NCBI GenBank assembly: GCA_028020825.1
Contig: CM051638.1
Coordinates: forward strand, 14,400,861-14,464,860
Reading direction: 5' to 3'
DNA length: 64,000 bases
Source of the DNA: Podargus strigoides
Taxonomy: Eukaryota
The position numbers and the translations under genes were made by a program. Of this stretch, positions 1 through 64,000 are shown one piece after another. The notes under the pieces are model-generated. The model searched no databases and was not told the origin of the DNA. It saw only the letters and a list, made by a program, of their open reading frames with translations. Position 1 is the first letter of the stretch, and each line of letters starts with the position of its first letter.

Positions 1-33
1 CTGGGGGACAGCAGGCCTAGGGGGACACACACA

Positions 34-500
34 GTGGGTGAGGGAACAGTTCTGGGGCAGAGCAGGCCTAGGGGGACACACAGAGTGGGTGAGGGAACAG
101 TGCTAGGGGACAGCAGGCCTAGGGGGACACACACAGTGGGTGAGGGATTAGTGCTGGGGGACTGCAGGCCTAGGGGGACACACACAGTGGTGTACGGAAC
201 AGTGCTGGGTGACAGCAGGCCTAGGGGGACACACAGAGCGGGTGAGGGAACAGTGCTGGGGGACAGCAGGCCTAGGGGGACACACACAGTTGGTGATGGA
301 ACCGTGCTGGGGTACAGCAGGCCTAGGGGGACACACACAGTGGGTGAGGGAACAGTTCTGGGGCAGAGCAGGCCTAGGGGGACACACAGAGTGGGTGAGG
401 GAACAGTGCTGGGGGACAGCAGGCCTAGGGGGACACACACAGTGGGTGAGGGATTAGTGCTGGGGGACTGCAGGCCTAGGGGGACACACACAGTGATGTA
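34..500. repeat. 306-bp (6-unit) higher-order sub-repeat present as about 1.5 copies at the window start
   Basis: ORF 34..501 repeats its first ~50 aa after 102 aa. The nucleotide block 34-200 recurs at 340-500, an offset of 306 bp. Confidence 0.6.
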
Positions 501-3500
501 GGGAACAGTGCTGGGTGACAGCAGGCCTAGGGGAACACACAGAGCGGGTGAGGGAACAGTGCTGGGGGACAGCAGGCCTAGGGGGACACACACAGTGGGT
601 GAGGTTACAGTGCTGGGGGACTGCATTCCTAGGGGGACACACAGAGTGTGTGAGGGAACAGTGTTGGGGGACAGCAGGCCTAGGGGGACACACAGAGTGG
701 GTTAGGGAACACTGCTGGGGGACAGCAGGCCTAGGGGGACACACACAGTGGGTGAGGGAACAGTTCTGGGGCAGAGCAGGCCTAGGGGGACACACACAGT
801 GGGTGAGGGAACAGTGCTGGGGCACAGCAGGCCTAGGGGGACACACAGAGTGGGTGAGGGAACAGTTTTGGGGGACAGCAGGCCTAGGGGGACACACACA
901 GTGGGTGAGGGAACAATGTTGGGGGACAGCAGGCCTAGGGGGACCCACACAGTGGGTGGGGAAACAGTACTGGGGGACAGCAGGCCTAGGGGGGCACACA
1001 CAGTGGGTGAGGGAACAGTTTTGGGGGACAGCAGGCCTAGGGGGACACACACAGTGGGTGAGGGAACAGTGTTGGGGGACAGCAGGCCTAGGGGGACCCA
1101 CACAGTGGGTTAGGGAACAGTGCTGGGAGACAGCAGGCCTAGGGGGACACACACAGTTGGTGAGGAAACAGTGCTGTGGGACAGGAGGCCTAGGGGGACC
1201 CACACAGTGGTGTAGGGAACAGTGCTGGGTGACAGCAGGCCTAGGGGGACACACAGAGCGGGTGAGGGAACAGTGCTGGGGGACAGCAGGCCTAGGGGGA
1301 CACACGCAGTGGGTGAGGTTAAAGTGATGGGGGACTGCATTCCTAGGGGGACACACAGAGTGTGTGAGGGAACAGTGTTGGGGGACATCAGGCCTAGGGG
1401 GACACACAGAGTGGGTGAGGGAACACTGCTGGGGGACAGCAGGCCTAGGGGGACACACACAGTGGGTGAGGGGTTAATGCTGGGGGACTGCAGGCCTAGG
1501 GGGACACACACAGTGGGTGAGGGAACAGTGCTGGGGGACAGCAGGCCTAGGGGTATACACACAGTGGGTCGGGAACCCGTACTGGTGGACAGCAGGCCTA
1601 TGGGGACACACACAGTGGGTGAGGGAACAGTTTTGGGGGACAGCAGGCCTAGGGGGACCCACACAGTGGGTGGGGAAACACTGCTGGGGGACAGCAGGCC
1701 TAGGGGGGCACACACAGTGGGTGAGGGAACAGTTTTGGGGGACAGCAGGCCTAGGGGGACACACAGAGTGGGTGAGGGAACAGTGGTGGGGGACAGCAGT
1801 CCTAGGGGGACACACAGAGTGGGTGAGGGAACTGTGCTTGGGGACAGCAGGCCTAGGGGGGCATACTCAGTGGGTGAGGGAACAGTGTTGGGGGACAGCA
1901 GGCCTAGGGGGACGAACACTGACTGAGAGGTGTTGGGGGACAGTAGGCCTAGGGGGACACACAGAGTGGATGAGGGAACAGTCCTGGGGGAATGCAGGCC
2001 AAGGGGGACACCCACAGTGGGTGAGGGAGCAGTGCTGGGGGAATGCAGGCCTAGGGGGACACCCAGAGTGGGTCAGGGAACAGTGCTGGGGGACAGCAGG
2101 CCTAGGGGGACACACGCAGTTGGTGAGGGAACCGTGCTGGGGGACAGCAGGCCTAGGGGGACAGACACAGTGGGTGAGGGAACAGTGCTGGGGCACAGCA
2201 GGCCTAGGGGGACACACTGAGTGGGTGAGGGAACAGTGCTGGGGGACAGCAGGCCTAGGGGGACACACACAGTGGGTGAGGGAACAGTGTTGGGGGACAG
2301 GAGGCCTAGGGGGGCACACACAGTGGGTGAGGGAACAGTGCTGGGGGACAGCAGGCCTAGGGGGACACACACAGTGGATGAGGGAACAGTGTTGGGGGAC
2401 AGCAGGCCTAGGGGGACACACACAGTGGGTGAGGGAACAGTGTTGGGGGACAGCAGCCCTAGGTGGGCATACACAGTGGGTGAGGGAAGAGTGCTGGGGG
2501 AAGGCAGGCTTAGGGGGGCACACACAGTGGGTGCGGGAACCTTGCTGGGGGACAGCAGGCCTAGGGGGACACACACAGTGGGTGAGGGAAAAGTGCTGGG
2601 GGACAGGAGTTCTAGGGCGACACACACAGTGGGTGAGGGAACAGTGCTGGGGGACAGCAGGCCTAGGGGGGCATACACAGTGGGTGAGGGAACAGTGTTG
2701 GGGGACAGCAGGCCTAGGGGGACACACACAGTGGGTGAGGGAACAGTGTTGGGGGACAGCAGCCCTAGGGGTGCACACACAGTGGGTGAGGGAACAGTGT
2801 GGGGGGACAGCAGTCCTAGGTGGACACACACATTGGATGAGGGAACAGTGCTGGGGGACAGCAGGCCTAGGGGGACACACACAGTGGGTGAGGGAACAGT
2901 GTTGGGGGACAGCAGGCCTAGGGGGGCACACACAGTGGGTGTGGGAACTGTGCTGGGGTACAGCAGGCCTAGGGGGACCCACACAGTGGGGTAGGGAACA
3001 GTGCTGGGTGACAGCAGGCCTAGGGGGACACACAGAGTGGGTGAGGGAACAGTGTTAGGGGACAGCAGGCCTAGGGGGACACACAGAGTGGGTGAGGGAA
3101 CAGTGCTGGGGGACAGCAGTCCTAGGTGGACACACACAGTGGGTGAGGAAAGAGTGTTGGGGGACAGCAGGCCTAGGGGGACACACAGAGTGGGTGAGGG
3201 AACAGTGTTGGGGGAGAGCAGGCCTAGGGGGGCACACACAATGGGTGAGGGAACAGTGTTGGGGGACAGCAGGCCTAGGGGGACACACACAGTGTGTGAG
3301 GGAACTGTGCTGGGGGACAGCAGGCCTAGGGGGGCATACACAGTGGGTGCGGGAACAGTGTTGGGGGACAGCAGGCCTCGGGGGACACACACAGTGGGTG
3401 AGGTAACAGTACTGGGTGATAGCAGGCCTAGGGGGACACACACATAGGGTGAGGAAAGAGTGTTGGGGGACAGCAGGCCAAGGGGACACACAGAGTGAGT

Positions 3501-4668
3501 GAAGGAACAGTGTTGGGGGACAGCAGGCCTAGGGGGACACACAGTGGGTGAGGGAACAGTGTTGGGTGACAGCAGGTCTAGGGGGACACACAGAGTGGGT
3601 GATGGAACAGTGCTGGGGGACAGCAGGCCTAGGGGGGCCCACACAGTGGGGTAGGGAACAGTGCTGGGTGACAGCAGGCCTAGGGGCACACACAGAGTGG
3701 GTGAGGAAACAGTGTTGGGGGACAGCAGGCCTCGGGGGACACACAGAGTGGGTGAGGGAACAGTGTTGGGGGACACCAGGGCTAGGGGGACACACAGAGT
3801 GGGTAAGGGAACATTGCTGGGGGACAGCAGGCCTAGGGGGGCACACGCAGTGGGTGAGGGAAGAGTGTTTGGGGACAGCAGGCCTAGGGGGGCACACACA
3901 GTGGGTGTGGGAACAGTGTTGGGGGACAGGAGGCCTAAGGGGAACCACACGGTGGGGTAGGGAACAGTGCTGGGTGACACCAGGCTTAGGGGGACACGCA
4001 CAGTGGGTGAGGAAACAGTTTTGGGGGACAGCAGGCCTAGGGGGACACACAGAGTGGATTAGGGAACAGAGGTGGGGGACAGCAGGCCTAGGGGGACACA
4101 CACAGTGGGTGAGGGAACAGTGCTGGGGGACAGCAGGTCTAGGGGGTCACACACAGTGGGTGAAGGAACAGTGCTGTGGGACAGCTGGATTAGGGGGACA
4201 CACACAGTGTGTGAGGGAACAGTGTTGGGGGACAGCAGTCCTAGGGGGACACACACAGTGGGTGAGGAAACAGTGCTGGGGGACAGCAGGCCTAGGGGGA
4301 CACACACAGTGTGTGAGGGAACAGTGCTGGGTGATAGCAGGCCTTGGGGGACACACACGGTGGGTGAGGGAACAGTGTTGGGGGACAGCAGGCCTAGGGG
4401 GACACACACCATAGGTGAGGGAACAGTGCTGGGGGACAGCAGGCCTAGGGGCAATCCACAGTGGGTGAGGGAACAGTGTTGGGGGACAGCAGTCCTAGGG
4501 GGGCACACACAGTGGGTGAGGGAACAGTGCTGGGGGACAGCAGGCCTAGGGGGGCATACACAGTGGGTGCGGGAACAGTGTTGGGGGACAGCAGGCCTTG
4601 GGGGACACACACAGTGGGTGAGGGAACAGTGCTGGGTGATAGCAGGCCTAGGGTGACACACACATAGG
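446..4668. repeat. Higher-order repeat, type A, copy 1 (segments P-Q-R, ~4,223 bp)
   Basis: Pseudo-ORF pairs are identical at an offset of +6,209 bp: 748→6957, 1110→7319, 1517→7726, 2073→8282 and 3548→9757. At +4,223 bp, segment P pairs 515→4669-frame and 748→4971. Confidence 0.7.
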
Positions 4669-6654
4669 GTGAGGAAACAGTGTTGGGGGACAGCAGGCCT
4701 AGGGGGGCACACACAGTGTGTGTGGGAACCATGCTGGGGGACAGGAAGCCAAGGGGGACCCACAAAGTGGGGTAGGGATCAGTGCTGGGTGACAGCAGGC
4801 CTAGGGGGACACACACAGTGGGTGAGGTTACAGTGCTGGGGGACTGCATTCCTAGGGGGACACACAGAGTGTGTGAGGGAACAGTGTTGGGGGACAGCAG
4901 GCCTAGGGGGACACACAGAGTGGGTTAGGGAACACTGCTGGGGGACAGCAGGCCTAGGGGGACACACACAGTGGGTGAGGGAACAGTTCTGGGGCAGAGC
5001 AGGCCTAGGGGGACACACACAGTGGGTGAGGGAACAGTGCTGGGGCACAGCAGGCCTAGGGGGACACACAGAGTGGGTGAGGGAACAGTTTTGGGGGACA
5101 GCAGGCCTAGGGGGACACACACAGTGGGTGAGGGAACAATGTTGGGGGACAGCAGGCCTAGGGGGACCCACACAGTGGGTGGGGAAACAGTACTGGGGGA
5201 CAGCAGGCCTAGGGGGGCACACACAGTGGGTGAGGGAACAGTTTTGGGGGACAGCAGGCCTAGGGGGACACACACAGTGGGTGAGGGAACAGTGTTGGGG
5301 GACAGCAGGCCTAGGGGGACCCACACAGTGGGTTAGGGAACAGTGCTGGGAGACAGCAGGCCTAGGGGGACACACACAGTTGGTGAGGAAACAGTGCTGT
5401 GGGACAGGAGGCCTAGGGGGACCCACACAGTGGTGTAGGGAACAGTGCTGGGTGACAGCAGGCCTAGGGGGACACACAGAGTGGGTGAGGAAACAGTGTT
5501 GGGGGACAGCAGGCCTAGGGGGACACACAGTGGGTGAGGGAACAGTGTTGGGTGACAGCAGGTCTAGGGGGACACACAGAGTGGGTGATGGAACAGTGCT
5601 GGGGGACAGCAGGCCTAGGGGGGCCCACACAGTGGGGTAGGGAACAGTGCTGGGTGACAGCAGGCCTAGGGGCACACACAGAGTGGGTGAGGAAACAGTG
5701 TTGGGGGACAGCAGGCCTCGGGGGACACACAGAGTGGGTGAGGGAACAGTGTTGGGGGACACCAGGGCTAGGGGGACACACAGAGTGGGTAAGGGAACAT
5801 TGCTGGGGGACAGCAGGCCTAGGGGGGCACACGCAGTGGGTGAGGGAAGAGTGTTTGGGGACAGCAGGCCTAGGGGGGCACACACAGTGGGTGTGGGAAC
5901 AGTGTTGGGGGACAGGAGGCCTAAGGGGAACCACACGGTGGGGTAGGGAACAGTGCTGGGTGACACCAGGCTTAGGGGGACACGCACAGTGGGTGAGGAA
6001 ACAGTTTTGGGGGACAGCAGGCCTAGGGGGACACACAGAGTGGATTAGGGAACAGAGGTGGGGGACAGCAGGCCTAGGGGGACACACACAGTGGGTGAGG
6101 GAACAGTGCTGGGGGACAGCAGGTCTAGGGGGTCACACACAGTGGGTGAAGGAACAGTGCTGTGGGACAGCTGGATTAGGGGGACACACACAGTGTGTGA
6201 GGGAACAGTGTTGGGGGACAGCAGTCCTAGGGGGACACACACAGTGGGTGAGGAAACAGTGCTGGGGGACAGCAGGCCTAGGGGGACACACACAGTGTGT
6301 GAGGGAACAGTGCTGGGTGATAGCAGGCCTTGGGGGACACACACGGTGGGTGAGGGAACAGTGTTGGGGGACAGCAGGCCTAGGGGGACACACACCATAG
6401 GTGAGGGAACAGTGCTGGGGGACAGCAGGCCTAGGGGCAATCCACAGTGGGTGAGGGAACAGTGTTGGGGGACAGCAGTCCTAGGGGGGCACACACAGTG
6501 GGTGAGGGAACAGTGCTGGGGGACAGCAGGCCTAGGGGGGCATACACAGTGGGTGCGGGAACAGTGTTGGGGGACAGCAGGCCTTGGGGGACACACACAG
6601 TGGGTGAGGGAACAGTGCTGGGTGATAGCAGGCCTAGGGTGACACACACATAGG
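4669..6654. repeat. Type A higher-order repeat, internally deleted copy (segments P-R; the ~2,237-bp segment Q is missing; ~1,986 bp)
   Basis: Segment P (4669-5530) matches 446-1307 at offset 4,223. Segment R (5534-6835) matches 3548-4849 at offset 1,986. The difference 4,223-1,986 = 2,237 bp equals the length of Q. Confidence 0.7.
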
Positions 6655-9600
6655 GTGAGGAAACAGTGTTGGGGGACAGCAGGCCTAGGGGGGCACACAC
6701 AGTGTGTGTGGGAACCATGCTGGGGGACAGGAAGCCAAGGGGGACCCACAAAGTGGGGTAGGGATCAGTGCTGGGTGACAGCAGGCCTAGGGGGACACAC
6801 ACAGTGGGTGAGGTTACAGTGCTGGGGGACTGCATTCCTAGGGGGACACACAGAGTGTGTGAGGGAACAGTGTTGGGGGACAGCAGGCCTAGGGGGACAC
6901 ACAGAGTGGGTTAGGGAACACTGCTGGGGGACAGCAGGCCTAGGGGGACACACACAGTGGGTGAGGGAACAGTTCTGGGGCAGAGCAGGCCTAGGGGGAC
7001 ACACACAGTGGGTGAGGGAACAGTGCTGGGGCACAGCAGGCCTAGGGGGACACACAGAGTGGGTGAGGGAACAGTTTTGGGGGACAGCAGGCCTAGGGGG
7101 ACACACACAGTGGGTGAGGGAACAATGTTGGGGGACAGCAGGCCTAGGGGGACCCACACAGTGGGTGGGGAAACAGTACTGGGGGACAGCAGGCCTAGGG
7201 GGGCACACACAGTGGGTGAGGGAACAGTTTTGGGGGACAGCAGGCCTAGGGGGACACACACAGTGGGTGAGGGAACAGTGTTGGGGGACAGCAGGCCTAG
7301 GGGGACCCACACAGTGGGTTAGGGAACAGTGCTGGGAGACAGCAGGCCTAGGGGGACACACACAGTTGGTGAGGAAACAGTGCTGTGGGACAGGAGGCCT
7401 AGGGGGACCCACACAGTGGTGTAGGGAACAGTGCTGGGTGACAGCAGGCCTAGGGGGACACACAGAGCGGGTGAGGGAACAGTGCTGGGGGACAGCAGGC
7501 CTAGGGGGACACACGCAGTGGGTGAGGTTAAAGTGATGGGGGACTGCATTCCTAGGGGGACACACAGAGTGTGTGAGGGAACAGTGTTGGGGGACATCAG
7601 GCCTAGGGGGACACACAGAGTGGGTGAGGGAACACTGCTGGGGGACAGCAGGCCTAGGGGGACACACACAGTGGGTGAGGGGTTAATGCTGGGGGACTGC
7701 AGGCCTAGGGGGACACACACAGTGGGTGAGGGAACAGTGCTGGGGGACAGCAGGCCTAGGGGTATACACACAGTGGGTCGGGAACCCGTACTGGTGGACA
7801 GCAGGCCTATGGGGACACACACAGTGGGTGAGGGAACAGTTTTGGGGGACAGCAGGCCTAGGGGGACCCACACAGTGGGTGGGGAAACACTGCTGGGGGA
7901 CAGCAGGCCTAGGGGGGCACACACAGTGGGTGAGGGAACAGTTTTGGGGGACAGCAGGCCTAGGGGGACACACAGAGTGGGTGAGGGAACAGTGGTGGGG
8001 GACAGCAGTCCTAGGGGGACACACAGAGTGGGTGAGGGAACTGTGCTTGGGGACAGCAGGCCTAGGGGGGCATACTCAGTGGGTGAGGGAACAGTGTTGG
8101 GGGACAGCAGGCCTAGGGGGACGAACACTGACTGAGAGGTGTTGGGGGACAGTAGGCCTAGGGGGACACACAGAGTGGATGAGGGAACAGTCCTGGGGGA
8201 ATGCAGGCCAAGGGGGACACCCACAGTGGGTGAGGGAGCAGTGCTGGGGGAATGCAGGCCTAGGGGGACACCCAGAGTGGGTCAGGGAACAGTGCTGGGG
8301 GACAGCAGGCCTAGGGGGACACACGCAGTTGGTGAGGGAACCGTGCTGGGGGACAGCAGGCCTAGGGGGACAGACACAGTGGGTGAGGGAACAGTGCTGG
8401 GGCACAGCAGGCCTAGGGGGACACACTGAGTGGGTGAGGGAACAGTGCTGGGGGACAGCAGGCCTAGGGGGACACACACAGTGGGTGAGGGAACAGTGTT
8501 GGGGGACAGGAGGCCTAGGGGGGCACACACAGTGGGTGAGGGAACAGTGCTGGGGGACAGCAGGCCTAGGGGGACACACACAGTGGATGAGGGAACAGTG
8601 TTGGGGGACAGCAGGCCTAGGGGGACACACACAGTGGGTGAGGGAACAGTGTTGGGGGACAGCAGCCCTAGGTGGGCATACACAGTGGGTGAGGGAAGAG
8701 TGCTGGGGGAAGGCAGGCTTAGGGGGGCACACACAGTGGGTGCGGGAACCTTGCTGGGGGACAGCAGGCCTAGGGGGACACACACAGTGGGTGAGGGAAA
8801 AGTGCTGGGGGACAGGAGTTCTAGGGCGACACACACAGTGGGTGAGGGAACAGTGCTGGGGGACAGCAGGCCTAGGGGGGCATACACAGTGGGTGAGGGA
8901 ACAGTGTTGGGGGACAGCAGGCCTAGGGGGACACACACAGTGGGTGAGGGAACAGTGTTGGGGGACAGCAGCCCTAGGGGTGCACAGACAGTGGGTGAGG
9001 GAACAGTGTGGGGGGACAGCAGTCCTAGGTGGACACACACATTGGATGAGGGAACAGTGCTGGGGGACAGCAGGCCTAGGGGGACACACACAGTGGGTGA
9101 GGGAACAGTGTTGGGGGACAGCAGGCCTAGGGGGGCACACACAGTGGGTGTGGGAACTGTGCTGGGGTACAGCAGGCCTAGGGGGACCCACACAGTGGGG
9201 TAGGGAACAGTGCTGGGTGACAGCAGGCCTAGGGGGACACACAGAGTGGGTGAGGGAACAGTGTTAGGGGACAGCAGGCCTAGGGGGACACACAGAGTGG
9301 GTGAGGGAACAGTGCTGGGGGACAGCAGTCCTAGGTGGACACACACAGTGGGTGAGGAAAGAGTGTTGGGGGACAGCAGGCCTAGGGGGACACACAGAGT
9401 GGGTGAGGGAACAGTGTTGGGGGAGAGCAGGCCTAGGGGGGCACACACAATGGGTGAGGGAACAGTGTTGGGGGACAGCAGGCCTAGGGGGACACACACA
9501 GTGTGTGAGGGAACTGTGCTGGGGGACAGCAGGCCTAGGGGGGCATACACAGTGGGTGCGGGAACAGTGTTGGGGGACAGCAGGCCTCGGGGGACACACA

Positions 9601-10877
9601 CAGTGGGTGAGGTAACAGTACTGGGTGATAGCAGGCCTAGGGGGACACACACATAGGGTGAGGAAAGAGTGTTGGGGGACAGCAGGCCAAGGGGACACAC
9701 AGAGTGAGTGAAGGAACAGTGTTGGGGGACAGCAGGCCTAGGGGGACACACAGTGGGTGAGGGAACAGTGTTGGGTGACAGCAGGTCTAGGGGGACACAC
9801 AGAGTGGGTGATGGAACAGTGCTGGGGGACAGCAGGCCTAGGGGGGCCCACACAGTGGGGTAGGGAACAGTGCTGGGTGACAGCAGGCCTAGGGGCACAC
9901 ACAGAGTGGGTGAGGAAACAGTGTTGGGGGACAGCAGGCCTCGGGGGACACACAGAGTGGGTGAGGGAACAGTGTTGGGGGACACCAGGGCTAGGGGGAC
10001 ACACAGAGTGGGTAAGGGAACATTGCTGGGGGACAGCAGGCCTAGGGGGGCACACGCAGTGGGTGAGGGAAGAGTGTTTGGGGACAGCAGGCCTAGGGGG
10101 GCACACACAGTGGGTGTGGGAACAGTGTTGGGGGACAGGAGGCCTAAGGGGAACCACACGGTGGGGTAGGGAACAGTGCTGGGTGACACCAGGCTTAGGG
10201 GGACACGCACAGTGGGTGAGGAAACAGTTTTGGGGGACAGCAGGCCTAGGGGGACACACAGAGTGGATTAGGGAACAGAGGTGGGGGACAGCAGGCCTAG
10301 GGGGACACACACAGTGGGTGAGGGAACAGTGCTGGGGGACAGCAGGTCTAGGGGGTCACACACAGTGGGTGAAGGAACAGTGCTGTGGGACAGCTGGATT
10401 AGGGGGACACACACAGTGTGTGAGGGAACAGTGTTGGGGGACAGCAGTCCTAGGGGGACACACACAGTGGGTGAGGAAAGAGTGCTGGGGGACAGCAGGC
10501 CTAGGGGGACACACACAGTGTGTGAGGGAACAGTGCTGGGTGATAGCAGGCCTTGGGGGACACACACGGTGGGTGAGGGAACAGTGTTGGGGGACAGCAG
10601 GCCTAGGGGGACACACACCATAGGTGAGGGAACAGTGCTGGGGGACAGCAGGCCTAGGGGCAATCCACAGTGGGTGAGGGAACAGTGTTGGGGGACAGCA
10701 GTCCTAGGGGGGCACACACAGTGGGTGAGGGAACAGTGCTGGGGGACAGCAGGCCTAGGGGGGCATACACAGTGGGTGCGGGAACAGTGTTGGGGGACAG
10801 CAGGCCTTGGGGGACACACACAGTGGGTGAGGGAACAGTGCTGGGTGATAGCAGGCCTAGGGTGACACACACATAGG
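6655..10877. repeat. Higher-order repeat, type A, copy 2 (P-Q-R, ~4,223 bp), near-identical to copy 1
   Basis: Translations are identical over hundreds of residues, for example 2073..4001 (642 aa) against 8282..10210 (642 aa) and 1517..3058 against 7726..9267. Confidence 0.75.
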
Positions 10878-11189
10878 GTGAGGAAACAGTGTTGGGGGAC
10901 AGCAGGCCTAGGGGGGCACACACAGTGTGTGTGGGAACCATGCTGGGGGACAGGAAGCCAAGGGGGACCCACAAAGTGGGGTAGGGATCAGTGCTGGGTG
11001 ACAGCAGGCCTAGGGGGACACACACCGTGGGTGAGGGAATAGTGCTGGGGGATAGCAGGCCTAGGTGGGCATACACAGTGGGTGAGGGAAGAGTGCTGGG
11101 GGAAGGCAGGCTTAGGGGGACACACACAGTGGGTGAGGGAAAAGTGCTGGGGGACAGGAGTTCTAGGGCGACACACACAGTGGGTGAGG

Positions 11190-12515
11190 GAACAGTGCTG
11201 GGGGACAGCAGGCCTAGGGGGGCATACACAGTGGGTGAGGGAACAGTGTTGGGGGACAGCAGGCCTAGGGGGACACACACAGTGGGTGAGGGAACAGTGT
11301 TGGGGGACAGCAGCCCTAGGGGTGCACACACAGTGGGTGAGGGAACAGTGTTGGGGGACAGCAGTCCTAGGTGGACACACACATTGGATGAGGGAACAGT
11401 GCTGGGGGACAGCAGGCCTAGGGGGACACACACAGTGGGTGAGGGAACAGTGTTGGGGGACAGCAGGCCTAGGGGGGCACACACAGTGTGTGAGGGAACT
11501 GTGCTGGGGGACAGCAGGCCTAGGGGGGCATACACAGTGGGTGCGGGAACAGTGTTGGGGGACAGCAGGCCTCGGGGGACACACACAGTGGGTGAGGTAA
11601 CAGTACTGGGTGATAGCAGGCCTAGGGGGACACACACATAGGGTGAGGAAAGAGTGTTGGGGGACAGCAGGCCAAGGGGACACACAGAGTGGGTGAAGGA
11701 ACAGTGTTGGGGGACAGCAGGCCTAGGGGGACACACAGTGGGTGAGGGAACAGTGTTGGGTGACAGCAGGTCTAGGGGGACACACAGAGTGGGTGATGGA
11801 ACAGTGCTGGGGGACAGCAGGCCTAGGGGGGCCCACACAGTGGGGTAGGGAACAGTGCTGGGTGACAGCAGGCCTAGGGGGACACACAGAGTGGGTGAGG
11901 GAACAGTGTTAGGGGACAGCAGGCCTAGGGGGACACACAGAGTGGGTGAGGGAACAGTGCTGGGGGACAGCAGGCCTAGGTGGACACACACATTGGGTGA
12001 GGAAAGAGTGTTGGGGGACAGCAGGCCTAGGGGGACACACAGAGTGGGTGAGGGAACAGTGTTGGGGGACAGCAGGCCTAGGGGGGCATACACAATGGGT
12101 GAGGGAACAGTGTTGGGGGACAGCAGGCCTAGGGGGACACACACAGTGTGTGAGGGAACTGTGCTGGGGGACAGCAGGCCTAGGGGGGCATACACAGTGG
12201 GTGCGGGAACAGTGTTGGGGGACCCCAGGCCTCGGGGGACACACACAGTGGGTGAGGTAACAGTACTGGGTGATAGCAGGCCTAGGGGGACACACACATA
12301 GGGTGAGGAAAGAGTGTTGGGGGACAGCAGGCCAAGGGGACACACAGAGTGGGTAAAGGAACAGTGTTGGGGGACAGCAGGCCTAGGGGGACACACAGTG
12401 GGTGAGGGAACAGTGTTGGGTGACAGCAGGTCTAGGGGGACACACAGAGTGGGTGATGGAACAGTGCTGGGGGACAGCAGGCCTAGGGGGGCCCACACAG
12501 TGGGGTAGGGAACAG
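11190..12515. repeat. Local 660-bp (~13-unit) tandem duplication inside a rearranged partial type-A copy
   Basis: ORF 11654..11848 is identical to 12314..12508, offset 660. ORFs 10991..11641 and 11855..12301 end with the same ~40 aa. Confidence 0.6.
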
Positions 12516-14519
12516 TGCTGGGTGACAGCAGGCATAGGGGCACACACAGAGTGGGTGAGGAAACAGTGTTGGGGGACAGCAGGCCTAAGGGGAACCACAC
12601 GGTGGGGTAGGGAACAGTGCTGGGTGACACCAGGCTTAGGGGGACACGCACAGTGGGTGAGGAAACAGTTTTGGGGGACAGCAGGCCTAGGGGGACACAC
12701 AGAGTGGATTAGGGAACAGAGGTGGGGGACAGCAGGCCTAGGGGGACACACACAGTGGGTGAGGGAACAGTGCTGGGGGACAGCAGGTCTAGGGGGTCAC
12801 ACACAGTGGGTGAAGGAACAGTGCTGTGGGACAGCTGGATTAGGGGGACACACACAGTGTGTGAGGGAACAGTGTTGGGGGACAGCAGTCCTAGGGGGAC
12901 ACACACAGTGGGTGAGGAAACAGTGCTGGGGGACAGCAGGCCTAGGGGGACACACACAGTGTGTGAGGGAACAGTGCTGGGTGATAGCAGGCCTTGGGGG
13001 ACACACACGGTGGGTGAGGAAACAGTGTTGGGGGACAGCAGGCCTAGGGGGGCACACACAGTGTGTGTGGGAACCATGCTGGGGGACAGGAAGCCAAGGG
13101 GGACCCACAAAGTGGGGTAGGGATCAGTGCTGGGTGACAGCAGGCCTAGGGGGACACACACCGTGGGTGAGGGAATAGTGCTGGGGGATAGCAGGCCTAG
13201 GTGGGCATACACAGTGGGTGAGGGAAGAGTGCTGGGGGAAGGCAGGCTTAGGGGGGCACACACAGTGGGTGCGGGAACCTTGCTGGGGGACAGCAGGCCT
13301 AGGGGGACACACACAGTGGGTGAGGGAAAAGTGCTGGGGGACAGGAGTTCTAGGGCGACACACACAGTGGGTGAGGGAACAGTGCTGGGGGACAGCAGGC
13401 CTAGGGGGGCATACACAGTGGGTGAGGGAACAGTGTTGGGGGACAGCAGGCCTAGGGGGACACACACAGTGGGTGAGGAAACAGTGTTGGGGGACAGCAG
13501 CCCTAGGGGTGCACACACAGTGGGTGAGGGAACAGTGTTGGGGGACAGCAGGCCTAGGGGGACACACACATTGGGTGAGGGAACAGTGCTGGGGGACAGC
13601 AGGCCTAGGGGGACACACACAGTGGGTGAGGGAACAGTGTTGGGGGACAGCAGGCCTAGGGGGGCACACAGAGTGGGTGTGGGAACTGTGCTGGGGTACA
13701 GCAGGCCTAGGGGGACCCACACAGTGGGGTAGGGAACAGTGCTGGGTGACAGCAGGCCTAGGGGGACACACATAGTGGTTGAGGGTACAGTGTTAGGGGA
13801 AAGCAGGCCTAGGGGGACACACAGAGTGGGTGAGGGAACAGTGCTGGGGGACAGCAGGCCTAGGGGGACACACACATTGGGTGAGGAAAGAGTGTTGGGG
13901 GACAGCAGGCCTAGGGGGACACACAGAGTGGGTGAGGGAACAGTGTTGGGGGACAGCAGGCCTAGGGGGGCACACACAATGGGTGAGGGAACAGTGATGG
14001 GGGACAGCAGGCCTAGGGGGGCACACACAGTCGGGTAGGGAACAGTGCTGGGGGACAGCAGGCCTAGGGGGACAAACACAGTGGGTGAAGGAACAGTGCT
14101 GGGGGACAGCTGGATTAGAGGGACACACAGTGCGTGAGGGAACTGTGTTGCGGGACAGCAGTCCTCGGGGGACACAGACAGTGTGTGAGGAAACAGTGCT
14201 GGGGGACAGCAGGCCTAGGGGGACACACACAGTGTGTGAGGGAACTGTGCTGGGGGACAGCAGGCCTAGGGGGGCATACACAGTGGGTGCGGGAACAGTG
14301 TTGGGGGACAGCAGGCCTCGGGGGACACACACAGTGGGTGAGGAAACAGTGCTGGGGGACAGCAGGCCTAGGGGGACACACACAGTGTGTGAGGGACCAG
14401 TGCTGGGTGATAGCAGGCCTTGGGGGACACACACGGTGGGTGAGGGAACAGTGTTGGGGGACAGCAGGCCTAGGGGAACACACACCATAGGTGAGGGAAC
14501 AGTGCTGGGTGATAGCAGG

Positions 14520-17500
14520 CCTAGGGTGACACACACATAGGGTGAGGAAACAGTGTTGGGGGACAGCAGGCCTAGGGGGGCACACACAGTGTGTGTGGGA
14601 ACCATGCTGGGGGACAGGAAGCCAAGGGGGACCCACAAAGTGGGGTAGGGAACAGTGCTGGGTGACAGCAGGCCTAGGGGAACACACACCGTGGGTGAGG
14701 GAATAGTGCTGGGGGATAGCAGGCCTAGGTGGGCATACACAGTGGGTGAGGGAAGAGTGCTGGGTGAAGGCAGGCTTAGGGGGGCACACACAGTGGGTGC
14801 GGGAACCTTGCTGGGGGACAGCAGGCCTAGGGGGACACACACAGTGGGTGAGGGAACAGTGTTGGGGGACAGCAGGCCTAGGGGGGCACACACAATGGGT
14901 GAGGGAACAGTGTTGGGGGACAGCAGGCCTAGGGGGGCACACACAGTCGGGTAGGGAACAGTGCTGGGGGACAGCAGGCCTAGGGGGACACACACAGTGG
15001 GTGAGGGAACAGTGTTGGGGGACAGCAGGCCTAGGGGGACACACAGAGTGGGTGAGGGAACAGTGCTGGGGGACAGCAGGCCTAGGTGGACACACACATT
15101 GGGTGAGGAAAGAGTGTTGGGGGACAGCAGGCCTAGGGGGACACACAGAGTGGGTGAGGGAACAGTGTTGGGGGACAGCAGGCCTAGGGGGGCACACACA
15201 ATGGGTGAGGGAACAGTGTTGGGGGACAGCAGGCCTAGGGGGACACACACAGTGTGTGAGGGAACTGTGCTGGGGGACAGCAGGCCTAGGGGGGCATACA
15301 CAGTGGGTGCGGGAACAGTGTTGGGGGACAGCAGGCCTCGGGGGACACACACAGTGGGTGAGGTAACAGTACTGGGTGATAGCAGGCCTAGGGGGACACA
15401 CACATAGGGTGAGGAAAGAGTGTTGGGGGACAGCAGGCCAAGGGGACACACAGAGTGGGTGAAGGAACAGTGTTGGGGGACAGCAGGCCTAGGGGGACAC
15501 ACAGTGGGTGAGGGAACAGTGTTGGGTGACAGCAGGTCTAGGGGGACACACAGAGTGGGTGATGGAACAGTGCTGGGGGACAGCAGGCCTAGGGGGGCCC
15601 ACACAGTGGGGTAGGGAACAGTGCTGGGTGACAGCAGGCCTAGGGGCACACACAGAGTGGGTGAGGAAACAGTGTTGGGGGACAGCAGGCCTCGGGGGAC
15701 ACACAGAGTGGGTGAGGGAACAGTGTTGGGGGACACCAGGGCTAGGGGGACACACAGAGTGGGTAAGGGAACATTGCTGGGGGACAGCAGGCCTAGGGGG
15801 GCACACGCAGTGGGTGAGGGAAGAGTGTTTGGGGACAGCAGGCCTAGGGGGGCACACACAGTGGGTGTGGGAACAGTGTTGGGGGACAGGAGGCCTAAGG
15901 GGAACCAAACGGTGGGGTAGGGAACAGTGCTGGGTGACACCAGGCTTAGGGGGACACGCACAGTGGGTGAGGAAATAGTTTTGGGGGACAGCAGGCCTAG
16001 GGGGACACACAGAGTTGATTAGGGAACAGAGGTGGGGGACAGCAGGCCTAGGGGGACACACACAGTGGGTGAGGGAACAGTGCTGGGGGACAGCAGGTCT
16101 AGGGGGTCACACACAGTGGCTGAAGGAACAGTGCTGGGGGACAGCAGGCCTAGGGGCAATCCACAGTGGGTGAGGGAACAGTGTTGGGGGACAGCAGTCC
16201 TAGGGGGGCACACACAGTGGGTGAGGGAACAGTGCTGGGGGACAGCAGGCCTAGGGGGGCATACACAGTGGGTGCGGGAACAGTGCTGGGGGACAGCCGG
16301 CCTTGGGGGACACACACAGTGGGTGAGGGAACAGTGCTGGGTGATAGCAGGCCTAGGGTGACACACACATAGGGTGAGGAAACAGTGTTGGGGGACAGCA
16401 GGCCTAGGGGGGCACACACAGTGTGTGTGGGAACCATGCTGGGGGACAGGAAGCCAAGGGGGACCCACAAAGTGGGGTAGGGATCAGTGCTGGGTGACAG
16501 CAGGCCTACGGGGACACACACCGTGGGTGAGGGAATAGTGCTGGGGGATAGCAGGCCTAGGTGGGCATACACAGTGGGTGAGGGAAGAGTGCTGGGGGAA
16601 GGCAGGCCTAGGGGGACACACACAGTGGGTGAGGGAACAGTGTTGGGGGACAGCAGGCCTAGGGGGGCACACAGAGTGGGTGTGGGAACTGTGCTGTGGT
16701 ACAGCAGGCCTAGGGGGACCCACACAGTGGGGTAGGGAACAGTGCTGGGTGACAGCAGGCCTAGGGGGACACACAGAGTGGTTGAGGGTACAGTGTTAGG
16801 GGAAAGCAGGCCTAGGGGGACACACAGAGTGGGTGAGGGAACAGTGCTGGGGGACAGCAGGCCTAGGGGGACACCCACATTGGGTGAGGAAAGAGTGTTG
16901 GGGGACAGCAGGCCTAGGGGGACACACAGAGTGGGTGAGGGAACAGTGTTGGGGGACAGCAGGCCTAGGGGGGCACACACAATGGGTGAGGGAACAGTGA
17001 TGGGGGACAGCAGGCCTAGGGGGGCACACACAGTCGGGTAGGGAACAGTGCTGGGGGACAGCAGGCCTAGGGGGACAAACACAGTGGGTGAAGGAACAGT
17101 GCTGGGGGACAGCTGGATTAGAGGGACACACAGTGCGTGAGGGAACTGTGTTGCGGGACAGCAGTCCTAGGGGGACACAGACAGTGTGTGAGGAAACAGT
17201 GCTGGGGGACAGCAGGCCTAGGGGGACACACACAGTGTGTGAGGGAACTGTGCTGGGGGACAGCAGGCCTAGGGGGGCATACACAGTGGGTGCGGGAACA
17301 GTGTTGGGGGACAGCAGGCCTAGGGGAACACACACCATAGGTGAGGGAACAGTGCTGGGGGACAGCAGGCCTAGGGGGGAATCCACAGTGGGTGAGGGAA
17401 CAGTGTTTGGGGACAGCAGGCCTAGCGGGGCACACACAGTGGGTGAGGGAACAGTGCTGGGGGACAGCAGGCCTAGGGGGGCATACACAGTGGGTGCGGG

Positions 17501-18850
17501 TACAGTGTTGGGGGACAGCAGGCCTTGGGGGACACACACAGTGGGTGAGGGAACAGTGCTGGGTGATAGCAGGCCTAGGGTGACACACACATAGGGTGAG
17601 GAAACAGTGTTGGGGGACAGCAGGCCTAGGGGGGCACACACAGTGTGTGTGGGAACCATGCTGGGGGACAGGAAGCCAAGGGGGACCCACAAAGTGGGGT
17701 AGGGAACAGTGCTGGGTGACAGCAGGCCTAGGGGAAAACACACCGTGGGTGAGGGAATAGTGCTGGGGGATAGCAGGCCTAGGTGGGCATACACAGTGGG
17801 TGAGGGAAGAGTGCTGGGTGAAGGCAGGCTTAGGGGGGCACACACAGTGGGTGCGGGAACCTTGCTGGGGGACAGCAGGCCTAGGGGGACACACACAGTG
17901 GGTGAGGGAACAGTGTTGGGGGACAGCAGGCCTAGGGGGGCACACACAATGGGTGAGGGAACAGTGTTGGGGGACAGCAGGCCTAGGGGGGCACACACAG
18001 TCGGGTAGGGAACAGTGCTGGGGGACAGCAGGCCTAGGGGGACACACACAGTGGGTGAGGGAACAGTGTTGGGGGACAGCAGGCCTAGGGGGACCCACAC
18101 AGTGGGTTAGGGAACAGTGCTGTGGGACAGGAGGCCTAGGGGGACCCACACAGTGGTGTAGGGAACAGTGCTGGGTGACAGCAGGCCTAGGGGGACACAC
18201 ACAGTGGGTGAGGGAACAGTGTTGGGGGACAGCAGGCCTAGGGGGACCCACACAGTGGGTTAGGGAACAGTGCTGGGAGACAGCAGGCCTAGGGGGACAC
18301 ACACAGTTGGTGAGGAAACAGTGCTGTGGGACAGGAGGCCTAGGGGGACCCACACAGTGGTGTAGGGAACAGTGCTGGGTGACAGCAGGCCTAGGGGGAC
18401 ACACAGAGCGGGTGAGGGAACAGTGCTGGGGGACAGCAGGCCTAGGGGGACACACACAGTGGGTGAGGTTAAAGTGCTGGGGGACTGCATTCCTAGGGGG
18501 ACACACAGAGTGTGTGAGGGAACAGTGTTGGGGGACATCAGGCCTAGGGGGACACACAGAGTGGGTGAGGGAACACTGCTGGGGGACAGCAGGCCTAGGG
18601 GGACACACACAGTGGGTGAGGGGTTAATGCTGGGGGACTGCAGGCCTAGGGGGACACACACAGTGGGTGAGGGAACAGTGCTGGGGGACAGCAGGCCTAG
18701 GGGGATACACACAGTGGGTCGGGAACCCGTACTGGTGGACAGCAGGCCTATGGGGACACACACAGTGGGTGAGGGAACAGTTTTGGGGGACAGCAGGCCT
18801 AGGGGGACCCACACAGTGGGTGGGGAAACACTGCTGGGGGACAGCAGGCC
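14520..18850. repeat. Higher-order repeat, type B, copy 1 (~4.3 kb)
   Basis: At offset 4,329: 14655→18984, 14746→19075, 14961→19290, 15420→19749 and 16032→20361. At offset 4,941: 16796→21737, 17118→22059 and 17709→22650. Confidence 0.65.
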
Positions 18851-21800
18851 TAGGGGGGCACACACAGTGGGTGAGGGAACAGTTTTGGGGGACAGCAGGC
18901 CTAGGGGGGCACACACAGTGTGTGTGGGAACCATGCTGGGGGACAGGAAGCCAAGGGGGACCCACAAAGTGGGGTAGGGAACAGTGCTGGGTGACAGCAG
19001 GCCTAGGGGAACACACACCGTGGGTGAGGGAATAGTGCTGGGGGATAGCAGGCCTAGGTGGGCATACACAGTGGGTGAGGGAAGAGTGCTGGGTGAAGGC
19101 AGGCTTAGGGGGGCACACACAGTGGGTGCGGGAACCTTGCTGGGGGACAGCAGGCCTAGGGGGACACACACAGTGGGTGAGGGAACAGTGTTGGGGGACA
19201 GCAGGCCTAGGGGGGCACACACAATGGGTGAGGGAACAGTGTTGGGGGACAGCAGGCCTAGGGGGGCACACACAGTCGGGTAGGGAACAGTGCTGGGGGA
19301 CAGCAGGCCTAGGGGGACACACACAGTGGGTGAGGGAACAGTGTTGGGGGACAGCAGGCCTAGGGGGACACACAGAGTGGGTGAGGGAACAGTGCTGGGG
19401 GACAGCAGGCCTAGGTGGACACACACATTGGGTGAGGAAAGAGTGTTGGGGGACAGCAGGCCTAGGGGGACACACAGAGTGGGTGAGGGAACAGTGTTGG
19501 GGGACAGCAGGCCTAGGGGGGCACACACAATGGGTGAGGGAACAGTGTTGGGGGACAGCAGGCCTAGGGGGACACACACAGTGTGTGAGGGAACTGTGCT
19601 GGGGGACAGCAGGCCTAGGGGGGCATACACAGTGGGTGCGGGAACAGTGTTGGGGGACAGCAGGCCTCGGGGGACACACACAGTGGGTGAGGTAACAGTA
19701 CTGGGTGATAGCAGGCCTAGGGGGACACACACATAGGGTGAGGAAAGAGTGTTGGGGGACAGCAGGCCAAGGGGACACACAGAGTGGGTGAAGGAACAGT
19801 GTTGGGGGACAGCAGGCCTAGGGGGACACACAGTGGGTGAGGGAACAGTGTTGGGTGACAGCAGGTCTAGGGGGACACACAGAGTGGGTGATGGAACAGT
19901 GCTGGGGGACAGCAGGCCTAGGGGGGCCCACACAGTGGGGTAGGGAACAGTGCTGGGTGACAGCAGGCCTAGGGGCACACACAGAGTGGGTGAGGAAACA
20001 GTGTTGGGGGACAGCAGGCCTCGGGGGACACACAGAGTGGGTGAGGGAACAGTGTTGGGGGACACCAGGGCTAGGGGGACACACAGAGTGGGTAAGGGAA
20101 CATTGCTGGGGGACAGCAGGCCTAGGGGGGCACACGCAGTGGGTGAGGGAAGAGTGTTTGGGGACAGCAGGCCTAGGGGGGCACACACAGTGGGTGTGGG
20201 AACAGTGTTGGGGGACAGGAGGCCTAAGGGGAACCAAACGGTGGGGTAGGGAACAGTGCTGGGTGACACCAGGCTTAGGGGGACAAGCACAGTGGGTGAG
20301 GAAATAGTTTTGGGGGACAGCAGGCCTAGGGGGACACACAGAGTTGATTAGGGAACAGAGGTGTGGGACAGCAGGCCTAGGGGGACACACACAGTGGGTG
20401 AGGGAACAGTGCTGGGGGACAGCAGGTCTAGGGGGTCACACACAGTGGCTGAAGGAACAGTGCTGTGGGACAGCTGGATTAGGGGGACACACAGAGTGTG
20501 TGAGGGAACAGTGTTGGGGGACAGCAGTCCTAGGGGGACACACACAGTGGGTGAGGAAACAGTGCTGGGGGACAGCAGGCCTAGGGGGACACACACAGTG
20601 TGTGAGGGAACAGTGCTGGGTGATAGCAGGCCTTGGGGGACACACACGGTGGGTGAGGGAACAGTGTTGGGGGACAGCAGGCCTAGGGGGACACACACCA
20701 TAGGTGAGGGAACAGTGCTGGGGGACAGCAGGCCTAGGGGCAATCCACAGTGGGTGAGGGAACAGTGTTGGGGGACAGCAGTCCTAGGGGGGCACACACA
20801 GTGGGTGAGGGAACAGTGCTGGGGGACAGCAGGCCTAGGGGGGCATACACAGTGGGTGCGGGAACAGTGTTGGGGGACAGCCGGCCTTGGGGGACACACA
20901 CAGTGGGTGAGGGAACAGTGCTGGGTGATAGCAGGCCTAGGGTGACACACACATAGGGTGAGGAAACAGTGTTGGGGGACAGCAGGCCTAGGGGGGCACA
21001 CACAGTGTGTGTGGGAACCATGCTGGGGGACAGGAAGCCAAGGGGGACCCACAAAGTGGGGTAGGGATCAGTGCTGGGTGACAGCAGGCCTACGGGGACA
21101 CACACCGTGGGTGAGGGAATAGTGCTGGGGGATAGCAGGCCTAGGTGGGCATACACAGTGGGTGAGGGAAGAGTGCTGGGGGAAGGCAGGCTTAGGGGGG
21201 CACACACAGTGGGTGCGGGAACCTTGCTGGGGGACAGCAGGCCTAGGGGGACACACACAGTGGGTGAGGGAAAAGTGCTGGGGGACAGGAGTTCTAGGGC
21301 GACACACAGAGTGGGTGAGGGAACAGTGCTGGGGGACAGCAGGCCTAGGGGGGCATACACAGTGGGTGAGGGAACAGTGTTGGGGGACAGCAGGCCTAGG
21401 GGGACACACACAGTGGGTGAGGAAACAGTGTTGGGGGACAGCAGCCCTAGGGGTGCACACACAGTGGGTGAGGGAACAGTGTTGGGGGACAGCAGGCCTA
21501 GGGGGACACACACATTGGGTGAGGGAACAGTGCTGGGGGACAGCAGGCCTAGGGGGACACACACAGTGGGTGAGGGAACAGTGTTGGGGGACAGCAGGCC
21601 TAGGGGGGCACACAGAGTGGGTGTGGGAACTGTGCTGTGGTACAGCAGGCCTAGGGGGACCCACACAGTGGGGTAGGGAACAGTGCTGGGTGACAGCAGG
21701 CCTAGGGGGACACACAGAGTGGTTGAGGGTACAGTGTTAGGGGAAAGCAGGCCTAGGGGGACACACAGAGTGGGTGAGGGAACAGTGCTGGGGGACAGCA

Positions 21801-23200
21801 GGCCTAGGGGGACACCCACATTGGGTGAGGAAAGAGTGTTGGGGGACAGCAGGCCTAGGGGGACACACAGAGTGGGTGAGGGAACAGTGTTGGGGGACAG
21901 CAGGCCTAGGGGGGCACACACAATGGGTGAGGGAACAGTGATGGGGGACAGCAGGCCTAGGGGGGCACACACAGTCGGGTAGGGAACAGTGCTGGGGGAC
22001 AGCAGGCCTAGGGGGACAAACACAGTGGGTGAAGGAACAGTGCTGGGGGACAGCTGGATTAGAGGGACACACAGTGCGTGAGGGAACTGTGTTGCGGGAC
22101 AGCAGTCCTAGGGGGACACAGACAGTGTGTGAGGAAACAGTGCTGGGGGACAGCAGGCCTAGGGGGACACACACAGTGTGTGAGGGAACTGTGCTGGGGG
22201 ACAGCAGGCCTAGGGGGGCATACACAGTGGGTGCGGGAACAGTGTTGGGGGACAGCAGGCCTAGGGGAACACACACCATAGGTGAGGGAACAGTGCTGGG
22301 GGACAGCAGGCCTAGGGGGGAATCCACAGTGGGTGAGGGAACAGTGTTTGGGGACAGCAGGCCTAGCGGGGCACACACAGTGGGTGAGGGAACAGTGCTG
22401 GGGGACAGCAGGCCTAGGGGGGCATACACAGTGGGTGCGGGTACAGTGTTGGGGGACAGCAGGCCTTGGGGGACACACACAGTGGGTGAGGGAACAGTGC
22501 TGGGTGATAGCAGGCCTAGGGTGACACACACATAGGGTGAGGAAACAGTGTTGGGGGACAGCAGGCCTAGGGGGGCACACACAGTGTGTGTGGGAACCAT
22601 GCTGGGGGACAGGAAGCCAAGGGGGACCCACAAAGTGGGGTAGGGAACAGTGCTGGGTGACAGCAGGCCTAGGGGAACACACACCGTGGGTGAGGGAATA
22701 GTGCTGGGGGATAGCAGGCCTAGGTGGGCATACACAGTGGGTGAGGGAAGAGTGCTGGGTGAAGGCAGGCTTAGGGGGGCACACACAGTGGGTGCGGGAA
22801 CCTTGCTGGGGGACAGCAGGCCTAGGGGGACACACACAGTGGGTGAGGGAACAGTGTTGGGGGACAGCAGGCCTAGGGGGGCACACACAATGGGTGAGGG
22901 AACAGTGTTGGGGGACAGCAGGCCTAGGGGGGCACACACAGTCGGGTAGGGAACAGTGCTGGGGGACAGCAGGCCTAGGGGGACACACACAGTGGGTGAG
23001 GGAACAGTGTTGGGGGACAGCAGGCCTAGGGGGACCCACACAGTGGGTTAGGGAACAGTGCTGTGGGACAGGAGGCCTAGGGGGACCCACACAGTGGTGT
23101 AGGGAACAGTGCTGGGTGACAGCAGGCCTAGGGGGACACACACAGTGGGTGAGGGAACAGTGTTGGGGGACAGCAGGCCTAGGGGGACCCACACAGTGGG
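18850..23200. repeat. Higher-order repeat, type B, copy 2 (~4.9 kb). It carries two extra blocks relative to copy 1: ~255 bp (5 units) near 20.4-20.7 kb and ~357 bp (7 units) near 21.2-21.6 kb
   Basis: The offset to copy 1 rises stepwise from 4,329 to 4,584 to 4,941. ORF 20361..20945 (194 aa) against 16032..16361 (109 aa) differs by 85 aa. ORF 20734..22023 (429 aa) against 16150..17082 (310 aa) differs by 119 aa. Confidence 0.6.
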
Positions 23201-26200
23201 TTAGGGAACAGTGCTGGGAGACAGCAGGCCTAGGGGGACACACACAGTTGGTGAGGAAACAGTGCTGTGGGACAGGAGGCCTAGGGGGACCCACACAGTG
23301 GTGTAGGGAACAGTGCTGGGTGACAGCAGGCCTAGGGGGACACACAGAGCGGGTGAGGGAACAGTGCTGGGGGACAGCAGGCCTAGGGGGACACACACAG
23401 TGGGTGAGGTTAAAGTGCTGGGGGACTGCATTCCTAGGGGGACACACAGAGTGTGTGAGGGAACAGTGTTGGGGGACATCAGGCCTAGGGGGACACACAG
23501 AGTGGGTGAGGGAACACTGCTGGGGGACAGCAGGCCTAGGGGGACACACACAGTGGGTGAGGGGTTAATGCTGGGGGACTGCAGGCCTAGGGGGACACAC
23601 ACAGTGGGTGAGGGAACAGTGCTGGGGGACAGCAGGCCTAGGGGGATACACACAGTGGGTCGGGAACCCGTACTGGTGGACAGCAGGCCTATGGGGACAC
23701 ACACAGTGGGTGAGGGAACAGTTTTGGGGGACAGCAGGCCTAGGGGGACCCACACAGTGGGTGGGGAAACACTGCTGGGGGACAGCAGGCCTAGGGGGGC
23801 ACACACAGTGGGTGAGGGAACAGTTTTGGGGGACAGCAGGCCTAGGGGGACACACAGAGTGGGTGAGGGAACAGTGGTGGGGGACAGCAGTCCTAGGGGG
23901 ACACACAGAGTGGGTGAGGGAACTGTGCTTGGGGACAGCAGGCCTAGGGGGGCATACTCAGTGGGTGAGGGAACAGTGTTGGGGGACAGCAGGCCTAGGG
24001 GGACGAACACTGACTGAGAGGTGTTGGGGGACAGTAGGCCTAGGGGGACACACAGAGTGGATGAGGGAACAGTCCTGGGGGAATGCAGGCCAAGGGGGAC
24101 ACCCACAGTGGGTGAGGGAGCAGTGCTGGGGGAATGCAGGCCTAGGGGGACACCCAGAGTGGGTCAGGGAACAGTGCTGGGGGACAGCAGGCCTAGGGGG
24201 ACACACGCAGTTGGTGAGGGAACCGTGCTGGGGGACAGCAGGCCTAGGGGGACAGACACAGTGGGTGAGGGAACAGTGCTGGGGCACAGCAGGCCTAGGG
24301 GGACACACTGAGTGGGTGAGGGAACAGTGCTGGGGGACAGCAGGCCTAGGGGGACACACACAGTGGGTGAGGGAACAGTGTTGGGGGACAGCAGGCCTAG
24401 GGGGGCACACACAGTGGGTGAGGGAACAGTGCTGGGGGACAGCGGGCCTAGGGGGACACACACAGTGGATGAGGGAACAGCGTTTGGGGACAGCAGGCCT
24501 AGGGGGACACACACAGTGGGTGAGGGAACAGTGTTGGGGGACAGCAGCCCTAGGTGGGCATACACAGTGGGTGAGGGAAGAGTGCTGGGGGAAGGCAGGC
24601 TTAGGGGGGCACACACAGTGGGTGCGGGAACCTTGCTGGGGGACAGGAGGCCTAGGGGGACACACACAGTGGGTGAGGGAAAAGTGCTGGGGGACAGGAG
24701 TTCTAGGGCGACACACACAGTGGGTGAGGGAACAGTGCTGGGGGACAGCAGGCCTAGGGGGGCATACACAGTGGGTGAGGGAACAGTGTTGGGGGACAGC
24801 AGGCCTAGGGGGACACACACAGTGGGTGAGGGAACAGTGTTGGGGGACAGCAGCCCTAGGGGTGCACACACAGTGGGTGAGGGAACAGTGTTGGGGGACA
24901 GCAGTCCTAGGTGGACACACACATTGGATGAGGGAACAGTGCTGGGGGACAGCAGGCCTAGGGGGACACACACAGTGGGTGAGGGAACAGTGTTGGGGGA
25001 CAGCAGGCCTAGGGGGGCACACACAGTGTGTGTGGGAACTGTGCTGGGGTACAGCAGGCCTAGGGGGACCCACACAGTGGGGTAGGGAACAGTGCTGGGT
25101 GACAGCAGGCCTAGGGGGACACAGAGAGTGGGTGAGGGAACAGTTTTAGGGGACAGCAGGCCTAGGGGGACACACAGAGTGGGTGAGGGAACAGTGCTGG
25201 GGGACAGCAGTCCTAGGTGGACACACACATTGGGTGAGGAAAGAGTGTTGGGGGACAGCAGGCCTAGGGGGACACACAGAGTGGGTGAGGGAACAGTGTT
25301 GGGGGAGAGCAGGCCTAGGGGGGCACACACAATGGGTGAGGGAACAGTGTTGGGGGACAGCAGGCCTAGGGGGACACACACAGTGTGTGAGGGAACTGTG
25401 CTGGGGGACAGCAGGCCCAGGGGGGCATACACAGTGGGTGCGGGAACAGTGTTAGGGGACAGCAGGCCTCGGGGGACACACACAGTGGGTGAGGTAACAG
25501 TACTGGGTGATAGCAGGCCTAGGGGGACACACACATAGGGTGAGGAAAGAGTGTTGGGGGACAGCAGGCCAAGGGGACACACAGAGTGAGTGAAGGAACA
25601 GTGTTGGGGGACAGCAGGCCTAGGGGGACACACAGTGGGTGAGGGAACAGTGTTGGGTGACAGCAGGTCTAGGGGGACACACAGAGTGGGTGATGGAACA
25701 GTGCTGGGGGAGAGCAGGCCTAGGGGGGCCCACACAGTGGGGTAGGGAACAGTGCTGGGTGACAGCAGGCCTAGGGGCACACACAGAGTGGGTGAGGAAA
25801 CAGTGTTGGGGGACAGCAGGCCTCGGGGGACACACAGAGTGGGTGAGGGAACAGTGTTGGGGGACACCAGGGCTAGGGGGACACACAGAGTGGGTAAGGG
25901 AACATTGCTGGGGGACAGCAGGCCTAGGGGGGCACACGCAGTGGGTGAGGGAAGAGTGTTTGGGGACAGCAGGCCTAGGGGGGCACACACAGTGGGTGTG
26001 GGAACAGTGTTGGGGGACAGGAGGCCTAAGGGGAACCACACAGTGGGGTAGGGAACAGTGCTGGGTGACACCAGGCTTAGGGGGACACGCACAGTGGATG
26101 AGGAAACAGTTTTGGGCGACAGCAGGCCTAGGGGGACACACAGAGTGGATTAGGGAACAGAGGTGGGGGACAGCAGGCCTAGGGGGACACACACAGTGGG

Positions 26201-27700
26201 TGAGGGAACAGTGCTGGGGGACAGCAGGTCTAGGGGGTCACACACAGTGGGTGAAGGAACAGTGCTGTGGGACAGCTGGATTAGGGGGACACACACAGTG
26301 TGTGAGGGAACAGTGTTGGGGGACAGCAGTCCTAGGGGGACACACACAGTGGGTGAGGAAACAGTGCTGGGGGACAGCAGGCCTAGGGGGACACACACAG
26401 TGTGTGAGGGAACAGTGCTGGGTGATAGCAGGCCTTGGGGGACACACACGGTGGGTGAGGGAACAGTGTTGGGGGACAGCAGGTCTAGGGGGACACACAC
26501 CATAGGTGAGGGAACAGTGCTGGGGGACAGCAGGCCTAGGGGCAATCCACAGTGGGTGAGGGAACAGTGTTGGGGGACAGCAGTCCTAGGGGGGCACACA
26601 CAGTGGGTGAGGGAACAGTGCTGGGGGACAGCAGGCCTAGGGGGGCATACACAGTGGGTGCGGGAACAGTGTTGGGGGACAGCAGGCCTTGGGGGACACA
26701 CACAGTGGGTGAGGGAACAGTGCTGGGTGATAGCAGGCCTAGGGTGACACACACATAGGGTGAGGAAACAGTGTTGGGGGACAGCAGGCCTAGGGGGGCA
26801 CACACAGTGTGTGTGGGAACCATGCTGGGGGACAGGAAGCCAAGGGGGACCCACAAAGTGGGGTAGGGATCAGTGCTGGGTGACAGCAGGCCTAGGGGGA
26901 CACACACCGTGGGTGAGGGAATAGTGCTGGGGGATAGCAGGCCTAGGTGGGCATACACAGTGGGTGAGGGAAGAGTGCTGGGGGAAGGCAGGCTTAGGGG
27001 GACACACACAGTGGGTGAGGGAAAAGTGCTGGGGGACAGGAGTTCTAGGGCGACACACACAGTGGGTGAGGGAAGAGTGCTGGGGGAAGGCAGGCTTAGG
27101 GGGACACACACAGTGGGTGAGGGAAAAGTGCTGGGGGACAGGAGTTCTAGGGCGACACACACAGTGGGTGAGGGAACAGTGCTGGGGGACAGCAGGCCCA
27201 GGGGGGCATACACAGTGGGTGAGGGAACAGTGTTGGGGGACAGCAGGCCTAGGGGGACACACACAGTGGGTGAGGGAACAGTGTTGGGGGACAGCAGCCC
27301 TAGGGGTGCACACACAGTGGGTGAGGGAACAGTGTTGCGGGACAGCAGTCCTAGGTGGACACACACATTGGATGAGGGAACAGTGCTGGGGGACAGCAGG
27401 CCTAGGGGGACACACACAGTGGGTGAGGGAACAGTGTTGGGGGACAGCAGGCCTAGGGGGGCACACACAGTGTGTGAGGGAACTGTGCTGGGGGACAGCA
27501 GGCCTAGGGGGGCATACACAGTGGGTGCGGGAACAGTGTTGGGGGACAGCAGGCCTCGGGGGACACACACAGTGGGTGAGGTAACAGTACTGGGTGATAG
27601 CAGGCCTAGGGGGACACACACATAGGGTGAGGAAAGAGTGTTGGGGGACAGCAGGCCAAGGGGACACACAGAGTGGGTGAAGGAACAGTGTTGGGGGACA
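23201..27700. repeat. Type-A-derived segmental copy 3. It matches 7319-11700 at offset 15,882 and 1110-4850 at offset 22,091, and carries a 102-bp (2-unit) internal duplication near 27.0-27.13 kb
   Basis: Matching pairs: 7319→23201, 7726→23608 (513 aa, near-identical), 8282→24164 (642 aa), 9757→25639 and 10654-frame→26536. ORF 26873..27625 contains the GEGRVLGEGRLRGTHTVGEGKVLGDRSSRATHTV block twice, against once in 10991..11641. Confidence 0.7.
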
Positions 27701-28159
27701 GCAGGCCTAGGGGGACACACAGTGGGTGAGGGAACAGTGTTGGGTGACAGCAGGTCTAGGGGGACACACAGAGTGGGTGATGGAACAGTGCTGGGGGACA
27801 GCAGGCCTAGTGGGGCCCACACAGTGGGGTAGGGAACAGTGCTGGGTGACAGTAGGCCTAGGGGGACACACAGAGTGGGTGAGGGAACAGTGTTAGGGGA
27901 CAGCAGGCCTAGGGGGACACACAGAGTGGGTGAGGGAACAGTGCTGGGGGACAGCAGGCCTAGGGGGACACACACAGTGGGTGAGGAAACAGTGCTGGGG
28001 GACAGCAGGCCTAGGGGGACACACACAGTGTGTGAGGGAACAGTGCTGGGTGATAGCAGGCCTTGGGGGACACACACGGTGGGTGAGGGAACAGTGTTGG
28101 GGGACAGCAGGCCTAGGGGGACACACACCATAGGTGAGGGAACAGTGCTGGGGGACAGC

Positions 28160-29900
28160 AGGCCTAGGGGCAATCCACAGTGGGTGAGGGAACAGTGTTG
28201 GGGGACAGCAGTCCTAGGGGGGCACACACAGTGGGTGAGGGAACAGTGCTGGGGGACAGCAGGCCTAGGGGGGCATACACAGTGGGTGCGGGAACAGTGT
28301 TGGGGGACAGCAGGCCTTGGGGGACACACACAGTGGGTGAGGGAACAGTGCTGGGTGATAGCAGGCCTAGGGTGACACACACATAGGGTGAGGAAACAGT
28401 GTTGGGGGACAGCAGGCCTAGGGGGGCACACACAGTGTGTGTGGGAACCATGCTGGGGGACAGGAAGCCAAGGGGGACCCACAAAGTGGGGTAGGGATCA
28501 GTGCTGGGTGACAGCAGGCCTAGGGGGACACACACCGTGGGTGAGGGAATAGTGCTGGGGGATAGCAGGCCTAGGTGGGCATACACAGTGGGTGAGGGAA
28601 GAGTGCTGGGGGAAGGCAGGCTTAGGGGGGCACACACAGTGGGTGCGGGAACCTTGCTGGGGGACAGCAGGCCTAGGGGGACACACACAGTGGGTGAGGG
28701 AAAAGTGCTGGGGGACAGGAGTTCTAGGGCGACACACAGAGTGGGTGAGGGAACAGTGCTGGGGGACAGCAGGCCTAGGGGGGCATACACAGTGGGTGAG
28801 GGAACAGTGTTGGGGGACAGCAGGCCTAGGGGGACACACACAGTGGGTGAGGAAACAGTGTTGGGGGACAGCAGCCCTAGGGGTGCACACACAGTGGGTG
28901 AGGGAACAGTGTTGGGGGACAGCAGGCCTAGGGGGACACACACATTGGGTGAGGGAACAGTGCTGGGGGACAGCAGGCCTAGGGGGACACACACAGTGGG
29001 TGAGGGAACAGTGTTGGGGGACAGCAGGCCTAGGGGGGCACACAGAGTGGGTGTGGGAACTGTGCTGGGGTACAGCAGGCCTAGGGGGACCCACACAGTG
29101 GGGTAGGGAACAGTGCTGGGTGACAGCAGGCCTAGGGGGACACACAGAGTGGTTGAGGGTACCGTGTTAGGGGAAAGCAGGCCTAGGGGGACACACAGAG
29201 TGGGTGAGGGAACAGTGCTGGGGGACAGCAGGCCTAGGGGGACACACACATTGGGTGAGGAAAGAGTGTTGGGGGACAGCAGGCCTAGGGGGACACACAG
29301 AGTGGGTGAGGGAACAGTGTTGGGGGACAGCAGGCCTAGGGGGGCACACACAATGGGTGAGGGAACAGTGATGGGGGACAGCAGGCCTAGGGGGGCACAC
29401 ACAGTCGGGTAGGGAACAGTGCTGGGGGACAGCAGGCCTAGGGGGACAAACACAGTGTGTGAAGGAACAGTGCTGGGGGACAGCTGGATTAGAGGGACAC
29501 ACAGTGCGTGAGGGAACTGTGTTGCGGGACAGCAGTCCTAGGGGGACACAGACAGTGTGTGAGGAAACAGTGCTGGGGGACAGCAGGCCTAGGGGGACAC
29601 ACACAGTGTGTGAGGGAACTGTGCTGGGGGACAGCAGGCCTAGGGGGGCATACACAGTGGGTGCGGGAACAGTGTTGGGGGACAGCAGGCCTCGGGGGAC
29701 ACACACAGTGGGTGAGGAAACAGTGCTGGGGGACAGCAGGCCTAGGGGGACACACACAGTGTGTGAGGGACCAGTGCTGGGTGATAGCAGGCCTTGGGGG
29801 ACACACACGGTGGGTGAGGGAACAGTGTTGGGGGACAGCAGGCCTAGGGGAACACACACCATAGGTGAGGGAACAGTGCTGGGGGACAGCAGGCCTAGGG
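28160..29900. repeat. Partial type-B copy 3, matching 20734-22500 at offset 7,430
   Basis: ORF 28164..29453 (429 aa) is near-identical to 20734..22023. ORF 28498..29145 is near-identical to 21068..21715. The offset 29113→21683 also fits. Confidence 0.6.
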
Positions 29901-32900
29901 GGGAATCCACAGTGGGTGAGGGAACAGTGTTGGGGGACAGCAGGCCTAGGGGGGCAAACACAGTGTGTGTGGGAACCATGCTGGGGGACAGGAAGCCAAG
30001 GGGGACCCACAAAGTGGGGTAGGGAACAGTGCTGGGTGACAGCAGGCCTAGGGGAACACACACCGTGGGTGAGGGAATAGTGCTGGGGGATAGCAGGCGT
30101 AGGTGGGCATACACAGTGGGTGAGGGAAGAGTGCTGGGTGAAGGCAGGCTTAGGGGGGCACACACAGTGGGTGCGGGAACCTTGCTGGGGGACAGCAGGC
30201 CTAGGGGGACACACACAGTGGGTGAGGGAACAGTGTTGGGGGACAGCAGGCCTAGGGGGGCACACACAATGGGTGAGGGAACAGTGTTGGGGGACAGCAG
30301 GCCTAGGGGGGCACACACAGTCGGGTAGGGAACAGTGCTGGGGGACAGCAGGCCTAGGGGGACACACACAGTGGGTGAGGGAACTGTGCTGGGGCACAGC
30401 AGGCCTAGGGGGACACACACAGTGGGTGAGGAAACAGTGCTGGGGGACAGCAGGCCTAGGGGGACACACACAGTGGGTGAGGGATTAGTGCTGGGGGACT
30501 GCAGGCCTAGGGGGGCATACACAGTGGGTGCGGGAACAGTGTTGGGGGACTGCAGGCCTCGGGGGACACACACAGTGGGTGAGGGAACAGTGCTGGGTGA
30601 TAGCAGGCCTAGGGGGACACACACATAGTGTGAGGAAAGAGTGTTGGGGGACAGCAGGCCAAGGGGACACACAGAGTGGGTGAAGGAACAGTGTTGGGGG
30701 TCAGCAGGCCTAGGGGGGCACACACAGTGTGTGTGGGAACCATGCTGGGGGACAGGAAGCCTAGGGGGACCCACAAAGTGGGGTAGGGAACAGTGCTGGG
30801 TGACAGCAGGCCTAGGGGGACACACAGCGTGGGTGAGAGAATAGTGCTGGGGGATAGCAGGCCTAGGTGGGCATACACAGTGGGTGAGGGAACAGTGCTG
30901 GGGGAAGGCAGGCTTAGGGGGGCACACACAGTGGGTGTGGGAACAGTGCTCGGGAACAGCAGGCCTAGGGGGACACACACAGTGGGTGAGGGAACAGTTC
31001 TGGGGCAGAGCAGGCCTAGGGGGACACACAGAGTGGGTGAGGGAACAGTGCTAGGGGACAGCAGGCCTAGGGGGACACACACAGTGGGTGAGGGATTAGT
31101 GCTGGGGGACTGCAGGGCTAGGGGGACACACACAGTGGTGTACGGAACAGTGCTGGGTGACAGCAGGCCTAGGGGGACACACAGAGCGGGTGAGGGAACA
31201 GTGCTGGGGGACAGCAGGCCTAGGGGGACAAACACAGTTGGTGATGGAACCGTGCTGGGGGACAGCAGGCCTAGGGGGACACACACAGTGGGTGAGGGAA
31301 CAGTTCTGGGGCAGAGCAGGCCTAGGGGGACACACAGAGTGGGTGAGGGAACAGTGCTGGGGGACAGCAGGCCTAGGGGGACACACTGAGTGGGTGAGGG
31401 ATTAGTGCTGGGGGACTGCAGGCCTAGGGGGACACACACAGTGGTGTACGGAACAGTGCTGGGTGACAGCAGGCCTAGGGGGACACACAGAGCGGGTGAG
31501 GGAACAGTGCTGGGGGACAGCAGGCCTAGGGGGACACACACAGTGGGTGAGGTTACAGTGCTGGGGGACTGCATTCCTAGGGGGACACACAGAGTGTGTG
31601 AGGGAACAGTGTTGGGGGACAGCAGGCCTAGGGGGACACACAGAGTGGGTGAGGGAACAGTTCTGGGGCAGAGCAGGCCTAGGGGGACACACACAGTGGG
31701 TGAGGGAACAGTGCTGGGGCACAGCAGGCCTAGGGGGACACACACAGTGGGTGAGGGAACTGTGCTGGGGCACAGCAGGCCTAGGGGGACACACACAGTG
31801 GGTGAGGGAACAGTTTTGGGGGACAGCAGGCCTAGGGGGACACACACAGTTGGTGAGGAAACAGTGCTGTGGGACAGGAGGCCTAGGGGGACCCACACAG
31901 TGGTGTAGGGAACAGTGCTGGGTGACAGCAGGCCTAGGGGGACACACAGAGCGGGTGAGGGAACAGTGCTGGGGGACAGCAGGCCTAGGGGGACACACGC
32001 AGTGGGTGAGGTTAAAGTGCTGGTGGACTGCATTCCTAGGGGGACACACAGAGTGTGTGAGGGAACAGTGTTGGGGGACAGCAGGCCTAGGGGGACACAC
32101 AGAGTGGGTGAGGGAACACTGCTGGGGGACAGCAGGCCTAGGGGGACACACACAGTGGGTGAGGGGTTAGTGCTGGGGGACTGCAGGCCTAGGGGGACAC
32201 ACACAGTGGGTGAGGGAACAGTGCTGGGGGACAGCAGGCCTAGGGGTATACACACAGTGGGTCGGGAACCCGTACTGGTGGACAGCAGGCCTATGGGGAC
32301 ACACACAGTGGGTGAGGGAACAGTTTTGGGGGACAGCAGGCCTAGGGGGACCCACACAGTGGGTGGGGAAACACTGCTGGGGGACAGCAGGCCTAGGGGG
32401 GGCACACACAGTGGGTGAGGGAACAGTTTTGGGGGACAGCAGGCCTAGGGGGACACACAGAGTGGGTGAGGGAACAGTGGTGGGGGACAGCAGTCCTAGG
32501 GGGACACACAGAGTGGGTGAGGGAACTGTGCTTGGGGACAGCAGGCCTAGGGGGGCATACTCAGTGGGTGAGGGAACAGTGTTGGGGGACAGCAGGCCAA
32601 GGGGGACGAACACTGACTGAGAGAACAGTGTTGGGGGACAGTAGGCCTAGGGGGACACACAGAGTCGATGAGGGAACAGTCCTGGGGGAATGCAGGCCAA
32701 GGGGGACACCCACAGTGGGTGAGGGAGCAGTGCTGGGGGAATGCAGGCCTAGGGGGACACCCAGAGTGGGTCAGGGAACAGTGCTGGGGGACAGCAGGCC
32801 TAGGGGGACACACGCAGTTGGTGAGGGAACCGTGCTGGGGGACAGCAGGCCTAGGGGGACAGACACAGTGGGTGAGGGAACAGTGCTGGGGCACAGCAGG

Positions 32901-34799
32901 CCTAGGGGGACACACAGAGTGGGTGAGGGAACAGTGCTGGGGGACAGCAGGCCTAGGGGGACACACACAGTGGGTGAGGGATTAGTGCTGGGGGACTGCA
33001 GGCCTAGGGGGACTCACACAGTGGGTGAGGGAATAGTGCTGTGGGACAGGAGGCCTAGGGGGACCCACACAGTGGTGTAGGGAACAGTGCTGGGTGACAG
33101 CAGGCCTAGGGGGACACACAGAGCGGGTGAGGGAACAGTGCTGGGGGACAGCAGGCTTAGGGGGACACACAGAGTTGGTGAGGGAACACTGCTGGGGGAC
33201 AGCAGGCCTAGGGGGACACACGCAGTTGGTGAGGGAACCGTGCTGGGGGACAGCAGGCCTAGGGGGACACACACAGTGGGTGAGGGAACAGTTCTGGGGC
33301 AGAGCAGGCCTAGGGGGACACACAGAGTGGGTGAGGGAACAGTGCTGGGGGACAGCAGGCCTAGGGGGACACACACATTGGGTGAGGGATTAGTGCTGGG
33401 GGACTGCAGGCCTAGGGGGACACACACAGTGGTGTAGGGAACAGTGCTGGGTGACAGCAGGCCTAGGGGGACACACAGAGCGGGTGAGGGAACAGTGCTG
33501 GGGGACAGCAGGCCTAGGGGGACACACACAGTGGGTGAGGTTACAGTGCTGGGGGACTGCATTCCTAGGGGGACACACAGAGTGTGTGAGGGAACAGTGT
33601 TGGGGTACAGCAGGCCTAGGGGGACACACAGAGTGGGTGAGGGAACACTGCTGGGGGACAGCAGACCTAGGGGGACACACGCAGTTGGTGAGGGAACCGT
33701 GCTGTGGGACAGCAGGCCTAGGGGGACACACACAGTGGGTGAGGGAACAGTGCTGGGGCACAGCAGGCCTAGGGGGACACACAGAGTGGGTGAGGGAACA
33801 GTGCTGGGGGACAGCAGGCCTAGGGGGACACACACAGTGGGTGAGGGATTAGTGCTGGGGGACTGCAGGCCTAGGGGGACACACACAGTGGGTGAGGGAA
33901 CAGTGCTGGGGGACAGCAGGCCTAGGGGGATACACACAGTGGGTGGGGAACCCGTACTGGGGGACAGCAGGCCTATGGGGACACACACAGTGGGTGAGGG
34001 AACAGTTTTGGGGGACAGCAGGCCTAGGGGGACCCACACAGTGGGTGGGGAAACAGTGCTGGGGGACAGCAGGCCTAGGGTGGCACACACAGTGGGTGAG
34101 GGAACAGTTTTGGGGGACAGCAGGCCTAGGGGGACTCACAGAGTGGGTGAGGGTACAGTGGTGGGGGACAGCAGTCCTAGGGGGACACACAGAGTGGGTG
34201 AGGGAACTGTGCTTGGGGACAGCAGGCCTAGGGGGACACACACAGTGGGTGAGGGAACAGTGTTGGGGGACAGCAGGCCTAGGGGGGCATACTCAGTGGG
34301 TGAGGGAACAGTGTTGGGGGACAGCAGGCCTAGGGGGACACACACAGTGGGTGAGGGAACAGTGCTGGGGGACAGCAGGCCTAGGGGGATACACACAGTG
34401 GGTGGGGAACCCGTACTGGGGGACAGCAGGCCTATGGGGACACACACAGTGGGTGAGGGAACAGTTTTGGGGGACAGCAGGCCTAGGGGGACCCACACAG
34501 TGGGTAGGGAAACAGTGCTGGGGGACAGCAGGCCTAGGGTGGCACACACAGTGGGTGTGGGAACAGTTTTGGGGGACAGCAGGCCTAGGGGGACACACAG
34601 AGTGGGTGAGGGTACAGTGGTGGGGGACAGCAGTCCTAGGGGGACACACAGAGTGGGTGAGGGAACTGTGCTTGGGGACAGCAGGCCTAGGGGGACACAC
34701 ACAGTGGGTGAGGGAACAGTGTTGGTGGACAGCAGGCCTAGGGGGGCATACTCAGTGGGTGAGGGAACAGTGTTGGGGGACAGCAGGCCTAGGGGGACG

Positions 34800-37700
34800 A
34801 ACACTGACTGAGAGAACAGTGTTGGGGGACAGTAGGCCTACGGGGACACACAGAGTGGATGAGGGAACAGTCCTGGGGGAATGCAGGCCAAGGGGGACAC
34901 CCACAGTGGGTGAGGGAGCAGTGCTGGGGGAATGCAGGCCTAGGGGGATACCCAGAGTGGGTCAGGGAACAGTGCTGGGGGACAGCAGGCCTAGGGGGAC
35001 ACACAGAGTGGGTGAGGGAACACTGCTGGGGGACAGCAGGCCTAGGGGGACACACACAGTGGGTGAGGGAACAGTGCTGGGGCACAGCAGGCCTAGGGGG
35101 ACACACAGAGTGGGTGAGGGAACAGTGCTGGGGGACAGCAGGCCTAGGGGGACACACACAGTGGGTGAGGTATTAGTGCTGGGGGACTGCAGGCCTAGGG
35201 GGACACACACAGTGGGTGAGGGAACAGTGCTGCGGGACAGCAAGCCTAGGGGGATACACACAGTGGGTGGGGAACCCGTACTGGGGGACAGCAGGCCTAG
35301 GGGGACACACACAGTGGGTGAGGAAACAGTTTTGGGGGACAGCAGGCCTAGGGGGACACACACAGTGGGTGAGGGAACAATGTTGGGGGACAGCAGGCCT
35401 AGGGGGACCCACACAGTGGGTGGGGAAACAGTGCTGGGGGACAGCAGGCCTAGGGGGCACACACAGTGGGTGAGGGAACAGTGCTGGGGGACAGCAGGCC
35501 TAGGGGGACACACAGAGTGGGTGAGGGAACAGTGGTGGGGGACAGCAGTCCTAGGGGGACACACAGAGCGGGTGAGGGAACTGTGCTTGGGGACAGCAGG
35601 CCTAGGGGGACACACAGAGTGGGTGAGGGAACAGTGGTGGGGGACAGCAGTCCTAGGGGGACACACAGAGTGGGTGAGGGAAGAGTGCTGGGGGACAGCC
35701 GGCCTAGGGGGACCCACACAGTGGGTAAGGGAACATTACTGGGGGACAGCCGGCCTAGGGGGACGAACACTGAGTGAGAGAACAGTGTTGGGGGACAGTA
35801 GGCCTAGGGGGACACACAGAGTGGATGAGGGAACAGTCCTGGGGGAATGCAGGCCAAGGGGGACACCCACAGTGGGTGAGGGAACAGTGCTGGGGGACAG
35901 CAGGCCTAGGGGGACACACACAGTGGGTGCGGGAACAGTGCTGGAGGACAGCAGGCCTAGGGGGACACACAGAGTGGGTGAGGGAACAGTGTTGGGGGAC
36001 AGCAGGCCTAGCGGGACACACACAGTGGGTGAGGAAACAGTGTTGGGGGACAGCAGGTCTAGGGGGACACACAGAGTGGATGAGGGAACAGTGCTGTGGG
36101 ACAGCAGGCCTAGGGGGACCCACACAGTGGTGTAGGGAACAGTGCTGGGTGACAGCAGGCCTATTGGGACACACAGAGTGGGTGAGGGAACAGTGCTGGG
36201 GGACAGCAGGCCTAGGGGGACACACACAGTGGGTGGGGAACCAGTGCTGGGGGACAGCAGGCCTAGGGGGACACACACAGTGGGTGAGGGAACAATTTTG
36301 GGGGACAGCAGGCCTAGGGGGACACACACAGTGGGTGAGGGAACAGTGCTGGGGGACAGCAGGCCTAGGGGGGCACACACAGTGGGTGAGGGAACAGTTT
36401 TGGGGGACAGCAGGCCTAGGGGGACACACACAGTGGGTGAGGGAACAGTGTTGGGGGACAGCAGGCCTAGGGGGACCCACACAGTGGGTTAGGGAACAGT
36501 GCTGGGTGACAGCAGGCCTAGGGGGACACACAGAGTGGGTGGGGGAACAGTGGTGGGGGACAGCAGGCCTAGGGGGACACACACAGTGGGTGAGGGAACA
36601 GTGCTGGGGGACAGCAGTCCTAGGGGGACACACAGAATGGGTGAGGAAACAGTGTTGGGGGACAGCAGTCCTAGGGGGACACACAGAGTGGGTGAGGGAT
36701 GAGTGCTGGGGGACAGCCGGCCTAGGGGGACCCACACAGTGGGTAAGGGAACATTGCTGGGGGACAGCAGGCCTAGGGGGACGCACACTGACTGAGAGAA
36801 CAGTGTTGGGGGACAGTAGGCCTAGGGGGACACACAGAGTGGATGAGGGAACAGTCCTGGGGGAATGCAGGCCTAGGGGGACACCCACAGTGGGTGAGGG
36901 AACAGTGCTGCGGGAATGCAGGCCTAGGGGGACACCCAGAGTGGGTCAGGGAACAGTGCTGGGGGACAGCACGCCTAGGGGGACACACACAGTGGGTGCG
37001 GGAACAGTGCTGGAGGACAGGAGGCCTAGGGGGACACACACAGTGGGTGAGGGAAAAGTGTTGGGGGACAGCAGGCCTAGGGGGACACACACAGTGGGTG
37101 AGGAAACAGTGTTAGGGGACAGCAGGCCTAGGGGGACACACACAGTGGGTGAGGGAACAGTGCTGGGTGACAGCAGGCCTATTGGGACACACAGAGTGGG
37201 TGAGGGAACAGTGTTGGGGGACAGCAGGCCTAGGGGGACACACAGAGTGGGTGAGGGAACACTGCTGGTTGACAGCAGGCCTAGGGGGATACACAGAGTG
37301 GGTGAGGGAACAGTGTTGGGGAACAGCAGGCCTAGGGGGACACACAGAGTGGGTGAGGGAACACTGCTGGTTGACAGCAGGCCTAGGGGGACACACAGAG
37401 TGGGTGAGGGAACAGTGCTGGGGGACAGCAGGCCTAGGGGGACACACACAGTGGGTGAGGGAACAGTGCTGGAGCACAGCAGGCCTAGGGGGACACACAG
37501 AGTGGGTGAGGGAACAGTGCTGGGGGACAGCAGGCCTAGGGGGACACACACAGTGAGTGAGGGATTAGTGCTGGGGGACTGCAGGACTAGGGGGACACAC
37601 AGAGTGGGTGAGGGAACAGTGCTGGGGGACAGCAAGCCTAGGGGGATACACACAGTGGGTGGGGAAGCAGTGCTGGGGGACAGCAGGCCTAGGGGGACAC

Positions 37701-40700
37701 ACACAGTGGGTGAGGGAACCGTTTTGGGGGACAGCAGGCCTAGGGGGACACACACAGTGGGTGAGGGAACAATGTTGGGGGACAGCAGGCCTAGGGGCAC
37801 CCACACAGTGGGTGGGGAAACAGTGCTGGGGGACAGCAGGCCTAGGGGGGCACACACAGTGGGTGAGGGAACAGTTTTGGGGGACAGCAGGCCTAGGGGG
37901 ACACACACAGTGGGTGAGGGAACAGTGTTGGGGGACAGCAGGCCTAGGGGGACCCACACAGTGGGTTACGGAACAGTGCTGGGTGACAGCAGGCCTAGGG
38001 GGACACACACAGTTGGTGAGGAAAAAGTGTTGGGGGACAGCAGGCCTAGGGGGACACACAGAGTGGGTGGGGGAACAGTGGTGGGGGACAGCAGGCCTAG
38101 GGGGACACACACAGTGGGTGAGGGAACAGTGCTGGGGGACAACAGGCCTAGGGGGACACACAGAATGGGTGGGGAAACAGTGTTGGGGGACAGCAGTCCT
38201 AGGGGGACACACAGAGTGGGTGAGGGAAGAGTGCTGTGGGACAGCCGGCCTAGGGGGACCCACACAGTGGGTAAGGGAACATTGCTGGGGGACAGCAGGC
38301 CTAGGGGGACACACACAGTGGGTGAGGGAACAGTGTTGGGGGACAGCAGGCCTAGGGGGGCATACTCAGTGGGTGAGGGAACAGTGTTGGGGGACAGCAG
38401 GCCTAGGGGGACACACACAGTGGGTGAGGGAACAGTGCTGGGGGACAGCAGGCCTAGGGGGATACACACAGTGGGTGGGGAACCCGTACTGGGGGACAGC
38501 AGGCCTATGGGGACACACACAGTGGGTGAGGGAACAGTTTTGGGGGACAGCAGGCCTAGGGGGACCCACACAGTGGGTGGGGAAACAGTGCTGGGGGACA
38601 GCAGGCCTAGGGTGGCACACACAGTGGGTGAGGGAACAGTTTTGGGGGACAGCAGGACTAGGGGGACACACAGAGTGGGTGAGGGTACAGTGGTGGGGGA
38701 CAGCAGTCCTAGGGGGACACACAGAGTGGGTGAGGGAACTGTGCTTGGGGACAGCAGGCCTAGGGGGACACACACAGTGGGTGAGGGAACAGTGTTGGGG
38801 GACAGCAGGCCTAGGGGTCATACTCAGTGGGTGAGGGAACAGTGTTGGGGGACAGCAGGCCTAGGGGGACGAACACTGACTGAGAGAACAGTGTTGGGGG
38901 ACAGTAGGCCTACGGGGACACACAGAGTGGATGAGGGAACAGTCCTGGGGGAATGCAGGCCAAGGGGGACACCCACAGTGGGTGAGGGAGCAGTGCTGGG
39001 GGAATGCAGGCCTAGGGGGATACCCAGAGTGGGTCAGGGAACAGTGCTGGGGGACAGCAGGCCTAGGGGGACACACAGAGTGGGTGAGGGAACACTGCTG
39101 GGGGACAGCAGGCCTAGGGGGACACACGCACTTGGTGAGGGAACCGTGCTGGGGGACAGCAGGCCTAGGGGGACACACACAGTGGGTGAGGGAACAGTGC
39201 TGGGGCACAGCAGGCCTAGGGGGACACACAGAGTGGGTGAGGGAACAGTGCTGGGGGACAGCAGGCCTAGGGGGACACACACAGTGGGTGAGGTATTAGT
39301 GCTGGGGGACTGCAGGCCTAGGGGGACACACACAGTGGGTGAGGGAACAGTGCTGCGGGACAGCAAGCCTAGGGGGATACACACAGTGGGTGGGGAACCC
39401 GTACTGGGGGACAGCAGGCCTAGGGGGACACACACAGTGGGTGAGGAAACAGTTTTGGGGGACAGCAGGCCTAGGGGGACACACACAGTGGGTGAGGGAA
39501 CAATGTTGGGGGACAGCAGGCCTAGGGGGACCCACACAGTGGGTGGGGAAACAGTGCTGGGGGACAGCAGGCCTAGGGGGCACACACAGTGGGTGAGGGA
39601 ACAGTGCTGGGGGACAGCAGGCCTAGGGGGACACACAGAGTGGGTGAGGGAACAGTGGTGGGGGACAGCAGTCCTAGGGGGACACACAGAGCGGGTGAGG
39701 GAACTGTGCTTGGGGACAGCAGGCCTAGGGGGACACACACAGTGGGCGAGGGAACAGTGCTGGGGGACAGCAGGCCTAGGGGGACACACAGAGTGGGTGA
39801 GGAAACAGTGTTGGGGGACAGCAGTCCTAGGGGGACACACAGAGTGGGTGAGGGAAGAGTGCTGGGGGACAGCCGGCCTAGGGGGACCCACACAGTGGGT
39901 AAGGGAACATTGCTGGGGGACAGCCGGCCTAGGGGGACGAACACTGAGTGAGAGAACAGTGTTGGGGGACAGTAGGCCTAGGGGGACACACAGAGTGGAT
40001 GAGGGAACAGTCCTGGGGGAATGCAGGCCAAGGGGGACACCCACAGTGGGTGAGGGAACAGTGCTGGGGGACAGCAGGCCTAGGGGGACACACACAGTGG
40101 GTGCGGGAACAGTGCTGGAGGACAGCAGGCCTAGGGGGACACACAGAGTGGGTGAGGGAACAGTGTTGGGGGACAGCAGGCCTAGCGGGACACACACAGT
40201 GGGTGAGGGAACAGTGTTGGGGGACAGCAGGTCTAGGGGGACACACAGAGTGGATGAGGGAACAGTGCTGTGGGACAGCAGGCCTAGGGGGACCCACACA
40301 GTGGTGTAGGGAACAGTGCTGGGTGACAGCAGGCCTATTGGGACACACAGAGTGGGTGAGGGAACAGTGCTGGGGGACAGCAGGCCTAGGGGGACACACA
40401 CAGTGGGTGAGTGATTAGTGCTGGGGGACTGCAGGACTAGGGGGACACAACGAGTGGGTGAGGGAACAGTGCTGGGGGACAGCAAGCCTAGGGGGATACA
40501 CACAGTGGGTGGGGAACCAGTGCTGGGGGACAGCAGGCCTAGGGGGACACACACAGTGGGTGAGGGAACAGTTTTGGGGGACAGCAGGCCTAGGGGGACA
40601 CACACAGTGGGTGAGGGAACAATGTTGGGGGACAGCAGGCCTAGGGGGACCCACACAGTGGGTGGGGAAACAGTGCTGGGGGACAGCAGGCCTAGGGGGG

Positions 40701-41450
40701 CACACACAGTGGGTGAGGGAACAGTTTTGGGGGACAGCAGGCCTAGGGGGACACACACAGTGGGTGAGGGAACAGTGTTGGGGGACAGCAGGCCTAGGGG
40801 GACCCACACAGTGGGTTAGGGAACAGTGCTGGGTGACAGCAGGCCTAGGGGGACACACAGAGTGGGTGGGGGAACAGTGGTGGGGGACAGCAGGCCTAGG
40901 GGGACACACACAGTGGGTGAGGGAACAGTGCTGGGGGACAGCAGTCCTAGGGGGACACACAGAATGGGTGAGGAAACAGTGTTGGGGGACAGCAGTCCTA
41001 GGGGGACACACAGAGTGGGTGAGGGAAGAGTGCTGGGGGACAGCCGGCCTAGGGGGACCCACACAGTGGGTAAGGGAACATTGCTGGGGGACAGCAGGCC
41101 TAGGGGGACGCACACTGACTGAGAGAACAGTGTTGGGGGACAGTAGGCCTAGGGGGACACACAGAGTGGATGAGGGAACAGTCCTGGGGGAATGCAGGCC
41201 TAGGGGGACACCCACAGTGGGTGAGGGAACAGTGCTGCGGGAATGCAGGCCTAGGGGGACACCCAGAGTGGGTCAGGGAACAGTGCTGGGGGACAGCACG
41301 CCTAGGGGGACACACACAGTGGGTGCGGGAACAGTGCTGGAGGACAGGAGGCCTAGGGGGACACACACAGTGGGTGAGGGAAAAGTGTTGGGGGACAGCA
41401 GGCCTAGGGGGACACACACAGTGTGTGAGGGAACAGTGTTAGGGGACAGC
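34800..41450. repeat. Tandem ~4.1-4.3-kb duplication within domain 2 (34.8-37.1 kb matches 38.9-41.45 kb)
   Basis: ORF matches: 34859→38931, 35173..35460 = 39296..39583, 35216..35473 = 39339..39596, 36489..36788 = 40816..41115 and 36843..37115 = 41170..41442. Confidence 0.6.
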
Positions 41451-44400
41451 AGGCCTAGGGGGACACACACAGTGGGTGAGGGAACAGTGTTGGGGGACAG
41501 CAGGTCTAGGGGGACACACAGAGTGGGTGAGGGAACAGTGCTGTGGGACAGGAGGCCTAGGGGGACCCACACAGTGGTGTAGGGAACAGTGCTGGGTGAC
41601 AGCAGGCCTATTGGGACACACAGAGTGGGTGAGGGAACAGTGTTGAGGGACAGCAGGCCTAGGGGGACACACAGAGTGGGTGAGGGAACACTGCTGGTTG
41701 ACAGCAGGCCTAGGGGGATACACAGAGTGGGTGAGGGAACAGTGTTGGGGAACAGCAGGCCTAGGGGGACACACAGAGTGGGTGAGGGAACAGTGCTGGG
41801 GGACAGCAGGCCTAGGGGGACACACACAGTGGGTGAGGGAACAGTGCTGGGGCACAGCAGGCCTAGGGGGACACACAGAGTGGGTGAGGGAACAGTGCTG
41901 GGGGACAGCAGGCCTAGGGGGACACACACAGTGGGTGAGGGATTAGTGCTGGGGGACTGCAGGACTAGGGGGACACACAGAGTGGGTGAGGGAACAGTGC
42001 TGGGGGACAGCAAGCCTAGGGGGATACACACAGTGGGTGGGGAAGCAGTGCTGGGGGACAGCAGGCCTAGGCGGACACACACAGTGGGTGAGGGAACAGT
42101 TTTGGGGGACAGCAGGCCTAGGGGGACACACACAGTGGGTGAGGGAACAATGTTGCGGGACAGCAGGCCTAGGGGCACCCACACAGTGGGTGGGGAAACA
42201 GTGCTGGGGGACAGCAGGCCTAGGGGGACACACACAGTGGGTGAGGGAACAGTTTTGGGGGACAGCAGGCCTAGGGGGACACACACAGTGGGTGAGGGAA
42301 CAGTGTTGGGGGACAGCAGGCCTAGGGGGACCCACACAGTGGGTTACGTAACAGTGCTGGGTGACAGCAGGCCTAGGGGGACACACACAGTTGGTGAGGA
42401 AAAAGTGTTGGGGGACAGCAGGCCTAGGGGGACACACAGAGTGGGTGGGGAAACAGTGGTGGGGGACAGCAGGCCTAGGGGGACACACACAGTGGGTGAG
42501 GGAACAGTGCTGGGGGACAACAGGCCTAGGGGGACACACAGAATGGGTGAGGAAACAGCGTTGGGGGACAGCAGTCCTAGGGGGACACACAGAGTGGGTG
42601 AGGGAAGAGTGCTGGGGGACAGCCGGCCTAGGGGGACCCACACAGTGGGTAAGGGAACATTGCTGGGGGACAGCAGGCCTAGGGGGACGCACACTGACTG
42701 AGAGAACAGTGTTGGGGGACAGTAGGCCTAGGGGGACACACAGAGTGGATGAGGGAACAGTGCTGCGGGAATGCAGGCCTAGGGGGACACCCACAGTGGG
42801 TGAGGGAACAGTGCTGCGGGAATGCAGGCCTAGGGGGACACCCAGAGTGGGTCAGGGAACAGTGCTGGGGGACAGCAGGCCTAGGGGGACACGCACAGTG
42901 GGTGCGGGAACAGTGCTGGAGGACAGGAGGCCTAGGGGGACACACACAGTGGGTGAGGGAAAAGTGTTGGGGGACAGCAGGCCTAGGGGGACACACACAG
43001 TGGGTGAGGGAACAGTGTTAGGGGACAGCAGGCCTAGGGGGACACACACAGTGGGTGAGGGAACAGTGTTGGGGGACAGCAGGTCTAGGGGGACACACAG
43101 AGTGGGTGAGGGAACAGTGCTGTGGGACAGGAGGCCTAGGGGGACCCACACAGTGGTGTAGGGAACAGTGCTGGGTGACAGCAGGCCTAGTGGGACACAC
43201 AGAGTGGGTGAGGGAACAGTGTTGGGGGACAGCAGGCCTAGGGGGACACACAGAGTGGGTGAGGGAACACTGCTGGTTGACAGCAGGCCTAGGGGGACAC
43301 ACGCAGTTGGTGAGGGAAACGTGCTGGGGGACAGCAGGCCTAGGGCGACACACACAGTGGGTGAGGGAACAGTGTTGGGGGACAGCAGGCCTAGGGGGAC
43401 ACACACAGTGGGTGAGGAAAGAGTGCTGGGGCACAGCAGGCCTAGGGGGACACACACAGGGTGTGAGGGATCAGTGTTGGGGCACAGCAGGCCTAGGGGG
43501 ACACACAGAGTGGGTGAGGGAAGAGTGTTGGGGAATAGCAGGCCTAGGGGGACACGCACAGTGGGTGAGGGAACAGTGCTGGGGGACAGCAGGCCTAGGG
43601 GGACACACACAGTGGGTGAGGAAACAGTTTTGGGGGACAGCAGGCCTAGGGGGACACACAGAGTGGGTGAGGGAACAGTGGTGGCGGATAGCAGGCCTAG
43701 GGCGACACACACAGTGGGTGAGGGAATAGTGCTGTGGGACAGCAGGCCTAGGGGGACCCACACAGTGATGTAGGGAATAGTGCTGGGTGACAGCAGGCCT
43801 AGGGGGACACACAGAGCGGGTGAGGGAACAGTGCTGGGGGACAGCAGGCCTAGGGGGACACACGCAGTTGGTGAGGGAACCGTGCTGGGGGACAGCAGGC
43901 CTGGGGGGATACACACTGTGGGTGAGGGAACAGTGTTGGGGGACAGCAGGCCTAGGGGGACACACAGAGTGGGTGAGGGAACACTGCTGGGGGACAGCAG
44001 GCCTAGGGGGACACACGCAGTTGGTGAGGGAACCGTGCTGTGCGACAGCAGGCCTAGGGGGACACACACAGTGGGTGAGGGAACAGTGCTGGGGCACAGC
44101 AGGCCTAGGGGGACACACAGAGTGGGTGAGGGAACAGTGCTGGGGGACAGCAGGCCTAGGGGGACACACAGAGTGGGTGAGGGATTAGTGCTGGGGGACT
44201 GCAGGCCTAGGGGGACACACACAGTGGGTGAGGGAACAGTGCTGGGGGACAGCAGGCCTAGGGGGATACACACAGTGTGTGGGGAACCCGTATTGGGGGA
44301 CAGCAGGCCTAGGGGGACACACACAGTGTGTGAGGGAACAGTTTTGGGGGACAGCAGGCCTAGGGGGACCCACACAGTGGGTGGGGAAACAGTGCTGGGG

Positions 44401-47400
44401 GACAGCAGGCCTAGGGGGGCACACACAGTGGGTGAGGGAACAGTTTTGGGGGACAGCAGGCCTAGGGGGACACACAGAGTGGGTGAGGGAACAGTGGTGG
44501 GGGACAGCAGTCCTAGGGGGACACACAGAGTGGGTGAGGGAACTGTGCTTGGGGACAGCAGGCCTAGGGGGACACACACAGTGGGTGAGGGAACAGTGTT
44601 GGGGGACAGCCGGCCTAGGGGGGCATACTCAGTGGGTGATGGAACAGTGTTGGGGGACAGCAGGCCTAGGGGGATGAACACTGACTGAGAGAACAGTGTT
44701 GGGGGACAGTAGGCCTAGGGGGACACATAGAGTGGATGAGGGAACAGTCCTGGGGGAATGCAGGCCAAGGGGGACACCCACAGTGGGTGAGGGAGAAGTG
44801 CTGGGGGAATGCAGGCCTAGGGGGACACCCAGAGTGGGTGAGGGAACAGTGCTGGGGGACAGCAGGCCTAGGGGGACACACACCCTTGGTGAGGTTACAG
44901 TGCTGGGGGACTGCATGCCTAGGGGGACACACAGAGTGGGTGAGGGAACAGTGTTGGGGGACAGCAGGCCTAGGGGGACACACAAAGTGGGTGAGGGAAC
45001 AGTGCTGGGGGACAGCAGGCCTAGGGGGACACACAGAATGGGTGAGGAAACAGTGTTGGGGGACATCAGTCCTAGGGGGACACACAGAGTGGGTGAGGGA
45101 AGAGTGCTGGGGGACAGCCGGCCTAGGGGGACCCACACAGTGGGTAAGGGAACATTGCTGGGGGACAGCAGGCCTAGGGGGACACACACCCTTGGTGAGG
45201 TTACAGTGCTGGGGGACTGCATGCCTACGGGGACACACAGAGTGGGTGAGGGAACAGTGTTGGGGGACAGCAGGTCTAGGGGGACACACAGAGTGGGTGA
45301 GGGAACAGTGCTGGGGGACAGCAGGCCTAGGGGGACACACGCAGTTGGTGAGGGAACCGTGCTGGGGGACAGCAGGCCTGGGGGGATACACACTGTGGGT
45401 GAGGGAACAGTGTTGGGGGACAGCAGGCCTAGGGGGACACACAGAGTGGGTGAGGGAACACTGCTGGGGGACAGCAGGCCTAGGGGGACACACGCAGTTG
45501 GTGAGGGAACCGTGCTGTGCGACAGCAGGCCTAGGGGGACACACACAGTGGGTGAGGGAACAGTGCTGGGGCACAGCAGGCCTAGGGGGACACACAGAGT
45601 GGGTGAGGGAACAGTGCTGGGGGACAGCAGGCCTAGGGGGACACACAGAGTGGGTGAGGGATTAGTGCTGGGGGACTGCAGGCCTAGGGGGACACACACA
45701 GTGGGTGAGGGAACAGTGCTGGGGGACAGCAGGCCTAGGGGGATACACACAGTGTGTGGGGAACCCGTATTGGGGGACAGCAGGCCTAGGGGGACACACA
45801 CAGTGTGTGAGGGAACAGTTTTGGGGGACAGCAGGCCTAGGGGGACCCACACAGTGGGTGGGGAAACAGTGCTGGGGGACAGCAGGCCTAGGGGGGCACA
45901 CACAGTGGGTGAGGGAACAGTTTTGGGGGACAGCAGGCCTAGGGGGACACACAGAGTGGGTGAGGGAACAGTGGTGGGGGACAGCAGTCCTAGGGGGACA
46001 CACAGAGTGGGTGAGGGAACTGTGCTTGGGGACAGCAGGCCTAGGGGGACACACACAGTGGGTGAGGGAACAGTGTTGGGGGACAGCCGGCCTAGGGGGG
46101 CATACTCAGTGGGTGATGGAACAGTGTTGGGGGACAGCAGGCCTAGGGGGATGAACACTGACTGAGAGAACAGTGTTGGGGGACAGTAGGCCTAGGGGGA
46201 CACATAGAGTGGATGAGGGAACAGTCCTGGGGGAATGCAGGCCAAGGGGGACACCCACAGTGGGTGAGGGAGAAGTGCTGGGGGAATGCAGGCCTAGGGG
46301 GACACCCAGAGTGGGTGAGGGAACAGTGCTGGGGGACAGCAGGCCTAGGGGGACACACACCCTTGGTGAGGTTACAGTGCTGGGGGACTGCATGCCTAGG
46401 GGGACACACAGAGTGGGTGAGGGAACAGTGTTGGGGGACAGCAGGCCTAGGGGGACACACAAAGTGGGTGAGGGAACAGTGCTGGGGGACAGCAGGCCTA
46501 GGGGGACACACAGAATGGGTGAGGAAACAGTGTTGGGGGACATCAGTCCTAGGGGGACACACAGAGTGGGTGAGGGAAGAGTGCTGGGGGACAGCCGGCC
46601 TAGGGGGACCCACACAGTGGGTAAGGGAACATTGCTGGGGGACAGCAGGCCTAGGGGGACACACACCCTTGGTGAGGTTACAGTGCTGGGGGACTGCATG
46701 CCTACGGGGACACACAGAGTGGGTGAGGGAACAGTGTTGGGGGACAGCAGGTCTAGGGGGACAAACAGAGTGGGTGAGGGAACAGTGCTGTGGGACAGGA
46801 GGCCTAGGGGGACCCACACAGAGTGGGTGAGGGAACACTGCTGGTTGACAGCAGGCCTAGGGGGACACACGCAGTTGGTGAGGGAACCGTGCTGGGGGAC
46901 AGCAGGCCTAGGGGGACACACACAGTGGTTGAGGGAACAGTGCTGGGGGACAGCAGGCCTAGGGGGACACACACAATGGGTGAGGGAACAGTGCTGGGGA
47001 ACAGCAGGCCTTGGGGGACACAAAGAGTGGTTGAGGGAACAGTGCTGGGGGACAGCAGGCCTTGTGGGGGTCACACAGTGGGTGAGGGAATAGTGCTGTG
47101 GGACAGCAGGCCTAGGGGGACCCACACAGTGGTGTAGGGAATAGTTCTGGTTGAGAGCAGGCCTAGGGGGACACACAGAGCGGGTGAGGGAACAGTGCTG
47201 GGGGACAGCAGGCCTAGGGGGACACACAGAGTGGGTGAGGGAACACTGCTGGGGGACAGCAGGCCTAGGGGGACACACGCAGTTGGTGAGGGAACCGTGC
47301 TGGGGGACAGCAGGCCTAGGGGGACACACACAGTGGATGAGGGAACAGTTCTGGGGCAGAGCAGGCCTAGGGGGACACACAGAGTGGGTGAGAGAACAGT

Positions 47401-50400
47401 GCTGGGGGACAGCAGGCCTAGGAGGACACACACAGTGGGTGAGGGATTAGTGCTGGGGGACTGCAGGCCTAGGGGGACACACACAGTGGTGTAGGGAACA
47501 GTGCTGGGTGACAGCAGGCCTATTGGGACACACAGAGCGGGTGAGGGAACACTGCTGGGGGACAGCAGGCCTAGCGGGACACACAGAGTGGGTGAGGTTA
47601 CAGTGCTGGGGGACTGCATTCCTAGGGGGACACACAGAGTGGGTGAGGGAACACTGTTGGGGAACAGCAGGCCTAGGGGGCCACACAGAGTGGGTGAGGG
47701 AACACTGCTGGGGGACAGCAGGCCTAGCGGGACACACAAAGTGGGTGAGGGAACAGTGCTGGGGCACAGCAGGCCTAGGGGGACACACAGAGTGGGTGAG
47801 GGAACAGTGCTGGGGGACAGCAGGCCTAGGGGGACACACACAGCGGGTGAGGGATTAGTGCTGGGGGACTGCAGGCCTAGGCGGACACACACATTGGGTG
47901 AGGGAACAGTGTTGGGGGACAGCAAGCCTAGGGGGGCACACACAGTGGGTGACGGAACAGTTTTGGGGGACAGCAGGCCTAGGGGGACACACACAGTGGG
48001 TGAGGGAACAGTGTTGGGGGACAGCAGGCCTAGGGGGACCCACACAGTGGGGTAGGGAACAGTGCTGGGTGACAGCAGGCCTACGGGGACACACACAGTT
48101 GGTGAGGGAACAGTGGTGGGGGACAGCAGGCCTAGGGGGACACACAGAGTGGGTGAGGGAACAGTGCTGGGGGACAGCAGGCCTTAAGGGACACACAGAG
48201 TGGGTGAGGGTACTGTGCTTGGGGACAGCAGGCCTAGGGGGACGCACACTGGGTGCGGGAACAGTGTTGGGGCACAGCAGTCCTTGGGGGACACACAGAG
48301 TGGGTGAGGGAACAGTGCTGGGGGACAGCAGGCCTAGAGGGACACACACAGTGGGTGAGGAAACAATGTTGCGGGACAGCAGGCCTAGGGGGACACACAC
48401 AGTGGGTGAGGGAACAGTGCTGGGGGACAGCGGCCTAGGGGGGCACACACAGTGGGTGAGGGAACAGTGTTGGGGGACAGCAGGCCTAGGGGGACACACA
48501 GAGTGGGTGAGGGAAAACTGCTGGGGGACAGCAGGCTAGGGGGACACACGCAGTTGGTGAGGGAACCGTGCTGGGGGACAGCAGGCCTAGGGGGACACAC
48601 ACAGTGGGTGAGGGAACAGTGCTGGGGCAGAGCAGGCCTAGGGGGACACACAGAGTGGGTGAGGGAACATTGCTGGGGGACAGCAGGCCTATGGGGACAC
48701 ACGCAGTAGGTGAGGGAACCGTGCTGGGGGACAGCAGGCCTAGGGGGACCCACACAGTGGGTGAGGGAACAGTGCTGGGGGACAGCAGGCCTAGGGGGAC
48801 ACACAGAGTGGGTGAGGGAACAGTGCTGGGGGACAGCAGGCCTAGGGGGAAACACAGAGTGGGTGAGGGAACAGTGTTGGGGGACAGCAGTCCTAGAGGG
48901 ACACACAGAGTGGGTGAGGGAACGGTGCTTGGGGACAGCAGGCCTAGGGGGACACACACAGTGGGTGAGGGAACAGTGCTGGGGGACAGCAGGCATAGGG
49001 GGACACACAGAGTGGGTGAGGGAACAGTGCTGGGGGACAGCAGGCCTTAGGGGACACACAGAGTGGGTGAGGGAACTGTGCTTGGGGATAGCAGGCCTAG
49101 GGGGACACACACAGTGGGTGAGGGAACAGTGCTGGGGAGCAGCAGGCCTAGGGGGACACACACAGTGGGTGAGGGAAGAGTGCTGGGGGACAGCCGGCCT
49201 AGGGTGACCCACAGAGTGGGTGAGGGAACAGTGCTGGGGGACAGCAGGCCTAGGGGGAAACACAGAGTGGGTGAGGGAACAGTGTTGGGGGACAGCAGTC
49301 CTAGAGGGACACACAGAGTGGGTGAGGGAACGGTGCTTGGGGACAGCAGGCCTAGGGGGACGAACACTGACTGAGAGAACAGTGTTGGGGGACAGTAGGC
49401 CTAGGGGGACACTCAGAGTGGATGAGGGAACAGTCCTGGGGGAATGCAGGCCAAGGGGGACACCCACAGTGGGTGGGGGAGAAGTGCTGGGGGAATGCAG
49501 GCCTAGGGGGACACCCAGAGTGGGTCAGGGAACAGTGCTGGGGGACAGCAGGCGTAGGGGGACACACACAGTGGGTGAGGGAACACTGCTGGGGGACAGC
49601 AGGCCTAGGGGGACACACACCCTTGGTGAGGTTACAGTGCTGGGGGACTGCATGCCTAGGGGGACACACAGAGTGGGTGAGGGAACAGTGTTGGGGGACA
49701 GCAGGCCTACGGGACACACACAGTGGGTGAGGGAACAGTGTTGGGGGACAGCAGGTCTAGGGGGACACACAGAGTGGGTGAGGGAACAGTGCTGTGGGAC
49801 AGCAGGCATAGGGGGACCCACACAGTGGTGTAGGGAACAGTGCTGGGTGACAGCAGGCCAATTGGGACACACAGAGTGGGTGAGGGAACACTGCTGTGGG
49901 ACAGCAGGCCTAGCGGGACACACAGAGTGGGTGAGGTTACAGTGCTGGGGGACTGCATTCCCAGGGGGACCCACACAGTGGGGTAGGGAACAGTGCTGGG
50001 TGACAGCAGGCCTAGGGGGACACACACAGTTGGTGAGGGAACAGTGGTGGGGGGACAGCAGGCATAGGGGGACACACCGAGTGGGTGAGGGAACAGTGCT
50101 GGGGGACAGCAGGGCCTTAGGGGACACACAGAGTGGGTGAGGGAACTGTGCTTGGGGATAGCAGGCCTAGGGGGACACACACAGTGGGTGAGGGAACAGT
50201 GCTGGGGAGCAGCAGGCCTAGGGGGACACACACAGTGGGTGAGGGAAGAGTGCTGGGGGACAGCCGGCCTAGGGGGACCCACACAGTGGGTAAGCGAACA
50301 TTGCTGGGGGACAGCAGGCCTAGGTGGGCATACTCAGTGGGTGAGGGAACAGTGCTGGGGGACAGCAGGCCTAGGGGGACACACACAGTGGGTGAGGGAA

Positions 50401-53400
50401 CAGTGTTGGGGGACATCAGGTCTAGGGGGACACACAGAGTGGGTGAGGGAACAGTGCTGGGGGACAGCAGGCCTAGGGGCACACACGCAGTTGGTGAGGG
50501 AACCGTGCTGGGGGACAGGAGGCCTAGGGGGACACACACAGTGGGTGAGGGAACAGTTCTGGGGCAGAGCAGGCCTAGGGGGACACACAGAGTGGGTGAG
50601 GGAACAGTGCTGGGGGACTGCAGGCCTAGGGGGACACACACAGTGGTGTAGGGAACAGTGCTGGGTGACAGCAGGCCTAGGGGGACACACAGAGCGGGTG
50701 AGGGAACAGTGCTGGGGGACAGCAGGCCTAGGGGGACACACACAGTGGGTGAGGTTACAGTGCTGGGGGACTGCATTCCTAGGGGGACACACAGAGTGTG
50801 TGAGGGAACAGTGTTGGGGGACAGCAGGCCTAGGGGGACAGACAGAGTGGGTGAGGGAACAGTGCTGGGGGACAGCAGGCCTGGGGGGATACACACAGTG
50901 GGTGGGGAACCCGTACTGGGGGACAGCAGGCCTATGGGGACACACACAGTGGGTGAGGGAACAGTTTTGGGGGACAGCAGGCCTAGGGGACCCACACAGT
51001 GGGTGGGGAAACAGTGCTGGGGGACAGCAGGACTAGGGTGGCACACACAGTGGGTGAGGGAACAGTTTTGGGGGACAGCAGGCCTAGGGGGACACACAGA
51101 GTGGTTGAGGGCACAGTGGTGGGGGACAGAAGTCCTAGGGGGACACACAGAGTGGGTGAGGGAACTGTGCTTGGGGACAGCCGGCCTAGGGGGACACACA
51201 CACGGTGGGTGAGGGAACAGTGTTGGGGGACAGCAGGCCTAGGGGGACATACACAGTGGGTGCGGGAACAGTGCTGGAGGACAGCAGGCCTAGGGGGACA
51301 CACACCCTTGGTGAGGTTACAGTGCTGGTGGACTGCATGCCTAGGGGGACACACAGAGTGGGTGAGGGAACAGTGTTGGGGGACAGCAGGCCTAGGGGGA
51401 CACACACAGTGGGTGAGGGATTAGTGCTGGGGGACTGCAGGCCTAGGGGGACACACACAGTGGGTGAGGGAATAGTGCTGTGGGAGAGCAGGCCTAGGGG
51501 GACACACACAGTGGGTGAGGGATTAGTGCTGGGGGACTGCAGGCCTAGGGGGACACACACAGTGGGTGAGGGAACAGTGCTGCGGGACAGTAAGCCTAGG
51601 GGGATACACACAGTGGGTGGGGAACCCGTACTGGGGGACAGCAGGCCTAGGGGGACACACACAGTGGGTGAGGAAACAGTTTTGGCGGACAGCAGGCGTA
51701 GGGGGACACACACAGTGGGTGAGGGAACAATGTTGGGGGACAGCAGGCCTAGGGGGACCCACACAGTGGGTGGGGAAACAGTGCTGGGGGACAGCAGGCC
51801 TAGGGGGCACACACAGTGGGTGAGGGAGCAGTTTTGGGGGACAGCAGGCCTAGGGGGACACACAGAGTGGGTGAGGGAACAGTGGTGGGGGACAGCAGTC
51901 CTAGGGGGACACACAGAGCGGGTGAGGGAACTGTGCTTGGGGACAGCAGGCCTAGGGGGACACACACAGTGGGCGAGGGAACAGTGCTGGGGGACAGCAG
52001 GCCTAGGGGGACACACAGAGTGGGTGAGGAAACTGTGTTGGAGGACAGCAGTCCTAGGGGGACACACAGAGTGGGTGAGGGAAGAGTGCTGGGGGACAGC
52101 CGGCCTAGGGGGACCCACACAGTGGGTAAGGGAACATTGCTGGGGGACAGCCGGCCTAGGGGGACGAACACTGAGTGAGAGAACAGTGTTGGGGGACAGT
52201 AGGCCTAGGGGGACACACAGAGTGGATGAGGGAACAGTCCTGGGGGAATGCAGGCCAAGGGGGACACCCACAGTGGGTGAGGGAACAGTGCTGGGGGACA
52301 GCAGGCCTAGGGGGACACACACAGTGGGTGCGGGAACAGTGCTGGAGGACAGCAGGCCTAGGGGGACACACACAGTGGGTGAGGGAACAGTGTTAGGGGA
52401 CAGCAGGCCTAGGGGGACACACACAGTGGGTGAGGGAACAGTGTTGGGGGACAGCAGGTCTAGGGGGACACACAGAGTGGGTGAGGGAACAGTGCTGTGG
52501 GACAGGAGGCCTAGGGGGACCCACACAGTGGTGTAGGGAACAGTGCTGGGTGACAGCAGGCCTATTGGGACACACAGAGTGGGTGAGGGAACAGTGTTGG
52601 GGAACAGCAGGCCTAGGTGGACACACAGAGTGGGTGAGGGAACAGTGCTGGGGGACAGCAGGCCTAGGGGGACACACACAGTGGGTGAGGGAACAGTGCT
52701 GGGGCACAGCAGGCCTAGGGGGACACACAGAGTGGGTGAGGGAACAGTGGTGGGGGACAGCAGGCCTAGGGGGACACACACAGTGGGTGAGGGATTAGTG
52801 CTGGGGCACTGCAGTACTAGGGGGACACACAGAGTGGGTGAGGGAACAGTGCTGGGGGACAGCAAGCCTAGGGGGATACACACAGTGGGTGGGGAACCAG
52901 TGCTGGGGGACAGCAGGCCTAGGGGGACACACACAGTGGGTGAGGGAACAGTTTTGGGGGACAGGAGGCCTAGGGGGACACACACAGTGGGTGAGGGAAC
53001 AATGTTGGGGGACAGCAGGCCTAGGGGGACCCACACAGTGGGTGGGGAAACAGTGCTGGGGGACAGCAGGCCTAGGGGGGCACACACAGTGGGTGAGGGA
53101 ACAGTTTTGGGGGACAGCAGGCCTAGGGGGACACACACAGTGGGTGAGGGAACAGTGTTGGGGGACAGCAGGCCTAGGGGGACCCACACAGTGGGTTAGG
53201 GAACAGTGCTGGGTGACAGCAGGCCTAGGGGGACACACACAGTTGGTGAGGAAACAGTGTTGGGGGACAGCAGGCCTAGGGGGACACACAGAGTGGGTGG
53301 GGGAACAGTGGTGGGGGACAGCAGGCCTCGGGGGACACACAGAGTGTGTGAGGGAACAGTGCTGGGGGACAGCAGGCCTAGGGGGACACACAGAATGGGT

Positions 53401-55889
53401 GAGGAAACAGTGTTGGGGGACAGCAGTCCTAGGGGGACACACAGAGTGGGTGAGGGAAGAGTGCTGGGGGACAGCCGGCCTAGGGGGACCCACACAGTGG
53501 GTAAGGGAACATTGCTGGGGGACAGCAGGCCTAGGGGGACGCACACTGACTGAGAGAACAGTGTTGGGGGACAGTAGGCCTAGGGGGACACACAGAGTGG
53601 ATGAGGGAACAGTCCTGGGGGAATGCAGGCCTAGGGGGACACCCACAGTGGGTGAGGGAACAGTGCTGTGGGAATGCAGGCCTAGGGGGACACCCAGAGT
53701 GGGTCAGGGAACAGTGCTGGGGGACAGCACGCCTAGGGGGACACGCACAGTGGGTGCGGGAACAGTGCTGGAGGACAGGAGGCCTAGGGGGACACACACA
53801 GTGGGTGAGGGAAAAGTGTTGGGGGACAGCAGGCCTAGGGGGACACACACAGTGGGTGAGGGAACAGTGTTAGGGGACAGCAGGCCTAGGGGGACACACA
53901 TAGTGGGTGAGGGAACAGTGTTGGGGGACAGCAGGTCTAGGGGGACACACAGAGTGGGTGAGGGAACAGTGCTGTGGGACAGGAGGCCTAGGGGGACCCA
54001 CACAGTGGTGTAGGGAACAGTGCTGGGTGACAGCAGGCCTAGTGGGACACACAGAGTGGGTGAGGGAACAGTGTTGGGGGACAGCAGGCCTAGGGGGACA
54101 CACAGAGTGGGTGAGGGAACACTGCTGGTTGACAGCAGGCCTAGGGGGACACACGCAGTTGGTGAGGGAAACGTGCTGGGGGACAGCAGGCCTAGGGGGA
54201 CACACACAGTGGGTGAGGGAACAGTGTTGGGGGACAGCAGGCCTAGGGGGACACACACAGTGGGTGAGGAAAGAGTGCTGGGGCACAGCAGGCCTAGGGG
54301 GACACACACAGGGTATGAGGGATCAGTGTTGGGGCACAGCAGGCCTAGGGGGACACACAGAGTGGGTGAGGGAATAGTGTTGGGGAACAGCAGGCCTAGG
54401 GGGACACGCACAGTGGGTGAGGGAACAGTGCTGGGGGACAGCAGGCCTAGGGGGACACACACAGTGGGTGAGGAAACAGTTTTGGGGGACAGCAGGCCGA
54501 GGGGGACACACAGAGTGGGTTAGGGAACAGTGGTGGCGGATAGCAGGCCTAGGGGGACACACACAGTGGGTGAGGGAATAGTGCTGTGGGACAGCAGGCC
54601 TAGGGGGACCCACACAGTGGTGTAGGCAATAGTGCTGGGTGACAGCAGGCCTAGGGGGACACACAGAGCGGGTGAGGGAACAGTGCTGGGGGACAGCAGG
54701 CCTAGGGGGACACACAGAGTGGGTGAGGGAACACTGCTGGGGGACAGCAGGCCTAGGGGGACACACGCAGTTGGTGAGGGAACCGTGCTGGGGGACAGCA
54801 GGCCTAGGGGGACACACACAGTGGGTGAGGGAACAGTTCTGGGGCAGAGCAGGCCTAGGGGGACACACAGATTGGGTGAGGGAACAGTGCTGGGGGACAG
54901 CAGGCCTAGGGGGACACACACAGTGGTGTAGGGAACAGTGCTGGGTGACAGCAGGCCTAGGGGGACACACAGAACGGGTGAGGGAACAGTGCTGGGGGAC
55001 AGCAGGCCTAGGGGGACACACACAGTGGGTGAGGTTACAGTGCTGGGGGACTGCATTCCTAGGGGGACACACAGAGTGTGTGAGGGAACAGTGTTGGGGG
55101 ACAGCAGGCCTAGGGGGACACACAGAGTGGGTGAGGGAACACTGCTGGGGGACAGCAGGCCTAGGGGGACACACGCAGTTGGTGAGGGAACCGTGCTGTG
55201 CGACAGCAGGCCTAGGGGGACACACACAGTGGGTGAGGGAACTGTGCTGGGGCACAGCAGGCCTAGGGGGACACACAGAGTGGGTGAGGGAACAGTGCTG
55301 GGGGACAGCAGGCCTAGGGGGACACACACAGTGGGTGAGGGATTAGTGCTGGGGGACTGCAGGCCTAGGGGGACACACACAGTGGGTGAGGGAACAGTGC
55401 TGGGGGACAGCAGGCCTAGGGGGATACACACAGTGTGTGGGGAACCCGTACTGGGGGACAGCAGGCCTAGGGGGACACACACAGTGGGTGAGGGAACAGT
55501 TTTGGGGGACAGCAGGCCTAGGGGGACCCACACAGTGGGTGGGGAAACAGTGCTGGGGGACAGCAGGCCTAGGGGGGCACACACAGTGGGTGAGGGAACA
55601 GTTTTGGGGGACAGCAGGCCTAGGGGGACACACAGAGTGGGTGAGGGAACAGTGGTGGGGGACAGCAGTCCTAGGGGGACACACAGAGTGGGTGAGGGAA
55701 CTGTGCTTGGGGACAGCAGGCCTAGGGGGACACACACAGTGGGTGAGGGAACAGTGTTGGGGGACAGCCGGCCTAGGGGGGCATACTCAGTGGGTGATGG
55801 AACAGTGTTGGGGGACAGCAGGCCTAGGGGGACGAACACTGACTGAGAGAACAGTGTTGGGGGACAGTAGGCCTAGGGGGACACATAGA

Positions 55890-58800
55890 GTGGATGGGGG
55901 AACAGTCCTGGGGGAATGCAGGCGAAGGGGGACACCCACAGTGGGTGAGGGAGCAGTGCTGGGGGAATGCAGGCCTAGGGGGACACACGCAGTTGGTGAG
56001 GGAACCGTGCTGGGGGACAGCAGGCCTAGGGGGACACACACAGTGGGTGAGGGAACAGTGCTGGGGCAGAGCAGGCCTAGGGGGACACACAGAGTGGGTG
56101 AGGGAACATTGCAGGGGGACAGCAGGCCTATGGGGACACACGCAGTTGGTGAGGGAACCGTACTGGGGGACAGCAGGCCTAGGGGGACCCACACAGTGGG
56201 TGAGGGAACAGTGCTGGGGGACAGCAGGCCTAGGGGGACACACAGAGTGGGTGAGGGAACAGTGCTGGGGGACTGCATTCCTAGGGGGACCCACACAGTG
56301 TGTGAGGGAACAGTGTTGGGGGACAGCAGGCCTAGGGGGACACACAGAGTGGGTGAGGGAACACTGCTGGGGGACAGCAGGCCTAGGGGGACACACGCAG
56401 TTTGTGAGGGAACCGTGCTGGGGGACAGCAGGCCTAGGGGGACACACAGAGTGGGTGAGGGAAGAGTGCTGGGGGACAGCAGGCCTAGGGGGACACACAC
56501 AGTGGGTCAGGGATTAGTGCTGGGGGACTGCAGGCCTAGGGGGACACACACAGTGGGTGAGGGAACAATGTTGGGGGACCACAGGCCTAGGGGGACCCAC
56601 ACAGTGGGTGGGGAAACAGTACTGGGGGACAGCAGGCCTAGGGGGGCACACACAGTGGGTGAGGGAACAGTTTTGGGGGACAGCAGGCCTAGTGGGACAC
56701 ACAGAGTGGGTGAGGAAACAGTTTTGGGGGACAGCAGGCCTAGTGGGACACACAGAGTGGGTGAGGAAACAGTGTTGGGGGACAGCAGTCCTAGGGGGAC
56801 ACACAAAGTGGGTGAGGGAAGAGTGCTGGGGGACAGCCCTCTAGGGGGACCCACACAGTGGGTAAGTGAACATTGCTGGGGGACAGCAGGCCTAGGGGGG
56901 CATACTCAGTGGGTGAGGGAACAGTGTTGGGGGACAGCAGGCCTAGGGGGACGAACACTGACTGAGAGAACAGTGTTGGGGGACAGTAGGCCTAGGGGGA
57001 CACACAGAGTGGATGAGGGAACAATCCTGGGGGAATGCAGGCCAAGGGGGACACCCACAGTGGGTGGGGGAGCAGTGCTGGGGGAATGCAGGCCTAGGGG
57101 GACACCCAGAGTGGGTCAGGGAACAGTGCTGGGGGACAGCAGGCCTAGGGGGACATACACAGTGGGTGAGGGAACACTGCTGGGGGACAGCAGGCCTAGG
57201 GGGACACACACCCTTGGTGAGGTTACAGTGCTGTGGGACTGCATGCCTAGGGGGACACACAGAGTGGGTGAGGGAACAGTGTTGGGGGACAGCAGGCCTA
57301 CGGGACACACACAGTGGGTGAGGGAACAGTGTTGGGGGACAGCAGGCCTAGGGGGACACACAGAGTGGGTGAGGGAATAGTGCTGTGGGACAGCAGGCCT
57401 AGGGGGACCCACACAGTGGTGTAGGAAATAGTGCTGGGTGACAGCAGGCCTAGGGGGACACATACAGTGGGTGAGGGATTAGTGCTGGGGGACTGCAGGC
57501 CTAGGGGGACACACACAGTGGTTGATGGAACAGTTCTGGGGCAGAGCAGGCCTAGGGGGACACACAGAGTGGGTGAGGGAAGAGTGCTGGGGGACAGCAG
57601 GCCTAGGGGGACACACACAGTGGGTGAGGGATTAGTGCTGGGGGACTGCAGGCCTAGGGGGACACACACAGTGGTGTAGGGAACAGTGCTGGGTGACAGC
57701 AGGCCTATTGGGACACACAGAGCGGGTGAGGGAACACTGCTGGGGGACAGCAGGCCTAGCGGGACACACAGAGTGGGTGAGGTTACAGTGCTGGGGGACT
57801 GCATTGCTAGGGGGACACACAGAGTGGGTGAGGGAACACTGTTGGGGAACAGCAGGCCTAGGGGGCCACACAGAGTGGGTGAGGGAACACTGCTGGGGGA
57901 CTGCAGGCCTAGCGGGACACACACAGTGGGTGAGGGAACAGTGCTGGGGCACAGCAGGCCTAGGGGGACACACAGAGTGGGTGAGGGAACAGTGCTGGGG
58001 GACAGCAGGCCTAGGGGGACACACACAGCGGGTGAGGGATTAGTGCTGGGGGACTGCAGGCCTAGGCGGACACACACATTGGGTGAGGGAACAGTGTTGG
58101 GGGACAGCAGGCCTAGGGGGACCCACACAGTGGGGTAGGGAACCGTGCTGGGTGACAGCAGGCCTAGGGGGACACACACAGTTGGTGAGGGAACAGTGGT
58201 GGGGGACAGCAGGCCTACGGGGACACACAGAGTGGGTGAGGGAACACTGCTGGGGGACAGCAGGCCTTAGGGGACACACAGAGTGGGTGAGGGAACTGTG
58301 CTTGGGGACAGAAGGCCTAGGGGTACACACACAGTGGGTAAGCGAACATTGCTGGGGGACAGCAGGCCTAGGGGGACACACAGAGTGGGTGAGGGAACAG
58401 TGCTGGGGGACAGCAGGCCTAGGCGGACACACACAGTGGGTGAGGAAACAATGTTGCGGGACAGCAGGCCTAGGGGGACACACACAGTGGGTGAGGGAAC
58501 AGTGCTGGGGGACAGCGGCCTAGGGGGGCACACACAGTGGGTGAGGGAACAGTTTTGGGGGACAGCAGGCCTAGGGGGACACACAGAGTGGGTGAGGGAA
58601 CACTGCTGGGGGACAGCAGGCCTAGGGGGACACACGCAGTTGGTGAGGGAACCGTGCTGGGGGACAGCAGGCCTAGGGGGACACACACAGTGGGTGAGGG
58701 AACAGTGCTGGGGCAGAGCAGGCCTAGGGGGACACACAGAGTGGGTGAGGGAACATTGCTGGGGGACAGCAGGCCTATGGGGACACACGCAGTTGGTGAG

Positions 58801-60050
58801 GGAACCGTACTGGGGGACAGCAGGCCTAGGGGGACCCACACAGTGGGTGAGGGAACAGTGCTGGGGGACAGCAGGCCTAGGGGGACACACAGAGTGGGTG
58901 AGGGAACAGTGCTGGGGGACTGCATTCCTAGGGGGACCCACACAGTGTGTGAGGGAACAGTGTTGGGGGACAGCAGGCCTAGGGGGACACACAGAGTGGG
59001 TGAGGGAACACTGCTGGGGGACAGCAGGCCTAGGGGGACACACGCAGTTTGTGAGGGAACCGTGCTGGGGGACAGCAGGCCTAGGGGGACACACAGAGTG
59101 GGTGAGGGAAGAGTGCTGGGGGACAGCAGGCCTAGGGGGACACACACAGTGGGTCAGGGATTAGTGCTGGGGGACTGCAGGCCTAGGGGGACACACACAG
59201 TGTGTGAGGGAACAATGTTGGGGGACCACAGGCCTAGGGGGACCCACACAGTGGGTGGGGAAACAGTACTGGGGGACAGCAGGCCTAGGGGGGCACACAC
59301 AGTGGGTGAGGGAACAGTTTTGGGGGACAGCAGGCCTAGTGGGACACACAGAGTGGGTGAGGAAACAGTTTTGGGGGACAGCAGGCCTAGTGGGACACAC
59401 AGAGTGGGTGAGGAAACAGTGTTGGGGGACAGCAGTCCTAGGGGGACACACAAAGTGGGTGAGGGAAGAGTGCTGGGGGACAGCCCTCTAGGGGGACCCA
59501 CACAGTGGGTAAGTGAATATTGCTGGGGGACAGCAGGCCTAGGGGGGCATACTCAGTGGGTGAGGGAACAGTGTTGGGGGACAGCAGGCCTAGGGGGACG
59601 AACACTGACTGAGAGAACAGTGTTGGGGGACAGTAGGCCTACGGGGACACACAGAGTGGATGAGGGAACAATCCTGGGGGAATGCAGGCCAAGGGGGACA
59701 CCCACAGTGGGTGGGGGAGCAGTGCTGGGGGAATGCAGGCCTAGGGGGACACCCAGAGTGGGTCAGGGAACAGTGCTGGGGGACAGCAGGCCTAGGGGGA
59801 CATACACAGTGGGTGAGGGAACACTGCTGGGGGACAGCAGGCCTAGGGGGACACACACCCTTGGTGAGGTTGCAGTGCTGTGGGACTGCATGCCTAGGGG
59901 GACACACAGAGTGGGTGAGGGAACAGTGTTGGGGGACAGCAGGCCTACGGGACACACACAGTGGGTGAGGGAACAGTGTTGGGGGACAGCAGGCCTAGGG
60001 GGACACACAGAGTGGGTGAGGGAACAGTGCTGTGGGACAGCAGGCATAGG
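55890..60050. repeat. Tandem 2,647-bp duplication (55.9-57.4 kb matches 58.55-60.05 kb)
   Basis: Identical ORF pairs: 56507..56854 = 59154..59501, 56514..56804 = 59161..59451, 56557..56844 = 59204..59491, 56943..57308 ≈ 59590..59955 and 57013..57321 ≈ 59660..59968. Confidence 0.65.
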
Positions 60051-63000
60051 GGGACCCACACAGTGGTGTAGGGAACAGTGCTGGGTGACAGCAGGCCAAT
60101 TGGGACACACAGAGTGGGTGAGGGAACACTGCTGTGGGACAGCAGGCCTAGCGGGACACACAGAGTGGGTGAGGTTACAGTGCTGGGGGACTGCATTCCC
60201 AGGGGGACACACGCAGTTGGTGAGGAAAGCATGCTGGGGGACAGCAGGCCTAGGGGGACACACACAGTGGGTGAGGGAACAGTGCTGGGGCACAGCAGGC
60301 CTAGGGGGACACACAGAGTGTGTGAGGGAACAGTGCTGGGGGACAGCAAGCCTTGGGGGATACACACAGCGGGTGGGGAACCAGTGCTGGGGGACAGCAG
60401 GCCTAGGGGGACCCAAACAGTGTGGTAGGGAACAGTGCTGGGTGACAGCAGGCCTAGGGGGACACATACAGTTGGTGAGGGAACAGTGGTGGGGGACAGC
60501 AGGCGTAGGGGGACACACAGAGTGGGTGAGGGAACAGTGCTGGGGGACAGCAGGCCTTAGGGGACACACAGAGTGGGTGAGGGAACTGTGCTTGGGGACA
60601 GCAGGCCTAGGGGGACACACACAGTGGGTGAGGGAACAGTGCTGGGGAGCAGAAGGCCTAGGGGGACACACACAGTGGGTGAGGGAAGAGTGCTGGGGGA
60701 CAGCCGGCCTAGGGGGACCCACACAGTGGGTAAGCGAACATTGCTGGGGGACAGCAGGCCTAGGTGGGCATACTCAGTGGGTGAGGGAACAGTGCTGGGG
60801 GACAGCAGGCCTAGGGGGACACACACAGTGGGTGAGGGAACAGTGTTGCGGGACATCAGGTCTAGGGGGACACACAGAGTGGGTGAGGGAACAGTGCTGG
60901 GGGACAGCAGGCCTAGGGGGATACACACAGTGGGTGAGGTTACAGTGCTGGGGGACTGCATTCCTAGGGGGACACACAGAGTGTGTGAGGGAACAGTGCT
61001 GGGGCACAGCAGGCCTAGGGGGACACACACAGTGGGTGAGGGAACAGTTTTGGGGGACAGCAGGCCTAGGGGGACACACACAGTGGGTGAGGGAACAGTG
61101 TTGGGGGACAGCAGGCCTAGGGGGACACACACAGTGGGTGAGGGAACAGTGTTGGGGGACAGCAGGCCTAGGGGGACCCACACAGTGGGGTAGGGAACAG
61201 TGCTTGGGGACAGCAGGCCTAGGGGGACACACAGAGTTTGTGAGGGAACAGTGCTGGGGGACAGCAGGCCTAGGGGGACACACACAGTGGGTGAGGGAAC
61301 AGTTTTGGGGGACAGCAGGCCTAGGGGGACACACACAGTGGGTGAGGGAACAGTGTTGGGGGACAGCAGGCCTAGGGGGACCCACACAGTGGGGTAGGGA
61401 ACAGTGCTGGGTGACAGCAGGCCTAGGGGGACACACACAGTTGGTGAGGGAACAGTGGTGGGGGACTGCAGGCCTAGGGGGACACACAGAGTGGGTGAGG
61501 GAGCAGTGCTGGGGGACAGCAGGCCTTAGGGGACACACAGAGTGGGTGAGGGAACTGTGCTTGGGGACAGCAGGCATAGGGGGACCCACACAGTGGTGTA
61601 GGGAACAGTGCTGGGGAGCAGCAGGCCTAGGGGGACACACACAGTGGGTGAGGGAAGAGTGCTGGGGGACAGTAGGCCTAGGGGGACCCACACAGTGGGT
61701 AAGGGAACATTGCTGGGGGACAGCAGGCCTAGGGGGGCATACTCAGTGGGTGAGGGAACAGTGCTGGGGGACAGCAGGCCTAGGGGGACACACAGAGTGG
61801 GTGAGGGAACAGTGCCGTGGGACAGCAGGCCTAGGGGGACACACACAGTGGGTGAGGAAACAATGTTGGGGGACAGCAGGCCTAGGGGGACACACACAGT
61901 GGGTGAGGGAACAGTGCTGGGGGACAGCGGCCTAGGGGTACACACACAGTGGGTGAGGAGACAGTGTTGGGCGACAGCAGGCATAGGGGACATACAGAGT
62001 GGGTGAGGGAACAGTGTTGGGGGACAGCAGGCCTAGGGGGACGCACACTGTGTGAGGGAACAGTGTTGTGGGACAGCAGGACTAGGGGGACGCACACTGG
62101 GTGCGGGGACAGTGTTGGGGCACAGCAGTCCTTGGGGGACACACAGAGTGGGTGAGGGAACAGTGCTGCGGGAATGCAGGCCTAGGGGGACACCCGCAGT
62201 GGGTGAGGGAAGAGTACTGGGGAACAGCAGGTCTAGGGGGACACACAGAGTGGGTGAGGGAACAGTGCTGTGGGACAGGAGGCCTAGGGGGACCCTCACA
62301 GAGGTGTTGGGAACAGTGTTGGGTGACAGCAGGCCTAGGGGGACACACAGAGCGGGTGAGGGAACAGTGCTGGGGGACAGCAGGCCTAGGGGGACACACA
62401 CAGTGGGTGAGGTTACAGTGCTGGGGGATTGCATGCCTAGGTGGACACACAGAGTGGGTGAGGGAACAGTGTTGGGGGACAGCAGGCCTAGGGGGACACA
62501 CAGAGTGGGTGAGGGAACACTGCTGGGGGACAGCAGGCCTAGGGTGACACACGCAGTTGGTGAGGGAACAGTGTTGGGGGACAGCAGGCCTAGGGGGACA
62601 CACACAGTGGGTGAGGGAACAGTGCTGGGGCACAGCAGGCCTAGGGGGACAAACAGAGTGGGTGAGGGAACACTGCTGGTTGACAGCAGGCCTAGGGGGA
62701 CACACGCAGTTGGTGAGGGAACCGTGCTGGGGGACAGCAGGCCTAGGGGGACACACACAGTGGGTGAGGGAACAGTGTTGGCGGACAGCAGGCCTAGGGG
62801 GACACACACAGTGGGTGAGGAAAGAGTGCTGGGGGACAGCAGGCCTAGGGGGACACACACAGGGTGTGAGGGATCAGTGTTGAGGCACAGCAGGCCTAGG
62901 GGGACACACAGAGTGGGTGAGGGAATAGTGTTGGGGAACAGCAGGCCTAGGGGGACACGCACAGTGGGTGAGGGAATAGTGCTGGGGAACAGCAGGCCTT

Positions 63001-64000
63001 GGGGGACACACAGAGTGGGTGAGGGAACAGTGCTGGGGGACAGCAGGCCTTGTGGGGGACACACAGTGGGTGAGGGATCAGTGTTGAGGCACAGCAGGCC
63101 TAGGGGGACACACAGAGTGGGTGAGGGAACAGTCCTGGGGGACAGCAGGCCTAGGGGGACACACACAGTGGGTGAGGGAACAGTTCTGGGGCAGAGCAGG
63201 CCTAGGGGGACACACAGAGTGGGTGAGGGAACAGTGCTGGGGGACAGCAGGCCTAGGGGGACACACACAGTGGGTGAGGGATTAGTGCTGGGGGACTGCA
63301 GGCCTAGGGGGACGCACACAGTGGTGTAGGGAACAGTGCTGGGTGACAGCAGGCCTATTGGGACACACAGAGCGGGTGAGGGAACACTGCTGGGGGACAG
63401 CAGGCCTAGCGGGACACACAGAGTGGGTGAGGTTACAGTGCTGGGGGACTGCATTCCTAGGGGGACACACAGAGTGGGTGAGGGAACACTGTTGGGGAAC
63501 AGCAGGCCTAGGGGGCCACACAGAGTGGGTGAGGGAACACTGCTGGGGGACAGCAGGCCTAGCGGGACACACACAGTGGGTGAGGGAACAGTGCTGGGGC
63601 ACAGCAGGCCTAGGGGGACACACAGAGTGGGTGAGGGAACAGTGCTGGGGGACAGCAGGCCTAGGGGGACACACACAGCGGGTGAGGAAACAGTGTTGGG
63701 GGACAGCAGGCCTAGGGGGATACACACAGCGGGTGGGGAACCAGTGGTGGGGGACAGCAGGCCTAGGGGGGCACACACAGTGGGTGACGGAACAGTTTTG
63801 GGGGACAGCAGGCCTAGGGGGACACACACAGTGGGTGAGGGAACAGTGTTGGGGGACAGCAGGCCTAGGGGGACCCACACAGTGGGGTAGGGAACAGTGC
63901 TGCGTGACAGCAGGCCTAGGGGGCCACACACAGTTGGTGAGGGAACAGTGGTGGGGGACAGCAGGCCTAGGGGGACACACAGAGTGGGTGAGGGAACAGT

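Follow-up and report, generated by a model that had tools for sequence, protein, structure and literature searches.

Human hypervariable G-rich minisatellites such as MS32 (D1S8) have been studied by MVR maps, in which interspersed variant units record the exchange history, and classical minisatellites span 0.5–30 kb. Primate alpha satellite is a centromeric repeat with a unit of about 171 bp that is organized in higher-order repeats. The tandem array described here resembles both systems in part. Like MS32/D1S8 it is G-rich and strand-asymmetric and contains variant units that record its history, a likeness at the level of general description rather than of aligned sequences. However, it extends over at least 64 kb (1257 units), which is far more than in classical minisatellites, and its variants travel as segments of 12–83 units, which is unlike MS32/D1S8. 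As in alpha satellite, monomers that differ from each other by about 12.6% are combined with multi-monomer segments that are 98.5–99.9% identical and with distinct domains that carry private variants, but the unit is only 51 bp long and there is no constant higher-order period. The literature on 51-bp satellites yielded As51 and otherwise unrelated papers. As51 is an AT-rich satellite of Astyanax and Psalidodon fishes (PMC13170303). A 51-bp tandem unit is common to As51 and our array, but the likeness is one of unit length alone; As51 is by its description AT-rich (PMC13170303), whereas the unit here has 62% G+C.

We found that the window, which is the whole 64,000-nucleotide stretch of DNA analysed, is filled by head-to-tail copies of the unit in a single orientation (87% match and 0% indels in TRF). 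Both ends of the window cut through the array and no array edge lies inside the 64 kb. The G-rich strand is the plus strand, and at a GC content of 0.62 the GC skew remains at about +0.40 along the entire window. In the wrap-around alignment, 1185 units had a length of 51 bp, and lengths of 50 and 49 bp occurred 32 times each; 45 bp (n = 3) and 52–53 bp (n = 5) were rarer. On average, a unit differs from the consensus at 3.7 positions. The consensus unit is free of CpG, and the observed/expected CpG ratio of the array is 0.07. The array most likely derives from a eukaryotic genome, and the CpG depletion, although seen in what amounts to a single 51-bp sequence, points possibly to a vertebrate. 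An exact 38-mer and a degenerate 32-mer had no match in viral, prokaryotic-genome and JGI metagenome contigs, blastn against plasmid and phage collections gave no match, and ten k-mers taken from both strands did not occur in the full text of 8 million papers. A looser periodic pattern was present at 19 loci of the contig collections. Three of these (L001, L006, L016) were checked by TRF and rejected as relatives, being an unrelated 4-copy 51-bp repeat with only GGTGAGGGAAC in common.

The array is non-coding. Of the 1257 units, 1120 have a TAG at column 17 and 980 have a TGA at column 38, and one frame of every unit holds the consensus stops. The first-pass annotation had described dense stop codons on the plus strand as confined to a recurrent marker block. 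This description did not hold, since a typical unit already has two stops and the marker units have two to four. Only two of the 50 units with 4–6 stops are marker units, and 19 units have a stop in each of the three frames, of which again only two are marker units. Only 14 of 124 ends of open stretches of at least 600 nt fall inside a marker unit, and the longest open stretch (35771–40307, 4.5 kb of the 64 kb) crosses three marker blocks. A protein-coding tandem repeat (a gene with a 17-residue repeat) was considered and rejected: 72 of the 1257 units have a length that is not divisible by 3, and the frame that is open changes along the array. Pfam gave sub-threshold repeat noise but no real domain in the array, two ORF translations had no homologue among 5.8 billion proteins, and neither an Rfam family nor a tRNA was found in the array. 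Since the copies run head to tail in one orientation and are non-coding, the window can be classed as a portion of a large array of satellite or giant minisatellite DNA.

The marker block itself recurs as had been proposed. When we searched for the 19-mer GACGAACACTGACTGAGAG with up to two mismatches, it was found exactly 19 times, always on the plus strand, and 100 dinucleotide shuffles contained no such match. Seventeen of the positions listed earlier were exact, and the remaining two sites start at 46150 and 49359 instead of 46149 and 49358 (1 bp off). The four proposed sub-variants (GACGAACAC, GACGCACAC, GATGAACAC, TGAGTGAGAG) are all present. The two TGA codons of the marker are 4 bases apart and therefore lie in different frames, as had been stated. 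The block length of about 200 bp was likewise borne out: 13 copies have 202 bp, three have 198 bp and three have 151 bp, the last being the three TGAGTGAGAG copies, which are without the fourth unit. A characteristic run of variants follows every marker site, in agreement with the atypical units noted before; all 30 occurrences of GGGGGAATGCAGG lie within three units downstream of a marker and all 14 occurrences of GGATGAGGGAACAGTCCTGGGGGAATG are downstream of a marker. In the alignment that had been suggested as a check, the blocks showed a mean pairwise divergence of 5.1%, compared with 12.6% for random 4-unit stretches, the lowest value among the latter being 9.9% in 2000 draws.

The block consists of four neighbouring monomers of the array unit (M0–M3) that carry private mutations, and such a variant-repeat block is an ordinary feature of satellite DNA. 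M0 is shortened to 49 bp (45 bp in three copies) and heavily mutated, with 6–12 differences from the consensus. Its changes comprise 4–5 substitutions and one 2-bp deletion, to which lineage A adds another deletion of 4 bp, but the first 26 and the last 8–9 unit columns are unchanged. Downstream of M0 come two or three monomers with mild variation, and these are almost confined to that position. In M2 and M3 the near-palindrome of the unit is made perfect (CACCCAC-A-GTGGGTG). Compared with five consensus units, the block has a mean column identity of 95% and the register of the array is unbroken through it. The blocks fall into the lineages given in Table 1, in which the block at 35739 has three units because M3 is missing.

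Table 1. Tandem array, marker blocks and proto-marker units in the window
Positions	Strand	Feature	Lineage	Remarks
1..64000	+	Tandem array, 51-bp unit CTGGGGGACAGCAGGCCTAGGGGGACACACACAGTGGGTGAGGGAACAGTG		TRF, wrap-around alignment, GC skew
1888..2085	+	Block	A	Marker 45 bp (extra 4-bp loss), then M1–M3
8097..8294	+	Block	A	45-bp marker; within 83-unit duplicate (6771–10993) of 562–4784, 99.9% identical, 0.04 mismatches/unit
23979..24176	+	Block	A	45-bp marker; within 74–78-unit duplicate, 0.3 mismatches/unit
32582..32783	+	Block	A2	Marker 49 bp, A-type flanks
34773..34974	+	Block	B	GACGAACAC / TGACTGAGAG, 49 bp
35739..35889	+	Block	C	TGAGTGAGAG; three units
36757..36958	+	Block	D	GACGCACAC; marker form nearest consensus
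38845..39046	+	Block	B	Copy of 34773 block, 80-unit offset
39913..40063	+	Block	C	Copy of 35739 block, 82-unit offset
41084..41285	+	Block	D	Copy of 36757 block, 85-unit offset
42663..42864	+	Block	D	Copy of 41084 block, 31-unit offset
44650..44851	+	Block	E	GATGAACAC, CpG-to-TpG change
46127..46328	+	Block	E	29-unit tandem duplicate of 44650 block, 0.03 mismatches/unit
48218..48266	+	Proto-marker unit, 49 bp		GACGCACAC and 2-bp deletion, GGGTG.GGG half intact
49336..49537	+	Block	B	Divergent member
52140..52290	+	Block	C	Three units; copy of 39913 block, 240-unit offset
53515..53716	+	Block	D	Copy of 42663 block, 213-unit offset
55808..56009	+	Block	B	Fourth unit hybrid
56927..57128	+	Block	B	
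59574..59775	+	Block	B	Copy of 56927 block, 52-unit offset
62017..62114	+	Two neighbouring proto-marker units, 49 bp each		'AT..C' variant unit next, at 62166

In the proto-marker units (48218, 62017 and 62066), only the first two of the marker mutations are present. They are consistent with a stepwise origin of M0 from a normal unit, but they could alternatively be gene-conversion hybrids between a marker and a normal unit.

Sub-variants of the marker had been suggested to trace the duplication history of the array, and here marker, flank and offset data agree. A cluster for each of lineages A, C, D and E is seen in the marker unit and again in units +1 to +3 of the block, and the flanks on either side independently gave the same grouping. 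When block sub-variants were compared with the flanking units, as had been recommended, Mantel tests yielded p-values of about 0.001 and 0.007. Lineage B is paraphyletic, so the history recorded in the lineages is incomplete. All marker-to-marker spacings checked correspond to offsets of near-identical multi-unit duplications (for instance 122, 312, 29, 52, 80, 82, 85, 31, 213 and 240 units), and therefore the idea of a duplication history recorded in lineages stands. Altogether, 72 near-identical diagonal runs of 12–83 units each cover 1031 of the 1257 units, and it is from irregular duplications of this size that the array is pieced together.

Insertion of an unrelated sequence, for example a transposon fragment, with later amplification as part of the array had been offered as a possible source of the block. 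M0 is indeed the most divergent recurrent unit (6–12 differences against a mean of 3.7) and is shorter than 51 bp, but all block columns align with the consensus in register, including the conserved beginning and end of M0, and part-mutated intermediate units exist. The sole inverted repeats are the internal near-palindromes of the unit, and neither terminal repeats nor a target-site duplication were detected at the block edges. Phage and plasmid collections gave no match either. We consider a foreign origin extremely improbable. Alternatively, the block might act as functional punctuation, that is as a G-quadruplex-breaking spacer, a protein-binding site or a transcript boundary. Four-run motifs of the G3+N1–12 type occur 869 times on the plus strand and never on the minus strand, and all 19 M0 units have only two G-runs compared with four in 817 units; moreover, the palindrome of M2 and M3 is perfect. 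However, 74 other units have likewise two G-runs, the blocks are irregularly spaced and half of the array is almost without them. The sub-variants drift freely, with the defining motif included, and there is no sign of selection and no Rfam match. A CTCF-like motif, judged by eye, was dropped because its key GGC positions are unmatched. A functional role of this kind appears very improbable.

The block had further been proposed as a phase marker for higher-order repeats. This proposal has only loose support, and there is neither a constant period nor a fixed phase. Duplicates are offset by anything from 29 to 608 units, no single offset dominates, and the best offsets lift the mean identity only from 0.874 to 0.887. 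Block-to-block spacings vary between 19 and 312 units, and 47 of the 72 long duplicated runs are without any block. The related expectation that blocks lie at repeat boundaries was not supported: 10% of the duplication endpoints were near blocks compared with 15% expected, which is no enrichment. Blocks lie 0–26 units inside duplicated segments and only 1 of 25 was at a segment edge. The left 32 kb has three blocks and yet is 95% covered by duplications, the majority of them without a block. Regular higher-order organization of the alpha-satellite type, with a constant period and one marker per copy at a fixed phase, is thus not seen here, and a true higher-order repeat with one phase-marking block per higher-order copy is unlikely. 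On the other hand, the lineages in the right half follow the order B-C-D, B-C-D, ..., C-D with spacings of 19/21 units from B to C, 20/23/27 from C to D and 41/45 from D to B, which corresponds to a super-repeat of about 80–85 units. When compared in register, the neighbourhoods of B, C and D are also somewhat more similar than background over about 25 units (about 4 mismatches per unit against a background of 6.4), a possible sign of an earlier period close to 20 units. As a tentative and rather doubtful extension of these data, the block may be the last recognizable trace of a higher-order repeat that was about 20 units long in the ancestral array. In that case the window would include a domain boundary at about 32.5 kb, with an older part rich in blocks on one side and a younger part on the other; the latter may have been rebuilt through very recent duplications of 2–6 kb. 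If true, this would be a layered-expansion architecture as in centromeric satellites, in a G-quadruplex-prone 51-bp satellite.

Taken as a whole, the block is very probably a passively copied cluster of variant units in a non-coding 51-bp satellite with no function of its own. What was directly observed is the homology between block and array unit, the existence of the lineages and of a hybrid monomer, and the offsets between duplicates; the lack of evidence for a function suggests that the block has none of its own. By parsimony, the first steps in M0 would have been an A>G change, by which a CpG arose, and the loss of 2 bp (AG). A change of GGGTGAGGG to GACTGAGAG would then have given lineage D and a C>A change lineage B. 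From lineage B, lineage E would have arisen by CpG>TpG, lineage C by C>G and lineage A by another 4-bp loss. Subsequently, the M0–M3 cluster would have been copied passively whenever a multi-unit stretch holding it was duplicated. These duplications were likely produced by out-of-register homologous exchange, in the form of unequal crossing-over or sister-chromatid exchange, or by replication slippage in the array; rolling circle and break-induced replication are other candidates. In the hybrid unit (55959–56009), the 5′ part corresponds to M3 and the 3′ part to the next unit after M3 in lineage A, and this structure is what an out-of-register exchange with the removal of one unit would be expected to produce.

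The block matters little alone and its value is that of a record of array growth, which proceeded via repeated duplication, in register, of segments that comprise many units. As internal landmarks it offers five lineages, three units of intermediate form and a single hybrid unit, which may be used for assembly checks, for the comparison of haplotypes or individuals and for dating expansions. Neither a gene nor a mobile element nor a coding signal should be read into the block. Apart from the marker blocks, the left half of the array contains another, comparable divergent cluster (units such as those at 4632, 4683 and 4734), which recurs 10–12 times and has up to six stops per unit.

The window is a single array of the 51-bp unit CTGGGGGACAGCAGGCCTAGGGGGACACACACAGTGGGTGAGGGAACAGTG, which Tandem Repeats Finder traced over 1-64000 (1257 copies, 87% match), and both window ends still lie within the array. 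When the window was cut into units by a wrap-around dynamic programme against the cyclic consensus, 1185 of the 1257 units measured 51 bp, and the others 50 bp (32 units), 49 bp (32), 45 bp (3) or 52-53 bp (5). The G+C content is 0.62 and the GC skew is about +0.40 in each 2-kb bin; since it is positive in all of these bins, the + strand is the G-rich strand along the whole window. The consensus unit contains no CpG, the observed/expected CpG ratio of the window is 0.07, and TG and CA occur in excess. A weak 17-bp sub-period (51 = 3 x 17) was seen in period-17 rows of Tandem Repeats Finder (55-64% match, e.g. 4227-4302 and 35422-46051), and the unit may go back to a motif like GGGGGACAGCAGGCCTA that was triplicated.

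The first-pass annotation had described a 19-mer (the marker) that opens a recurring block of about 200 bp at 19 sites. Apart from its stop-codon part, this observation is real. We found 19 matches at up to two mismatches, all on the + strand, and their coordinates agreed except for two that shifted by one base (46150 and 49359); in 100 dinucleotide shuffles the 19-mer did not occur. The marker monomer, M0, is shortened and in array register (49 bp in 16 copies, 45 bp in 3) and has 6-12 differences to the consensus, whereas units of the array have 3.7 on average. It is followed by three characteristic variant units, M1 with the signature GACAGTAGG...GGATGAGGG...GTC, and M2 and M3 with GGGGGAATGCAGG...ACACCCA. 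All 30 occurrences of GGGGGAATGCAGG in the window fall at most three units after a marker, and because the M2/M3 signature is confined to this position, a block of about 200 bp is real. The blocks are also more alike than random parts of the array, diverging by 5.1% among themselves versus 12.6% for random sets of four-unit stretches.

When the 19 blocks were aligned by MAFFT together with two intermediate units and five consensus units, the mean column identity was 95%, and the only gaps were the small ones already known. Lineage D, one of the groups of marker sub-variants (A, A2, B, C, D, E), is nearest to the consensus; its marker reads GGGGGACGCACAC--TGACTGAGAGAACAGTG versus GGGGGACACACACAGTGGGTGAGGGAACAGTG and differs by one A>G, a 2-bp deletion and three G substitutions. 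An origin of the block from an unrelated inserted sequence had been suggested, and this idea is wrong, because the blocks align with the consensus, no terminal repeats were found at their edges (of inverted repeats, only the near-palindrome internal to the unit occurs nearby) and the array register is continuous through them. The most economical series of mutations would lead from the consensus via proto-markers, units with part of the marker mutations, to lineage D, from D to B by C>A, and from B to E by CpG>TpG, to C by C>G and through A2 to A, the latter by a further 4-bp loss. We infer the direction from this order of economy; alternatively, the proto-markers could be conversion hybrids.

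Coordinates of features of the array and of metagenomic repeats compared with it
Feature	Position	Strand	Remarks
45-bp M0 copies	1888, 8097, 23979	+	wrap-around unit alignment
Proto-marker units	48218, 62017, 62066	+	only A>G and 2-bp deletion; GGGTG.GGG half intact
Duplication	units 11-93 to 133-215		offset 122; 0.04 mismatches per unit
Duplication	units 142-219 to 454-531		offset 312; 0.32 mismatches per unit
Duplication	units 861-889 to 890-918		offset 29 (tandem); 0.03 mismatches per unit
Duplication	units 1099-1126 to 1151-1178		offset 52; 0.29 mismatches per unit
Duplication	units 820-860 to 1033-1073		offset 213; 0.78 mismatches per unit
Hybrid monomer	55959-56009	+	fourth unit of block at 55808
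Second divergent cluster	4632-4784		three consecutive units (4632, 4683, 4734); left domain only
Further copies of this cluster (about 10)	6618, 10841, 14505, 16337, 17559, 20921, 22500, 26723, 28351
Unrelated 51-bp repeat	L001 11269-11476, WLWD01005103.1		metagenome contig; ~4 copies of ACACTACACATGGAGTAGGTAAGGTGTGGAAAGTGGTGGGCGGGTGAGGGA
Unrelated 51-bp repeat	L006 909-1116, WLWI01012728.1		metagenome contig; ~4 copies of ACACTACACATGGAGTAGGTAAGGTGTGGAAAGTGGTGGGCGGGTGAGGGA
Unrelated 51-bp repeat	L016 11778-11952, WLWD01005333.1		metagenome contig; ~4 copies of ACACTACACATGGAGTAGGTAAGGTGTGGAAAGTGGTGGGCGGGTGAGGGA

The proposal that the sub-variant lineages trace the duplication history is right. 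In separate trees of M0, of M1-M3, of the eight units on the left and of the eight on the right, the members of A, C, D and E clustered by lineage, and Mantel testing of M0 against its flanks yielded p = 0.001 and 0.007. Unit-by-unit comparison yielded 72 diagonal runs (minimum length 12 units, up to about 2 mismatches per unit), which together extend over 1031 of the 1257 units, and the spacing of same-lineage markers equals the offsets of the duplicated runs in the table. In the right half, the lineage order is B C D / B C D / D / E E / B / C D / B B B, and the spacings (B>C 19/21 units, C>D 20/23/27, D>B 41/45) add up to a super-repeat of roughly 80-85 units (4.1-4.3 kb) that went through duplication of its own and later editing. 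Compared in register, different lineages show about 4 mismatches per unit over some 25 units versus a background of 6.4, a modest gain in similarity that weakly hints at an older period near 20 units.

The related idea that the block is a phase marker for higher-order repeats is right only loosely. The partial super-repeat and the hint of an older period speak for it, but the best offsets lift the mean identity from 0.874 to 0.887 only, the runs enclose the blocks at 0-26 units from one end (a single block sits at the edge) and 47 of the 72 runs contain no block at all. Run endpoints were not enriched near blocks either (10% versus 15% expected, 72 runs). Since no single offset dominates, the block does not mark the phase of a regular higher-order repeat but is a landmark carried along as a passenger in irregular segmental duplications. 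Its spread would have proceeded by unequal homologous exchange or slippage. One hybrid monomer takes its 5' part from M3, an 'AT' variant, and its 3' part from the unit next after M3 in lineage A, the product expected of an out-of-register exchange removing one unit. A recurrent variant block is nothing unusual in satellite DNA.

The claim that the blocks carry the only dense stop codons on the + strand failed, as the consensus unit itself contains TAG (column 17, in 1120 of the 1257 units) and TGA (column 38, in 980). These codons share one unit frame and the repeat length is a multiple of three, so that two frames are open over long stretches. Marker units carry 2-4 stops and account for two of the 50 units with 4-6 stops. 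Open stretches of at least 600 nt end inside a marker unit in 14 of 124 cases, and the longest one (35771-40307) crosses three blocks.

The array is neither coding nor a known RNA. A Pfam search returned sub-threshold repeat noise only, two ORF translations (one per strand) had no homologue among 5.8 billion proteins, and Rfam and ARAGORN found nothing. Neither viral contigs nor prokaryotic genomes, JGI metagenomes, plasmids or phages in the collections searched contained a match, and ten k-mers of the array had none in the full text of papers. In lacking prokaryotic matches, in its size, in its CpG depletion and in the CpG>TpG change of one marker lineage, the array resembles vertebrate G-rich mini- and macro-satellites. 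A looser periodic pattern retrieved 19 loci, and the three examined carry an unrelated 51-bp repeat that has only GGTGAGGGAAC in common with the window unit; their contigs are eukaryote-looking sequence with microsatellites. As51 of characiform fishes, the only 51-bp satellite found in a literature search, shares the unit length with the array but is AT-rich (PMC13170303), whereas the window has a G+C content of 0.62.

Two array domains can be distinguished (1-32581 and 32582-64000). In the left one, 95% falls within near-identical duplications 12 or more units long (up to 83 units, with 0.04 mismatches per unit), and there are only 3 blocks; in the right one the share is 68%, the modules are shorter and the blocks number 16. 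Most unit variants are restricted to one of the domains: 89% of the left and 69% of the right units have an identical twin within their own domain, compared with 21% and 23% in the other domain. The block is not unique, as other divergent unit clusters recur as often. The second cluster in the table recurs 10-12 times, each of its units is 5-8 positions off the consensus, and its first unit has 6 stops, above every marker unit.

Each unit contains the near-palindrome CACACAC-A-GTGGGTG (e.g. 2009-2023), which an A>C change in M2 and M3 renders perfect (CACCCAC-A-GTGGGTG). That CACAGTG inside the unit is spelled like the heptamer of V(D)J recombination signals is probably coincidental. Non-overlapping four-run G3+N1-12 motifs (G-quadruplex potential) number 869 on the + strand and 0 on the - strand of the whole window, and the usual four G-runs are reduced to two in all 19 marker units and in 55 other units.
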